A stretch of DNA of 64,000 nucleotides, taken from assembly GCF_037042905.1 (NCBI RefSeq), contig NC_087250.1:7566001-7630000 (forward strand). The letters are read 5' to 3'. The notes beneath the pieces are model-generated. The model saw only the letters and a list, made by a program, of their open reading frames with translations, did not search any database and was not told where the DNA came from. Numbering within the stretch: the stretch's first letter is position 1; every line of letters begins with the position of its first letter. Below are positions 1-64,000 of the stretch, piece by piece. Made by a program: the position numbers and the translations under genes. The stretch is from Lytechinus pictus (lineage: Eukaryota).

Positions 1-2
1 TG

Positions 3-2360
3 GGACATGAAATTAGCTCCCTGATCAGAGAGAATCTCCTCTGGAATCCCAACCCTACTGAATATCTTTACCAACTCATCTGCTACTTTTTCAGCCTCGA
101 TTGAAGAGAGAGGGACAGCTTCGGGGTATCTCGTTGAATAATCGCACACCACTAAGATGAATCTATTTCCCTTTTTGGTTCGAGGAAGGGGGCCAACTAT
201 ATCCATAGCTACCTTGCGGAATGGGGGCCCAATTACTGGTACAGATACAAGTTTAGCTTTCCCTCGTTTTGATTGCCCTACACATTTCTGACATGGCCCA
301 CATGTTTTGCAATATTCCGCTACATCTTGGAATAATCCTGGCCAGTAGAAATTTTGCAACAGCCTCTGTTGTGTTTTCTTTACCCCTAAGTGTCCACCCG
401 TTAAGTTGTCATGGGCTATTTCCAGAAGTTTCATCCTAAACTTTCTTGGGACAACTACTTGCCTATGGACTTCCTCCTCGTTTGTATTTCTACTTGCCCA
501 CTTTCGCATTAGGACCCCATCACTAATATAGAAACAATTTCTACTCTGCTCTGTTTCTTCCTCATCTACTGTTTTCTCCCATGTAGATTTTAGGGATTCA
601 TCCTCCTGTTGAGCTTCAATGAGTTTACTCCTTTCTACGTCTAGACAGTTAATCTGTGAACTTGGAAAAGGGAGATCTTTGTCTACTATGTTTTCTTCCC
701 TTTCACTACCCTCACCAGAATCTATCTCTCCACCCTTTTCATCCCTTTTGTTACCTTGCCCCTTCTCATTGTTAGCCTCCTCTTTCTCAAACAAATTGGT
801 AGTCTTTGTTCCTAACTTGTTAATTTCTTCCTCCTGTTTAGCTGCCTTTGCGCTTTCTTCTCTAGTCTTACTACGAGTTACGACTAAACTCGCAGCCTGA
901 TTAGTTGCCTGAGGGATGACCAATTCTACATCATCAACCAGCTCATTACCCAGTATTAGGTCAACTGGTAGGACATCTAGTAATCCTACTTTAACCCATC
1001 CAGCTATACCATAGGGCTTGCTAATGAGATATACTCTGGCAACGGAAACCACTGTTCCAGCCAGAAGTCCCTTTATCTCAAGTGTTTCCCCAGGTATGAC
1101 CAGATTGGGATCCACCAAATCCGTCCGAGCTAATGAGTGTGTGCAGCCGCAATCTCTCAGCAACTCTATTTCCCTGCCTCCTAACATAGCCTTACTCATG
1201 TAATTTGTTAACCCACTATGGGTTTCCCGTTCTACTGTCCGAGTCCTACACAGATATGTTCTCTGATTTTTCTCATTTCTTTCTCGCGAATCACTGGGCT
1301 TGTTAGGACAATTTACAGCAATGTGACCTAATTTGTCACATTTGTAACATCTTTGGGGCCTATTATTACCTTGGGTATATCTCTTGTTTTGATTGGCCCT
1401 ATCTCCTCTCCCATTACTAGAATATTGGGACCGATCCTCCCTTCCACCAATTTGCTGGGAAACTCCCACATTTCTCATTGGGCTATAACCCCCTGGTTTT
1501 CCCCCTCCTGACTTAGTCTTTCGACTAGTCATATATTGATCAGCGAGCCTGGCCATCTCTTCTAGAGTATCTGGTTCGTGGTCCAATAACCATACCTTTA
1601 GATCATAGGGGACCTTTGTGAGCATCTGCTCTTTAAGGATCTCTTGTTTTAGCCTATTTAGATCCCAGGCGGCATTTGCACCCTCTAGCCACCTACTAAA
1701 CAAGTCGGTCAACTGTACTGAGTATTCTAAGTACGTCTCGTCCCTCTTAACGTAGTGATCCCTAAATTTTGCCCTGTATGCCTCGGCAGTGAGGTCATAC
1801 CTTCTCAAAATTGCCTCCTTCACTATATTATAATTACCTACGTAATCAGGGGATACCCTGGTGTATGCCTCTCTTGCCTTACCTGAGAGTAGTGGGACCA
1901 ATTGACATGCCCAAATTTCCTCTGGCCACTGATATAATTTAGCCAAATTTTCAAATGTACGAAGAAAAACATCAATATCTTCCCCTTCGACAAATTTGGG
2001 TAGCGTTGGCTTGACCCCCATATGTTGCGCATTTCCTCTTTCGCGCTGCCCCTGCAAATTTAGCGCTTCTATCGTCTTTGCTTGCATTTCCATCATCATT
2101 TTCATCATCATTATTGTTTCATTGCCTTGGTTTTGAGGTACGCTACCTCGGGAATCTTCATCCCCATTAGTCTCACTAGGCTTAGCTGCACTAGTATCAT
2201 TGTCTTCAATATTGAGAGGGTTAGAATCTGACACATCTTCACTTAGTGCCCTTACTAATCCATCCTTATTCAAACCTTCAAATGGCAACCCCCGTTCTTC
2301 ACACATTTCTCTTAATCTTTTAACCTTTAGCTGCGCTAAATTAGATACATCACTCATCAT
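3..2360 (-). CDS. Gypsy (Gmr1-like) LTR retrotransposon gag-pro-int polyprotein, runs off the left edge
   Basis: Segments translated by hand from ATG 2360 are in one frame to the window edge: SAP-like N-terminus (LAQLKVKRLREMCEERGL), SCAN-like capsid C-terminal region (YDLTAEAYRAKFR...LKEQMLTKVPYDLKVWL), CCHC knuckle (CYKCDKLGHIAVNC), aspartic protease (LLRDCGCTHS), integrase H2C2 (HDNLTGGHLG...CKTCGPC) and integrase core (AMDIVGPL...LSDQGANF). Missing from the ORF track, presumably because no stop lies in the window. Confidence 0.9.
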   Translation of the reverse strand, partial: MMSDVSNLAQLKVKRLREMCEERGLPFEGLNKDGLVRALSEDVSDSNPLNIEDNDTSAAKPSETNGDEDSRGSVPQNQGNETIMMMKMMMEMQAKTIEALNLQGQRERGNAQHMGVKPTLPKFVEGEDIDVFLRTFENLAKLYQWPEEIWACQLVPLLSGKAREAYTRVSPDYVGNYNIVKEAILRRYDLTAEAYRAKFRDHYVKRDETYLEYSVQLTDLFSRWLEGANAAWDLNRLKQEILKEQMLTKVPYDLKVWLLDHEPDTLEEMARLADQYMTSRKTKSGGGKPGGYSPMRNVGVSQQIGGREDRSQYSSNGRGDRANQNKRYTQGNNRPQRCYKCDKLGHIAVNCPNKPSDSRERNEKNQRTYLCRTRTVERETHSGLTNYMSKAMLGGREIELLRDCGCTHSLARTDLVDPNLVIPGETLEIKGLLAGTVVSVARVYLISKPYGIAGWVKVGLLDVLPVDLILGNELVDDVELVIPQATNQAASLVVTRSKTREESAKAAKQEEEINKLGTKTTNLFEKEEANNEKGQGNKRDEKGGEIDSGEGSEREENIVDKDLPFPSSQINCLDVERSKLIEAQQEDESLKSTWEKTVDEEETEQSRNCFYISDGVLMRKWASRNTNEEEVHRQVVVPRKFRMKLLEIAHDNLTGGHLGVKKTQQRLLQNFYWPGLFQDVAEYCKTCGPCQKCVGQSKRGKAKLVSVPVIGPPFRKVAMDIVGPLPRTKKGNRFILVVCDYSTRYPEAVPLSSIEAEKVADELVKIFSRVGIPEEILSDQGANFMS

Positions 2361-3036
2361 TGTAATCTAAATGAAATAATCACCATGTAATATTTCAAAT
2401 AATCATCTAATAATATCTTTATAATGCCTAACTCTGCCTTGCTCACTGTCTTACTAAGAGCTCACTTACCCTTTCTTCCAGTGTCCTGAATTGGCCTTGA
2501 CTCTTTTGGACTGGAAACTCCGTCTTGATCTGTCCAGCAACCGTCTGCCCTCAGTCAGCCTTTTTACGAGCCTCTCAATCTGTCATCTGTCCTCAGTCTG
2601 CAACAGTTAGTCTTGCTTCCACTCCCAGTTGTGCCTTCTCATCCAGGTCTGCTTTCTCCGGGAGCCCTTTAACTGCTACTTGTTAGCTTACTGCTCTCAT
2701 TTGTTGAATAGCACCAGACAACCAAGTTCTCATTCCAGACCTTCGTAAATCTGTTAACTCTGCTAAAGCGTCTTTGAATAGGCTTTGCAAATAACTGTAG
2801 TATAAGCCTGTTGGATGCTGCACTGAATCGAAGCTTTTCAGTTTGCTGAACTAATTATCTTGGCTGCCGATTTTTACCAGTTCGTAGTATCGAATTCCTG
2901 TGAGCAATTCTCGTTCTCACAATCTTTGTTTCTAATTACTCGCCGTCACCGAACGTTGGCCTACCAGATCCGTTAGCTATTGGCACTGCCTTTTAATCAG
3001 TCTTTTCGACGAAACTGTTCTGTGGGAAATTTTTCG

Positions 3037-3054
3037 ATCCCACCGCTGCCACCA
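3037..3054 (-). promoter_or_regulatory. Primer-binding site complementary to the tRNA-Leu 3' end
   Basis: TGGTGGCAGCGGTGGGAT lies 2 nt downstream of the LTR end and matches the recalled tRNA-Leu 3' end ATCCCACCGCTGCCACCA. Confidence 0.85.
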
Positions 3055-3056
3055 AA

Positions 3057-3926
3057 TGTCACGAAACCAAGCTGAAGTATATTCTCGCCTTGACGCAAAG
3101 AAATACCCGTGACTAAAAGCTTGCGAGAAGAAGTTGATTTTATTACAGGTTCAAGACTTCAAGATGAATCTTCAACACACATGTATATATATTTCAACAC
3201 AAGCGCAATAAAATACCAGCTCTGAGACATACGTCTCCCTCTCTTTCGTAGCTATACTATCTTCTGACTAAAAGTCACTTTCCTTCCACTACTTATAACG
3301 TACCGTTACATAAATGTAACCCACTGTTACATAAAAATATATAAAGGAATATATAGAGAATTCTCTACCCTATGTTTCTCCTTGTCTGAAATTACATAAA
3401 CTACTCTAGCCAATCAAGGCTCAGGACTGACTTATATAAGTTATAATATTCCTTAGCTTCGGGTGGAGATAAAGGGATACATAGAGAAACTACTTGGAAC
3501 CAATCATCTCACACTACCACCTTACATAAGCATTTGGAGGTGCCTTTAAAGAAATACATAACGAAACTTCTTTGGACCAATCACATCATAGGAGTCCCTT
3601 ACATAAGTTAAGTTGTTCCTTGTCTGGAGATGGATACAAAGAGTTACAAAGAATAACCACTTTTGGCCAATGATACTATAGGGCTATCTTGCATAAGTGT
3701 CTGGAAATGAACTAAAGTTTTGTAAAGAGAAACTCTTTCTGACCAATGGCAGTTTAGTACTTTCTTACATAAACTGTGTTTTTCCAGACAGGGGTAATGA
3801 ATGTTTATCCCTCCCTTGACGTATCAAGGACAAGAACGTAAATTCTGGCATGTGAAATGGGTTACTGTATATACTATTAGGACTTTCACATGCATACTTT
3901 AATCTTGTGAGGACTACTTCGTCACA
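3057..3926 (-). repeat. 5' LTR (870 bp)
   Basis: Minus-strand termini TGTGACGAA...TTCGTGACA form an imperfect inverted repeat. TATA-like run near 3185, AATAAA near 3140, and about five roughly 80-bp subrepeats each with CCAAT (3410-3770). Confidence 0.85.
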
Positions 3927-4660
3927 CCTATGGTCTGATCTGTAATAAATTGAATACAGTCCGACCTCTCTTATCCGGCCACGTTGGGACCAGCACCAAT
4001 CCGGATAAGGGATTTATCCGGATCTGGGAGACCCAATATTAAATACACACAGCTGCTGCCTACCCAACATTAGTGGCGGTAGCTACACGTTATCTATTGT
4101 AGTGGGCGTACAGACAGTATTCACTGCTGTGTCAGTGCAATTTATAGGCGGTATTTTTACGGAAATGAAATCGATCGATGGCCAAAACTGTTGGATAATT
4201 TACCTGCTAAAATGATAGAGGTATAAATCGAGCATACGTCAAAAGAAAGAGAATGACTCGATGCAAATATAGCTTATCAGAGATAGTTCACAGAGCAATG
4301 TACTTTTCAAAGATATTACAAAGTTTCACAAATTTCTATTTGTGCATACTGCAAATCCTGTTGGCTACAGATATGTAAGGATATTAAATATTCAGTCTAG
4401 CCAAAATCAAAACACTGAAATGTGCGTTCGACTCTGCAAATGTAAATGTGTAATCAAATTGTATTTAATGGAACTTGTAAATTTCATGTAATTCCGCCTT
4501 TGGGCTGACATGCATTGGTTTTTTAATAAATATCATTTTACTACTTGACTACATGAACAACTACTTTTAGTTACTAGTTATTGGTGACCTTTAAGTGTCT
4601 TTGCACTTTGAAGGGTCAACAGTACTGTCATCTATTGATTCAACCCATGAATCTACTTAC

Positions 4661-7600
4661 TAGTTATTGGTGACCTTTCGAGGGTCTTTGCACTTTGAGG
4701 GGTCAACAGTACTATCATCTGATCCTCCATTCAGCCCTCCTCCACCCGGTCCTCTGTTCCTTTGCTGGCGCTGGACGCGACTTGAACTGGACTCTCCGCT
4801 CCGGGGCGTCTCCGTCAGCTGAGATCAAGAAAATAGGGTCGGGAGGTCAGAGTTCAAAATATAAAACTTCTTGTAAAAGATGCCAAAAATCTCCCTATTT
4901 ACAGACCTTTCTTACGAAAAAGAAAACTTGTATTTCTCTCACCTTGAAACATTCAACTGTCGTCTGTCTCATGTACTCATGCGTTCTTTTCCGGCTCTCT
5001 GATGAGGATGAACTTTGACCTTTGCCCTCTGACTTGGTATGAGGTCGAAGGTCAATCTCTACTTTGAGGAAGCAGTCCCGAAACCGTAGAAGATGACTGC
5101 GGAAACATTAAGAATAATTCACACCCTTTAAAATTATGACAACTATATGAGACCTCCCAGCTGAAAACCAAAAATGAATCAGCTAAAAATCAAATTAGAG
5201 TAGATTTTAAGCTTTAAGATGCTATAAAACTTGCAAAAATTCATCTACTATTCTTGTATCACGATTCAGTAGATGATTAAGAGTAGAATTAATAACGAGA
5301 GGATATTTGCTGCTGAAGAATGAGATGTGTGCAACATTTACTCTTTTCTACGTCATCAATTATTTTCATCAAGAAATTGCTTTTTCCCCATTTCTGGCTG
5401 AAATTTCAGGACTTCATTTTCTAACAGAAGCAGAGCTGCCAACAAGAACAAGATTATTTCAATACTTTCAAAGCTGAAAATAAGTATTTTTGTGAGAAAA
5501 TCAGTATTTTCGAAGTAATGCAATAGGACAACACATAAAACTGAAACTCTAGAAATCAGTATTTGGCATGAAACTATCAGTATTCTTCTCAAATTTCAGT
5601 TCTTTTTTACTGAAAATCAGTACTACTTGGCAACTCTGCAGAAGGTTGAGGGGTTACACTTTCAGGTATTCTTGTCATGCAGTTTATAGTAGGCTTTATT
5701 AAAACCATCTTATAAACTGCGCGGCAAGCCTTGGCAGCTTTGCTGAAGGTTGAGTTGTTACACTTTCAGATATTCTTGTCATGCAGTTTATAGTGGGCTT
5801 CATTAAAACCCTTTATAAACTGCATAGCAAGATTCTCTGTAAACAGCTTATTGATAATTCTGAAGTTTATGAAAAAAAAATTATAAATAAAAATTATCTT
5901 ACAGATAGAAGGAACAGGACAGGAATTTATTTTTCATTGAGAAGGTAATTATGACAAAATATGCCAGAATTCAAGTGATATAAAACTTTTTCTTTCTGCG
6001 TGTAAGATTTGCTGGCAGCATAACCTTCATGTAATCTTTTGCTTGTCAGATTTTTGGCCAAGAATATGCTGACCCACTAATTCATCAACCCATTCATTTA
6101 GTGTTTTCATTGACACTTGTTAAGGTTCCTAATTCAACACTTTAACACTCAAGTTCATGTAACACAAGATAACATTCTTACCTTAATACTCGAACACCAA
6201 AATACATATAACACTTATCAAGGTTCTTACCTTATAAACACTCAAACACTACAATTCATGTACCAGGAGTTAAGTTACTTAACACTCTGAACACTACAAC
6301 TCATGTAACAGGTGTCAAGGATCTTCACTCGAACACTGAAATGTACATAACACATGTTAAGGTTATTACCTCAACACTTGAAGAATAGAGTTCATGTAAC
6401 ACGTGTTACCCAGATTCCTCAGTCCAGTAACACCCGGCGTTAACACCGTCCACTTCCTCTTAATCGGTGTTACAACCTTCTGTACCCGCTTCGCCACCTT
6501 CGGATGCGAGCTACCACTGGCATTAGTCTTTGTTTCAATTCTACTAGGGTCTTTGAATGATATCTCATTATCCCCTGAGTTCTCTTGACGTTTTGGCGCG
6601 GGGGCGCTCTTGGCCGGCGTCTTGTGCCCCGTGACTTTGTCGCCGTGGACGAGGCGTTTCCAGGCGAGGAATGTTGTCGAAAGCAGCATGAATCGTCGGT
6701 GTATGAGGGCGGTATGACCCTTGTCTCGCATAACAAAGTTGTCATCTCGCCTGTAAAAAAGAAGAAAGAATTTCAGCTATAAGGTTATGTTCAGTCTTGG
6801 GGATTGATGCAGTTTTCTGCCAAGATCGACCCCTCTAACACAAACTTGGCAATTAATCTTAGGGCTGATATCTATGCCTGATTACATTTATCATCTGCAA
6901 TCAAATCACTTTACAATCAATCACTAAATTTTGTGTCGAGAGCCCCTGGCAAGATATAATATCCCTTAATTTGAAAGCAATAAAGACACTTCACTTTTAA
7001 TAAAATCTTAATGCTATCCAGTTGTATTTCTTTTGTACATGTTGATTATCTCTCCCAGATATCTCTATCTCCATCACCGCTGCCCAAGGTCCCCCCCCTA
7101 TCTCTTTCTCTCTCTGTCTTTTTTCATTTCTCTGTTCCTCTCTCACCCTTCTCTCTCTCTCTCTCTTGTTATCTCTCTTCTTACTGAAAACTAAGTGGAC
7201 TTGACTCCATAGATAGAAATCCTAAAACCTCTCTATATTCCTCCCTCTTTCTACATGTACTTTTTTAATACTGAAAAATATGTTTTAGCCGACCCCATGC
7301 CATAGACAGAACCATTTACATTTTCTCTCTCTTCCCATCTCTTCTTTCTTTCTTACTCTCCCTCTCTCCCTCCACTTACCCATGACTATGTTTAAGTTGA
7401 CTGGAATCCACCGATAAGGCTCTTAAAAACCTTCTCCTTCCACCTCTCGATGCGTTTTCTTCAAACGTCTGTTTCGTGATTACGTCAAGCGTGTCACGCA
7501 AGAACTTCAGATCTCCTGTCACGTTGTCATTCAGGATGTAGTCATCGCACTCATAACTATAAGAAAAATTTACAGATACATCGTTATTGCTCATAAATGG

Positions 7601-9615
7601 GACTACAAGTAACTACAACACATCAATACAGGCACAGCATCTTTGCTTATAAATGGGGCTACACATAACTGTAACTTAGAAAGACAACATTTTTGCATGT
7701 AAGTGGGACTACATATAACTATAGCTCATACCCTGTGATACATTATTGTCATCAAAGGGAGCTACATACCCTTATGAAACATAAATACCGTATGGGCACT
7801 AGTATTCAACCCGGCATAATTCAAAGATTTGGACAAAGTCCCCCAAATATTTAGAAATAGGGAATTTATCTTAATTTCATACCTTTGTTATTTCCAGTGT
7901 AATCTGTTGTCGGTATTTTCTTTATCAATCTGTCGACTGTATGCGCGGAGGATCGAATTATGCGGCGATGGCCTTTTGCACTGAAATGCACTAGTATTCA
8001 ACCTAGTGATGATAGATGGCTAATTTCAAAATGGTTTAGATTGCTAAATTAGATCTAGATTTATGTAAGTCTCTGGCTTTGATTAATTCCCTGTTTGTTC
8101 TCATCTCAATTGGTCTAGTCCATAGTCGGATGGGACAAGGGCAGATTGAAAGACAGGGCCATCTTTCATCGCTAGGTTGAATACTAGTGCCGACGGATTG
8201 AATACTAGTGCCAAAAACCATCGCCGTATAATTCGATCGCCCGCGCACACAGTCGATGGGTTGAAGAAAAAAATAACGGAAAAAAAATAACCAGCATTTG
8301 CTCTTGGAAATAAGACGGGTCTGAAATTCAGGTAAATTCTATATTTCTATATATTTGAGGAAACTCTCCAAACGGGTTGAATACTAGTGCCCTTACGGTA
8401 CCCTTTATAAAGTGGCACAGTATGCAATTATAGCACATACATGGAATTGCACAACATTATTGCTTTTGGATGGGACTACTATTACTTAAAAGGTAGTGAT
8501 GAATAATGATTGATGATCACAACGGTGAAGACGGATGATTAATGATAATTGATTATTGATGACGATGATGATGATGATGGTGGTGACGACTACAATGATT
8601 GGAAAACTGATCTTGATATTGTTACCTGTGATGATATGGATAATGATAATGAAAATCAAAGTGATGGTGATAGTGATTATGATGGTGGTGGTGGGAATAA
8701 TGATCACAATGATGATTATGATGGAGGGTAAATGGCAACAATGGTGAAAATATGAGCATCAGTATAAATTCAAGGATAACTGTGTGAAGAGTTCAAACAC
8801 CCAAGTTTTACAGAAATTTTCCTTACCAATAGACGTATCTCTCATTGACCTCAATGGCTAGCGGATGATTGCTTTCCTTGAAGTGCCTCAGAGCGTGTTC
8901 CTCGTTGTAACGGCCACATGCAACGTTGGTACAACTCAGACAAGCCTAAAAACAAGACATACAATCAATATCAGAAGGACAGGCTACATATTTCTGTGTT
9001 CAACAATGAAAAAAATAAACAATTTCAAGGAATTCACAATTCACAGAAAACACAATTTAAGGCAACATCTGAATTATGAAAAAAAAATGAAAATTTTGAA
9101 AATAAAAGCAAAATCTACATCTAACAAAACTTTGCATCAGTTGAAAACCTGCTGATCAAATCTATTTGCACTGTTTAGCATGTGTTTGCCAAGTTTATAG
9201 ACTTACCTGTACTGCAGTATGTGTAACAGTGCTGAACAGTATTTTGGAATCAAGGATTCAATTGAAGATACAATTAGATTGCAAAGTTGGTAACTTTCAA
9301 TTATGCAACTGGGTCCCGGTGGGTGTTTCATAAGGCTGTTTGCGTAATGTTATTGATCAATAAGCAGTAGTGTGCATCCTCTTTGCATGATCTGACCAAT
9401 GCGGAAGAATGCCTATTATACCGTAAGCATCAAGCCATTTAAGTACGACTTTAAGTCATACTTAAATCTTTTTGAATCGCCCCCCCCCAGCGCATGCCAA
9501 GACTTACCCAGACACTCTCTGTAGTCCCACATACTGAACAATGCCACTCTGAGGGGTCCAGGATAGAATGCGTTTGACCGACGCAAAGCTTCCCGACATG
9601 GCGGCAGTGATCCAT
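4661..9615 (-). CDS. USP44: Ubiquitin-specific protease USP44/USP49-like (ZnF-UBP plus start of USP domain), 3' partial
   Basis: Exons 9615-9508, 8945-8827, 7556-7380, 6750-6370, 5096-4943, 4818-4661, all GT-AG and phase-consistent. [10 protein letters not shown]...[35 protein letters not shown] (ZnF-UBP), [26 protein letters not shown] (Cys box), GLNGG motif. Probably co-orthologous to vertebrate USP44 and USP49. Confidence 0.92.
7786..8400. mobile_element. Palindromic MITE
   Basis: TACCGTATGGGCACTAGTATTCAACCCG...CGGGTTGAATACTAGTGCCCTTACGGTA with internal inverted symmetry. Confidence 0.8.
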
Positions 9616-12574
9616 GACTGACCAGTATCAGTCAACTAAACCAAACTCTCTCAAGAAATAATTGTCCTCCGCTTTACACGGCTACACCATCATGACTTGC
9701 GATGTAGTTTCTATAATCGGTTGCGTTGCTACTGGTGTTGTTATTGATCTTTTGCTGTAACAGTGTTGAAACAGTGCTCAAACTGTCATTGTCTGTAAGT
9801 GTATCATCAGCATTTTCGATCTTGAAACATATTACAGAAAAAAGCAGTCAAGTTGCTGGTTTATCCTTCAATTAGCAATAACAGCTCGTTGATCCAAAGC
9901 GCAGATTTGACAATGTTCTGCCACAGTTGATAAGGATAATTGTGATTCTCTCATCATCAACATTCTACTGTCAAGAATGGCACCATAAATTATGATATTC
10001 AAGTTGATTATCTGAAAAAAGGAATTGTTTCTCAAATGAACCCAGATCAATACTTGTAAGCCTAAATGCTCATTCACAGATTAATTGTATAGCTGACCGG
10101 AAAAAAAACATCTTCCTTACTCTATAGATAAACCTAACAAGAAAAGAAGTTCCCACGTGAGATATAGTCTTCAGATGTAAGACTTAAATATGATGAAGTA
10201 TTTCCGGGAATGATCTAGCTCATTCACAACATCAGATGCTGAAGTTATTCCAAGTTCTTCAAAGTCTTTGGGTCTTGCATGATGTAGACTAGCAGAATCT
10301 TGACGAAGGTCGTTCAGATGCTGTGTAGAAATAAGAAACATTTGGAAAAAGATTACATTTAATAGGCAAACAAAAGATGTTTTTAATCAATGTCATAACA
10401 TTGAAGTCAAATTTAATCATAAAATTTTCAATCATAAAAGGGGGAGTAAATTAGAACTATCATTGGGTAACATGGGTTGTCTTGTATTTTAATAATTTTG
10501 AAGTTTTTTTGTTTTGTTTTTCGCGCCTTGGGCACTCTGCAGTGGATTTGGCACATTACAAATCCCATTTATTATTATCATTTATCATCATCATTATTAT
10601 TATCATTATTTGGGGATTCTAATTCTATAGCCTTGAAGGGGATCCTACATAAACTGGATTCCAAAAGAAACTGATCAAAGTTTACAAGAGCACTGCACAA
10701 ATTCAAGCCAGTCACAATAAACAATATTTTGACAATTTTGGTTCAATCACAGAGAGGCTATGCCCCCCCCCCCCCATCAATTGGTTTCAAAATCAAAAGT
10801 CACAAAATGGCAAAAGAAAAACCAATGAACATGAGATGGGCTTAAACAAATTTCCCAGTTTATTACACAATCCTACAAGGCCAGGTTTTAATGATTGGCT
10901 CAATTACAAAGAAATTTCAAGAAATAAACATCAAAATTTTAAATGACTGGAACAATCATATGACAGCCACACACAATCCCATCAGGGGATAATCTAAACA
11001 CGATAAATGTCTGTGTGTATCTCACTCAGCAACTCACAGAAAACACTGTCATGAGACCGTGTTCAGATTATCCCCCGCTTACCGGGACATCCCCCGGGGT
11101 TCTGTGTTTGTGTGTATGGGATTGTTCCAGTCATCCTGTTCCAACATCTTTGTCGCATTGCCAATTGGAGGATCTCCATTGCATTAGTGATCACAATATT
11201 CAAATTTTCATATTGATTGTCGATTTTTCTCAAACTTTCTTTGATCTTATTCTTTGATTTTTCTGTTTCCACACAAGCTAATTTGTCCAAGGGTTTCGTT
11301 CCCCTAAAATTGAAAGAAATAGATCCTCATCATCCTCCTAACGTTAGAGGTCTAGTATACAGTAGATCTAACTAAGTCAGACTTAAAAATTCATTCTCGG
11401 TTACCCAACTTACATTCTCTCATTTAACTTTAATAAGCTCTCACGTCACACATCATAAGTTACCTAGACCAAAATCTTCGGTCTCTGTTATATTGGTTGT
11501 TCCGCTGAAATCTGTTGGGTCCACTCACCAATTACAGAGACCGAAGTTCTCGATCTGTACAGGGATTCAATGGCCATATGTTTATAAGTTCAGAGAAACA
11601 AGGGAATTGGGAGTTGCGCGACAGTCGAAGTAAGTCACTTTTTTTTCATTTTAAGTTTATTTTTCCTCTGTTTTGGTGCATTTCAGGCCAAAACGGAATA
11701 ATAATCGTTATTTTGGCCCAGCGTTCTTTTTATGTATTTTTATGAAATAAAGACAAAAATTGATGAGCCCCGTCAGGGGGATTTTGCATTGTTAACCCCC
11801 AAATGGCGGCTGCACGATCTCGAGCCGTATGTGTACGAGGAGAAATAAAAAATTTAAAAAAATGTTTTAAAAAACTCCTCGAAACAGACGGCTGCCAGCT
11901 GTCTAAACTATGTTACCTTGTTCATTGAATGAGTGACGTCACATCACGACTCACTTCCACCTCACCAACATGAAATTGAAAATGACGGCCAAAACGACAA
12001 TGCATAGACATGATGTACTACGACAATGGCAGCATAAATTACAAAATAGTCTCATACAATCACACTGCATGCACTGACTCATATCATATGCCAGGCAGTG
12101 CCAGTCGCGTTGGCGTTGCAGCTGGCTGTGGTTGAACTTAAGACAGTCAACGACGCACTGGCTGCAGTGCAAGTCAGAGCCAAAATTAAAAGCAAACGCC
12201 TGGCAAGGACATTGCAGCCCCTAAATTTTTCTTCTACATCAATTCAAAAAATAAAAAAGCAAGATTTTACAGTGATCTATTACTGATATTAAAAACATTA
12301 TCATTCCATCAAAAATTCAGTCAGAATTGACATTATTAATCATGTTGATTAGGACATTAATTAAGCCCACTTTGTTTAGTTGATCCCTGTATGCAGTATT
12401 CAGTCCCACATACCCTCATTTGGAACGTCAACAACATTAAAACTTCAAATTCAATTCTACGCTAAAGTGATACCATAATATTGACGACATACCATCATTA
12501 TCATATGAATTTATATCCTTCACGGAAATCTTATCAAATGGCATGATAGAATAAGAGCTAACAATTGTACTCAC

Positions 12575-12700
12575 CAACTTTTATTTCTCGGTTTTACCCT
12601 CATATCGCACGACCGAACAACCGCCATATTAGTACGTTGTTAAAGGTTGGGTTAGCCATTAAGTGTAGTGTTGCGATTGGAACGGATTGGAACGCCGTAA
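12575..12700 (-). promoter_or_regulatory. Probable promoter and first non-coding exon of the USP44/49 gene
   Basis: Donor TTG|GTGAGT at 12575, YY1-like AATATGGCGG near 12625 and two minus-strand CCAAT boxes near 12676-12690. Candidate UTR exon 10121-10320 and acceptor at 10012. Confidence 0.5.
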
Positions 12701-12958
12701 TTCATGCATGCAGCGCAGAGAGCGCGCAGAAGAACGCTCATTAAAGAAAACACGAGCCAAGGTAGAGCATTTGTGGCAAGTGTTTCTATCCCAGGATGCA
12801 TCAGCCGAGATCGATTTCGCTTATTGACAGAGGGATCACCTTGAAAGTTTGACGAGAGCAATAAATGTAATAGCGATCGTCAAGATCAAACAAAAGAGGG
12901 CTAAATTTACTTTCGTTTTGTCGTTCTGAAACGGCGATGCAGCGCAGTTGAGGGACAC

Positions 12959-12989
12959 CATAGAGATGTATACTAACTACATCTCTATG
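12959..12989. mobile_element. 31-bp palindromic mini-element with 8-bp target-site duplication
   Basis: AGGGACAC|CATAGAGATGTA-TACTAAC-TACATCTCTATG|AGGGACAC. Confidence 0.8.
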
Positions 12990-13586
12990 AGGGACACATA
13001 CTAGCATACCGTTTTAGATAAGGGGGTGTGGCGGCGCCGGTGGCGGCGACAGCTACCCAAAGTGAAAAATATATTATATGAGTGGTGTACGTGCATATTA
13101 ATTATATAAGATAATTTTTTGATGGGGACAAGAGGGAGCAAATGTTTTAAAAGGAGTATATAAGAGAACAAAAATGACTGACATTAAAATACAAACAAAT
13201 CTATTCAGCTGGATTTCTACATAGAATTTAGAAATGTTTTGTTTCTCTATTTCCTTTCTTCATCTCTTTTTAAACGGTTTGTGAAACTTTTGTTGACCAT
13301 ATGGCCCTGAAGCGCACCCTCCCCCCATCTTTACGCCAGTACTATATGGTATATTTTTTCTATCCAATGGTTAACATTCAACCAATCAAATCAAGGAATT
13401 TATTGAAGTAATGGCAAAGTTTTATTTTTTTTTTTATAAAAACGGACCAGGATGACTACTTTGTAAAAGTTTAAGTGATCACCTGAATATATGTAGACCT
13501 CTGTCGATCACCCCTCCCCCAAGGTTTTTTTTTTTTTTTTGCATTCAATAACTACAGGGGAAAATGAAGTTTTTGTTGGGATGGAC

Positions 13587-13628
13587 CATAGAGATGCATA
13601 TTAATTATTATTAGTATATATCTCTATG
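13587..13628. mobile_element. 42-bp palindromic mini-element of the same family with 8-bp target-site duplication
   Basis: GGATGGAC|CATAGAGAT...ATCTCTATG|GGATGGAC. Confidence 0.8.
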
Positions 13629-13637
13629 GGATGGACC

Positions 13638-13711
13638 CACTAGCGTACCTACGGGGGGGGGCAGGGGGCAGTCTGCCCCCCCTCCCCCCCCCCCCCTGAC
13701 GAGCTTGAAGA

Positions 13712-13752
<41 letters not shown>

Positions 13753-13838
13753 TGTCACGTTTTTTTCTGGTACAAAATCCTTTATTTGTCGGACGGTTTT
13801 GCCCCCCCCCCCTGTGGAAAATCCTAGGTACGCCACTG
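13638..13838. mobile_element. hAT-like MITE with 8-bp target-site duplication GATGGACC
   Basis: Termini CACTAGCGTACCT...AGGTACGCCACTG flanked by GATGGACC on both sides. Confidence 0.75.
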
Positions 13839-15992
13839 GATGGACCTTACAAAATGGTCCAGATTATAGTGGCAGTGAGGCTGCTGGCGAAGGGGGGGGG
13901 GACAGGTGGAAATGAAACAGAGATTGATAAGTAAATGATATGCAACAAAATATAAAGGTAGTCTCCTTTACATGGATGGTAACCGGGGATGAAATATAAA
14001 TTGCGGCAATAAATATTGCACTTAATCAGTTGTCAATCCGATTGTTTTAGTTCTTGGTAGAAAATTTGTAATTAAACCTAGTTTAATATAATACAAAAGA
14101 AAGAACAAGTGGGGATATATGACATCGTCAGCAGGGGCCGCGGAAGCGGGGGGCTTAAAAAAACCATGTACAAAAACGTAAAAATTACCATACGATAGTG
14201 ATTTTTTGCATGGTCAGCCCCCCTCCCCACTTTTGGCTCAGCTCCCCCCCTCCCCACTTTGAAAACCGTCATGAATATTAATTAGGTGGGTTGATGATGT
14301 CACATCCTCACTTTCCTTTTTCGTATGTTATTACATGACTCATTTTTTCATACATGTGTAAATGATGTGTCTCCATCATGATGAAATAAGTTGCGGCAAT
14401 AAATAACTAATGCACTTAATCAGTTGTCAATCCAAATGTTTTAGTTCTTGGTAGAAACATTTTGAATAAACCTTATTTCATATAATAAAATACAAAAGAA
14501 CAAGTGGGGATATGACATCATCAGCCCACCTAATGAATATTCATATAGAACATGACTAGAACTGTTTCACAGAATAATGCAAATCTTTAAAATTCAATGA
14601 CTTCGTTATTTGTTATCTGATTTTGATGAAATTTTCGCTTTGTGAATTTTACTCTATTTGGAGAGATATAAATATCTCCAGCCTGGACCATCCCTTTAAT
14701 ACTATCGTGATGAAAAGGAATTACAATGCAGACTGGAACCGAATCCTGTTTATGTGATTTGTTCAACTGATAAACTATAATGTTTATTCAGTTAGAGGGC
14801 GCACTCATGTTTTCTATCTCTCATCCCCTCCATTCCCATCTCCATCTGTCTCTTCCTCATTATCGTATCTGTCTCCTCCCCTTACCACCCCCTCCTTTCA
14901 ATCTGATGATCTCCCAATTTTCTTATCTGTCTCCTCCCCCTTCCTTCCCCTCCCCCCTTAATATCTTTTCCCTATTCTCTCATTATCTGCCTCCTCCTCC
15001 TCCCTTCCCCTTCTCCATCTGTATCCTCCCCATTCTATACCTGTTTCCTCCCCCTCCCCCTCTGTCTCCTCTTCCTTCCCCTTTCCCTCTCTCTCGATCT
15101 CCACCCCAATCTTTGATCTGTCTCTCCCCCTCCCTTCCCCCATCTCCCTCTTTGGGTCTACCTCATCCCCTCCATTTCTCTCAGCATTCTCCTTCCCTCT
15201 CTCTCCCCCTCTCTTTGGTAAATTACCAATTCATCCACTCCCAACTTGTCCACTCACCAAATGGTCTAATTTGATTTAGTCTAAGGCCATTCCGTCCATC
15301 AACATTTCGTCTAACAACCATTTGGTCCAATCAACACTTCGTCTAATCACCAGTTCGTCTGTGACCATTTCGTCTCAAATCCAGTTAGTCTAATATCCAT
15401 TTCATTTTCTGCACAATTAACACCTAGTCCAATTAGACCAAATGGTTTATGGACTAAATGGCTATAGGATGAACTTGTTTTTAGACGAAATGGTAATTGG
15501 ACAAAATGGCAATTAGACCATGTGGATAGTGGACGAACTGATGGTAGACTACATGATAGTAGACAAGTTGGCAATTGGACGAATTCCACATTTGTTCGCC
15601 CAAAGTAACAACTTATATTTTCTCCCAATGGGAGCCTAATTTTTTACAAGCTCTGCTTTTTATTTAGGCTCCTCACTTTTTTTTATATTTTGTAGTGTAC
15701 CTTATGTTTAAATACTTGTTAGATATTTAATTTGATCTTTGATATACTATGTTTACGGATACATTTGTTATGTATATTGCGTTATTTGTTTTAAAAGTGG
15801 AATCAATAAATGAATGAATGAATTGGCATTAAACCAATTGGAAATAAAGACTTTCTTTCCCTTCCTCCCACCCCTCTTCCTCTCGCTCTCCTTCTCTATC
15901 TCCCTCTCATCTTTTCTAGTTAAGGTAAATCTGCCAAGATCTAATCTCTATGAACCATATAAACCTTTTCGAATGAGGCAAATTTGACTTGG

Positions 15993-16960
15993 AGGCCACC
16001 GCACACCTTACGACTGACCCACGGTCAGATTTTGGAACAAATCGCATTTTGCTCTTTTTCCGAAAATGTGAATAAAAAGTACATTTTTATTTGAGGTTCA
16101 AACTAACTGAAAGAATACTCATATAACAATGTTGTTTAATTGCAAGTCTTTATTTTGGAGTAAAGGCCGAATCAGTTTCAAATCGTACGATTGCTATGAT
16201 GTAATCAAATTTGCTTTTATTCTAATAAGGATGATAGTATAGTCATACAATTGAATGTAAGTATTCGTAAGATGATTTAGAAAATGACAAAGTGAGATGT
16301 TCCATGTTTCAATATTAGCATCAAATTCTACTACGTTTTATTCCAACATCGGGTCGCAGACCAAACTTAAAGGAGAATGAAACCTTTGGAACAAGATTGC
16401 TTGTATGAAAACAGAAAAATCAAAGAAACAGATCAACGAAAGTTTGAGAAAAATCGGACAAATAAAGTTATGAGCATTTGAATATTGCGATCACTAATGC
16501 TATGGAGATCCTCACATTGGCACTGCGACAAAGATGTGTGATGTCACTTGTGAACAACTCTCCCCATTACTTTAGCATATATTTCATTCAAACTGCCTCT
16601 TTTTTCACATCTATCAGTAGATATGTGTTCTTTCTATAGGAGGGCATGTAATACAGATTTTTAAAGAATACATCATGGATAAACAATTTGTATCACCATA
16701 AGAAAAAGAGACATTTTGGGGGTATTTTAGAGTCCATCAAAGGGAAAGATGTTCATTAGTGACATCACAAATCCTTGTCGCATTGCCAATAGGAGGATCT
16801 CCATGGCATTAGTGATTGCAATATTCAAATGCTCATAACTTTCTCATTATTTGTCCGATTTTTCTCAAATTTTCTTTGTTCTTATTCTTAGATTTTTCTG
16901 TTTCGAAACAAGCCTATTCGTTCCAAAGGTTTCATTCCCCTTTAAGGTGTGCGGTGGCCT
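15993..16960. mobile_element. MITE with GGCCACCGCACACCTTA termini carrying a nested TTAA-flanked MITE (16371-16941)
   Basis: The outer family has an uninterrupted copy at 62873-63285. Inner element: TTAA|AGGAGAATGAAAC...GTTTCATTCCCCT|TTAA. Confidence 0.8.
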
Positions 16961-17063
16961 TTACTATTTAGTAACACATATTTTACATGTTCTTGTTTAA
17001 AACAGCCTTCCACACTCATGTTTTATAATTGGAATATTCAAGATCTAAACTACTAGTAGTTAA

Positions 17064-17607
17064 AGGGATGCTCCAGGCTGAAGATATTTATATCTCAATA
17101 AATGAAGTAAAATTCACAGAGCAAAATGCTGAAAATTTGAACAAATTCAGAAAACAAATAACAAAGTTATTGAATTTTAAAGATTTGCATTATTCCGGTG
17201 AAAGACATATTCATGTCTTCATGAATATTCATTAGGTGGGCTGATGATGTCATATCCCCACTTGTTCTTTTGTATTTTATGATATGAAATGAAAGAACAA
17301 AAACAATTGGATTGACAACTAAGTGTATTAGTAATTTATTGCTGTAACTTATTTCATCATTACGGAGACACATCATTTAAACATTTATGAAAAAATGAAA
17401 CAAATATGATTTCATGTAATAACATAAGAAGAGGAAAGTGGGGATGTGACATCATCAGGCCACCTAATGAATATTTATGAAGACATGCCTAGAAGCGTTT
17501 CCCTGTTTACAATTTTTAATCCAATTTTTATGAAATTTTCAGCATTTTGCTCTGTGAATTTTACTCTATTTATTTAGATATAAATACTCTCAGCCCGGAG
17601 TATCCCT
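17064..17607. mobile_element. Kolobok-like non-autonomous DNA element (TTAA TSD, AGG...CCT ends)
   Basis: TTAA|AGGGATGCTCCAGGCTG...CAGCCCGGAGTATCCCT|TTAA; related copies near 14270-14700 and 48391-48965. Confidence 0.7.
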
Positions 17608-18512
17608 TTAACAGAAATTGACACAAAACATCAAACAACATAAACAGGTCATGCAGATTATATTTGATTTACCTGCAAAGCATATATTACGATTTATTGA
17701 ACCATAATTCTGCATTTTTAATGTTCATGATGCCAAAATGACATCTTCGGTTTTTCTGCTGCATATGCGTACCTAGACCCACGAGCGGATCCTCCAGGGA
17801 GGGAGGGTGCCTTGTCCACCACCCCCCCCCCCCCCGAGTCTTAACCACGAAACCAAGACACCCCCACGTGCAGCAATATGCAAGTCAGGTACGCAAAGAT
17901 GTGATAGTAGCATGGATATGAAACACAATTGAAGACAAACACATACACGTATATACACACAATATAGAGTAGTATAAAGTTTAGAGATGTACAATGTCAA
18001 ACAGATGAAGTAATGCCAAAAGTACACTTCGGACGGCGAGAGAGGGAGGGGAGGGGCGTGGGGGATATTATGCAATAAGCTGCACAAAGACTTATTACGT
18101 CATTGGGTAACTTTATTCACTTCATTAGTACATGAATTCTTATTAAATGGGGGAGGGTGTTTGTATGACTTTGAGTAGCACTAAAATGCAGACGCGTACA
18201 TGATATGCAACGCGCAATCTTATTGATCACTACACAGTAGTGCACATTCTCTCTTGGCATGATCTGACAAATGCGGTCTTGCCTTTTATAGTGCACGTAA
18301 CCAGGAATTTAAGTGCGACTTTAAGTCATACATATATCTTTGTGAAACATCCCCCTGGAAACATATTTCTCTTGAAAATTTGTTTAAAAAATGATCTAAT
18401 AATAAAATGCCACATTTATATAGCTCTTCAATTTAATACAATGTTTCTGAAAGCTGCATTTTATTACACCGACAACTTTCCTACCACATACCCATTTCCT
18501 AGACCTACACCT

Positions 18513-18774
18513 GGGCCCCGCCTTACAAAGAGTTACAATTGATTCAATAAATCTCAACTGTATGGAAATCCATCCATACCATCATTTTTTCGACAGGAAA
18601 TCAGCTCAATCTCCTTGGTAAACAATGAGAATCTTCAAGAGAATGATGAATGTATGAATAGACATCATATCTAGAAAATATTTGGAACAAATTTGCATTT
18701 TAGATGTTGATGTTGCTGGCCGTCCATAGTTGTGGTTGATTGGATCAAGCATAACTCTTTGTAAGACGGGGCCC
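18513..18774. mobile_element. MITE family with GGGCCCCGTCTTACAAAG terminal inverted repeats (about 270 bp)
   Basis: Further copies at 19398-19673, 19676-19946, 26093-26343, 32725-32997 and about 60665-60911. Confidence 0.8.
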
Positions 18775-19397
18775 TGGGTGGAGAGTGGCAAATGTAGATA
18801 AATGCCTTGCCAAAGGATGAGAGTGATGTGGTGGGATTTGAACCCTAGACCTTGTTGTTCAAAGTCTGGAGACGCATCCACTGAGCAAGGTAGGAAATAA
18901 TTTTTATTTTTAAGGGGCTATCTTTTTTTTCCACAGTGGGGGCGATTGTGAAATTTTGGGGGCTATTTCTTTCATTTCCAGGGCTACGTTTTACGGGCAA
19001 CAAGCACTTATGCAGTAAATGCAAATATTATTCTGCCATAGTTAGAATGTTGATTTTCTAAATAATCTTGCATAGTTTTTGTGACAGATCTTGGGGCGAC
19101 TCTAGAAAGAATGGTCGCCCCAAAGCAGGCATTTTGGGGGAGTGTTAGGGGCTATTTGTGCTGTCATGTGGCCCTCATGTGTTTCCTCAATGCCACTGAG
19201 CCACAGCAACTCTACAATTACACTCAGATGTTAGAAATAAACATTTGTAAGAGACATGATTCTCAAGTACTGGGGACTGTAAAACAAAACTTTTCAATTG
19301 ATCATACAATCAATTTCACAATTGTACATTGTCGCCAATGCAATCAATTGTAGAAATTGGTTCAATGATAAGTTTAGTGTTAAAGGGTCCACAACAA

Positions 19398-19946
19398 GGC
19401 CCCGTCTTACAAAGATTTGCGATTGATCCGATCAATCGCAACTATGGATGGCCTGCAACGTCAACAGGTATTATGCATGTTTGTTCAAAATATTTTCTAG
19501 CTACATGTATGATGTATATTCATTCATTGTCATCTTAAAATTCACTGCGCTTCTCTTTGTTTACAAAGGACATTGCGGAACTTAATTTCCTTTAGAAAAT
19601 ATTACAACATTGATGGATTTCCATATAGTTGCGATTGATCGGATCAAACGTAACTCTTTGTTATACGGGGCCCAAGGGCCCCGTCTTTCAAAGAATTGCG
19701 ATTGATCCGATCAATCACAACTATGAAAAGCCAGCAAAATCAACATATAAAATGCAAGTTTGTTAAAAAAAATTCTAGATATGAAAGTATATCCATAAAT
19801 TCATTGATTTCTTGACAATTTGGTGTGTTCTCCTTTGTTTACAGAGGACATTTTCAAATTTCCTGTAGAAAAATTTATGACACTGATGGATTTCCATAGA
19901 GTTACGATTGATTGGATCAATCGTAACTCTTTGTAAGACAGGCCCC
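19398..19946. mobile_element. Two adjacent copies of the GGGCCCC MITE
   Basis: Two complete TIR-bounded units separated by about 2 bp. Confidence 0.8.
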
Positions 19947-21018
19947 TGTTGTGTTATCCATTTATCTAATCTGTCTTACAACTGAAGTTGGATTGCACTA
20001 ATATTTTACAAATAAAACAAAATATACATAAAAGTCATGGAGACGTTTTGAGCTAAAATAACCACATAGCTTTCATAGAGTCAAGATAAAACCGCTTTCG
20101 TTTTTCAAACTGACAGCCATTACTTTGTCTATTCATTTCCTTGCTTTAAGATAATAAATATGAATATATCATCAGTCAAAATGTATACTAGCAAAATGTT
20201 AACAATACATTGCCAATTTGCATTTTTAACAGTGATTTTTTCTTTTCATTTTAATAGTGTGGCCAATTCAAAATGTGTAGTGGTTTAACTTATTATAAAT
20301 TAGTGGTTTTTATTTAGGAACAGCTCCACATACTTATAATAGTGAACTCATAAATAGCCCATCAAGGATTGCGTCGGAAATTACGCTAAATCCTTAAAAT
20401 TTGTATGCCCATGCATATTCACAAGGCATAGTCTGACTAAATAAACCATATCATAATATCATTCCCATAAGCTTTGGGCTTGGTAGGTTATCATGAAAAA
20501 AAAAGGGAACTAGTCTGAAGTCATCAGACTGCGTGCCGTCTCTAGCTTTGCTCTCCTCCATTCTATATATGTCCGTCAGTTTAACAGTTTTGGCACTACT
20601 CACTTTCTTGTTCAAAATCACCGATGTCTAAGACATTTTCCGCAAAGGAGGCCACCATATCATGCATTAGATGTTGCCACAGAGGGCGCTTTGCATATCT
20701 CATGTAAAAGTCACAAAGCAAATCGGAAATATAATGAAGTCATATAACGATAGACTGTACGGATTTCACTTGCGCTTGCTGCAGAAAAAAAGCACTCATC
20801 ATGGCGACCCCCGTTCATGGAAGACCCGGAAAAACCCGGAAAATATAACTAAAGAAGTACAACATTCCAATCCCACTTTCATCATTTAATTTCATTGATA
20901 TAAGATTAAATTAGAGAGCCAATACCGTGGGAAAGAAGAAATAAATAAACATGTGCTACCAAACGTCATACAATTACAAGCTCTCTGTACACTTAATTTC
21001 AGGAAGTCAAAACATCAA

Positions 21019-21441
21019 GGCCCAAATTCACAAAGGTGGTTTGAAAACCCACGGTTGAGTCCATGGTTTATGCAGATTTCCTGTATGAATTACGATTATT
21101 TTACCGCATATATCATAAAATGTCCAATGCTGATGCACACTTTTGTCACAGTGCGCCAAATTGATGCCTGTTGCCGTGGTTATCCACGCTACTTTATTCA
21201 TGAGTCCACTGTTTTGAATTAATGAGTTCACTCTATAAACAATGGACTCATGAATAAAATAGCGTATGTAACCATGGTAACAGGCGTCAATTTGGCGCAA
21301 TGTGACAACAGCGCGCATCAGCATTGGAAATTTTATACACACGCCCGATACGCGCCAAATTGAGCGTAATTTATACAGGAAATCTGCATATACCATGGAT
21401 TCAACCGTGGGTTTTCAAAACCACCTTTGTGAATTCGGGCC
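21019..21441. mobile_element. Palindromic MITE (GGCCCGAATTCACAAAGG termini)
   Basis: Long inverted arms; second copy at 34650-35072. Confidence 0.8.
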
Positions 21442-21539
21442 TAATTGTTTGCGTCCAGGAAGCTTTCGGGCGGGATACGGGTACCTGGGACTCGTAGACA
21501 GGCTGAGGAATCATACGTTGAATGTCATAAATCTCAGGT

Positions 21540-22100
21540 GTGCATCTCCAATGGCATAATCATTATCAAGTACCTGTCAATGCTTTGCTAAAGGGTTTGG
21601 GAACCATTCTATTCCTGTCTAAACAGAGAGTGGTAACCCATCTCACTTTTTAAAGATCTGCATCTCCCATGTTTTATGCACTAACAAGTGTCCTTCACCA
21701 TCTTGTGCAAGGGTTTGGTTACCATTCACAAGCTGACATATAATCAAAGACTGGTAACCCATTTCATTTCTCAGAGAGAAAGTACATCTCCATTGGTTTA
21801 TGCACAAACAAGTGTCCATCACCATCTTGTTCCAAGGTTTGGTCACCATTCAATAGCTGTCATATACACAAAGACTGGTATCCCATCTCACTTCATAGTG
21901 AGGAAGTACATCTCCAATGGCCTGTTAACTTTCCAGTGTCTCTCATTATCAAGGGTTTGGTTACCATTAAATTGCTGTCATATAAACAAAGACTGGTATC
22001 CCATCTCATTTCTTACCGAGAAAGTACATCTCCAATGGCCGATTCACTTTCCAGTGTCTCTCGTTGACTTGTTCGAGGGTAAGGTTACCATTCAATGGCT
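21540..22100 (-). repeat. Tandem array (5 units of about 120 bp) of the RING1 last exon with its acceptor
   Basis: Units align to the exon [26 protein letters not shown] and its flanks. Confidence 0.9.
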
Positions 22101-25100
22101 GTCAAGAAATAAAAGGGGATACAATCATGCATTGTTAACTTGTTGATATTTCTTGACTTTCTGTTTATTTGTTTGCTTTTATTTCTGCGTTCAAAATGAT
22201 ACACAAACCAAATGAAGACTTTGCGAAGATTTTGTGAACATCACTCATTTTGGTAAGTTCCTGCACACATCGTCAGCATAAACATAATTTTTCTTCAAAT
22301 TTTTGAAATTTAGTAATTTGCATATTCTGAAAGCCTATCATTAACTTTATAGAAGTAGCAAAGTTCACATCAAAATCCTATTATTCAAAGAATAAGAGCA
22401 TATTTATATTTCACACGACTGGTGAATCCCTTGCTTTGATTTTACGAAGCGGCATAAACCATCCTTTCTGTACTAAAGCAGTCTCCTGAATGGCGTGCAG
22501 AGGTAAAAATTCCTGACCTAGAAGTTGCGCGTATCCAGTCCGTATGCATTGACAGAATTTAAAACTTGGCAATAAAAACCATGCGCATTGTACGCATGAT
22601 TTTCTGAAGTGACATATAAAACTCTCAATATTGGAAATGAAGCACAAAAATTCAGACTGCGAACAAAATTTTGCATATATAATAAAAGGATAGAAAGTTT
22701 GCTTTAAATTGGTATAAATAATTGCTCTGGTTGCTTTCAAAGTGCGGAATTATGAGCGTATAAAAAACATTCAAACTTTGAACAAGATTATCTTGAAATC
22801 GTGTTTTGGAGACCAGCCGAGGTTTATGCCGGTTCGTAAAATCACTGAAGATATGACAAGCTTTTGAACAATGCTTGAGAAAGGGCTTTAAGGAAAGTCC
22901 TGCTTCCTGTCACACAAAGGTTAGCAATTAATCGTATGCTCGATTTTTTAGGATTGATTGTATGATGGGAGGGGGGACCTAAAGCTACACACTTTGTTTT
23001 CAAACGATAAAAACTATGCCAATTTTAATATTTGAACAAATTATCTTTCACTAATTTGTAATAAATATCCTTAACCAAGAAGAAAATGTATCACAAAACT
23101 CACTAATAATACGAAAATCCCGCCGTGCTTTCCGAACACCTCTTGATTTCGCCGCCCAATGTAGAAGGGGTCCTAAAGCTACGCACTCGATTTATCATGC
23201 AAAGAAATAGTATTTCCTGCACCTCAATTTATAAAATATGTCCGTATTATTACAGTGAAATGTGAAATTAAAGTGAATACAACTCCAAAACATTTGCTGG
23301 TTTTCTCTGCATTCAAGAATTTATTGCAGCCTCTGTAGCAAAAATGAATAGGGATCGTTCGTCACTCGGCAGTCACAGCTTCACACACAGAGCTTGAGTG
23401 CGCATTTATTTTGCCATTGAAATTGTATGCGCAATGGAGTGGTGCATAGCTTGAGGACCCCCTACCATATATTGTAGTCAATGCAATCAATCGTAACAGT
23501 ATTCTTCTAGGATGATTACTAATCTTTGTGTTACGGGGACCCTGAACTGACCTGGAATTGACATGGTGATGGACTGATGAAGATCGTGAACTCTCCGCAG
23601 TTTCCTTCGTTCTGATTGGACGAACTCTGACTATCCATTGAACCGGCATCTACGGTAGAACGCAAGAACAAACAACAAATTAATTCATGATACCTTGATA
23701 GAGGGGACAATACAGTCGTTTTCTCGTGTGTTCCCTAGATAGGAAAAATAATATAAGATTTATATAGCGCACGTATCCACCTTGTTAGGTGCTCAAGGCG
23801 CTCCTATACTACCACGGCTTTGCTAGTTGGGACCTTATGGTCAGAGCAATATTTCCCCGGCTTTTCGCAGGGACCCCGACCCCCCGCTTTTGCAGGGTAC
23901 TTTCCTTTACCAGAAGGGTGTTTCAGGGCTTACTGACTCTTTATAAGACACAAAAATACAGACTATTTGAAATTTTAGCAAATCCGTCCGTATCAGTGTA
24001 TGTCACTGATACAAATATTACTAGATCATGTGAATGGGTATGCTCCAGGCAACAAACAATTTTGTTTATCTTCGGGGGCTATTCTTCACAGCTTACTGTC
24101 TAAATCTGCTACATTGGATAAGCTTTAATGACATTGCAATGAATGGGGGTTTTCAGGGCTCCTTTTTATCAGTTTCCAGGGATCTTTTGAGGATTTCAAG
24201 GGGCAAATCCGTGTATTTTTTCCCTGAACAGTCATTATATTGACAGATGTGAATAAAAATATTTAAGCAATTTTATACGAAAATAGATTGGCTTCCTGAT
24301 CGAAATGAAATATGTGGAATAGGCTGAAAATTTGAAGATTAATTCTTTGTACACGGCTTCCTGATATCCACATGCTAAATTTTTAAGACATGTATTCAAA
24401 TTTCATTTCTTAAAGGAAAAAAAAGGAACAATGTCAAGAATTATTTGGCAAGGTGATCGAGGAAAGCAATATGTATTGCAAATTTAATGATCGTAATAAC
24501 CTCTTAGTTTGAGAGTGATCCTTACAAATTAAAAACAGGCTAGATTTTTCTTTTCCGGTAGGGCTACTGGAAACAATTAAAAACTAATAAAGGCATTTTG
24601 TATTGCCAATTTACTGATCACACTCAATAATTAGATTGAAAGCAAATTACACATTACAGAATTTTAGCTTGAGTTTGCATGTTTGTGTTATTACAAAAGG
24701 TTATGAATATTTACATCTGGGACCAATTGGACCAAGACTATAATCACAAGAAAATAGAAGTATTATGTATTGCCAATTTACTGATTGTACTACCCTCTTA
24801 GTTCGAGAGCAAACTTTATAGATAAATATTTGGCTAGGTGGAAAATAAAGCATCATGTATTGCCAATTTAGTAATCATACTAACCTTTTAGTTCAAGAGC
24901 AATCCTCATGGACAGATACTTGGCTAGGGGGTCAATAAACGCATTGTGTTGCCAATTTACAGATGACATGAATCTAATGGATGTGTTTGGCTAAATATTT
25001 GGCCTGAATGTTTATGGAATTCATATGCATTGCCAATTTAGTAATCATACTAACCTCTTAGTTCGAGAGCGATCCTCATGGATAGGTACTTGGCTAGGTG

Positions 25101-28100
25101 ATCTATTGAAGCGAGGGCCGATGTCTTGAGGTATCTGACCATGTAAGGAAACATATGGTTGACTTCATCTGGGTGAGGCTTAAAAACCAACTCTATCTCC
25201 TAGTTAGAAACGCAGAAACAAGAAAGAAAGAATGAGATATACAATGTAAAAATGCTCAAAAGATAGTGAACCCCACCAGAAAAGGAACATATATTTAAAG
25301 TCTTCAAGTTCTGCCATGTTTTAGATATTTAATTGCGAAGTCAGGTGATAAAATATTACATTCAGTGAAGTTTGTTTCTCTGGGCTCGCCAAAAGTTTTA
25401 AGTGTTGTTGTCCACATTTAACACTCAGCAGGAAGGACGACATTTTGTATTGGGGTTAACTAACTTCTGGTGGGGTTCACTAACTATTGAGCAGAACTGT
25501 ACATGTCAAACCTGTCAATAAAAAGGTGAAGTTCACCCTGATGAACAACAATTTTAGTAAAAATATGGAAAAGGTTTGACAAAATCCACAAAGAATGCCG
25601 GAGATATTTTTTTTTGCAGGAGTTTCTGCATTTCATTCATAAATCAATAACAAATGGAAAAAAAATGATACAATAACAACGACATAAATGAGTACATTTT
25701 TGTGTGACAATCGAAAATATAAATAATGTATAAGACTGAAAACTACATAAATGAAGCATGTAAAATAGTAAAGTGGGTAAAAATGCAGGGGCCAGCTATA
25801 ATAAGCAGGTAACTGCTTGAAACAATAGCAGCTTGAAACAATAGCAAACATATGAATGTTTCAGATTTGACTTTGTGATATTAAATATGAGCAGCCACCC
25901 TATATGTTATCAATGCCATAAATTCAATTTTTTATGGTTTATGATGACTAGATATATTTTCCTTAATAAAGAAACGTGTATGAAATGATGTGTCTGATAA
26001 TATAATGAATGCACTAGAAAAAATCATTTTCAATTTACGGAGGACATGTCGCCGTTGGAAAAGCAGCGCCTATGGTCTCTCTCTGCTATCCAGGGCCCCG
26101 TCTTGCAAAGAAATGCGAATGATCCGATCAACCACAATTATGAAAAGCCAGTAATGCCAACATCTAAATGTATTCTAGATATAATGTATATTCATACATC
26201 CATCAATTTCTTGAAAATTCAGTGAGCTCCTCTTTGCTTAAAAAGGACATTGTGCAGCTTTCCTATAAAAAAAATTATGACATTGATGGATTTCCATACA
26301 GTTGAGATTGATCAGATCAATCGTAACTCTTTGTAATACCAGGTACAGGTGGGATAATAAACTGTTTATATTGACTTACATTAGATGGGTCTGGTAAGTC
26401 AATACTACCTTCCCCCTCTCCCTCCACATCTCCACAGCTACTGGAATCATCTGATGTTCTAGCCCGTTTCATCGCCTAAAAAATAAAAATAACAGAGGAA
26501 TGAATGTGAATGTCATAAACATACATGGCCCTACAAAATAATAATGAGAGTTACATTTATATAGCGCTTCATACATTGATACATTGGTTTCTAAGCGCTT
26601 AACATTGTAATTATTATTTTTTTTAAATAAGCAGCAATTAATGTTATAGAAGAATCCCCCTCGCTGAGCAGGGCCCCCGAGACAGAGGCAAATAAAATAT
26701 TTTATAAAATAGGTGTATTATTTCTAGCATCGCGATTGGCCAATATGCGTCACATGACATCCAACTTTTTTGTGCACTGCATGGCAGTGCAAAAGGTGCG
26801 CAATGAAAATTGACATTGCACGCTCAAGCAGACTAGTGCGGTAGAAGTCCAACAAAACTGTACTGTAAATTTTTAAGAATTTGTTTCTGTGTTGCTATTT
26901 TATAAAACAAATAATGCACTTGCTTTGTCGTGAGTAAAAGTAATTGCAGAGAAAGCTAGGTTTCTTCAGATGGTGCACACTGGGCACTCGCCGCCAGCGG
27001 CTCGTGCACAGTGCGGCACCTATCTAAAGAAACCTTGCATGCTTTGCATTTCCACTAACGCACTCGGCTGCATGCATTAGTTGTATAGTAAAAGAAAACA
27101 CAAAGAAAGCTACCAAATAAATGGATTCAAATAGGTGAATGTGAAAATCAGAACGCGTTCGAAATTTAAAAAAAAGAATGAAAATCAACAAAGGTACAAG
27201 AAAAATGAGAGAGAAAGGGGCAGGACAACAGTTAACTTTTACAACATAACGAACTCTAATCTCTGATGCAAACACTTTTAGCATTATTTTTCAGCAAAAA
27301 TTCTTTGTGCCAAGATCGTGGTACAGTGCACCTGCAGCAGCTGGGCGCTGCGCTGCAAGCCAGCAAAGTGAAGAGACACTGCGTGCTGGTAGAAGATTTT
27401 ACGTTGTAAGAGCGCATTTGATTGGCCAATTTGGCTCAGTAGGGGAGTGGCTTAAAGGGAGTTAATCGAGCGCTAATCGTTTTCAGATGACAAATTTTGA
27501 GGTCTATTAGCGCTCCATTAAATGGGTAACTTTACAAGGAAAGTTATGAGGAAACTCCTCCATGCAGAGTATTGAAATTAGACAACAAGACTACAATGTT
27601 CGGCGAGCCCAGAGAAAAAAAAAGCTTCAATAAATTAAATATTTCATCACCCAGGGCTCGACACTAGCGCCGGTCCGACGGTCCCAGACCGGTAAAAATC
27701 ACTGTCGGGCCGGTAGATTTTCAGAAATAGCAAGATTTACTGGTCCGACAAGACCAGTAAGAAAATATCATTGTCGGGCCGGTAATTTTTCCAAAAATAG
27801 CAAGATTTATGGGTCCGACATAAACAGTAATAAAAACCATTGTTGGGCCAGTAACTTTTCCAGAAATGGTCAAATTCACTAGTCCAACATAAACATAAAA
27901 AATATTCCATGACTCAAATTGCAAACCATTTTCCTCCCGTTAAATTTGGTCATTCACACACAGAATACACACAGAATGAATCGCATGCAATTTTTACTAG
28001 GGTAACATACAGTGTACATATGGCTAGCCAGCCACACAGCCCACATGGTGAATTTTCTACTGGCTGCACGAACGAAGCTTGGCGAAGCTTGGCAAACCTC

Positions 28101-28812
28101 TGGCAGAAATCTCTCACAGAACGGTCAAAATTCACATTTCACACTAATGAAAAGCTCTTATAATGTCCATATTTCCTAAAAATTGGGGTAACTGTCATTT
28201 GTAAGCAGTAAAAGGAGAAATTTTCACTTCTGTTTTAGTTCAAAGAGATCGGGTTTCGAGTGATATCGTCTGAATACATGATAGCCCCACATATGCATTT
28301 GTGTGTGTGTTGATACACTTGGTTTCTTTCGTAGCTATATCTTAATTGAGCCAAAAAGAAACTGATAATTTATTTATGATAGTTTTAGCTTTCTTCCTCT
28401 GTTTTCTTTCTATCTTTCTTTCCTTCTTTCTTTTCAATCTTTCTTTGTTTCTTCCCTCTCTTCTTTAATTTTTTTTGTTACTGTCTTTCTTTTTAAATTA
28501 TTCTGTCTTTCGTTCTTTCATTCTTTCTGTCCTTTTAACATTTTTCTCTATTTCTTTTTCTCTTTCTTTTTTGATTTCTTTCTTTCTTTAATTCTTGAGT
28601 CCATCCATCCTATATTTATCTCTTCTTTCTTTCTTCCTTTCCTTCTTTTTACCCTTTCTTTCCTTCATTCTTTGTTTCTTTCTTCATTCCATCCATCCTT
28701 TCTTTACCATTTCTTGTTTTTTATTTCTTCCTTCTTTCAGCCCTTTCTCTCTTTCTTTCATTCATTCCTTCCTTTCTGTTCTTTCTTTTTTTCCCTTCAT
28801 TCCATCTATCCT

Positions 28813-28849
<37 letters not shown>

Positions 28850-31800
28850 GCTTGCTTCCTTTCCTTTCTTCTTTCGTTCTTTTTTTCCCTCATTCCTTCC
28901 TTTCTTTGTCTTTCGGTCTTTCTTTTTTTTCTTACTTTCATCTATTTTACATTTTCTTTCTTTTTTCTATTGCTTGCTTGCTTCATTCCTTCTTTCCTTC
29001 ATTCTTTTTTCCTTCTATCATTTTACATTTCTTTATTTCTTCCTTCTTTCAATACTTTCTTTCTTTTTTCCTTCTTTCCATCTCTCCTTTTACCCTTTCT
29101 TTCTTTTTTTATTGCTTCTTTCCTTCTTTCTGTCTTTTGTTCTTTCTTTCTATATTGCTTGCTTCATTTCTTTCCTTCTTTCTTTCTTTCCTTCATTCCT
29201 TTATTTCTTCTTTTTCTTTTGTTCTTTCTTTCTTATTTTTGTTCTTTCTTTCCTTCCTTCCTTTCCCTCTTCAGTTCTTTCTTTTTTTCCTTCCTTCACA
29301 TTTATCCTTTCTTTACCCTTTTCTTCCTTTCTTTCTATCTTTTTTCCTTCTTTCCATCTTTCCTTATACCCTTTCTTTCTTAATTTATTGCTTCTTTCCT
29401 TTTTTCATTACTTTCTGTCTTTTGTTTTTTTCTTTCTTTCCTTTCTTTTCTTTTGTTCTTTCTTTCTTTCTTTCTTTTTTCCTTCCTTCACATCTATCCT
29501 TTCTTTACCTTTTATTTGTTCGTCCTTCCTTTCTTTTATTATTTCTTCCTTTGTTTCTGTTTGTCTTGCTTTCTTTTTGTCTTTCATTCCTTCATTTTTT
29601 TTTGGGGGGGGGGGTAACAAGAAAGGACAGCAAAATAAACTCACGCCTTTTTTAATGTTTTCTTTATTTTGGGGACCAGTAGATTTTAGGTTCGGACCAG
29701 TAAAAAATTGAAAAACTGGGTATCTACTGGTCCGACATGAATAGGTTGGACCAGTAGAAAAAAAGGGTTAGTGTGGAGCCCTGCATCACCTGACTTCATA
29801 ATTAATTATCTAAAGCATTGCAAAACTTGGAACACTTTAAATATGTTCAATTTCTGGTGGGGTGTTCACTAACTTTTGAGCACCACTGTATATAATGAAC
29901 TTTTAGACTCGGCAATATATCAAGTGATTCGCGATATTTTGCTGGCGAGAAATCAAATATAGACCAGTACTTCTGTCCATCTCTTCTCTCCAGATTAACA
30001 AAAATGAGTGATGACACAATAAGAGCATAACTTGCACGCATGTATTATGAGACGCACAAATTCAAGGAGAAAAGTATGAGTGGAGACAGATAATAATATG
30101 TTCCATTTGTATAGTGCCGCTACTATAATTGCATATACTCTACTGCGCTTGATACTTGGTATCTTATTATTACCCCGGCTGTAGCAGAGCCGCCGTATAT
30201 GCGCTAAAGCATTCAAGGAATAAATCCTACCGGGTACCCATTCACCTCACCTGGGTCGAGTGCAGCACAATGCGGATAAATTTCCTGCTGAAGGAAAACA
30301 CGCCATGGCTGGGATTCGAACCCACGTCCCTCTGATTGAAAGACGAGAGTCGTAACCACTAGACCACGATGGGAGTGGACGAACAAAAAGGTCGATTATT
30401 TTCTGGTTTTCAGTCGTACCTGGAGAGAATCCCGATCTTGGAATGAATTGCATCCTTGACTAGATGATAAATCCTCCGAATGCGATCTCACTAATCTCCT
30501 CTCCTCCTGAGGGGATTCCGACGGGGGTGTCAGGGGTGCAGAGGGAGGGGGGGCCAGCGCTAATCCCTCCGGGCCTGCTGGTGCTTGAGGGTCGCCGTTC
30601 AGGTCACCGTCGCCATCACCACCACCTCCGCACTGGGCGGGGTCAAGAGCGGAGTCATCTGGGGGTAGCTCGCCACCAGCAAGGTTGAATTCTGGTTTCC
30701 TCTGCAAATTCAATTCAATTTAATTCAATTCAATTTAATTCAATTCAATTCAGTTCAATTCAGTTCAATTCAGTTTAGTTCATTCTTTGTAGTTAGTTCA
30801 TTTCAATTTTATTAACTCAATTCAGTTAAATTCAATTAAGTCAAGTTTAATTCAATTCAATTCAGTTCAGTTCAATTAATTTCAATTCACATTATTTAAA
30901 TTCAATTGAATTTCATGAATTCAACTTATTTCAATTTAATTTGATTCAGTTCAATTCAGTTTAGTCGAGTTCGGATCTGCTCGGCTTAGTTCAGTTCAAT
31001 CGAGTTCAATTTAATTTAATTCAATGTGATTTAAATCAACTTAATTCAAATCAATTCAAATTCAGTTTGATTCGATTAGATTTGTTATGATCCCATTCAA
31101 TTTGATGCAATACAATTTAATTCAATTAAATTCGGTCAAAGTTAATACATTTCAATTCAATAATACATTCATTCAATCAGATTTCTCAAGAGCAGAGAAA
31201 AGAAAAGAGGTCCCAAGTTTTCTTCATGGATAAGTTCCTGTAATACATATCGAGGAAAACATGTGCGGTCTTTCTGAACAGGTTCTCACTTTAAGCAGAT
31301 TTGATTGTATTAGGAAGATGCTGAATTATACAACTCCCGAGAATGTCCTGTAATCTGATTGGTCCAAATCGGATCACATGATATTCAGCGAATTGCACTA
31401 TTGCATCCAAAATGCACTATCCTGCACTCTGACGTCATACCAAATGTACTATCCTGCACTCTGACGTCAGAGTGCAGGATAGTGCGAGGTCTGGAATTAT
31501 CTAGAATGATCTAGAATTTAGATAAAAATATAGCATTCAGGGCAACTCAGTAACATGGGGGAGGGGGGGTTGTATAAAACAAACAATGCACGCATTCATG
31601 TGCATAGAGGACCTAAATAATGAACTCTGTGCTCGACTCGCCAAATGGATATACCGCACTCGGTCCTGCGGACCTCGGTGCGGTATATCCATTGGCTCTT
31701 CTCGCACATCGTTCATTATTTGGCCTTGCATGCACGCGCTTACGTGCATTACTTGTATAATACTTACTTTTGGTGGAACTCTTTGAGCTCTGTTCAGTGC

Positions 31801-34800
31801 TTGGACCTTGAGCCCTTCTTCGATGCTAGAGCTCAGAGCAGTAGCATTATGTCTCTTATTCAGCTTGGCCAAAACCCTCTCCTAGAATAGGTAATACAAA
31901 CAAAGCAATGAAAGGACCACTTTAATTTAATTTAAAATCAAAATCATTATGACATTAATAATATGGTAAATTTTGAGAATACTAGAGCTCAGTGCAGTAG
32001 CATTATGTCTCTTGTTGAGCTTGGCCAAAACCCTCTCCTATAATAGATAATACAAACAAAGCGATGAAAGGACCACTTTAATTCAATTTAAAATAAAAAT
32101 CATTATGACATTAATAATATGGTAAATTTTGAGAATACTAGAGCTCAGTGCAGTAGCATTATGTCTCTTGTTGAGTTTGGCCAAAACCCTCTCCTATAAT
32201 AGATAATACATACAAAGCGATGAAAGGACCACTTTAATTTAATTTAAAATCAAAATCATTATGACATTAATAATATGGTAAATTTTGAGAATACTAGAGC
32301 TCAGAGCAGTAGCATTATGTCTCTTGTTGTACTTGGCCAAATTAAAACCCTCTGCTAAAATATATTATACAAACAAAGCAATGAAAAAACACTTTAATTT
32401 AATTTAAAATCAAAATCATTACAACACTAACAATATGGTAAATTTTGAGAATACTAGAGCTCAGTGCAGTAGCATTGTCTCGTGTTGAGCTTGGCCAAAT
32501 CCCTCTCCTATAACAGATAATGCAAACACAGCAATAATGTAAATGAATGAACCATTTCAATTCATGTAGAATTAACAACATACTGAAATAAAAGACGCTT
32601 CATATAAAAATAATAATATCCAAGTCCCTTTGGAAGCGCATAGAAACATTAAATGGTACATGAATGGAATGTAATCATTACCCAGAGTAGCCACTTAAAT
32701 TATATGACATAAGGATGACATAAGGGGCCCGTCTTACAAAGACTTGCGATAGATCCGATTAATCACAACTATGGAAAGCCAGCAAAGTCAACATATAAAA
32801 TGCATGTTCGCTCAAAAAAATTTCTAGATATGAATGTATATTCATTTAAATTCATTGATTTCTTGACAGTTCGGTGTGTACTCCTTTGCTTACAAAGGAC
32901 ATTTTGCACATTTCCTGTAGAAAAAATAATATCACTGATATATTCCAAAGAGTTACGATTGATTGGATCAATCGCAACTCTTTGTAAGACGGGGCCCAGT
33001 TGTCATGGTGTCATGGCGGCCTGGTTCTAAACAAATGAATCCACCAGATGAAAGCATGTGTTTCTCATAGGAGAAAATGACTGCTATTGGAATTTGATCA
33101 CTTGCAACCTACTTTTCAGACGAGCCAAAATCATTTGCATATTCAAATGTGCACAGACGATCGTCAGCTGCGACTCTGTTTGGAACCAGCTCGCCATGAC
33201 ACCATGGCAACTGACGTCACACGTCGGTGCTCTATTGAAACTGCTCTATCAATGTAGTAGTAACCCAGGCTTTTATATCAAGATTAGTTTCGGATTTGAA
33301 CCCCAAACCTTGCAATTCAAAGACCGGAGGCTTATCAACTCAGCCATCAGGTGAACGTCAGGCTCATACAATGAAAGCACCTATTGTTTGGCAGACAAAA
33401 GGTGCCCCTCCACTTTCTTTGTCCGAGCTTGATGTTCCGCCGCCTCTGATGAAGTTACTACTACAGTAACTTTGCCATCCAAATGGTAACTACCATGGTA
33501 ACGATGCTAATCAGCCAATCAGAATCAAGGATTTCAGAGAAGTTACCATTGGATGCCAAAGTTACCATGAAACAGATACACCTTCCCTGCCTTCTACATT
33601 CTCTATGATGTAACAATTGAAATGATCAAAATCATCCTGTTGCCATGGTTACCTGATGAGCTTCGTATTCATCTCTGCTGGGATAGATCTTTGAGATGAG
33701 GGCGTCGAAATTTGGGTCTGGCCGCAGAGATCTCTTGGAGACAAGTTTCTTACGACACGTCGGGCACTCCTTGTTCCTATTTGGAAACAAGCAATGAAAA
33801 TAATCCTCAAATTGTCATCGCAATCAATTTGGTAACAATGATGTCATCTTATAAACAGCACCATATTATCATAAGACTGTTCAAATTAAAACATAGACTA
33901 CAGGACTTCTGGAAACTTAAAAATAATCATCTTTAATCCTCAAATTGGCATTATTTATTAGTTCTTTTCACATTCTTACATATTAAAAAAAAAACTACAG
34001 ATACAACATGAACTAAAATGTATTATGAGAGCAAATTATAAGTGAAAACTGCAGGCATTTTATTTTTTATTATTTAAAAAAATATTTTTTGGAGGGGGGG
34101 AGGGGAATTTTCACAAATTACTGCCAAGATCTGCATACCGGTATATATGCTATAATATTGTGGGGAATAGGGATTTTCCAGGGCTCTTTTGAGGATTGCA
34201 GGGGTGAAATAACTGAGAGCCCCTTTTCCCTGAGGAAAACTGCCAAAATTAATATCAAAATAGCAATTTAACTTTCATCGCTTGATAATGTGAATTAAAT
34301 TGAACTACACTTACCCACTCCTTAGGGCTGTAATAATACAATCCTGGCAGAATCGATGTAAACATTCCTTGGTGGTATATGTATTCTTCAGCATGTCAAG
34401 ACATATGGGGCACATCAGCTCACTGTGCAGACTCCGGGGGGACACTGCAATCTCAGTGTCATCGGTGATCGCTTCTTGCGGGGAGCGGTGAAGCTCGTAA
34501 AGACTCAATTCTAGGGGGTGTAGAATAGAGAGATGCACTCATGTTTAATTCTAATATTCACAATGGAGTGAAATTTTTATTGCATGGTTTACCAAAGACT
34601 ACCATGACTATGATACAGGGCACGTGTCCTTACGAAACACAAACACAAAGGCCCGAATTCACAAAGGTTGTTTTGAAAACCCACGGTTGAGTCCATGGTT
34701 TATGCAGATTTCCTGTATAAATTACGCTTAATTTAGCGTGTATCAGGCGCTTGTATAAAAAATGTCCAATGCTGATCCACGATTTTGTCACAGTGCGCCA

Positions 34801-37800
34801 AATTGACGCCTATTGCTGTGGTTATCCACGCTATTTTATTCATGAGTCCACTGTTTGAAGAGTGGACTCATTAATTCAAAACAGTGGACTCATGAATAAA
34901 ATAGCGTACCATGGCAACAGGTGTCAATTTGGCGCACTGTGACCAAAGCGCGGATCAGCATTGGACACTTTTCAGTACACATGGCCAAATAACCATAATT
35001 TATACAGAAAATCTGCATATGATAAACCATGGACTCAACCGTGGGTTTTCAAAATCACCTAAAATTTGGGCCTAACAGTCTCATTAACCGGTGGAAGCCT
35101 ATGGCCCCATATATGTGGGCTGGAGTCTGTAGAAAACATGTGTTATAGTGGAACCATCCAGTCTCCAACGGGTTAATTATTCTCTTTTAACTTGTAGTTC
35201 TTTCCCCTGAAGTCCTCAACCAGGAAGGGTTAATTAAGGCTGAATTCTTTATTTTTAGTTGCTTTGCTTCAATATACGGCTGGTACCAAGCCTAACTTGT
35301 TTACTTGACAGCCAATCACAGCTCGCCATTTAGCATCCATTGTCTATTTAATTTGTTTACAAATTTTTGGCATTACTCCTATTTGTTTAAGATCGGTATG
35401 CTCGATCCCCATTACAGATCGAGCATACTGATCTTAAACAAATAGGAGTAATGCCGAAAATTTTTAAACAATTATAATTTCCTCCTATTAAAGCCTCTTC
35501 ATTTACTATTGTCTATTTAGGTTCTATCATATATTGTTTTGCTCTAGCGTTTTAGTCATTCATGCGATTTTACTCCAATGAGTGCATGTAGAAAAGCTTC
35601 AGTATGTCCTTTTTAAGGCTATTTTACGATTTTGCAGTACCACACACTTTTTTATGAATTCTTTATGAAATATACATGTACAATAATAATTTAAGAGGCC
35701 CATATTTTGAAATCAAGTTTAATGCACACTCTGGTCTTAAGTTGTGGTTTAACTATGGAATGCCAATTGTGACACTGATCTCTAACAGCACAGGATCAAA
35801 TTTACCAACTCATTTCTCACTTCAATAATTCATGATTGAGTTAGAATGTTAACTACTAAAGCTTTAGTCAACATTAAAGTATGGAAAAGGAGTACAGAAA
35901 ACACAAGAAATATAGGATATAAACACAATGGCCCGTATTCTGAAGTCAGGTTTAACTTAGACCATGGTCTAACTCTGTGCTAAAATTATGGGAAGCCAAA
36001 AGTGTCAACATTTTTATTAAGTTGTATGTTTCTTATGTTTACTGTGCTCTTTCCTCATTCATCCATGGTGAAGACAATAATCTTTTTATACTTCCTAGGC
36101 AGTTAATAATGTTTCGGGAGTCAAATGAGCTAATACATTGAACCTCTACTGTTAGAGATTTATGTAATAATTGGCTATCCATAGTTAAACCACAACTTAA
36201 AACCAGAGTTTAAATTAAACCCGACTTCAGAATACGGGCCAATGGGTGCTATTATCATAGCCATGGTTTAGTTAAACCTGGGTTAACTTAATCACACTTT
36301 TATAGAGCACTAGCTTTCAATTTATTCACCAACTGAAAATCATTTGTAGGCTGCAGCAAAACTTTGTCAAAGAATTAAGTGAAATGAGAAAAATTGTAAA
36401 ATACAAAATCATAATGAATTTCAATGAATTAATTCATACATTTTTGCCACAAATATGGAGGAAGTACTGTATCATGAAGCCTATCATTCCATAGAACTGT
36501 GGTTTATATCTGTTGACATTTTTGGCTTCCCATAATTTTAGCACATAGTTAGACCATAGAGAAAGTTAACATGGACTTCAGAATATGGGCCAGAGGATCT
36601 CTTTCGCTGGTTCCATGACATTTGCTCCTGCGACAATTGCTCGGCTGTAAATTCCACACACCGATGGAACGACCAACTTCAACCCTGGATTTAACATCAT
36701 ACCCTATCCTAAACCAAACCTTAAACCTAACACAAAACTCTATTGCAACCCTAACCTTAAAACTATATCTTAGACGAAATAGAGCCAGGAGCAACTGTCG
36801 CGAGAGCAATTGTCGCCTGAGCAATTGTCAAGTTATCACGACTTTGCTTACCCCATGATTTGCTGGGTTGGGAATTTCCACTTGCCTGTCATGAAAGAGA
36901 GAGAGAAAAAAAAGAGTGTTAACAGGGTTGTGAACTTGCAAAATATAGAACATTTTTATTGAACATGAAAATAAAGAGATGAAAAAGAGTGAGAAGTTTG
37001 GCAAAATCATAGTTAATGTTAATTGTCAGGGAAAGTTTTTTTTTTAAACCACCCGAAATGAATTATAGGGTTATAGGAACTGATAAATATGTTTTCATTA
37101 TTTTAAAATATTGCTTTCTTCCTTATTTCTTTACTTACTTGTTCTTCAATATGCTCTGTCCTTTTCCCTTTTTTCTATTTTTTTTTTTCATTTTAAGTAA
37201 CATACATAGCCCATACATGGCACACAATCTATAACATGATTAAAGGAATACTTACATCCCCCAACCATACACAAAATACACAGCTTTTGGTCAGGATACC
37301 TCCCCCCCTCCCCCAGCACAGCACTGCCACTTTAATAAAGATGTACATTCACAGCACCCCGATGTATTTCATGCAAACAATACTCTACATGTTAGAACCG
37401 GGCCTATCGTACTTTAATAATCATTCTTTTTCTTAAATCTAAATTTGAATTTTGCATTCCATCCATTAAAAAAGAAAGTAACGATTTAGAATCCCAACGT
37501 TAAACCAAAGTAAAAACTAAAAGTAGTTCTTAGTACATTAGACTTAACTTAGACTTTAAAAACTGAAATAAAAAGTCAGGAGAATTTTTTTTCTTTCTAA
37601 TTATTTTTGTCTTGAAACTTTGACGCGTACAACTTTGGCTTTGAGTTTTTAACATGTTTAAGACTTATTATCTTGCTGCCGTACCAGTTTTAGAATATCA
37701 ATCATGGTCACTTCCTCATCCCCCCCCAAATGCCATGGACAACCCCCCCCCCCCCCCCCCCCTGGACATGTCCTGCACAGCAGCTGCGTAACAGGGGTCG

Positions 37801-40800
37801 GTGCCAGGGAGGCAAGAGCCAAAAATTTCCCAGTCATATCATGGTATGAACAGGCGTAATGGTGTAATGAGGCGACTACCAGTATTTTAAGAAGGCCAGA
37901 TATTGTGTATTGGGGAGAATTTATCTTTTTTTAAAAGTTGCAAGCGAGCGAAGAGAGCAAGCAAAAATTTTACCTTTTTAATGCAAAAATCAAATTTTGT
38001 GATAAATTTTGACTTGATATCCAGAGAATAATATACACTACTCAAAAAAAGTTAAGGACCACTTTTTAAAACGTACATAAAGATTTTATACAAGGTGTTT
38101 TATTTCTGGAAATACCTCAGTACAACTGTCCTAAATGTCCTTAAACACGCTGTAATCAATTTCACGCATGGGTGGTTTCAGTTGTTGCACAATGTCTCTC
38201 GCATCACTGCACATCCTGAAAAGTGGGCCCCGAGGGGTATCAGCTACCGACATGAAGTGGTAAAAACGAATGTCTGAGTGTCTTTCAGGCAGTTCAGTAA
38301 CGAGTGTGACCACCTCCTGCAGCAATAACGGCTTCACAGCGCTGTCTCATGGAGCTGATGAGGCGATTGATGTCTCTGACGTCCAGTGCATCCCATGCAG
38401 CCTCCAGAGCCACACCCAGCTGCTGCAGTCCAAGTGGATGGGCTTCGAGCTGGTCGAGACTCCTCCCCATCATGTCCCAGACGTGCTCTATCGGGTTTAA
38501 GTCCGGGGACCTCGCTGGCCACTCCATACGCTCAATCCCCTGGCCCTCAAGGAACTCGGTCACCACCCTAGCTCGGTGGGCACGGGCATTGTCATCCATG
38601 AAAATGATGTTTTGTCCCACATTTTCTGCAAATGGCACCACTATAGGTTCAAGGACCTCATCCCTGTACCTCACTCCTGTCATTGCTCCCCCTGGGACCA
38701 CGTAGAGACGAGTACGGTTGGCGTAGGTGATGCCTCCCCACACCATGACGCTGCCTCCCCCATAACGGTCATGTTCTGCAATACAGGGGTCTGCAAATCT
38801 CTCTCCTGGTCGCCTCCAGACTCTCGAACGTCCATCATTGTGGTCAAGGGAAAATCTGCTCTCATCTGTGAACAGAACTCTACGCCATTGCTGTCTGGTC
38901 CATCTGACATGCTCCCGGGCCCAGTTGAGACGAATTCTTCTGTGAGCAGGGGTGAGTGGGACACACTGAGCTGATGGGCGTGTCACACAGTGTCATTAGC
39001 AGAGCAAATCAAAGACACCGAGAGACAGGGCTATACTCCGAGAGACCCCGCAGTGGCCGACCAGTTTCGACAACCCCTAGAGATGATCGCTACTTGACGA
39101 ATCTCAGCCTCCGCAACCGCTTTCACAGTGCACGCCGCCTCAACAATGACTTCGCTGCAGCAACTGGAGTGATTGTTTCCACTCAAACAATCCGTAACCG
39201 ACTTCACAGAGCCAATATGCATGCCAGACGGCCAGCTCAGTGTGTCCCACTCACCCCTGCTCACAGAAGAATTCGTCTCAACTGGGCCCGGGAGCATGTC
39301 AGATGGACCAGACAGCAATGGCGTAGAGTTCTGTTCACAGATGAGAGCAGATTTTCCCTTGACCACAATGATGGACGTTCGAGAGTCTGGAGGCGACCAG
39401 GAGAGAGATTTGCAGACCCCTGTATTGCAGAACATGACCGTTATGGGGGAGGCAGCGTCATGGTGTGGGGAGGCATCACCTACGCCAACCGTACTCGTCT
39501 CTACGTGGTCCCAGGGGGAGCAATGACAGGAGTGAGGTACAGGGATGAGGTCCTTGAACCTATAGTGGTGCCATTTGCAGAAAATGTGGGACAAAACATC
39601 ATTTTCATGGATGACAATGCCCGTGCCCACCGAGCTAGGGTGGTGACCGAGTTCCTTGAGGGCCAGGGGATTGAGCGTATGGAGTGGCCAGCGAGGTCCC
39701 CGGACTTAAACCCGATAGAGCACGTCTGGGACATGATGGGGAGGAGTCTCGACCAGCTCGAAGCCCATCCACTTGGACTGCAGCAGCTGGGTGTGGCTCT
39801 GGAGGCTGCATGGGATGCACTGGACGTCAGAGACATCAATCGCCTCATCAGCTCCATGAGACAGCGCTGTGAAGCCGTTATTGCTGCAGGAGGTGGTCAC
39901 ACTCGTTACTGAACTGCCTGAAACACACTCAGACATTCGTTTTTACCACTTCATGTCGGTAGCTGATACCCCTCGGGGCCCACTTTTCAGGATGTGCAGT
40001 GATGCGAGAGACATTGTGCAACAACTGAAACCACCCATGCGTGAAATTGATTACAGCGTGTTTAAGGAAATTTAGGACAGTTGTACTGAGGTATTTCCAG
40101 AAATAAAACACCTTGTATAAAATCTTTATGTACGTTTTAAAAAGTGGTCCTTAACTTTTTTTGAGTAGTGTATTTCACTCTTCTCTCTTTAGATTCCTTT
40201 TTTTGTGGTCTGTACGCCACTGTGAACAGGATTCTTTGTGGCAGTAGCATGAAGAGTAAAAAAAAAAAAAGAAGAGGGGTGCAGTATAGCACATGTGTTC
40301 AAAAGCTGCTTTATATAAGTCCCGAGCGAGCGAAGCGAGCGAGAAAAAAATCACTTTGAGCTATTTTTTTGACATTATATTCAGTAAATAAAATCATATC
40401 CTACACTTTTCCTTTGCTTTTCTTTCCTCCTTTTTTTGTGTTCTTGTTTGTAGAACTTTTTGGGGCCATGGCCCAACCCTCCCATACGCAGTGCTGTGCG
40501 GTTGGGGTCCGGGGCGGAGCCCCCCAAAACTTCTTGATATCAAAGCCATTTAAATCTCGCAGATTGCAGCTAATTTCATCAATTGGCGTTACTTCATATA
40601 CAGACTATAGCTTTTACACAACACATTTATTCAACCCAGTTGCGTAATGAACCAAATATTTTGCGGGCAAAACATATGTGGGAAAAATTTGTAAAAAGTC
40701 GCCAGCGTGCAAAGCGAGCTGTAAAAAAAAAATGCCTATTGAAATTGAATTCTAATTATGTGATAGATTTTTCCATTATATTCAGCAAATCACACATTTC

Positions 40801-42158
40801 ATTGTTTCCATTCATTTCATTATACGTTGTCTCCTATAATTTCTTTTTTTTCCTCTTGGGTGTGGAACAAGACCCCCCCCCACCTGTATGCCAGTGACTG
40901 AACGTGATTGAATGGGGGGAGGGGGGGCATTATAGAGCCAATTGAATTTTATAAATGAAGAGCCCCTACTGCGTGGGGTCTGGGGCAAAGCCCCGGTAGC
41001 TTATTTGCATGAAATTTAGCAAGCTTATAGCACAATGTTGTATGCAGTCCATCTTTTTTCCCGATCTTTAATTTCAATCATCTGCAGCCCGGTCATGTTA
41101 TTTTTTTTCTTGTCCCTTTTTCCAATTTAGCTTTTGATTAATTACATTCTACCCTGGGGGGGGGGGCACTCAGTATATAATGCATAGTGGGTATGTGCCG
41201 CGGAGGGGACCCCCATTTTTACACTCAAATTTCCGTTCCAAGGCATAGCATTTTTGTCTTATTGAGAAAAAGAACCAAGAAAGCCGCTCCAAAGCATAGC
41301 ATTTTCTTATCGAGAAAAAAGAAAGAAATCTGCTCCAAAGCTTCGCATATTTTCCATTACGCCGTTCCGGCCGCTACAATGAGCAGCAATTTTGGTGAAA
41401 AGCGGCCTCAGAGCACTGTCCGACCATCGCCTCTGCCCTAGCGCACCCGGCGCCGTGCCGCCGGGCTAGCTGCATGCACGTTCCATATAGATGCATACGC
41501 ACTCACACGCACAAGCGACCCGTTCCAAGGACCCCGTTTTCACAAACATTGTAGTTCCAAAGCCCGTTCCGAGGACCCTCCTTTTACAAAAAGCCCGCTC
41601 CAAGGCCCCCGTTTTTTGGCTTTGACTTTGGTCGAGTACCCCCCCCCCCCCCCTGGGCATTCTTTTCTACCTTCGTTTCCCGCTATTGTTTGCCATTTTG
41701 TCATCTTTTAATTTATTTCCCACCGTGCTATTGGCTATTGCATTACATAGTCCTATTTCGGAATGATTTGTTCTTTCTCAAAAATGTTCTTCTTGCGTAC
41801 ATTTTCCCGCTTTCCTTCCTTTTCCATTTAAATTTAATGTTTTTTCTTCGTTTTATTTCAGTTTCACTTTTCCCTTTCCTTTTCCTCCTTTCCTTTTCCC
41901 CTTTTCTTCCCCTTTCCCCTTCTTTCTCCCTCCTTCTTTTAATTTTTCTCGTCTTTTTCCAGGTGAAATCCGCCAGGCCCAGGGGGCAGCTAGCAGCTTG
42001 CCCCCCCCCCCCCCCCCCGCCGGTTGCACTGCTGCACACAGACGTCAGACACAGGTCACAGCGCACGTAGACAATGCAATCAACAACATCAAACATGCAT
42101 GCACAAAATGAATGTTAATCAATGAAAATGTCGACCGGCCTACCTGTGTAACAGCCAT
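22006..42158 (-). CDS. RNF2: E3 ubiquitin ligase RING1/RNF2 (PRC1 catalytic subunit), about 398 aa
   Basis: Exons 42158-42144, 36885-36852, 34510-34315, 33776-33653, 31881-31768, 30701-30420, 26475-26380, 25199-25055, 23649-23552, 22098-22006, all phase-consistent. [21 protein letters not shown]...[26 protein letters not shown]...CPTC (RING); [10 protein letters not shown]...IDHLAKYL and [11 protein letters not shown] (RAWUL). Confidence 0.95.
27652..29783. mobile_element. Non-autonomous TIR element with CAGGGCT termini, containing a CT-rich tract
   Basis: CATCACC|CAGGGCTCGACACTA...TAGTGTGGAGCCCTG|CATCACC; subterminal GGTCCGAC/GGGCCGGTA repeats. Confidence 0.75.
28390..29600. repeat. CT-rich low-complexity tract
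   Basis: Directly visible; source of the spurious Phe/Leu/Ser-rich ORFs. Confidence 0.9.
30090..30372 (-). mobile_element. tRNA-derived SINE
   Basis: Reverse complement shows A box TGGTCTAGTGG, B box GGTTCGAATCC and the same body as the 53688 copy. Confidence 0.85.
30705..31160. repeat. Degenerate (AATTC)n pentanucleotide satellite
   Basis: Directly visible. Confidence 0.9.
31826..32560. repeat. Tandem array (about 156-bp unit, 5 copies) containing a RING1 acceptor and exon 5' half
   Basis: CTAGAGCTCAG...GGCCAAAACCCTCTCCTA repeated. Confidence 0.9.
35930..36240. mobile_element. MITE (GGCCCGTATTCTGAAGTC termini)
   Basis: Perfect terminal inverted repeats; related copy at 62331-62635. Confidence 0.8.
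38294..38973 (-). pseudogene. Inverted copy of the Tc1 transposase catalytic domain
   Basis: Translation matches the C-terminal part of the plus-strand ORF; the DNA-binding region is absent. Confidence 0.85.
38956..39912 (+). CDS. Tc1-family DD34E transposase, N-terminally truncated
   Basis: HTH region (VSHSVISR...GRP...TIRNRL), [16 protein letters not shown] and SPDLNPIE with 34 residues between the second D and E. Confidence 0.9.
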   Translation: MGHTELMGVSHSVISRANQRHRETGLYSERPRSGRPVSTTPRDDRYLTNLSLRNRFHSARRLNNDFAAATGVIVSTQTIRNRLHRANMHARRPAQCVPLTPAHRRIRLNWAREHVRWTRQQWRRVLFTDESRFSLDHNDGRSRVWRRPGERFADPCIAEHDRYGGGSVMVWGGITYANRTRLYVVPGGAMTGVRYRDEVLEPIVVPFAENVGQNIIFMDDNARAHRARVVTEFLEGQGIERMEWPARSPDLNPIEHVWDMMGRSLDQLEAHPLGLQQLGVALEAAWDALDVRDINRLISSMRQRCEAVIAAGGGHTRY

Positions 42159-42669
42159 TTTCTCTGGTTTCGTGGAAATTTAGGAGATCTAAATGAATTC
42201 AGACAAAAGAAAATCAAACTAGATATGCACCGATCCAATCATTCATCAATCATATTTCATGCAGAAGATCAAATTCAGCTTTTCATGAGCGGAAAACTCA
42301 TCTATACCACAGGAAAATCCATCAATAACATCTCAGTCTTGACAATAATGAGTTTTGATTCGTAACTTTTTGTCGGAAAATATTAATCATGATTATGTAT
42401 TTTGGAATATAATATTTTTTACTATATAAAAGAAATAAAATTTGATAAGAAATTATCCATAATAGGTTATTAAAAAATAAAATTATCTCAGATTGAAAAA
42501 CTACTTTGTAATTTGACCTTTGACACGCCCATATAAACAATTTTTGACTGAGCCGAGTTGTCAAGCCTTTTCGCTGTTTTAATGTGAGTAGATTCGGAAG
42601 ATCTAACTAAATTTGTCCTTTCTATTACTGTCCGATTTATACAGAAATTAGTATAATCTAATACCAGGC

Positions 42670-43900
42670 TTACCGTCGTATATAAAAAAGACATCTGCGA
42701 TCTATTAAAGTTGATTTTCTAGTCCGTTTCAATCGCAGAAGAAGACAGCCATTGGTTTTGCAGCGCCAGCGGACGTCAGTACGAGACTGTGTCGGTTTGC
42801 CTCCCTGCGCCTGCGGCCTCGGGGCGCGACCCCACTGGCACTGCCTGGCGCGGCGGCTGATGATTAATTGCCCGCTTGTTTTATGGCTTATGGCATATGC
42901 CTTATTCACTTTGTCATAAAGTTGAAGAGTTGAATGATCTGAGAGTGAGAGTTAGAGCATAGGAATCAAGAGCACACGGCCAATATGGGACTTGTCTTGG
43001 GAGACTCTCTCCAATAGGGGAGACAATCTCCCACATTGGAGACTTGCTTTGCAAAAGGACAAAAGAAACAACACCAACAAAAGCATGATTTTTTCCACCC
43101 AAAATGTTGTCTCACTGAGGTCAGAAGCCCATTTGTTTTGTGTGTGATTGACAACAAAAATCCTTATCAAAACAAAAGTAGACGGTGAATTTTTAAAGTA
43201 GACGGTGAAAAGGGGTAATTTTTCATGAGGAATCTGCTTATCACATTTTTATTTGCCGCCAAGTTAATCCTTTTGCAGCAAATGTAAACAAAGGAAATTG
43301 GACTCCAAAACTGGAGACTGTCTCTGAAATTGGATACCCAAATTCTTTACAAAAGTCTCTGATATTGGAGATAATCTCCCACATTGGAGACAGTCTCCAA
43401 TATTGGCCGTGCGCCTGTACTGGTCTTTGTCTAAAGTAAAAACTTGCCAAAGTATGTTTGTTAAAAATTAAATTAAAAAGCTTAAGACTTTTCAAATTTT
43501 CTGCAATTTGAAATGCCTTTTCATAAAATAATTTTTTTAAATTCTATTTCAATCAACGTTCCTCTAGTTTTAATTGCAGTGTTTATTTTTACCTTCTTTC
43601 TCAATATTATTTTCATTAAATCTTAAAATGTAATGTATCGCCAATGTCATGACTTTGCGCCGGCAATTCAACAATAACATCCCCTCCTTACGTTCCACAT
43701 AGCGCATTGTGCATTCGACAACAGTAAATGCATGCGAGTGCCACTGAATTGTGCTGCACCTCATGTGATATGCAACCCGGAAGTTGCAGCGGCCCGGCCT
43801 TTCACTCCCGCATTACGCTTGGACCCCATGTCGAATGAAGACCTGCCGCTAGCATGCGAAGGGGTGACCTCGAGTTGCCTCAACAGTAAAAGATGAGAAT
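42670..43900. promoter_or_regulatory. Divergent promoter region between RING1/RNF2 and the Nek gene
   Basis: GC/CpG-rich patch 42760-42860 with a CRE-like GACGTCA and a minus-strand donor near 42672. Second CpG-rich patch 43770-43870 with ETS-like CCGGAAGT. Confidence 0.5.
42970..43414. mobile_element. MITE between the divergent promoters
   Basis: GCACACGGCCAATAT...ATATTGGCCGTGCGC with internal GGAGAC/GTCTCC repeats. Confidence 0.65.
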
Positions 43901-45056
43901 AACATATCCTTTTCAAGCCAGTCGATTCCATGCACTCTTTTATAAAGTCTGGATCATGTCACCTCTTTTCATTCTGTATTGGAGGAATGGAAGTTTTAGG
44001 GCTCGAAGTCTGTCTCCATTGTCTAGCATTGCCAAGGAATGAAAAAGTAGAAAGTCAGTGTGGCCAAATTCTTATTTAAAATTGGACCCCAAAATTGCAG
44101 ACTCTAACATAGGCCTAATTTGTACATGAAACAGAGATCACCCGGTTTTATAATTTTACAAAATACACACACTAGGCCTAGCCCTAAGATTAGTGCATGT
44201 AGTTAGGCCTTTGCACAAAATGTTTGAAAGTTTTTAAAAAATAAATAAATTTGATTTTTACTCTGATATTGAATATCTCTCCCTGTATTGTATGAAAAGG
44301 AATGTTTATGTTCATGTTTGTGTCTTCTCTGATATACAGATGCACAAACTTGAAGCACCGTGGTGTACATTTGGCAATTTTCAAGTTGGATTCACAATTT
44401 AAATTGCCTCCCCAATTTAAACACCTAATGGGTAATAGTTTCAAGTTAGGTATTCTTAAGTTGGTGTTGGTGTCACAAGTTAGATTTCTTTCCTAAGTTA
44501 GACACCTTATGGGTAGTTTAGAGTTTGGTGCTGGTATTGGAATCACAGTTCAGACTACCTTCTCAGGTTAAAACAACTAATGGGGGATTTCAAGTTTGGT
44601 ATCGGTACCAGTGATGGTGTTGGAATCACAGTTTAGACTACCTTCTCAGGTTTAAACACCTAATGGGGGATTTCAAGTTTGGTGTTGGTACTGATGTTTA
44701 TGTAGGAGGTTTCAGCTTATAAAGTTTGGTGGTGTTGTTGGAATCGCCATTTAGATTGCCTAGCTCCAACACCTAATCTAAGTTTACGAAATGGTCCAAA
44801 TCACACTGTTGTCGTTGTCCATTAATTGCTCAATACCAAGTGGGATTTGTTCAAGGCTAGACCAAGTTAAACTGGTGCTGGGCCAACACCAAAATCCAAA
44901 AGTAAACACCATACTAAAAAATCACCCCGTGTAGATTTTTTTTTTTTTATTCTTGTCGTACCTGAATAGAATTGATTTTTCTCTATTAACATGCATTTTT
45001 TTTTTCATTTCTATCCATAGTCTTGTGCCGCCAGCTGTTTTTAGATGGTAATATGA

Positions 45057-48000
45057 ATGGAGTGCTATGATAAGATCACAACATTGGGCCAAGGGGGTGG
45101 CGGTGCAGTCTATCTGGTCAGGCACCAAATAACCAAAAAGTGAGTATGATTGATTTGAGAACCAAACAATTTTGTTATGAATTTGCTATCGACTAATCAA
45201 ATGCTTTGATTTTAGTAGCTTACAACAGTAGCTTCTAGCTTTCCATCAAAATTAAAAGATAAATCTTGATTATTCCATGCACGTCTTGATTGATTTGTTT
45301 GCAGGGGCAATATTTGAAAGCAACTGTTACATTTGTGTATAGTAACAAGGCCCATACTGCTTTTCTTTCTCTCCTTTTTTTTTCTCATATTAGTTTCTGT
45401 ACAGAGATCTTTTGACACAAAAGATAAAGTTTAATTGTAAGTTGAGTGCAAACTATGCCACAACAAGTACAATTTTAAATATTGATTTTATCTAGTAGAT
45501 AAACTTTTTGTACTCGAAATAGGATTGTGGGATGAGAATAAAAAAGATAGTAGACCAAGTGGTAATTAACCATTTAATCTTGAGATTGATGTTATTTTTG
45601 ATATATTTTTTTCACTAGATTACTTGCTTTGAAGAAGATTCAGTTGGATGAGAAAAGAAAGACAAGAACCAGAGATGCAGTCGAGAGAGAAGCAAAGTAA
45701 GAATACTCACTATCCCCTACCTACCCCACCCCCATCCCACTGATGAGACAGAAGCCAAACCCCTCCCCCACCCCAGCCTACTGAGACAGAAGCAAAATGC
45801 CTCCCCCACCACCCCATCCCACTGAGACAGAAGCTAACCCACCCCGACCTACTGAGAGAGAAGCAAAGTAGGAATACTCACTGTCCCCTTACCTCTCCCC
45901 ATCCTACTGATGAGACAGTTCTAAGCCTAACCCCCCCCCCCACCCCAACCTACTGAAAAAGAAGCAAAGTAAGAATACTCTCTCTCCCCTTACTACCCCA
46001 CCCCCATTCCACTGATGAGACAGATGCCAACCCCCCATCCTACTGAGAGGAAAGCATCCCCTTGCCTACCCCACCCCCATTCCTCTGAAACAGGAGCCTA
46101 ACCCCTCCCCCACCTCCATCCAACTGAGACAGAAGCCAAACCCCTCCCCCACCCCAGCCCACTGAGACAGAAGCAAAGTAGGAATACTTTCTACCCCTCC
46201 CCTACCCACCCACGAAGAGGGTTACATGTAAGCAAAGTAAGAATAGTAAATTCCCCCTCCCCCACCCTACCATCCCATCCCACCCACTTAGAAAGAAGCA
46301 AAGTAAGAAATGAATGCTTATTACCCCTCCCCTACCCCATCCCACTAAGAGAGAAGCAAAGTAAGAATAGACACTACCCCCCCCCCTCACCTCAGCCAAC
46401 TGAGAGAGAAACAAATTCAAGAATGCTCATTACCCCTCCCAAACCCGGAGACACTGAGAGAGAAGCAAAATGAAAATACTCCCCACCCCACCCCTACTTT
46501 AGAGACAAGCAAAACAAGAACAGTCACTACCCCCATGCCAACTGGAAGAATGTGTCATGAAATGGTGGTATTTTTTACAAGTCATATATCTTTAAAAAAT
46601 AACTGACTCCTTGTTTTACAAGGCTTTGGCCATTCCTGACTGACCTGAATGATTGCAATGGTTTGATTAGCAAATAATCACTGATCACCAATATTTAATC
46701 CTGGGGGTGTTTCACAAAGATTTAAGTATGACTTAGAGTCGCACTTAAATACCGAATTGCGTACGGTATGAAAGGCTTGATCGCATTGGTCAGATCGTGT
46801 CATGAGGACGCGCACTAATGTGTAACTATCAATAAAATCGCGCGTTGCATATCATGTACGCGTCGGTATTTAAGTGCAACTTAAGTCATACTTAAATCTT
46901 TGTGAAACACCCCCCCCCGGTCATATAGTTGATAACTGCCTTTAAACAATGTTGAAATGTATTATTAATCACGACGATGTTATGATTTTAATCACGTTCA
47001 CATTCCAGAATCTTGGCCCAGCTGAGGCATCCCCATATCGTCACCTATCATGATTCTTTCTTCGAAGAGGTTCCAGAGTCCGTCTATCTCTGCATAGCTC
47101 AGGTAGGTTTGTCTGTTTGTCTACCCCTTGTCTACTTGACTTTCTGTTTGTCTGTCTTCATGTATATCTTTTACTGTGAGCCTATCTATATGTCTTCTGA
47201 CAGTCTGCCAGTCTCTTGTCTATCCGTCAGTTTGTCTGTCTGACTGCTTGAATATCTGTCTGTCTACCTGCTTATCTTGTTTATTATCATCTTAATCACT
47301 GTCAACATCATCATCATCATTACCACCACCACCACCACTATCATCATCATCGTCATTATCATCATCATCATTATTATCACCACCACCACCACTATCATCA
47401 TCATCGTCATTATCATCATCATCATTATTATCACCACCACCACCACTATCATCATCATCGTCATTATCATCATCATCATTATTATCACCACCACCACCAC
47501 TATCATCATCATCGTCATTATCATCATCATCATTATTATCACCACCACCACCACTATCATCATCATCGTCATTATCATCATCATCATTATTATCACCACC
47601 ACCACCACTATCATCATCATCGTCAATATCATCATCATCATTATTATCACCACCACCACCACTATCATCATCATCGTCATTATCATCATCATCATTATTA
47701 TCACCACCACCACCACTATCATCATCATCGTCATTATCATCATCATCATTATTATCACCACCACCACCACTATCATCATCATCGTCATTATCATCATCAT
47801 CATTATTATCACCACCACCACCACTATCATCATCATCGTCATTATCATCATCATCATTATTATCACCACCACCACTTCCACCTACATCATCATTTTCATC
47901 ATCATAACCATCATTTTCATCATACTAACCATCATTTTCATCATCATCACCATCATCATCATCACCTCCATCATCACCATCATCATCGTCATTATCATCA

Positions 48001-51000
48001 CCGTCATCATCATCACCGCTACCACTGCCATCATCATGACCACCACCACCATCATCATAATCGCCATCATCATCATAATCACCTTCATCATCACCGTCAT
48101 CACCATCATCATCATCATCATCTTGATCACCAACACCACCTTTATCATCACCAATATCCGGAAAAGACTATTCCTTTAAAAGTCATTTTTGTCTTTTTGC
48201 CGCCCCTAACCCAGGACTACTGTGATGGTGGTAACCTAGATGAGAGGATACAGACGGCCAAGCACCGAGGAAAACCGTTTGATGAGGGACGTATCATGCA
48301 ATGGTTTATCCAACTCGTCATGGCTGTACAGTACATACACTCCAAAAAGATATTACACAGGTAAAACATAAAATCAGTAATCAGGGGGACTTAAAGGGAT
48401 GCTCTGGGCTGAGAACAATATGATTTAAACAGATAAAGAAAAATCAGACAAACAAAACACTGAAAATTTGATCAAAATCTGACTAGGAATAACAAAGTTA
48501 TGGCATTTTAAAGATTTGCATTATTCCGGTGAAACAGTTCGAGGCATGTCTTTATGAATATTCAATGAGCAACTTGATGATGTCATATCCCCACTTGTTC
48601 TTTTGTATTTTATTATATGGAATTAGGTTTATTTAAATTTTTCTTCCAAGAACTGCAAAAAATGGATTGGCAACTGATTTAGTGCATTAGATATTCATTG
48701 CTGCTACATATTTCATAATAAAGGAGACACATTATTCACACATGTATGAAAAAATGAAACAAATTATGATTTTTTTCTTGTAATAACATAAGTAAAAACG
48801 AAAGTGGGGATGTGACATCATCAGCCCACCTAATGAATATTCATGATGATGTGCATACGGCTATTTTCACAAAATATTGTTAAACTTTAAAATTCATTAA
48901 CTTCATTATTTGTTACCGATTTTGATGAAATTTTCAGCATTTTGCTCTGTGAATTTTACTCTATTTTATTTGGAAACATCAGCTCAGAAAAAGCCTGTTG
49001 ATGATAATAGTGCTCCTTGGAAAAAGATTATTTCTAGGTGAATCAGAATGGCGCTATATAAATTCTTTGTAAAGTTTTATTATTATTTTCATTATGTGTT
49101 TTGGTTGAATTAACTTAAGTTATTAATTCTCAATTCATTTTATGGGAATATTCTGTTCATTCAACACTGTATATTGTATTTGTGTCTTTCAAACTATGTT
49201 ATTTTATTCAACAGAGATCTAAAAACACAGAATGTCTTCCTCACAAAGAATGATGTCGTCAAGCTAGGTAAGTTCATCTTTCCTTTGTCCATTCATTTAT
49301 TTATTTATTTTTTTAGTATATACACTGTATATCTAATGGTTTTCTGTACAAGCTCATCAAGCTGTTGTATGACACATTATTTTTGTGAGTTGCTAAATTT
49401 ATTTCTCAATGGCATCTTGGTACACAAGAACAGACACTTCTATAGTACTTATTTGATTATTGTATGTATTCAATCATTTGTTACTTTTTAGATCTTGAGT
49501 AGAAACTCAAAGGGAGAGATATATATTTCCAACCAAACTAACTGAAAATATAACTGTGCCTGTCAATCATATGTTCAATTATCTATTATTTACTTTAGTT
49601 TATATCCTCTTGTTCTACAAGCAGTTGGCCTACTTCTCAGCAAGTCTAATTTAATTGCACATGGGCTAAAATATTTTATTTGGTCCACCAAACTGTCTTT
49701 TTGGTCTCATTGCGGTTTGTGGTCTATTCTACACTTGTTCTAGTTACCACTTTAGTCCCATTTGCATTTAGACCTGTGTTTCATCAACATTTTCATCCGA
49801 CAAGTTGTCAGATCTGACATCTTTCTCTGATGTTGATTAGCTGAGAGGTACTGTTACTATGGTAACTGTAGGATAAAATGGGACTTGTCGTATAAAACGT
49901 CCGACAAGTCCATTCATGAAACGCTCCCCTGAGGGTCTCATTTCCACTTTATCAACTACATGTACATGTAATGTATTTTTTCAAATGGACTATGTGTTGT
50001 GAGACCAAGTGAATATTAGACAAAATGGATATAGCCTAACTGAAATTAGACAAAATTATATACATGTTTGGTCTAGATAGCAGTTAGACCAAATGCTTAC
50101 TAGATGATCTGGTTGTAGATGAACTAAGATTAGACTCTGACGGATGAGACCTCACAAAAAGTAGGCAAAGCTGGTGTAGACCAAGTAGGAATTGGTTTTA
50201 GTGTATTTACTTCCTCAAATGTATTCTTACTGTCCATAAATGCATGAGATTTTCTGTGACTCAGCGTGAGATCACAGAAATTATTTATATATGGGGATAG
50301 GCTGTGATTCAGGCGTGAGAAAGAGAGTTAGATGGGATGAGCAACAGCCCTAATGCAGAAATCTCACACATGATGCATGAGACTTGGTATGTCTGACTGT
50401 CCCATATTCATACATGTATTTTTTTTATTCTGAAGGTGACTTTGGAATATCTAGAACATTAGAACACACCGTAGACAAGGCCAAGACCTGTGTTGGGACC
50501 CCATGCTACCTTAGTCCAGAACTATGCCAGGACCAACCCTATAACAACAAGTCTGATGTTTGGGTAAGTCCTAGAACAAAATTGATCAAATCCAACATTG
50601 GTTAGTGGCCTTGACTTACAATGTAAATCCCCAACTTTCTGTTCTACAAAAAGTAAAACTGGGGACCTTAAACTTGACCTATTCAGGGATGTTTCATCTT
50701 GAGTAATTGCCATGATTTTACATCAAACTGTCATCCAATAGCATTACGTCAAACCCCCATTTGGAGAAAGACCGCAGTTCAGATTGCAAACTGCGGTTCT
50801 ATACCCCATTTTGCATTTGTAAATCCCAAAATCATTTCCAAGCCCAGGGGGCCGTTTCATAAAGCTGTTTGTAAGTTAAGAGCGACTTTAAGAACGACTG
50901 GTGATCCTTTCTCGCGCGCTAAATCATCGCCAATGGTGTGTACCATTTACCGCAAGACCTGATCACCAGTTGCTCTTTATTTACGAACAGCTTTATGAAA

Positions 51001-54000
51001 CACCCGCCTGATCAACCCCGCTAGGCCAGGTAATCCCCGCTGTCACAATTTTACCTCCACAGGCCAGATTATGAGCGTTGAGCCAAGGACAAAATGATAA
51101 ACAACAGCTGTGCTATTACGTAAGACTTCTCTGCCTGTAGTAGGACCTTTGGAATGAAATTATTGTATTCGATATTTAATCACGTTTTCAAAGGCATATT
51201 GTATTCAGAAATCCAATGTTAGTCCATTTTAAATTTCGAACGAAGAAAATCGACCTCGAAATAAGGAAAGTAAGTCAATTAAAATGACGGCATGCTTTGC
51301 AGGGACCGCGCTCATGCTGTTGTGTTATCTTCGGACCGAGGTCAAGAAACAGGTGTTTTGATACTTAAATTGCTTGCTTGGGACAGTTATGGTTTGTCGT
51401 ACTTGGAGAAGATAATTGATTGAGGGAAACTGGGGTATAGTGTTCTCAAATGGAGGTTTTCGTAATGGACCAAGTTTTATTGTGAAAACAGTTTTTGCAC
51501 TTTACGCTTTTGCCCTTCATATAAAGGCCATTAAATTAAAAACACCTTCTCTCCTTGCAGTAAGCTCTGAATATAAGGCAAATCAACTTTTGTGGGAAAA
51601 AACTGCCTTGGAATCACTTTTGGTCATTGGCAATCACCTTCATCATATTGGAATAATGCACAGTCATTTCCATTTTATTTAGCATTCATACACAATAGAC
51701 CCTTTATTGTTACCTCCTTCATAATGTTGATAGTTCTTATTTGATTATAATTTGTTAATTTGCCAGTATCTATTAATTTCATGTATTTTTCTATATTCTG
51801 TCAACTTTGTATGTGTCAGTCGCTGGACTGTTTTGCAATGTCTTTAATGCAATAAACCAAATTGAATTGAATTGAATTGAATTGAGTGATGGTAGTTTCA
51901 ATCCTTTTCAATAGATCATACAGTATTTCTAATGCAATGTACATAGCGTGTGAAAGAGCCTAGAGATTAAAAACGATATGGACAAATAAATCCTCTTCTT
52001 ACATCCAGGCTCTTGGTTGTCTCTTGTACGAGGTGTGTGCGTTTGAGCCGGCGTTTGATGCTCACAATCTTCTTAGTCTGTATTACAAGATCGTCAAAGG
52101 TGATAACCCGGTAAGTATAGCACCAAATAAGCTTGTATATTGTCACTTTGGGATACCCCAAGGCTCAGTTCTTGGGCCCCATCTATTTTCTATTTCATTG
52201 TACTGCATATGATTATGGTATGATGGATAAAGATGATTTGCAGTTAGACATTACATTTTAACTGTCGTATGAGGTGGGTGCGTTTGAGCCTGCATTTGAT
52301 GCTCATAATCTTTTTTGGTCTCAATTACAAGATCATCATTTTTACTTATGGGAAATTGTTTATCTCTGAAAACAAGGACTTTACATTTTAACACAATTCC
52401 CTTGACTTTACTATGATTAATTTTCAGATTATTCCGTCCATGTACTCTACCGACCTTCAAGGATTATTAGCGTTCATACTAGAAAAGGATCCAGATAAAC
52501 GTCCAAGGTAAGTACTACAAATTATGTTCAATCTTACAATTAATCATACAATCAATTTTGCAATCAGTTTTAAAGTCTTTTTTGGACACTAGCTGCGTGG
52601 TTTGAATCCCAACATGGCCTAGCATCCTTTGGCAAAGCGTCAAGCCTCACTTTATTACTCTCCACCCAGGTGTTAAATGGGTACCTGGTAGGATGGGTTG
52701 GGGGAGGGGTGGGTGGTCCCGATGATTTTTCAAGTTGTAAAATAGAAAAAGAGGAAGAAAATGTAAGAAGAGAATTGTGATTCTTTTTCCCTTTATTCAG
52801 TTGGAAAAAAAATTATATCACCTTTACAAGGTCTTACCCCCCCCCCCCCTTATACCAAAATTCAAAGAGCTTGTCTGTATGGACTTCATTTTACATCTTA
52901 GTTATTCATTCATAGTGGCTGATCATATAGATAACATAAATTACTCTCGGGCCTTTTCGGTTAAAGTGGAGACAATGGCTGAGTAGGGATTTGAACTCAC
53001 AACCTCACAATCATAAGTCTAGTGCTCAAACCACGAGACAGCATGACCCTATTAATTGGATTGTATTATTTTTATTCCAGTGCTACAACGATACTCTCAC
53101 AGGATTACATGCAAACCCACCTAAGTAACTTTATTGCAGAAAAAGAGCTTCTGCAGCAGCAGCTTGCAACGACAAAAGCCACCAGACCACCGACAAGCTC
53201 CTCCCCCATAGCGAGGTCAAAGGTCACCAGTGTCGCAAACACATCCAGGTAGGTTTTGCCTTGAAAGGACATTAAAAAATAATAATAGCTGGATTTATTA
53301 AGCGCTTTTTGCCTGAGGATACAAAGCGCTGCTATTATTACCCTGGCTTTAGCTGTGCTGCCTTATAGGCGCTGAAACGTTCAAGGAATTTCTTCCTACC
53401 CTTCACCTCACCTGGGTTGAGTGCAGCACAAAATAGGTAAATTTCTTGCTGAAGGAAAATACGTCATGGCTGGGAATGGAGCCCACATCCCTCAGAATGA
53501 AAGACGAGAGTCATAACCACTAGACCACGATGTCACCATGTTAATGTAAATGTTATTTACCTTGGGCAGTGTTCATAAGGCTGTTCTTAAGCATGACTTT
53601 ATGCACCATTTGTTGTGCTAAATGAGGTTACCCAACGTAGTGCAAGAGACTATCCAGTTACCAAGATTATATATATATATTATATGTGGAGCGTTGTGGC
53701 CCAGTGGATTAGTCTTCTGACTTTGAAACAGAGAGTCGTGGGTTCGAATCCCAGCCATGGCGTAATTTTCTCCAGCAAGAAATTTATCCACACTGTGCTG
53801 CACTCAACCCAGATGAGGTGAATGGGTACCCGGTAGGAAGAAATTCCTTGAATGCTCTGAGCGCCTAGGCAGCCCAGCTAAAGCCGGGGTAATAATAATA
53901 GCAGGGCCCGCTGGGAGAACAGTTTTCAGAACTGAAGTGGCTTCCCTGGGTAAATATGCCTATATTATTATTATTATTTTCTTATTTCTGTTTTTATTAT

Positions 54001-57000
54001 AACAAATTAAATTCAATTACAAAATTTGCACCTGATTATAAGTGATTGAAAATCACATAAACACAAGTTGGTTGCCTCCGACGAAGATTCTGCTAGGATC
54101 GAAAGCTTAGGCCCCTTTTTGACTTTCTAATTTACTCCATTAGCTCTCTTTTATTAGATAAGCAGTTTTCAGCAGCTTCTTTTTGCCACAAAAAAGAAAA
54201 GTAACAAAAGCAATAATAGAATAACCTTGATATGTTGACAAGTAAACATTACATTCAGATGCTTATTAAATGGAAAATTCAACGTGATCATTTGGTGTCA
54301 CAATAAAGCAGAAAAAAAAGGAGAAAATATTGGTAAAAAAAGTTTTGACAAAAAACCATCAAAGAATCATAAAATTATGACTTTTTAAAGTTTATTATAG
54401 AATGGATGAGAAAATCCCTGCAATCTGATTGGTTGTGAGCTGTGCAAGAATTTTTACTGGGCTGCATGAACGATATCCCGATAATCAAAACGATATCTAC
54501 TGTAAACAAGCTATCGTCCGAAAAGGTCATTGTGATGTCATCGCGCATGTACTGTTACGCTTGTTTACGTCAAAATTTTGAATTTTCGATCAAGGCAGAA
54601 TGAATCAAATAAAGGATGCAAAATGATCTGTAAGTACAAATACGGTACCGTAATTGTCATAGGATTAAAACTGCCAGCATACTCATTAGTTGAGAAGTCC
54701 AGACATATTCTAATGTTAGATCTACTGCATTGGACTGGCTGTGCATGGCCAAATCTCCACTGCAGGCCCAGGCAGCCGTAGGCGTAGGCGCTGACCCCGG
54801 CGCGGCCCGGGCATACACACACAGCTATTGGAGGTCTGAGGCTGCCTCATATCTAGTCAATGCAAAGCTGTATCTGGCATTTTGGGTATAATAATGCTTT
54901 TGTGCCAATATATTATCAAGTTAGGCATACATATTTATGTTGTCCAGGGTAATCAAAGGGTCTGCATTACATTTTGGAATTTTCATGCATCCGGTTAATA
55001 AATAATGCGTCCGGTAAATTTTTTCATGGGTCCGGTAAATTGAATTTACCGGACGCATGAAATTATCATGCATCCGGTAAATCATTAATTTTTGTGGTTT
55101 ATTCAATAAATTTTTTCCATTCTATAAAACAGATGATGCATGGGTTTCTTTCGTGGGTCAGTGGAACTGTGTGCACGCGGTAACTTTGGCATTATGGTCT
55201 AAACCCACTCGGCTGCGCCTCGTGGGTTAAACCATGCCAAAGTTACCTTGTGCACACAGTTCCTACTGACCCACTCTAACCCATGCATCATTTGTTTACT
55301 TGAATATGTGACATCATTTACGACCCCTACAGTCCATTCCCACAAGCCATTGCCATTTATCCATTGACCTTTGACCTTGTGTCCCATAGGAACCGTCCAA
55401 TGTCCGCAAGTCACAGGACGAGGGCATCTTTGCAAACGTCTAAACCTGACCGCTCTCCACCCAGGAGTAAGTCATCTCTAGCTATGCTGCCCTCTATGCC
55501 ACGGTCATACACAGGGGAAGCCATGAAGGAATCACCAGGTATGGACCTTTGTAATTTCAAGGAGAAGTTCACCCTGATGAGAAAAAATTCGTAAAATAGC
55601 AGAAAAATAATAAAAGAATATTAGTGAAGTTGAGGGAAGTCTATCAAAGATTCACCCATATGTTCGATTTGTTTGTTTTGTTTGTTTGTTTCATTAAAAC
55701 TAACTTCTCTCTAAGATTAACTTTCACTTTTAGGGAATTAAATAATATTTTTCATTTTTATAATGTTTTTTCAGGTCTACCTCCCATTATCCGTCCGCCT
55801 CTCGAACCCAGCGAATCGGGCGACTACCCCGACGACTTTGACAGTAGCGATGATGAACGGGATAGACCGGATCTAACTAGGAATAATGAAGCACGCCCTC
55901 TGGTGAAAGCATCGAGACAGGAATCTGAGATGGATTTAGAAATACCGGAAGAATGCGAGTCTCCTCTCAACTCCGATGAAGGTAAATACATATTGACCGA
56001 CTGTAGTATTTAACCCCCATACAAATATATGTAGGATTAACCCATCACAGGACTTTTTGTAGGTCCGAACTAATCACCTCGGATCCTCAAATTGGCAACA
56101 GTATCTATGTGTTTTTGTTCTTACATGTAGTTTTAAAAATATATAAGCATATGGATATACTATGAACTACATGTATAATTGTGAAGTTCAATCAAAATTG
56201 CCAATTTGAAGATGTAAATAATCACTGTATACTACCGTGTTGCCAATTTATTCAGATGTAGTGATCTGTTTATACAAATGAAGTTCTTGAATTTGGAATG
56301 TAAGTCACCACAGAACTCACTGATGAAAGTAAAGATATATCGACCAAATAATCACTGTACTATCTATCCCTTATAGGATTAACCCACAGTAATACATTAA
56401 TTTCTTGAGGTGTCAATTAATCATCTGTGATCCTTAAATTGGCAACAACATTATCTATTGATTTTCATCTTACTTTAAAAAAATATATATATGGACAATA
56501 CATGTAACAAACTGAAACATAATTGCAGAGATTAATCAGCAGGGATGTTGTCAAGGCCGGCCTTGGCGTTAGCCTCAGGGCCCGAGTCGCATAAAAAGTC
56601 TATGGGAGAAAGTTTTTTCCAGCGGCATCGACTACATCCCCGTTAATCAGCAATCCAAGTAGAACACAGAGATATTGACTATACCAGTAGATTGTTTCTT
56701 GCATTGCCAATTTAAAGAGTTTACTGATCACATACTCATGAACTGCTCTTATTTGGAGGGTGAGTGTATTCTTGTGAAGCCAGAGGTATACCAACACATC
56801 GGACCACTGTATTATCTAATCTCTGTAGGATGTACTTTAAAGGGCATTTGACAGCCCAAAAATACAGATTTCATGCATAAATTAACATAATAATTGTGTC
56901 GCATTTAAGTATCAAGTTTCAAACCTAAGAGTATCTTTGCACATCTTTCTGCCTGAAACTTTTCCTGGAATTATTTCATGTCGAGAGACAAAATGTTGAT

Positions 57001-60000
57001 GAAACGCCCCCTTTCCCCATTAGGATTTCACTTGGCTTCCGTTCATCTCTCATGTATTTTTTCGTTCATTTATCAGATATACCAGAGGAGCTAGAGGCGG
57101 AGGACGAAGGAGAAGAGAGCTTGATAGAAAGAAGAACTGAAAGAACAGAAGAAGGAGAAGAGGAGGAGTATGCAAGTGATTTTGAAGATGATGATGAGGT
57201 TCGTTGGCCAATGATGTCAGTCCTTATCATTTTGAGAGTTTTTAATCATATGTTAGGGTGAAGTGTTGATACGGTGATTACCACGATCCTTTAACTAGAG
57301 TCTCGTTGTGATTCCCTCACCCAGGGGCAGATTCAGGATTTTCCAAAAAGGGGGGGACACATTTTTCTGATGAAAATTTGAATTCGAGGTCATTTCGTCC
57401 TCTGTGAAAAATTTTACAAGCAAAAAAAGGTCCTCACTTTCAAAAGGGAGGGGGCACACTTTGGTGAAAAAGGTACATATACATTTAAACATTTTATTAT
57501 GGCTAACAAAAGGGGGGTTCGAGCCGGCTATGCCCCCCCCCTGGATCCTCCACTGCCCTCACCATTGGTGATTTTGAAGTTTGGTGATCGTAACTGGGTT
57601 CAGAAGGATGATATCGATCGCGTTATCAATATTTCGTATCTCATATCTCAACTTTACATGTGAAGTCTGGACAGTGAAAGTGAATTCGGGGTAGAAATAG
57701 TAGTAAAATCTTATTGTGTCGCATGCAAAAGTTAAATCACTTCAAGGATTCAAAAGAGTAAATACTATTGCTCATTGAAATATATAAAGCTCTAATGATT
57801 TGTTCTCATCTCAACTGCAACAGCTAGTTTTTCGGTGATGTTTCATCGTCATCTTGAGGTCGCCAACACCAACACCAAACTTGAAATCATGATTTTCCCA
57901 GTCCCTGGGATTGGTGTTGGCGAATGAGGAAATTACATGTAGATCGTCAACACCAGCTGTAATGCTCGGTTTAGCAGACGAGGTTCAACACCAGTGCTCA
58001 ACACGAACTGCTGGAAATGTGTAATATTTTCAAAGGTCAATCTCAACACCTGCGTCATTTCATGTACAGAGTTCTGGCTCTTTAGTGGCTGGTGTTGGTG
58101 TTGATGTTGCGGCTCGTGAGTGTTGCCACAACGCCAGATTTCAAACCCTACTTTACATCATCCTATGTATATCTCTTTGACTAGGTTCTTCAGGTTATTC
58201 TGAGCAATGCAAGGACTGCGGCCAACGTTGATGTTCAGAATAGTGATGGGGACGATAGCTTTATAAATTCTTGTATTATTACATTTCTTTGACTAGGTTC
58301 TTGAGGATATTCTGAGCAATGCAAGGACTGCGGCCAATGTTGATGTTCAGAATAGTGATGAGGACGATAGCTTTATAAATTCTTGTATTATTACATTTCT
58401 TTGACTAGGTTCTTGAGGATATTCTGAGCAACGCAAGGACTGCGGCCAATGTTGATGTTCAGAATAGTGATGAGGACGATAGCTTTATAAATTCTTGTAT
58501 TATTGCATTTCTTTGACTAGGTTCTTGAGGATATTCTGAGCAACGCAAAGAACTGCGGCCAATGTTGATGTTCAGAATAGTGATGAGGACGATAGCTTTA
58601 TAAATTCTTGTATTATTACATTTCTTTGACTAGGTTCTTGAGGATATTCTGAGCAACGCAAGGACTGCGGCCAATGTTGATGTTCAGAATAGTGATGAGG
58701 ACGATAGCTTTATAAATTCTTGTATTATTACATTTCTTTGACTAGGTTCTTGAGGATATTCTGAGCAACGCGAGGACTGCGGCCAATGTTGATGTTCAGA
58801 ATAGTGATGAGGACGATAGCTTTATAAATTCCTGTATTATTACATTTCTTTGACTAGGTTCTTGAGGATATTCTGAGCAATGCAAGGACTGCGGCCAACG
58901 TTGATGTTCAGAATAGTGATGAGGACGATAGCTTTGAAGATTCCACCAACCTCTCAGATGACATCACAAGCTGTCGACAACTTTTAGCAGAGTGAGTACT
59001 GTAGAGTAGCCTTGTACAGGTAAAAGAATGTAATTGCAGCAAACAATTATTTCTTGAGAACGTCTTTTTTAATATCAAGGTTAATTGTCATCACATTAAC
59101 ATAGATCTAGATCTGGTAAAGTAATGTAAACTTAATTTAGTGAAATCATGAAATTTTAGCTGAAAAGCAAAAACTCTGAAGATTACTAACGCTGGAAAGC
59201 ATATGAGGGACAGTGTACCAATATTGCTTGGAAAGAGACCCGACATTTGATGGAATTCTGTACTTATTTTGCTAATTTCTCAGCAATTAAGCATTTCTTT
59301 CCAGAGTCATTTGACACATATTTTTTTATTCATACATACAAACACTTTTGTAGTCATTTTATTGGATTCTGATAGAACTAATCTAGATTTTTACCAAAAC
59401 TGTCATTAATATGTTAGCGAGAAGTCTTTCATCAAAGCAAAACAGGAAAAAACAACTTTTGTTTGCTTGAACCCAACAAGCCCTATTAATAGTGAATGCT
59501 TAGGTCTGCTAGGAGATTGTATCTTAACGTTATGATTTTGTATTTCTTCTTTCTACAGTGAATGCAGAGGTGTTCTGGGAAATGATATCTTCTCTGAGAT
59601 TGAATCTAAAATTCGGGAGAATCGAGGGAAAGATCTTGATCCCGATCAACTAAGGTGAGTTGCTTGAACTCTTTGTGCGCCGGGCCATGATCCCCTGTGT
59701 GCTTGAATTTTTCAGCGAGGGATCAGGAGCAGTGAATGAAATAGACTTGCTCAATTCAACTTGCTATGACTTTTCACTGCAGTATTTTGAGGGGAAATGT
59801 TTCACGGCAAAGTTGTAGAGAATTTCACAAGCTTTCTGACTGTATAATATGACTAGTATAATATAATAATATGACTACAATAATATAGCGCTTACAAACA
59901 ATGAGTATTAAGCACTTTAGAAATGTTGTTTATCATTATTATGTAATTTTTTTTTTTGTAATGATAAGAAATTTGGTAAATAATGCCTAATTTCACACAT

Positions 60001-61182
60001 ATATATGGTATTATTGTGGCAAAGGATAAATACAGTGGATTGTTTGTTTGAGCGTGATATGTGAAGTTTGCGCGGCACCTAGTGTGTATTGGTGCGAAGT
60101 ATGCATGGAAAGAGCTAAAGGGATTGAGTAACTTTGTGGAATTTTGCAAAAATCTGAGTTGTGTGGATCTGTATGATGTCAGTGCATGCGATAATGTGTC
60201 AAGAGGAAACCCTGAAAATTTATTACATAGGCATTATGACATGCTTCACAATAAGAAAAAAAGTGATAATTTTCCTTCATAGCCTATAGTGTTTAATTTA
60301 AGTGTCCATAGAGTCGCTTGATACTGTAGTTTTCATTGTGGCAGCAATTAAGCGACCAATCAGCTGGAAAAAAAATGTTGGGTTATATTATTCCTGCGTG
60401 ACTTTTTAAGTTTTGTAATGATGAATTATATATTAGCTGCAAGAGAAATATATTTGTAGGTCCTGAGTGAAGTTGAACAGAGAGACGAGGAGAAAAATAA
60501 ATAGAACTTGAGAGAGAGAAAAAGAGAAAAGATGAAAGAAACAGAGGAATAGAGAGAGTGAGAAAGAAGAAGGATATTAATCCTGATTAGCGGAGTTGAG
60601 TTGGGTTGGGTTCAGTTATTTCAGAATTTGTACACTCTGCGCACATGTGGACCATTAACTACTAGGTTAGATCCGATCAACCACAACTATGGAAAGCCAG
60701 CAACGCCAACATCTAAAATGCATGTTTGTTCAAAATGATTTCTAGATATGATATATAACTCTTATATTCATTGTTTTCTTGAAAATTTGGTGTGTTCACT
60801 TTTATATAAAGGACAGTGTGCAAATTTTGTGTATGAAAAATCATGACACTGATGGATTACCATATTGTTGAGGTTGATCTGATCGATCGAAACTCTTTGC
60901 AAGATTGGGCCAAGAAGTCTACCAAACGCACATTAACAGAATTATAGCATCTTTAGCTGGAGAAGTTAAATCTGGTGTTGGGCTATGATAAAGTATTTGT
61001 GAAATCTATGCTTTGCTTTTTATCTATTTTCTCTCTTTGTGTTTTTTTTTCTTTCCTGCAGACTTCAGTTTGAGGAAGCCATTGGCAGTGAAAGAATGGA
61101 AACATGCTACCTTCTTAGCGAACTTCTATCTGAGGTTGATGATACTCAAAGTAGAAAGATGGGAACATTACCAGTCTCATGA
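45057..61182 (+). CDS. NIMA-related (Nek family) Ser/Thr kinase, about 586 aa, with an acidic linker and C-terminal tail
   Basis: Exons 45057-45139, 45619-45696, 47009-47102, 48215-48360, 49215-49267, 50436-50563, 52009-52110, 52428-52507, 53081-53248, 55390-55538, 55775-55981, 57077-57198, 58858-58991, 59559-59654, 61062-61182. Motifs [58 protein letters not shown] are typical of Nek kinases. Exact paralogue not assigned. Confidence 0.92.
45680..46520 (+). repeat. Degenerate C-rich tandem array seeded at the Nek exon 2 donor
   Basis: GAGAGAAGCAAAGTAAGAATAC followed by CCCCACCCC tracts, repeated with variable unit length. Confidence 0.85.
46703..46913. mobile_element. MITE (GGGGTGTTTCACAAAG termini)
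   Basis: About 30-bp perfect inverted termini; relatives near 9320-9485, 18170-18355 and 50847-51005. Confidence 0.8.
47320..48155. repeat. ATC/ACC trinucleotide tract with a 54-bp higher-order unit (about 10 copies to 47875)
   Basis: CGTCATT recurs every 54 bp (47351, 47405 and onward). Confidence 0.9.
53277..53535 (-). mobile_element. tRNA-derived SINE, head-to-head with the 53688 copy
   Basis: Similar to the 30090 copy throughout, with a degenerate B box. Confidence 0.75.
53688..53977 (+). mobile_element. tRNA-derived SINE
   Basis: A box TGGCCCAGTGG, B box GGTTCGAATCC, core AATGGGTACC and (TAT)n tail. Confidence 0.85.
58179..58936 (+). repeat. Tandem array (112-bp unit, 7 copies) containing the Nek exon 13 acceptor and exon 5' part
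   Basis: GACTAG|GTTCTT starts at 58179, 58291, 58403, 58515, 58628, 58740 and 58852. Confidence 0.95.
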
Positions 61183-62045
61183 TATATTTAGTAATTTGAA
61201 AGAATGGTAACCTGCTATCATCTTAGAGAATTTCTATCAGATGTCATGATACAGAAACTAGAAAGATTGAATCGCTACCAGTCTTATGTTATGTATTCAG
61301 TGATTTGAGAGAATGGTAACATGGTCCCTTCTGAGTGAGATTCTATCAGACATTAATGATACAGAAACTAGAAAGATGGGATCGCAACCGGTCTCATGAT
61401 ATTCATTCAGTGATTTGAGAGAATGGTAACCTGTTATCGTCTAAGTGAATTTCTATCAGATGTTAATGATACAGAAACTAGAAAGATGGGATCGCTACCA
61501 GTCTTATGACATGCATTCAGTGATTTGAGAGAATGGTAGCATGGTCCCTTCTTAGTGAGCTTCTATCAGATGTTAATGATACAAAAACTACAAAGATGGG
61601 ATCGCTACCAGTCTTATGACATGCATTCAATCATTTGAGAGAATGGTAGCATGGTCCCTTCTTAGTGAGCTTCTATCAGACATTATTGATACAGAAACTA
61701 GGAAGATGGGATCGCTACCAGTCTTATGACATGCATTCAATGATTTTAGAGAATGGTAACATAGTCCCTTCTTAGTGAGATTCTATCAGACATTAATGAA
61801 ACAGAAACTAGAAAGATGGGATCGCAACCAGTCTTATGACATGCATTCAATAATTTGAGAGAATGGTAACATGGTCCCTTCTAAGTGAGATTCTATCAGA
61901 CATTGATGATACAGAAACTAGAAAGATGGGATCGCTACCATTCTTATATTATGTATTCAGTGATTTGAGAGAATGGTAACATGGTTCCTTCTTAGTGAGA
62001 TTCTATCAGACATTAATGATACAGAAGATTGGGTTCACACCAGTC
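61091..62045 (+). repeat. Tandem array (about 110-bp unit, about 9 copies) starting in the Nek last coding exon
   Basis: GAATGG(A/T)A recurs at about 61094, 61202, 61311, 61421, 61531, 61641, 61751, 61861 and 61971. Confidence 0.92.
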
Positions 62046-62872
62046 TTTTTGTAGGCATACAGTGATGTGGTAAGAATCATTGCCAGTATTTAACTTTCAT
62101 GAATTCATTCCAGAAATTCCATCTATGTTTTCAGTAATCTTCCTTTATTTCACCTTGCTTCGTTTCATTCCAAAGTTTTTATAAAACTTCTTTCAATAAC
62201 TATGTCTTTCAATTCTATTATGAAATAAGAATCATTGTAAGAAAAATTGTGAAAATTAATAGAAATATATGTATGTACTGTATATGTATGTAGTTGCATA
62301 TGTACAGGCTTTAGATGCTTATTGTTGTTGGACCGTATTCTGAACTCGGGTTTAAATTAAACCCTGGTTTAAAGTTGTGGTTTAACTATGGAGAGCCAAC
62401 TGGGGCACAAATCCCTAACAGTATACATCCAATTTATTAACTCATATAACACACAAATTATTCATAATTGTCTGGGAATGATAAATGAAGTATTTTGAAG
62501 TATTTTTCTTCATTATGAAAGCAAAATAGTAAACATAAGAAATATACAATAGAAACATAATTTTTGGCTCCCCATAATTTTAGCACAGACTTAGACCATG
62601 GTCTATTAGTTAAACCTGACTTCAGAATACGGACCGTTGGGTTTAATTGGAGATTGGTTGATTATTACTATTATACCTTGATATGAGTTGAGATGGTGCA
62701 AGTTAATATAATTCATATTTCATCAAGTTTTTTCAACGTTTTTATCTTAGTATTCTATAATATACATGTATGCTTTCAGTGGCGGATCCAGGTTGAAGTA
62801 GAGGGGGTGCCGGCGACAATTTTCTTCAATTTAGCAAAAGTAGTATAATGGATGTTCAATGGGTGATTCTTA

Positions 62873-63285
62873 AGGCGACCGCACACCTTACGATTGGTCT
62901 GCGACCCGATTTCAGAATAAAATGTAATAGAATGTGATGCTAATATTGAGACTTTGAATATCTTACTGTGTAATGTTCTAAATCATCGTACGAATACCTA
63001 TATTCAAATCAGTGACTATGCTATCATCCTTCTTAGAATAAAAGCGAATTTAATATCTAGTCGTAATGACGTCATAGCAGTCGTTCGATTGGTTACGATT
63101 TGAAACTAATTTTGCCTTTACTCCAAAATAAAGGCTTGCAATCTTTCAAAATGGTTATATTAGTATTCTTTTAATAAATTTTAACCTCAAGTAAAATGAT
63201 GTTCCATTCACATTTTCAGAAAATGAGCAAAATGCGATTTGTTCCAAAATCGGATCGCGAACAGTCGTAAGGTGTGCGGTGGCCT
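62873..63285. mobile_element. MITE, uninterrupted member of the family at 15993
   Basis: AGGCGACCGCACACCTTACGA...TCGTAAGGTGTGCGGTGGCCT. Confidence 0.8.
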
Positions 63286-63746
63286 TTAAATATAGAGGGG
63301 CGTGCACCCCTTGTGCCTTTGTCAGAATCCACCACAGTGCTTTTACTATATTCTGTCTTCTTCATAATAAATTATGCAGAGAACATTAAAATTGATTCAT
63401 ATTATGCTGCACTGAACCCATGTGAGGTGAATGGGTACGTGGCAGGAATTTATTCCTTGAAATGCTTGAAGAATAAAATTGCTTGTATAGCATATATCAC
63501 TGCCTTGGCGTCCCTACATGTACATGTATATGTCAAGATAACAACATCTAAGTTCCTTGGAAAGCACATAGAGAAGTTAAAAGTATGTGATATATATATG
63601 CACTTCATAAGAATTGTATATTATCATTGATATAGATTACACTACTTCCTGTTACTTTCTTGTTTTATCATTTTCTTTGTGAAACTTTTATACCTGAAAG
63701 CTGTCAATAGACTACTGCTTCATATAACGTTAAAGGACGATTGAAT

Positions 63747-64000
63747 TTTTATACGCCCGTCTAGACGGGACGTATTATGGTATCACGCTCGGTGTCCGTC
63801 CGTTATCTTTTACTTGTAAACACGATAACTTCAGTTTGACTTAACCTAGGCTCATATAATTTGATGTGTATGATACTAGCATGAATCCCAGGAAGCCTAT
63901 TGATTTTGAGATCAAAAGGTCACAGTGACCTATTTTCATCTTACCCTTCTGCAGTCCTTGAAAACACGATGACTTCAGTTTAACTTATTCTAGGCTCATA
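63747..64000 (+). mobile_element. Helentron/DINE-like element, 5' part
   Basis: TTTTATACGCCCGTC start, short hairpin, GTCC microsatellite and the start of an internal repeat. Confidence 0.45.

What the first reader, a model, noticed from the sequence alone, without database searches (positions are those of the whole stretch)
4570..62045. Recurrent tandem duplication at exon edges in all three genes
Seen: at least nine of the 31 coding exons have adjacent copies of exon or junction sequence. USP44: 4570-4710 and 6110-6410. RING1: 21540-22100, 24440-25100 and 31826-32560. Nek: 45680-46520, 52265-52335, 58179-58936 and 61091-62045. A weaker case lies at 7550-7780. Seven arrays include a splice site; two copy exon sequence only. 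The functional copy is always at one end of the array (first for donor-side, last for internal acceptor-side arrays), and divergence ranges from near-identical to heavily decayed, so the process has recurred over time. Inference: either a duplication mechanism focused on exon edges (transcription- or splicing-coupled), or genome-wide duplication filtered by selection. Either way the spliceosome must handle many decoy sites.
Basis: partly seen in the sequence, partly recalled or inferred. Interest (0 to 1): 0.85.

Follow-up and report, generated by a model that had tools for sequence, protein, structure and literature searches.

The report
Sea urchin exon-edge tandem repeat arrays
In three neighbouring sea urchin genes, nine of 31 coding exons are flanked by tandem copies of their own edge, usually including the splice site; single cases of this kind are known in human genes, but such a density is unusual and may point to a bias in where small duplications arise.

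Summary
The window is Lytechinus pictus DNA with USP44-like (6 coding exons in the window), RING1/2 (10) and a Nek kinase (15). Four arrays copy a donor junction, three an acceptor junction and two exon sequence only. Copy identity runs from 68% to 100%. Most decoy splice sites are intact, and every decoy use I modelled meets a premature stop. RNA depth over the Nek exon 13 decoy array is about 1% of exon depth. The L. variegatus Nek model ends in a read-through of a decoy unit, so that array junction is shared by both species.

Minisatellites whose end unit spans an exon-intron boundary are known in human genes (F7, CBS, IFI6, LMNB2, PDGFA). "Functional copy at one end" follows from geometry. 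In this window the arrays sit on exon edges 2-5 times more often than uniform placement predicts (P from 1e-5 to 0.02, depending on the null). One window cannot separate a bias in where duplications arise from differences in persistence. No genome-wide test was possible.

The parts
4568..4725 (-). USP44-like exon 6 (4818-4661), donor-side duplication. There are two units of about 86 nt, each holding the last ~58 nt of the exon, the donor and ~28 nt of intron. The decoy donor reads GTAACT against the functional GTAAGT.
   Evidence: 91% identity
6113..6410 (-). USP44-like exon 4 (6750-6370), donor-side array. The functional junction is followed by 4 decayed copies of ~50-60 nt. Two decoys keep AG|GTAAGA and one has lost the GT.
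   Evidence: 72-81% identity
7610..7656 (-). Marginal case. One 47-nt copy of the intron end and acceptor of USP44-like exon 3 (exon start 7556).
   Evidence: 70% identity, E = 1.7e-5 in a 520-nt search space
21540..22125 (-). RING1/2 last coding exon (22098-22006), array of 5 units of 118-124 nt. Each unit holds the acceptor, the 30 codons, the stop and ~25 nt of 3'UTR. The first unit is the functional one and the later units lie downstream of the stop.
   Evidence: 80, 74 and 68% identity to the functional unit
24469..25110 (-). RING1/2 exon 8 (25199-25055), donor-side array of ~90-nt units. Two decoys keep the GT and two have lost it.
   Evidence: 73-89% identity
31823..32592 (-). RING1/2 exon 5 (31881-31768), acceptor-side array of 4.5 units of 156 nt. 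Each unit holds ~100 nt of intron, the acceptor and the first 56-60 nt of the exon. The last unit is functional and 4 decoy AGs are intact.
   Evidence: two decoys 94.9% to the functional unit and 97.4% to each other
45683..46534 (+). Nek exon 2 (45619-45696), donor-side compound array with periods of about 41, 101 and 171 nt. The last 14 nt of the exon plus the donor are repeated; at least 6 decoys keep AAA|GTARGAAT and 2 have lost it.
52262..52338 (+). One 77-nt copy of the interior of Nek exon 7 (52009-52110). It lies in intron 7, 151 nt after the exon end, and carries no splice site.
   Evidence: 83%; no similarity beyond the copy
58147..58944 (+). Nek exon 13 (58858-58991), acceptor-side array. 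Six decoy units of 112 nt precede the functional unit; each holds 38 nt of intron, TTTGACTAG| and the first ~74-78 nt of the exon. There is a higher-order period of 337 nt.
   Evidence: interior units 96-100% identical to each other; RNA depth 0.23-0.28
61089..62069 (+). Nek last exon (61062-61182), array of about 9 units of 108-110 nt. It starts 27 nt inside the exon, includes the stop, and continues through the transcribed 3'UTR.
   Evidence: decoy-decoy 78-93.5%, decoy-functional 75-79%; strand-specific RNA depth about 7-9

Best explanation
These are ordinary minisatellite-type local duplications that happened to start on a piece of a coding exon. I think they work as follows.

Birth. A short segment of 50-170 nt is duplicated head to tail. 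The likely routes are replication slippage, unequal sister-chromatid exchange or template switching at short direct repeats.

Turnover. The array then expands, is partly homogenised and decays like any tandem array.

Tolerance. Such an event is tolerated at an exon edge because a tandem duplication of only part of an exon always leaves one terminal copy joined to the rest of the exon.

Splice-site choice. The spliceosome uses that terminal copy. At donor-side arrays it takes the exon-proximal, most upstream donor, as shown experimentally for human F7 intron 7. At acceptor-side arrays it takes the acceptor lying within exon-definition distance of the true donor.

Cost of errors. Any use of a decoy brings in a premature stop, so the product would be removed by nonsense-mediated decay or make a truncated protein.

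Shown here: the arrays, their locus-specific origin, the exon map, the intact decoy sites, the premature stops, the low RNA depth over one decoy array and the shared array junction in L. variegatus.

Inferred: the duplication mechanism, the rule of splice-site choice and the role of nonsense-mediated decay.

On this reading, the excess at exon edges in this window comes from small numbers, from a neutral target that is smaller than raw intron length (much intron is young transposon sequence), and from somewhat better persistence next to a conserved copy.
For: Origin of the units. None of the nine arrays has a copy elsewhere in the window (0 outside hits each), so the units come from the adjacent exon and not from a mobile element. 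The exon ends involved are conserved: Nek exon 2 is 100% identical at protein level to S. purpuratus, and the RING1/2 last exon is 100% identical to L. variegatus.

Signs of slippage. The unit junctions of the two youngest arrays sit at short imperfect direct repeats. In RING1/2 exon 5 the pair is CTAGCAT and CTAGTAT. In Nek exon 13 it is CTTTGAAGATTCC and CTTTATAAATTCC (read from the sequences).

Array dynamics. Interior units of the Nek exon 13 array are up to 100% identical, while the outermost decoy is 84-88% to the others. There is a 337-nt higher-order period. In the Nek exon 15 array the decoys resemble each other (78-93.5%) more than the functional copy (75-79%).

Age range. Identity runs from 68% to 100% across arrays.

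Exon map. It is exact for the two same-species proteins. A full RING1/2 reading frame was rebuilt.

Premature stops. Read-through of all 4 donor-side junctions meets a stop within 0-2 codons. All 10 upstream decoy acceptors modelled (6 at Nek exon 13, 4 at RING1/2 exon 5) give a stop within 15-36 codons.

RNA. In two rRNA-depleted RNA runs, the bin 58402-58867, which lies almost wholly in the decoy array, has a depth of 0.23-0.28. Exons 7 and 11 work out at about 19-20, back-calculated from bins holding 102 and 207 exon bases. The 3'UTR array (61198-62100) is transcribed, strand-specifically, at a depth of 7-9.

Precedent. Human F7, CBS, IFI6 (6-16), LMNB2 and PDGF minisatellites have a first unit spanning the exon-intron boundary. 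In F7 only the most upstream donor is used (PMC1557585, passages read).
Against: - Uniform placement does not predict the concentration on exons. The expectation is 1.8-3.9 of 15 against 9 observed (P = 1e-5 to 0.004).
- A test limited to sequence within 100-300 nt of exons should be free of the young-transposon problem. It still gives 9 of 10 against 3.2-5.4 expected (P = 2e-4 to 0.02).
- Detection bias is probably small. TRF finds 6 of the 9 arrays on its own, largely from decoy-decoy similarity.
- The splice-site choice rule and nonsense-mediated decay were not tested. RNA was laid on part of one gene only (48150-62100). The Nek splice joints were not among the 15 joints printed out of 1354.
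Confidence: 0.5

Rival explanations
1. Exon-linked birth bias. Small tandem duplications arise preferentially at exon-intron boundaries in this genome.

Two candidate causes, both inferred:
- RNA polymerase pauses at splice sites or at exon-positioned nucleosomes. This could stall replication forks and provoke microhomology-mediated template switching.
- In a very polymorphic genome, exons are islands of homology. Recombination intermediates could stop at their edges and re-prime out of register.

The arrays would then be a mutational footprint of gene structure.
For: - 9 of 15 locus-specific duplications overlap coding exons, which make up 6.3% of the window (4053 of 64000 nt). P = 1e-5 to 0.004.
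- The near-exon test gives 9 of 10 against 3.2-5.4 expected.
- All three genes show the pattern, on both strands, at both donor and acceptor sides, and at very different ages.
- Unit junctions show short direct repeats.
Against: - There is one window and 15 events, and no genome is held for a wider count.
- Two of the nine contain no junction at all (Nek exon 7 interior copy and Nek exon 15).
- The amount of exon in a unit varies from 14 to 94 nt, so no fixed breakpoint relative to the splice site is seen.
- My literature searches found no report of such a bias in any species. That fits either novelty or absence.
- The size of the neutral target is uncertain. In the 14 kb that was laid, most depth bins contain multi-copy sequence.
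Confidence: 0.35
2. The arrays are kept by selection because they do something. Three possibilities:
- Decoy sites tune expression through unproductive splicing followed by nonsense-mediated decay.
- Repeated exon sequence supplies splicing enhancers.
- The RING1/2 last-exon copies serve as alternative terminal exons.
For: - The L. variegatus Nek model P0242 (505 aa) ends in ...[12 protein letters not shown]. That is exactly the read-through of a decoy unit, so a decoy acceptor may be used there and the array junction is shared by two species.
- Three downstream copies of the RING1/2 last exon keep an acceptor-like CAG, an open frame of 28-30 codons and a stop at the same position. The functional copy against the nearest copy gives pN/pS = 0.22.
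Against: - The control fails. Copies of Nek exon 15 lie in a 3'UTR with no acceptor, yet 4 of the 7 complete copies also keep an open frame ending at the equivalent stop. Frame retention over 30 codons is therefore uninformative.
- pN/pS = 0.22 rests on 15 differences. About 0.5 is expected anyway when only one lineage is constrained. The other five pairs give 0.44-0.90.
- Several decoy sites are destroyed.
- RNA depth over the Nek exon 13 decoys is about 1% of exon depth.
- P0242 may simply be an annotation error.
Confidence: 0.1
3. Assembly artefact. The arrays are over-expanded or mis-joined repeats in the reference assembly.
For: No DNA run of the same organism was laid on the arrays. Copy numbers therefore rest on the assembly alone.
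Against: - Copies differ from each other by 0-32%, with unit-specific substitutions and indels. Assembly errors do not look like that.
- Independent RNA reads cover the 3'UTR array.
- A 576-nt DNA contig from a run labelled as another organism spans Nek exon 15 and several following units. Contigs of that run also lie on the exon 13 decoy array.
- A protein model from L. variegatus carries the exon 13 unit junction.
Confidence: 0.03

Closest known systems
Human F7 intron 7 minisatellite (37-bp VNTR whose first unit spans the exon 7-intron 7 boundary)
   Same: Both are tandem units whose first copy holds the end of the exon and the donor, so the donor is reiterated in the intron. The exon-proximal donor is the one used. 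The four donor-side arrays here (USP44 exons 4 and 6, RING1/2 exon 8, Nek exon 2) have this layout (PMC1557585 passages).
   Different: The F7 unit holds only 4 bp of exon and its pseudo-sites are strictly identical. Here the units hold 14-58 nt of exon and most copies have diverged. Polymorphism and splice-site choice were not tested here.
Other human boundary minisatellites listed in the same paper: CBS intron 13, interferon-induced 6-16 (IFI6), LMNB2, PDGF intron 4
   Same: They have units of tens to about 100 bp, 10-25 copies and reiterated donors. In some genes one or two pseudo-sites are also used (PMC1557585 introduction).
   Different: All are donor-side and occur one per gene. Here there are also three acceptor-side arrays and two arrays running into 3'UTRs, with 2-4 arrays per gene.
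Internal (partial) gene duplications, Gao and Lynch 2009 PNAS (recalled; seen only in the reference list of PMC3443670; paper not held)
   Same: Both are small tandem duplications inside genes that include parts of exons and may duplicate splice sites.
   Different: As I recall it, that work is about duplication rates and the creation of introns. I could not check whether it reports an excess at exon edges.
Intron gain by tandem duplication of an AGGT-containing exon segment (Rogers model; Hellsten et al. 2011, PMC3265369, search listing and abstract start only; review PMC3443670, passages)
   Same: Both involve tandem duplication of exon sequence that yields extra usable splice sites.
   Different: In that model a new intron is created between two copies of an exonic AGGT. 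Here existing junctions are copied and no new intron is evident. The Nek exon 7 copy abuts neither splice site.

Membership tests
Exon-intron-boundary minisatellite (F7 intron 7 type) | Head-to-tail tandem units of roughly 10-350 nt | tested here: met
   TRF periods of 41-156 nt and 337 nt. Unit alignments. The Nek exon 7 copy is single and displaced, so it does not meet this.
Exon-intron-boundary minisatellite (F7 intron 7 type) | A terminal unit spans the exon-intron junction, so the splice site is reiterated | tested here: met
   Met for 7 of 9 arrays: 4 donor-side and 3 acceptor-side. Exon ends come from exact protein mapping and the copies.
Exon-intron-boundary minisatellite (F7 intron 7 type) | The authentic site is the copy joined to the exon; pseudo-sites are silent or little used | tested here: inconclusive
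   Annotated proteins use the exon-joined copy in all cases. RNA depth over the Nek exon 13 decoys is 0.23-0.28 against about 20 on exons. No RNA was laid on the other six arrays, and nonsense-mediated decay could hide decoy use. The L. variegatus model P0242 uses a decoy.
Exon-intron-boundary minisatellite (F7 intron 7 type) | Copy number varies among individuals (VNTR) | not testable with these tools
   No second haplotype or long-read DNA of the species was available.
Tandem exon duplication giving alternative or mutually exclusive exons | A whole exon with both of its splice sites is duplicated | tested here: not met
   Internal arrays carry one splice site and only part of the exon. Only the RING1/2 last coding exon is copied whole with its acceptor. 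Use of those copies was not tested.
Intron gain by tandem duplication of an exonic AGGT | A new intron bounded by the two copies of a duplicated exonic AGGT | tested here: not met
   The arrays copy pre-existing junctions. The Nek exon 7 copy lies 151 nt from the donor and 89 nt from the acceptor, with no further similarity around it.
Dispersed repeat or satellite that captured exon sequence | Further copies of the unit elsewhere | tested here: not met
   0 hits outside the array for each of the nine, within the 64-kb window only. The two clusters that did have outside hits were dropped as transposon copies.

The most novel reading that the evidence does not exclude
In Lytechinus, exon-intron boundaries are hot spots for the birth of minisatellites. 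Small tandem duplications start on exon edges several times more often than on equally old neighbouring intron, because of something tied to gene structure. Candidates are polymerase pausing at splice sites or exon nucleosomes colliding with replication, or recombination intermediates stopping at the edges of exon homology islands in a hyper-polymorphic genome. If the 29% of exons seen here (9 of 31) were even a tenth as common genome-wide, the genome would hold thousands of natural decoy-splice-site arrays, on both the donor and the acceptor side.
Probability: 0.35. Interest if true: 0.8.

Novelty: new variant of a known kind. Interest (0 to 1): 0.58.

Why it matters
How the spliceosome picks one site among identical neighbours has been studied on a handful of human minisatellites, all on the donor side. 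This locus offers natural series of 1-6 intact decoys at both donors and acceptors, of graded age, in an animal whose embryos can be injected and sequenced.

If the excess at exon edges holds genome-wide, it would be a new kind of mutation bias linked to exon structure. It would bear on how exon ends, alternative splice sites and terminal exons evolve.

There is also a practical point. Such arrays mislead gene prediction. The L. variegatus Nek model appears to stop inside a decoy unit.

Tried and rejected
- Whole-genome test. No genome is held for this window, so the enrichment could be tested only inside the 64 kb.
- Earlier notes of the scan. There were none for this genome or for look-alike stretches. 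A word search gave only an unrelated fungal mitochondrial case. One call failed on word count.
- Other urchin DNA. A metagenome scan with the Nek exon 11 peptide matched 595 stretches by pattern, but none was a relative by tblastn. A first try with a 44-residue query was too short for the tool.
- Sequencing runs. No listed holder is on record as RNA in the index. The raw RNA runs were laid directly instead.
- Read laying at 85% likeness was swamped by intronic transposon reads. Only 15 of 1354 joints were printed, and none was a Nek splice joint. Decoy use was therefore judged from depth only.
- Tandem origin of Nek intron 7. I asked whether intron 7 and exon 8 came from a 241-nt tandem duplication. 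There is no similarity beyond the 77-nt copy; the tail score of -38 compares with a shuffle mean of -31.
- RING1/2 last-exon copies as alternative exons. Frame retention and pN/pS = 0.22 looked suggestive, but the 3'UTR copies of Nek exon 15 keep their frames as well. I dropped this as evidence.
- Gao and Lynch 2009 could not be read.
- Literature searches for an exon-edge excess of tandem repeats, in sea urchins or elsewhere, found no such report. Most subscription journals are not in the library.
Full report
WHAT THE WINDOW IS

The longest exon-like frames match sea urchin proteins at 100% identity.
- USP44-like protein of Lytechinus pictus: P0001, 704 aa.
- A L. pictus kinase named only LOC129263873: P0241, 586 aa. 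Its relatives are named Nek4-like in L. variegatus and Nek6 in S. purpuratus.
- RING2-like proteins: P0124 of L. variegatus, 99% identical.

Pfam confirms the domains: UCH plus zf-UBP for the first, a protein kinase domain for the second, and RING finger plus RAWUL for the third.

EXON MAP

- P0241 maps exactly onto 15 exons on the + strand, 45057-61182.
- P0001 residues 1-365 map onto 6 exons on the - strand, 9615-4661. The rest of the gene lies beyond the window's left end.
- For RING1/2 I refined eight exons against P0124 and found the two small 5' coding exons at 42158-42144 and 36885-36852. The ten exons join into an open 1197-nt coding sequence.

THE OBSERVATION

TRF reports 44 rows. tblastn with the three protein sets shows extra coding-like copies next to five exons.

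This gave 17 clusters of local direct duplication. Two of them (13988-14525 and 18723-19948) have further copies elsewhere in the window and are transposon copies lying side by side. None of the nine has a copy elsewhere in the window.

Unit-by-unit alignments give the anatomy listed under parts.
- Four donor-side arrays: USP44 exons 4 and 6, RING1/2 exon 8, Nek exon 2.
- Three acceptor-side arrays: RING1/2 exon 5, Nek exon 13, and the RING1/2 last coding exon, which is copied whole with its acceptor and stop.
- Two without a junction: a single displaced copy of the interior of Nek exon 7, and an array that starts 27 nt inside the last Nek exon and fills the 3'UTR.

AGE AND DYNAMICS

Identity to the functional copy runs from 68% (RING1/2 last exon, fourth unit) to 98% (Nek exon 13).

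In the exon 13 array, interior units are up to 100% identical to each other. The outermost decoy is only 84-88% to the others, and TRF sees a 337-nt higher-order period. In the exon 15 array the decoys resemble each other (78-93.5%) more than they resemble the functional copy (75-79%). This is what arrays that keep exchanging and re-expanding look like.

The unit junctions of the two youngest arrays lie at short imperfect direct repeats. The pairs are CTAGCAT and CTAGTAT, and CTTTGAAGATTCC and CTTTATAAATTCC (read). This fits slippage or microhomology-mediated switching, but it is an inference.

DECOY SPLICE SITES

- All 6 decoy acceptors of Nek exon 13 read TTTGACTAG|G, as the real one does.
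- All 4 decoy acceptors of RING1/2 exon 5 keep the AG.
- At least 6 decoy donors after Nek exon 2 keep AAA|GTARGAAT, and 2 are destroyed.
- The older arrays are mixed.

The modelled consequences are uniform. Read-through of each of the four donor-side junctions meets a stop within 0-2 codons. Each of the 10 upstream decoy acceptors gives a stop within 15-36 codons.

RNA AND OTHER INDEPENDENT DATA

I laid two rRNA-depleted RNA runs, one contig set of the same organism label and one DNA-like run of another organism label on 48150-62100 at 85% likeness.
- Intronic transposons dominate the output, and the Nek splice joints were not among the 15 joints printed.
- Depth is still informative. The bin 58402-58867, which lies almost wholly in the exon 13 decoy array, has 0 and 0.23-0.28 on the two read orientations.
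- The bins holding exon 7 (102 nt) and exon 11 (207 nt) have 4.2 and 8.9-9.3, on one orientation only. That corresponds to about 19-20 over the exons.
- Steady-state use of the nearest decoy acceptor is therefore at most a few per cent. Nonsense-mediated decay could hide more.
- The 3'UTR array (61198-62100) is covered at 7-9 on the same orientation only, so it is transcribed.
- From the other-organism run, a 576-nt contig spans exon 15 and several following units with 8-14% differences. Contigs of that run also lie on the exon 13 decoys.

Independently, the L. variegatus protein model P0242 ends in ...[15 protein letters not shown]. This is letter for letter the read-through of a decoy unit across the array-specific junction in this window. 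That junction therefore exists in both Lytechinus species. Either decoy use or a prediction error put it into a protein model.

IS IT MORE THAN CHANCE?

Coding exons are 6.3% of the window.
- Whole arrays placed at random: 3.9 of 15 expected to touch an exon (P = 0.004).
- Single units placed at random, which is the fitting null if arrays grow in place: 1.8 expected (P = 1e-5).
- Within gene bodies the count is 9 of 12, with similar P values.
- Masking the 19.7% of the window that is repeated within it changes little: P = 7e-5, or 0.014 after doubling.

The main worry is that much intron is young transposon sequence, so the real neutral target is smaller than it looks. In the laid region most depth bins contain multi-copy sequence.

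A test limited to sequence near exons avoids this. Of the 10 arrays lying within 200 nt of a coding exon, 9 overlap it against 4.0 expected (P = 0.0014). The result is P = 0.02 at 100 nt and 2e-4 at 300 nt.

Results on the other side:
- The sample is 15 events in one window.
- Low-complexity arrays that the filter hid do not touch exons and would enlarge the denominator. Examples are 47306-48121, 28403-29593 and 30707-30958.
- A TRF-only count gives 6 of 11 arrays with periods of 40 nt or more, after dropping the transposon pair. This is my count.

WHAT IT MOST LIKELY IS

I read the arrays as ordinary minisatellite-type partial-exon duplications. They are tolerated because one terminal copy always stays joined to the rest of the exon. 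The remaining copies are handled by splice-site choice and by decay of mis-spliced RNA. I put this at about 0.5.

The excess at exon edges is real in this window. I give about 0.35 to a true exon-linked bias in where such duplications arise. A selected function gets about 0.1. The one hint, open frames in the RING1/2 last-exon copies and pN/pS = 0.22 for the nearest copy, is undercut by the 3'UTR copies of Nek exon 15, which keep their frames too. An assembly artefact is unlikely given the diverged units and the independent data above.

COMPARISON WITH WHAT IS KNOWN

Minisatellites whose first unit spans an exon-intron boundary, so that the donor is reiterated, are described for human F7, CBS, the interferon-induced 6-16 gene, LMNB2 and PDGF. 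In F7 only the most upstream donor is used (PMC1557585, abstract and passages read).

Tandem duplication inside genes is also discussed as a source of new introns. I read passages of the review PMC3443670. For Hellsten et al. 2011 I saw the search listing only. Gao and Lynch 2009 is recalled and was not held.

What I did not find, in seven full-text searches, is any report of the following:
- acceptor-side arrays of this kind;
- several such arrays per gene;
- a statistical excess of tandem duplications at exon edges, in sea urchins or elsewhere.

The library lacks most subscription journals, so this is not proof of absence.

VERDICT

Each array is a new member of a known kind. The density, the acceptor-side cases and the possible exon-edge bias make the set a new variant worth a genome-wide test.

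Noticed in passing
window 3-2366 (-): A 788-aa open frame runs off the left end of the window. It has an integrase zinc-binding domain, an integrase core and a SCAN-like (retroviral capsid-like) match. It is an LTR-retrotransposon polyprotein sitting in the USP44 intron after exon 6.
   Followed up: partly
window 38025-40181: A 949-nt inverted repeat, 99% complementary, with a 259-nt spacer. It is made of two head-to-head Tc1/mariner-type transposase copies (DDE_3 plus HTH_Tnp_Tc3_2) in RING1/2 intron 1. Local G+C is 53% against about 38% around it.
   Followed up: partly
window 47306-48121 (+): A CAT/CAC-rich array of 15 units of 54 nt in Nek intron 3, ending 94 nt before exon 4. It creates a 370-codon His/Tyr-rich open frame that runs straight into the exon, which is a trap for gene finders.
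   Followed up: no
window 30707-30958 and 28403-29593: An (AATTC)n-like microsatellite of about 250 nt ends 6 nt from the acceptor of RING1/2 exon 6 (exon start 30701). A 1.2-kb TTTC-rich low-complexity tract lies in the next intron downstream, between exons 6 and 7.
   Followed up: no
window 18723-19948, 26092-26343, 32722-32998, 60670-60904: A dispersed repeat of about 280 nt beginning GGCCCCGTCTTACAAAGA..., with copies 75-88% alike. It lies in intergenic DNA and in introns of RING1/2 and Nek. Very many RNA and DNA reads end at its edge at 60670.
   Followed up: partly
P0242 (L. variegatus Nek4-like, 505 aa) against window 58185-58857: This public protein model stops with the read-through of a decoy repeat unit ([10 protein letters not shown]) and lacks the last three exons. 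The cause is probably a prediction misled by the array, or real use of a decoy acceptor.
   Followed up: partly
window 21974-21888, 21856-21764, 21732-21643 (-): Three downstream copies of the RING1/2 last coding exon keep an acceptor-like CAG, an open frame of 28-30 codons and a stop at the same position. Their two indels are in frame. The Nek 3'UTR copies behave alike, so this is probably chance.
   Followed up: yes
window 44385-44691 and 56032-56495: Two further locus-specific tandem duplications lie close to exons without touching coding sequence. One is 366 nt upstream of the Nek start-codon exon, possibly in a 5'UTR or promoter. The other starts 51 nt after the Nek exon 11 donor.
   Followed up: no

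Follow-up and report, generated by a model that had tools for sequence, protein, structure and literature searches.

Tandem arrays of exon-edge sequence in three adjacent sea urchin genes: what looks like ordinary local duplication tolerated by splicing in a repeat-rich region

Tandem exon duplication can give rise to alternative or mutually exclusive exons. Shorter repeats that straddle exon boundaries have been described in human genes. Intron 7 of human F7 contains a 37-bp minisatellite whose first unit lies across the exon 7-intron 7 boundary; the authentic donor is reported to be the most upstream one and the only one used, and identical pseudo-sites follow it (PMC1557585). In genes of human segmental duplications, variable tandem repeats at exon-intron boundaries alter gene structure, with 27 intron modifications reported after manual check (PMC2812944). 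Our literature search returned neither a duplication process focused on exon edges nor a systematic report of exon-edge arrays in sea urchins, although such a search does not prove their absence.

Here, we analyzed a window of 64,000 nucleotides from Lytechinus pictus (contig NC_087250.1, positions 7,566,001 to 7,630,000), which holds the beginning of a USP44-like gene, a RING2-like gene and a Nek-family kinase gene (Table 1). Exon models based on tblastn with sea urchin orthologues place 30 coding exons in the window (6 USP44-like, 9 RING2-like and 15 Nek) rather than the 31 counted in an earlier note made from the sequence alone. The remaining six exons of the USP44-like gene lie to the left of the window (locus L082), and protein P0002 is 100% identical to the Nek gene in 5 exons. 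Arrays are designated U, R and N for the USP44-like, RING2-like and Nek genes, followed by the number of the coding exon. The nine arrays claimed earlier were all recovered in place by self-BLAST, and Tandem Repeats Finder detects six of them. Seven produce ladder-like offsets in self-BLAST, while U6 and N7 are single extra copies, hence duplications and not arrays in the strict sense. Repeated protein matches in tblastn likewise reveal R4, R7, R9, N7, N13 and N15. As judged by tblastn and sequence reading, every array derives from the edge of the adjacent exon, one copy being the real exon edge. Four are donor-side, two are acceptor-side, two lie at a last coding exon and one repeats an internal exon piece. 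A tenth array (U9), donor-side, was found at USP44 exon 9 just outside the window, which brings the affected exons to 10 of 36.

The structural claims of the earlier note held. Seven arrays carry a splice site, a donor in U6, U4, R7 and N2 and an acceptor in R4, N13 and R9, and two, N7 and N15, copy exon sequence only; the end unit spans the exon-intron boundary in those seven and in U9, but not in N7 and N15. The functional copy stands at one end, as had been claimed: it leads the donor-side and terminal arrays and closes the internal acceptor-side ones. For internal exons this position is a geometric necessity and adds no further finding. The spread of divergence is equally real, copies ranging from 100% identical (two N13 units) down to about 64-70% (N2 and the most distal R7 and R9 units). 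A weaker case lies ahead of the acceptor of USP44 exon 3: about three units of 50-55 bp resembling the acceptor and first exon bases can be discerned by eye, but neither Tandem Repeats Finder nor self-BLAST reports them.

Table 1. Genes, coding exons and arrays in the window, with the repeats detected
Feature	Position in window	Strand	Repeat detected	Basis
USP44-like gene, first 6 coding exons (aa 1-365 of 704)	4663..9615	-		tblastn P0026, P0028; own-genome protein search; L082
USP44-like exons 1-6	9615-9499, 8978-8829, about 7557-7379, 6749-6372, 5098-4934, 4821-4663	-		
Weak case ahead of USP44 exon 3 acceptor	7557..7780	-		by eye only
U4, decayed donor-side array	6113..6402	-	self-BLAST 6113-6165/6350-6402 (81%)	self-BLAST, sequence reading
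U6, donor-side duplication	4568..4720	-	self-BLAST 4568-4633/4654-4720 (91%)	self-BLAST, sequence reading
RING2-like gene (RING1/RNF2 family), 9 coding exons	22009..36888	-		tblastn P0146, P0147, P0145
RING2-like exons	36888-36853, 34511-34314, 33775-33653, 31881-31768, 30704-30402, 26475-26380, 25199-25056, 23749-23537, 22101-22009	-		
R4, acceptor-side array, exon 4	31823..32592	-	Tandem Repeats Finder 31826-32535, period 156, 4.5 copies, 90% matches	Tandem Repeats Finder, self-BLAST, tblastn
R7, donor-side array, exon 7	24469..25106	-	Tandem Repeats Finder 24750-24960, period 90, 2.3 copies	Tandem Repeats Finder, self-BLAST, tblastn
R9, array of last coding exon	21540..22115	-	Tandem Repeats Finder 21591-22104, period 124, 4.2 copies	Tandem Repeats Finder, self-BLAST, tblastn
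Nek-family kinase gene, 15 coding exons	45057..61182	+		tblastn P0001-P0005
Nek exons 1-8	45057-45140, 45617-45697, 47004-47102, about 48215-48361, 49204-49275, 50435-50563, 51979-52113, 52428-52559	+		
Nek exons 9-15	53079-53249, 55388-55543, 55774-55980, 57076-57219, 58858-58992, 59539-59655, 61060-61182	+		
N2, donor-side array, exon 2	45683..46494	+	Tandem Repeats Finder 45723-46174, several rows	Tandem Repeats Finder, self-BLAST, sequence reading
N7, copy of internal exon 7 piece	52026..52338	+	self-BLAST 52026-52096/52267-52338 (85%)	self-BLAST, tblastn
N13, acceptor-side array, exon 13	58168..58944	+	Tandem Repeats Finder 58174-58935, period 112, 6.8 copies, 97%	Tandem Repeats Finder, self-BLAST, tblastn
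N15, terminal array	61089..62069	+	Tandem Repeats Finder 61089-62026, period 110, 8.6 copies, 87%	Tandem Repeats Finder, self-BLAST, tblastn, RNA depth, organism-B contig

The units differ in what they take from exon and intron. The U6 unit runs from about 56 nt of exon end through the donor into about 30 nt of intron, and its single decoy, 86 bp downstream and 91% identical, has GTAACT in place of the donor GTAAGT. U4 consists of about 5-6 units of about 50 bp, each of which couples the last 40 nt of the exon, the Cys-box codons, to the donor and to about 10 nt of intron; by our own count, two of its decoy donors, AAG/GTAAGA, match the consensus at 7/9 positions versus 6/9 for the real GAG/GTAATA. 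The R7 unit, about 90 bp, joins the last 46 nt of the exon and the donor to about 44 nt of intron, and its three decoy donors show, respectively, the same GTTAGT core, a change of GT to GG, and GTTATT, the decoys being 83%, 77% and 73% identical to the functional unit. In N2, an old and C-rich array, the nested subunits measure about 40 and 80 bp and are drawn from the last 15-20 nt of the exon plus the donor; four of its six decoy donors keep the 9-mer of the real site, AAA/GTAAGA. On the acceptor side, the 156-bp R4 unit takes in about 111 nt of the intron 3' end, crosses the acceptor and reaches 45 nt into the exon, and four decoys lie upstream of the functional copy; in the 112-bp N13 unit, about 30 nt of intron lead through the acceptor to 82 nt of exon, and six decoys precede the functional copy with a higher-order period of 337 bp. 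The R9 unit, about 120 bp, carries the acceptor and 31 codons with their stop, followed by about 20 nt of 3'UTR, and the two nearest of its 3-4 decoys retain an open frame up to the equivalent stop. The 110-bp N15 unit consists of the last 91 nt of the coding sequence, the stop and 16 nt of 3'UTR, and its roughly 8.6 copies lie within the transcribed 3'UTR. The N7 copy, a piece of about 71-79 nt, 85% identical and devoid of a splice site, sits in intron 7, 241 bp downstream. Across all arrays, between 6 and about 111 nt separate the unit breakpoints from the splice junction (the shortest intron part, about 6-7 nt, is that of U9); the breakpoints coincide with neither the junction nor a branch point, and the exon part ranges from about 15 to 93 nt. 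Arrays without exon sequence occur too: an AATTC array starts 3 nt from the acceptor of RING exon 5, and GAT/GGT arrays start about 15 nt past the donor of USP44 exon 10 and a few nt past the inferred donor in locus L042.

Identity falls with distance from the functional unit in R4 (95%, 95%, 87% and 74%), in R9 (82%, 76% and 70%) and in R7. The five interior N13 decoys are 96-100% identical to each other, four of them 98-100%, versus 93-95.5% to the functional unit, and the N15 decoys mostly 78-94% (72-80% for the truncated last unit) versus 71-79% to the functional copy. The closer kinship of N13 and N15 decoys to each other and the gradients in R4, R7 and R9 are signs of turnover inside the arrays. 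Whole-genome matches of the N13, R4 and N15 units, the three arrays searched, were confined to their own locus, and the remaining six arrays contain sequence of the neighbouring exon. A dispersed or transposon-borne satellite was considered and rejected on the basis of the three units searched.

Listing and reading of the sequence yields at least 26 decoy splice sites, 13 donors and 13 acceptors, ten of them identical to the real site across the motif compared. These counts support the earlier suggestion that the spliceosome faces many decoys, to which RNA depth at one array adds slight support. The RNA data cover positions 48190-63900, with Nek exons 4 to 15, in runs X1, X9, X10 and X11, and consist of binned depth, dominated by reads of dispersed repeats, and one contig. 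No Nek intron occurs among the 15 junction rows listed ahead of 1434 others, the table being filled by dispersed-repeat reads. The N13 decoy units are nearly absent from steady-state RNA: stranded depth over them (58146-58669) is 0.22 and 0.06, values in which loss by nonsense-mediated decay would hide decoy use, and 8.0 and 11.0 in the following bin, which holds the real exon. Over the N15 array, stranded depth reaches 9.2 and 9.45. A 576-nt contig of organism label B maps to 61052-61332 and then to 61451-61684, with N15 about one unit shorter. From tblastn, the L. variegatus Nek model P0003 runs through the N13 unit junction and ends within a decoy unit; the N13 array thus appears to be present in a second species.

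The number of arrays was compared with two null models, a coverage null in which exons are circularly shifted over repeat-covered positions, and a seed null in which a 110-150 bp duplication is required to overlap an exon. For the nine arrays of the window, the coverage null gives a mean of 6.07 (P=0.12) and the seed null an expectation of 1.0-1.5 (P about 1e-5 to 1e-6). Since array growth inserts DNA and does not overwrite the flanks, coverage and placement nulls provide a conservative bound and are physically less apt. At the regional density of 0.28-0.38 arrays per kb, the seed expectation becomes about 2.3-3.1 by our own arithmetic. There is thus a two- to four-fold local excess at exon edges beyond what density alone explains, the cause of which remains unexplained. 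For the rest of the genome, we sampled 48 short-ORF kinase-domain exons, of 57 eligible hits among the best 125 of 855 candidates. The other nine eligible hits are C7:3174886, left out as it adjoins L004, and eight more; a further two, with at least 3 stops, were excluded as likely pseudogenes. In this small sample from one protein family, whose exon ends are approximate, 3 of 48 exons had exon-derived local copies (L045, L062 and L065), versus 4.2 expected from coverage and 2.5 from seeding, and a five-fold genome-wide enrichment would yield three or fewer at P=0.0014. Among large-ORF kinase loci, one of 30 (L011) has a 103-bp duplication across the ORF end. From these two counts, the same classes of arrays occur elsewhere at about 5%, the chance rate. 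Protein and HMM match tables are unsuited to a wider survey of decoys, as scoring is restricted to the top candidates and the scores of short decoys are too low. The 10 of 36 exons of the three genes nevertheless exceed the 3 of 48 (Fisher P=0.0125) and the combined 4 of 78 (P=0.0013).

The region itself is rich in repeats. Local direct repeats occupy 14.3% of the window versus 4.3% of 162 kb and 4.4% of 110 kb sampled elsewhere, and contig C6 from 7.26 to 7.70 Mb has about three times the local repeats of the sample. At locus L062, on the same contig at a distance of 305 kb, 3.4 kb contain 6 arrays; of three arbitrary 3.3-kb pieces, those at 7.40 and 7.50 Mb contain 2 each and the one at 7.70 Mb contains none. 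Non-exon arrays in the window, 10 in about 60 kb, reach only about 1.3 times the sample density. The earlier note had proposed either that a transcription- or splicing-coupled mechanism directs duplication to exon edges, or that general duplication is filtered by selection. As a general process the former is not borne out, the enrichment at exon edges on which it depends being absent from the 48 kinase exons while the local excess remains; a splicing-coupled origin is further disfavoured because the unit breakpoints vary so widely in their distance from the junction. The latter fits better, helped by the roughly three-fold regional repeat excess.

We therefore consider it probable that the arrays are ordinary, locus-specific minisatellites produced by slippage or unequal exchange, and that they are tolerated as the exon-contiguous site is the one used. 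Each array would have been seeded by one short tandem duplication, of about 50-250 bp, that by chance lay across either an exon boundary or the coding-sequence end; the differing unit boundaries among arrays are as expected from such random events. One copy would stay contiguous with the exon and the other would fall in the intron or 3'UTR, so that the protein would be unchanged and the gene would gain a second, at first identical, splice site. By exon definition and 5'-to-3' scanning, the latter demonstrated by experiment in human F7, splicing would keep to the donor that comes first downstream of the exon body, or to the acceptor that comes last upstream of it, and because splicing would retain this site the duplication would be nearly neutral. 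Read in the real frame, the R4 and N13 decoys meet a stop soon past the unit junction (own sequence reading); use of these decoys would add early stops, and such transcripts would presumably be removed by nonsense-mediated decay. The array would then grow or shrink by slippage or unequal exchange while point mutation decays it and the decoys slowly lose their consensus. The many arrays found here would follow from the threefold repeat richness of this part of contig C6, and old arrays may stay recognisable longer because selection holds the exon copy constant.

A mutational process acting in these genes or this region and favouring exon boundaries as the starting points of tandem duplications seems rather unlikely to us. 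It could stem from transcription-associated breaks or polymerase stalling, from co-transcriptional splicing, or from exon-marked germ-line chromatin, and it would account for the local excess, both the nine exon-overlapping arrays over the seed null and the 10 of 36 exons (USP44 exon 9 included) over the kinase sample, as well as for the repeated duplication at the same edges recorded in the identity gradients of R4, R7 and R9, and for the arrays devoid of exon sequence that abut splice sites at RING exon 5, USP44 exon 10 and L042. However, the genome sample shows no enrichment and rejects a five-fold one, the breakpoints are scattered, the coverage null is not exceeded, and an existing repeat makes further events at the same place expected without targeting. 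The window may also have attracted attention by being extreme. That break repair linked to transcription, splicing or chromatin seeds duplications at exon boundaries in this region, or in these germ-line-expressed genes, is likewise unlikely.

Preservation of the arrays by selection, owing to some function of the decoys, strikes us as quite improbable. Where the real site is weak, decoys could attract U1 or U2AF to its vicinity; they could also modulate how efficiently a transcript is spliced or how stable it is, or serve as alternative terminal exons (last exon of the RING2-like gene) or, in Nek, as 3'UTR elements. The intact 9-mer in four of six N2 decoy donors, the two U4 decoys that outscore the real donor, the open frame and same stop of the two nearest RING2 terminal decoys, the apparent N13 array in L. 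variegatus and the transcribed N15 array shared with the organism-B contig all point in this direction. Yet other decoys are decaying, U6 having lost the G at +5 and R7 its GT or core, N13 decoys are nearly missing from steady-state RNA, chance could well leave 31 codons open in a diverged copy, and turnover accounts for the high identity inside arrays. False local duplications in a heterozygous long-read assembly, raised in the earlier note as a possible undoing of the arrays, are a general risk in heterozygous genomes to which no observation here lends support, and the 97%-identical N13 array could be mis-sized, but as an explanation they are highly improbable: copies differ by 3-35% with graded decay, unrelated loci hold similar duplications, and independent data support two arrays, N13 through the L. 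variegatus model that crosses its unit junction, and N15 through stranded RNA reads and the contig of the other organism label with about one unit fewer.

These arrays are natural experiments on splice-site choice. The real N13 acceptor lies behind six near-identical ones, the real N2 donor before four with the same 9-mer and the real U4 donor before two closer to consensus; they could serve to test the F7 rule, by which the exon-contiguous site is used, for acceptors and in an echinoderm. This genome tolerates duplications across exon edges at roughly the rate expected by chance, and through such duplications exon sequence adds to the length of introns and 3'UTRs. Decoy units are also a trap for gene prediction, the public L. 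variegatus Nek model stopping within one. Should the local excess prove mutational, it would point to an unknown link between gene structure and duplication; with targeted seeding, exon edges would be local hot spots that spawn decoys, lengthen introns and build 3'UTRs from coding sequence. On balance, the arrays look like ordinary local duplication tolerated by splicing in a repeat-rich region, rather than the product of a new exon-targeted process.

Compared with known systems, R9 resembles tandem exon duplication in that its copies span an entire coding unit, from acceptor through 31 codons to stop, with the nearest two copies open; as a general account tandem exon duplication was rejected, eight of the nine units covering part of an exon and at most one splice site. 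Intron gain by tandem genomic duplication shares the short duplication that yields an adjacent splice site of the same kind, but there an exonic segment is reported to be duplicated and a new intron to arise between the copies (PMC3265369, PMC4974935, PMC2891723). Intron gain was rejected for the urchin arrays, whose units hold 6-111 nt of pre-existing intron and to whose first or last copy the orthologue proteins align with no added intron. The human segmental-duplication cases were recognized through comparison of recent paralogues and often involve novel introns or alternative transcripts (PMC2812944), whereas the urchin genes are single-copy and appear both to retain their old splice pattern and to leave the extra copies idle in the intron. 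The human F7 intron 7 minisatellite is the closest precedent. The silence of its pseudo-sites is experimental, whereas the urchin arrays are known from sequence and binned RNA depth. Like it, U4, U6, U9, R7 and N2 are built of head-to-tail units of exon end, donor and intron start; unlike it, the urchin arrays number ten in three adjacent genes, have units of about 50-156 bp and extend to acceptor sides (R4, N13) and ends of coding sequences (R9, N15).

The genome holding the window spans 812 Mb in 368 contigs; the window, which is animal DNA, occupies G000:C6:7566001-7630000, and its GC content ranges from 34 to 53%. Peptides from window ORFs retrieved three kinds of sea urchin protein, a Nek-family kinase (called Nek6 or Nek4-like by the source records), a USP44-like protease and a RING2-like member of the RING1/RNF2 group of E3 ligases. 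By tblastn, the window contains 30 coding exons: 6 of USP44 (amino acids 1-365 of 704, minus strand), 9 of the RING2-like gene (minus strand) and 15 of Nek (plus strand), five of the latter being 100% identical to the Lytechinus pictus Nek protein P0002, which places the DNA in L. pictus or something very closely related. The remaining six USP44 exons were located directly left of the window by a genome protein search and in the fetched stretch L082. Mobile elements are also present. A Ty3/gypsy-like frame with a zinc knuckle and protease-like and integrase-like stretches lies within USP44 intron 6-7. Two facing Tc1/mariner-type transposase frames, an inverted duplicate since they are the same in amino acids over ~230 residues, occupy the sole GC-rich bin of the window (52.6%). 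A dispersed repeat family, probably a SINE- or MITE-like element, is very abundant in RNA and DNA runs, in which several bins reach depths in the hundreds and thousands of loose ends occur at 60670.

The observation of exon-edge arrays in all three genes is confirmed. Each of the nine arrays described in the earlier note was recovered by self-BLAST (6/9 by TRF) and, read in transcript orientation, has the adjacent exon's edge as its source (9/9). Reading of the sequence also agrees with the earlier count, in which seven arrays include a splice site and two do not; a weaker case proposed at 7550-7780 is visible to the eye only. The functional copy, i.e., the unit forming the real exon edge, stands at one end of the array as previously described, because no other copy adjoins the remainder of the exon. 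One further donor-side array, at USP44 exon 9, lies outside the window and serves as a check beyond the DNA on which the earlier note was based, and 10/36 exons of the three genes thus carry an array. Among the decoys (extra units with a spare splice site or exon copy), two donors of USP44 exon 4 outscore the real donor in consensus match, one donor of USP44 exon 9 (TTAG/GTGAGT) equals the real site exactly, and the final 30 intron bases of the Nek exon 13 decoys are nearly identical to those at the real acceptor. The two nearest decoys of the RING2-like last exon stop at the equivalent place, with 74% and 53% identity to the real C-terminus, and might serve as alternative terminal exons. Trinucleotide minisatellites (CAT/CAC or GAT/GGT) also lie directly beside splice sites, without exon sequence, in the window and in the fetched stretches L082 and L042.

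Arrays and neighbouring features (window positions unless a locus is named)
Feature	Position (strand)	Side; functional copy	Description
USP44 exon 4		donor; first	5-6 decayed units, ~50 bp; Cys-box codons and donor
USP44 exon 6		donor; first	single decoy, 86 bp downstream; donor weakened to GTAACT
USP44 exon 9	left of window, L082	donor	unit of ~85 nt exon end and just 6-7 nt intron
RING2-like exon 4 (R4)		acceptor; last	156-bp units; four decoys
RING2-like exon 7 (R7)		donor; first	~90-bp units; three decoy donors
RING2-like last coding exon (R9)		first	unit of acceptor, 31 codons, stop and UTR start
Two nearest R9 decoys	21767-21977 (-)		acceptor and open frame of ~30 codons kept
Nek exon 2		donor; first	old, C-rich; six decoy donors, 4/6 with the real 9-mer
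Nek exon 7			internal piece of ~71-79 nt; copy 241 bp downstream
Nek exon 13 (N13)		acceptor; last	112-bp units; six decoys
N13 unit junction read through in P0003	58291-58401
Nek last coding exon (N15)		first	unit of 91 nt CDS end, stop and 16 nt UTR; 8.6 copies
Kinase exon L045		acceptor	140-bp tandem duplication
Kinase exon L062	G000:C6:7259600-7263000		internal exon piece; copy 211 bp upstream
Kinase exon L065		acceptor	copy 423 bp upstream
Intronless kinase-domain ORFs, at least 11, near-identical (incl. L031, L033)	G000:C7:28966763-29009091		337-aa open frame; ~4.0-4.3 kb apart, a tandem gene array
Ty3/gypsy-like retrotransposon	3-2366 (-)		788-aa open frame; continues past window start
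Tc1/mariner-type frames	38294-38992 (-); 38956-39912 (+)
Dispersed repeat family	18606-18917; 19398-19946; 32719-33030; near 60670
Minisatellite	47280-48158		stops ~55 nt ahead of Nek exon 4 acceptor
GAT/GGT array	L082, about 1460-1959		begins ~15 nt past USP44 exon 10 donor
Minisatellite	L042, 1267-1506		begins just past donor of an unrelated kinase gene
(AATTC)n-type array	30707-31184		~50 units; 3 nt from RING2-like exon 5 acceptor (30704)

The arrays are local and real. Units of N13, R4 and N15, the three arrays searched against the whole genome, had no match beyond their own locus. The assembly artefact considered in the earlier note is contradicted by four observations. Differences between copies range from 0 to 35% with graded decay, in line with the near-identical to heavily decayed copies reported earlier. 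A 576-nt contig, from a run under another organism label, spans the N15 array minus about one unit. The public L. variegatus Nek4-like model P0003 (505 aa) terminates in a read-through of the N13 unit junction, and the N13 array therefore appears to be present in L. variegatus too; the decoy acceptors have probably misled gene prediction, leaving the model to end within a decoy unit. Finally, stranded RNA depth, binned and covering N13 and N15 (neither of them donor-side), was 9.2 and 9.45 across the N15 array, equal to exon depth. At N13, it was 0.22 and 0.06 in the bin with 4.5 decoy units and 8.0 and 11.0 in the following bin, which contains the real exon.

The earlier note had proposed either a duplication mechanism focused on exon edges or genome-wide duplication filtered by selection. 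Whether exon edges are favoured depends on the null chosen. The coverage null sets exon-sized pieces against repeat-covered positions; 5.7/30 non-exon pieces are expected to meet a repeat, or 8.7 when restricted to introns of the three genes, and circular shift gave 6.07 expected vs 9 observed (P=0.12). The seed null, in which the first duplicated unit must overlap an exon (110-150-bp units, non-exon array density from the window or the genome sample), puts the expectation at 1.0-1.5 arrays, far below the 9 that were observed (P about 1e-5 to 1e-6). We judged the seed null more apt and the coverage null a conservative bound; overlap of the seed unit with an exon is what counts because array growth inserts DNA without overwriting flanks. 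The genome at large was sampled through a Pfam kinase search, which listed 128 matches; 57 of the matches listed were eligible (hits in short open frames, i.e., exons of split genes), and 48 of these were taken with 1.5 kb either side. Exon-derived local copies occur at L045, L062 and L065, hence 3 observed vs 4.2 (coverage) or 2.5 (seeds) expected, and a five-fold enrichment would leave three or fewer of 48 with P=0.0014. A duplication was also found at one of 30 large-ORF kinase loci (L011, 103 bp, across the ORF end). Since the sample gave 3/48 and 1/30, duplications of the same kinds affect ~5% of exons genome-wide, which is the chance rate. The 48-exon kinase sample consequently lends no support to a general exon-edge-focused process; enrichment over non-exon sequence holds locally, under the seed null, and is absent from the genome sample.

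The three genes are richer in arrays than the sample (10/36 vs 3/48, Fisher P=0.0125; 10/36 vs 4/78 in the wider sample, P=0.0013), and the repeat-rich region explains part of this density. In the window, 14.3% of the sequence lies in local direct repeats vs 4.3% (162 kb) and 4.4% (110 kb) in the sample. L062, 305 kb from the window and the sole sampled locus on the window's contig, is the richest of the 48: 6 separate arrays flank its kinase exon within 3.4 kb vs 19 in total at the other 47, which suggests that the contig may include a zone prone to repeats. Of three 3.3-kb pieces chosen arbitrarily, those at 7.40 and 7.50 Mb hold 2 arrays each and the one at 7.70 Mb holds none. By our arithmetic, array density is ~0.38 per kb over 7.26-7.70 Mb vs ~0.11 per kb in other parts of the genome. 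With the regional value, the seed null predicts that about 2.3-3.1 arrays in the window would overlap an exon. Allowing in addition for detectability up to two-fold longer, as selection would freeze one copy, a ~1.5- to 4-fold excess remains for which no explanation was found; one candidate is chance combined with how the window came to notice.

Breakpoints vary from array to array (intron part of 6-7, ~10, ~30, ~30, ~44 and ~111 nt), and this scatter fits random straddling duplications, not products of splicing intermediates. Decoys of N13 and N15 are more alike mutually than to the functional copy, and N13 has two 100% identical units and a higher-order period of 337 bp, which argues that arrays may expand internally once a single seed event has occurred. 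Identity in R4, R7 and R9 drops with distance from the functional copy, a gradient consistent with repeated exchange at the exon-proximal end. By our reading, R4 and N13 decoys in the real frame meet stops just beyond the unit junction, so that mis-spliced RNA would be a target of nonsense-mediated decay.

Our literature search returned no comparable cluster, no acceptor-side arrays of this kind and none in echinoderms. The arrays belong to an already known kind, and it is their density in three adjacent genes that is unusual. Tandem repeats at exon-intron boundaries are reported to alter gene structure in human genes within segmental duplications (PMC2812944). Tandem duplication is also the raw event in one route of intron gain (PMC3265369, PMC4974935, PMC2891723), where its outcome differs from that in our arrays. 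The case closest to ours is a minisatellite in intron 7 of human F7: its first unit lies across the exon-intron boundary, and its pseudo-donors remain silent, the authentic donor being the most upstream of the series (PMC1557585).

Follow-up and report, generated by a model that had tools for sequence, protein, structure and literature searches.

A mirror-ended derivative of a young DD34E Tc1 transposon in the first coding intron of a sea urchin RING1/RING2 orthologue

Structure of the mirror-ended element

The 64,000-nucleotide stretch of Lytechinus pictus DNA analysed here (the window) carries at 38036-40170 a Tc1 element of 2135 bp whose two ends mirror each other. We regard it, with a probability of roughly 0.55, as a non-autonomous derivative with "two right ends" that a young DD34E Tc1 family gave rise to through gap repair on a single template copy, with a template switch and subsequent end-joining. 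Position-by-position pairing about the axis of the element delimited two arms of 938 bp each, 38036-38973 and 39233-40170, with exactly two mismatches (38282/39924 and 38137/40069), both of which are changes in the right arm (39924 and 40069). The left arm (minus strand) repeats in inverted orientation the final 938 bp of the parent transposon, comprising its 3′ end, the stop codon, codons ~117-342 and the DDE domain. The right arm (plus strand) is the native right end of the parent, with an AATAAA at 40102 and the two arm-specific changes. Between them lies an unpaired spacer of 259 bp (38974-39232, plus strand) that encodes transposase codons 31-116, the HTH region, and shows no differences from the contigs of all four public sequencing runs compared. 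The element is bordered by a TA duplication, the left copy at 38034-38035 and the right one at 40171-40172. An earlier note on this DNA, made from the letters alone, had described 938-bp arms with only two differences, a spacer encoding the HTH region, intact termini and the TA duplication, and all of these features were confirmed.

Two occurrences of the 24-nt terminus were counted in the window, where 100 shuffles led one to expect none, and a blastn search of the window revealed no further copies, the element finding only itself. No Rfam family was detected at the gathering threshold in 36800-42300. The polyadenylation-type hexamer AATAAA is mirrored, being present at 40102-40107 on the plus strand and at 38099-38104 on the minus strand. 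The latter lies in the sense of the RING2 pre-mRNA, would be inside the predicted duplex described below, and is one of five such hexamers in the host intron.

Transposase and family assignment

The plus-strand frame 38956-39912 is open, and 38974-39912 corresponds to a 5′-truncated DD34E transposase of 312 aa, without the first 30 residues and the promoter region. Pfam domains DDE_3 and HTH_Tnp_Tc3_2 scored above the cut-off and HTH_32 below it; DDE_3 falls in the arm, and the two HTH domains lie mainly in the spacer. Residues D129, D220 and E255 are invariant, with 34 residues between the last two (DD34E). The best relative of solved structure was Sleeping Beauty (E 2.8e-28), and the protein search returned transposases of 342 aa with 98% identity. 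Residues 31-342 of the protein P0123 matched the window frame at 311 of 312 positions, the single difference being an E-to-D change that results from a substitution at 39753. The parent is a young DD34E Tc1 of the IS630-Tc1-mariner group, with a TA duplication, the DD34E motif, HTH and DDE domains, and terminal inverted repeats on the parent.

Three other assignments of the element were discarded. It is not an autonomous Tc1 copy, residues 1-30 and ~532 bp being absent, nor a MITE, since it measures 2135 bp, exceeds its parent in length and retains 312 open codons. Foldback elements (FB or the sea-urchin TU type) have arms made of internal tandem repeats; the arms described here are transposase sequence, and the sole tandem repeat in the element is a 26-bp unit in two copies (score 38).

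Protein P0121 (KAG1665120.1), labelled as Nymphon striatum, a sea spider, is 90% identical in alignment to window 38974-39912, and the runs of four organisms contain the element nearly unchanged. Horizontal transfer of the Tc1 family is a possibility; the shares of 0.33-0.40 in the runs of four organisms were not read as a sign of it. When JGI metagenomes were scanned with the parent protein, 14 loci of 28-44% identity were obtained; there was no close parent DNA among them, and none was a full mirror element. In a distant Tc1, L003 (39% identity), part of the transposase sequence is repeated in inverted orientation (1999-2159 vs 2759-2922) just outside the left terminal repeat. No paper on sea-urchin Tc1 elements or transposons dealing with this family was found among the matches listed, judging by title or start of the abstract.

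The parent Tc1 and the part that was lost

The parent presumed in the earlier note was recovered as a ~1.73-kb layout from contigs of four public runs (4 of the 24 listed) aligned to 36000-39232. It is ~1731 bp long, with an ATG near 445 (1287 from ATG to end) and a transposase of 342 aa. A contig of run X10 (record 14, 1722 letters) starts at the right end, covers the spacer and bears near its other end a perfect 74-bp copy of 38157-38230 (letters 1533-1606, 0 differences), an inner inverted repeat on the plus strand of the window. The outer terminal inverted repeat, of ~34 bp (38036-38069, plus strand), matches both parent ends in runs X8 and X10 (X10 record 13); in both runs the outer match stops at 38069 and is followed by 87 unlike letters (joint 38069-38157). 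The ends of the parent are in two parts, an outer ~34-bp repeat and an inner 74-bp perfect inverted repeat separated by the 87 unlike letters, and an 8-nt core of the outer repeat is found again in inverted orientation where the inner repeat borders on these letters or its surroundings.

With respect to this layout, the element retains parent positions ~533-1731 (1199 bp) and has lost ~532 bp, the front third of the parent, which include the left end, the 5′ region, the promoter region and 29 codons. The lengths add up exactly (1199 + 938 − 2 = 2135). The claim that the left end and the first codons of the transposase had been replaced by an inverted right end was correct as to the replacement but understated its extent, ~532 bp and 29 codons being gone. 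In the left arm, contigs of X7 and X8 differ from the element at one of 934 aligned letters (38453) and those of X10 at two, and in the right part 3 of 1199 letters differ from the parent. Such near-consensus letters indicate a recent event in a young family.

Insertion site and authenticity of the element

The host gene, a RING1/RING2 orthologue, is encoded by the minus strand; its ATG exon occupies 42188-42144, and the exon that follows lies at 36885-36852. The RING2-like protein P0151, labelled as Lytechinus variegatus, maps in order along this strand, its first 5 residues at 42158-42144 and the next 11 at 36885-36853, with GT-AG ends between them. The element lies within the intron so defined (36886-42143, minus strand; 5258 nt), the first coding intron, and the gene is collinear across it and intact. 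The location in a RING1 intron given previously is therefore borne out by flanking exons that match P0151.

A mirror-ended sequence may arise as an assembly or read artefact, either as a fold-back chimera or as a misjoin of two copies, and the lack of a junction-spanning contig among those listed for the four runs would fit such an origin. We found no contig crossing 38972-38973 among the listed pieces of these runs (36 joints, 367 loose ends and 3069 pieces lie outside those listed); since contigs drop rare forms, its lack in four contig sets says nothing on absence. On the other hand, a contig of run X7 proceeds from the left flank up to 38035, ending in the left TA, directly into 12 letters identical to 40173-40184 (12/12), a match with a composition-based chance of 1.7e-7. 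This empty form shows that the left and right flanks were originally contiguous, with duplication of one TA; it could represent the other allele or a close paralogue, as it is read from one contig and part of the left flank is repetitive. The collinearity of the flanks in one gene, their union at one TA in X7, the mirror ends placed exactly at the element termini, the asymmetric 259-bp spacer and the two mismatches between arms all speak against an artefact, which we consider very unlikely. The mirror-ended Tc1 at this site is real, and not the fold-back chimera that the earlier note had considered.

Junction and origin of the inverted arm

The earlier note had placed the junction at GAGCTG, reading in frame as E-L, and had proposed template switching at this 6-bp microhomology in the parent. 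The letters GAGCTG are present at 38968-38973 and do read E-L, in a frame open across the junction, a circumstance that would favour the proposal. However, they belong to the inverted arm and not to the parent. The loose end before 38972 in X7 and X8 reads parent codons ending V-A-R-M, so that the parent has R-M at the junction and AGAATG in register with GAGCTG, with only TG in common (both of the runs listing the loose end). Likewise, among 17 related proteins aligned, the 16 that cover the site show R-M, R-V, Q-T or E-M, and E-L in none. The 6-bp microhomology is therefore rejected, and a single switch at GAGCTG is hardly credible as the origin of the element. At the actual junction (38972-38973, plus strand) the inverted arm and the parent sequence at position ~533 overlap by 2 nt, TG, without inserted letters. 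The chance of an overlap of at least 2 nt is about 16% (0.156 by formula and 0.163 in 200,000 simulated joins), whereas one of at least 6 nt would arise in 0.13% of random joins. We infer that the homology driving the inversion was the ~34-bp terminal repeat.

Both arms share a substitution, located at 38453 in the left arm and at the mirror position 39753 in the right (plus strand), by which an E of the transposase becomes D. The four runs all have the other letter at 38453, and at full depth. A substitution present in both arms and in none of the four runs favours the copying of both arms from one molecule over two independent insertions, although gene conversion between the arms is another possible explanation. 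This bears on an origin from two independent Tc1 copies inserted head to head, the middle of which was then deleted. Local hopping is common for Tc1/mariner elements, and the arms differ at two sites, as two separate copies might. Nevertheless, the same rare substitution would be needed in both copies, and the empty form shows a single TA, with host DNA neither intervening nor lost, which makes this origin quite improbable.

The evidence is better accommodated by gap repair. According to this model, a Tc1 copy would have been excised and repair of the gap would have begun from both sides. Once the left-hand strand had been extended over the terminal repeat, it would have annealed anew to the identical repeat (~34 bp) of the right end and been extended 938 nt inward, and the right-hand strand would have copied 1199 nt. 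As the two new strands would be of the same sense and could not anneal, they would have been end-joined with 2 nt of overlap, as in the model proposed for the element Goblin (see below). The geometry sum, the matching outer repeats at both parent ends and the 2-nt overlap without insertion are in agreement with these steps. The product, having two right ends and neither promoter nor N-terminus, would move only with transposase supplied in trans.

One end product cannot reveal its pathway, since a central deletion of a larger palindrome gives the same junction. The occurrence of both arm mismatches in the right arm is a further point against the gap-repair model. The progenitor could have been a longer right-right element or an inverted dimer derived from one copy, in which an asymmetric central deletion left a plain deletion joint. 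The 2-nt overlap and the common substitution fit this scenario equally well, and Filee et al. propose it for the 227 rearranged copies of Rpmar17, with their variable breakpoints (PMC4678618). It would, however, require two events, the first of which still demands an inversion, and the substitution appears in none of the four runs, which makes it improbable that the animals concerned contain a large progenitor family with this change, with the reservation that contigs drop rare variants. We hold this deletion to be the main alternative, rather unlikely though worth keeping in view, and prefer gap repair with a template switch.

Relation to published derivatives

The element is a derivative of a published kind, the 3′-3′ form represented by Rpmar49, Rpmar17 and Goblin, to which this copy adds one more. 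In Rhodnius prolixus, an inverted 3′ part stands in place of the 5′ part in Rpmar49, of which there are 13 copies, and in Rpmar17, with 227 rearranged copies; many independent breakpoints are described for Rpmar17 (PMC4678618). As in the present element, these are Tc1/mariner sequences at TA sites with long inverted repeats that have transposase homology (PMC4678618). They are mariners, mostly below 1 kb and at the longest above 1.7 kb, with an arm of 221 bp in Rpmar49 (PMC4678618), whereas the element studied here is a DD34E Tc1 of 2135 bp, compared with ~1731 bp in its parent, with 938-bp arms over 66% of the coding region. Goblin, derived from Ozma in Aedes aegypti, also has both sides taken from the right subterminal region at unequal lengths (PMC3814204). 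Its proposed origin is a left-to-right terminal-repeat template switch in gap repair followed by end-joining, and its 15 copies, 213 bp in length with repeats of 54 bp, show a microhomology of 6 bp together with an insertion of 1 nt (PMC3814204); the present element is ten times longer and shows a 2-nt overlap with no insertion.

The opposite mirror form, 5′-5′, is reported from seven Drosophila mariner sublineages (PMC4161770). The Dromar7/11/28/36 MITEs (PMC4161770) and the "2RT" copies of Galileo (PMC3573991) resemble our element in that internal sequence was recruited from one end to the other, giving long inverted repeats. The former are 5′-5′ and shorter than 1 kb (PMC4161770), and Galileo belongs to the P superfamily, its longest-repeat copies being described in that account as without transposase sequence (PMC3573991). 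Against this published background, the 938-bp arms and a length greater than that of the parent are distinctive.

As regards mobility, an engineered Mos1 with two right ends was transposable and 26-fold more active in vitro than the natural pair (PMC4505599). By analogy with that construct, an element with two like ends should be mobile in trans; the Mos1 constructs were artificial substrates with short ends, and Mboumar-9 prefers the other end (PMC4505599). Taken by itself, the locus described here is the kind of by-product that an active Tc1 family ordinarily leaves. Its value is that of a clean and very young specimen with a known parent and an unambiguous junction, in which the common substitution argues for a single template, and as such it bears on the origin of long-repeat derivatives, which has been called elusive (PMC4161770).

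Predicted hairpin RNA

In the minimum free energy fold of the element in the sense of the RING2 pre-mRNA, 936 of the 938 positions of the arms are paired, as uninterrupted stretches of 101, 144 and 691 bp, and the arms include 680 of 1029 coding bases (66%). The ~0.9 kb of dsRNA suggested in the earlier note is thus possible in principle. The perfect duplex of 691 bp is a prediction of the sort that any such palindrome would give, and is by itself no sign of function. If read through in RING2 pre-mRNA, the hairpin would, as the default expectation, probably undergo editing and then be turned over together with the intron. Inverted repeats in introns often serve as substrates for editing, and in C. 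elegans they are present in ~25% of the expressed genes (PMC4282642). Two T>C letters (38113 and 38117) in one low-depth contig of run X1 were examined as candidate editing and set aside, being indistinguishable from copy variants.

A known precedent for silencing by such a structure is Mu killer of maize, likewise a partial inverted duplication of a transposase gene, with two like ends and within the transcriptional reach of a host gene (PMC3440606). In Mu killer it is the 5′ end that is duplicated and silencing has been demonstrated, although the read-through hairpin model is disputed (PMC3440606); in the present element the 3′ end is duplicated, the position is intronic and silencing is hypothetical. 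A natural animal counterpart of Mu killer, in which a RING2-driven 691-bp duplex over two thirds of the transposase gene would give rise to siRNAs and carriers would repress the active Tc1 family, seems to us an improbable though attractive extrapolation from the fold. If small RNAs from the hairpin did repress the family, the locus would offer a tractable animal case of a genome first recognising a new DNA transposon.

Just within the left arm there is a CAG (38968-38966, minus strand) in register with an open frame of 232 codons, 38294-38992, that encodes the DDE domain only. If the RING2 ATG exon were spliced to this CAG, the transcript could in principle yield a product consisting of the catalytic domain only; the site has a weak pyrimidine tract and lies within the stem.

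Other features of the window

The earlier note had suggested that the element would show how the palindromic MITEs of the window could arise. Nineteen local inverted pairs are listed in the window, and neither blastn nor a terminus search detected any sequence common to the element and the other palindromes; the 10-nt terminus gave 5 matches with one mismatch, none of which extends (13-19 of 40 letters). With no common sequence, the element illustrates a route and is not the source of these palindromes, and the proposed link was abandoned.

Tandem partial copies of RING2 exon ends are found at 31978-32507, 24793-24942 and 21646-21977 on the minus strand, beside three true exons, the extra copies detected by tblastn numbering four, two and three, respectively. 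At 6366-6776 (minus strand) there are exons that, by their motifs, we take to encode a ubiquitin-specific protease-like protein, and those at 48250-49491 (plus strand) presumably encode a NEK-type kinase-like protein, again by motifs. This kinase-like gene and RING2 are divergently oriented.
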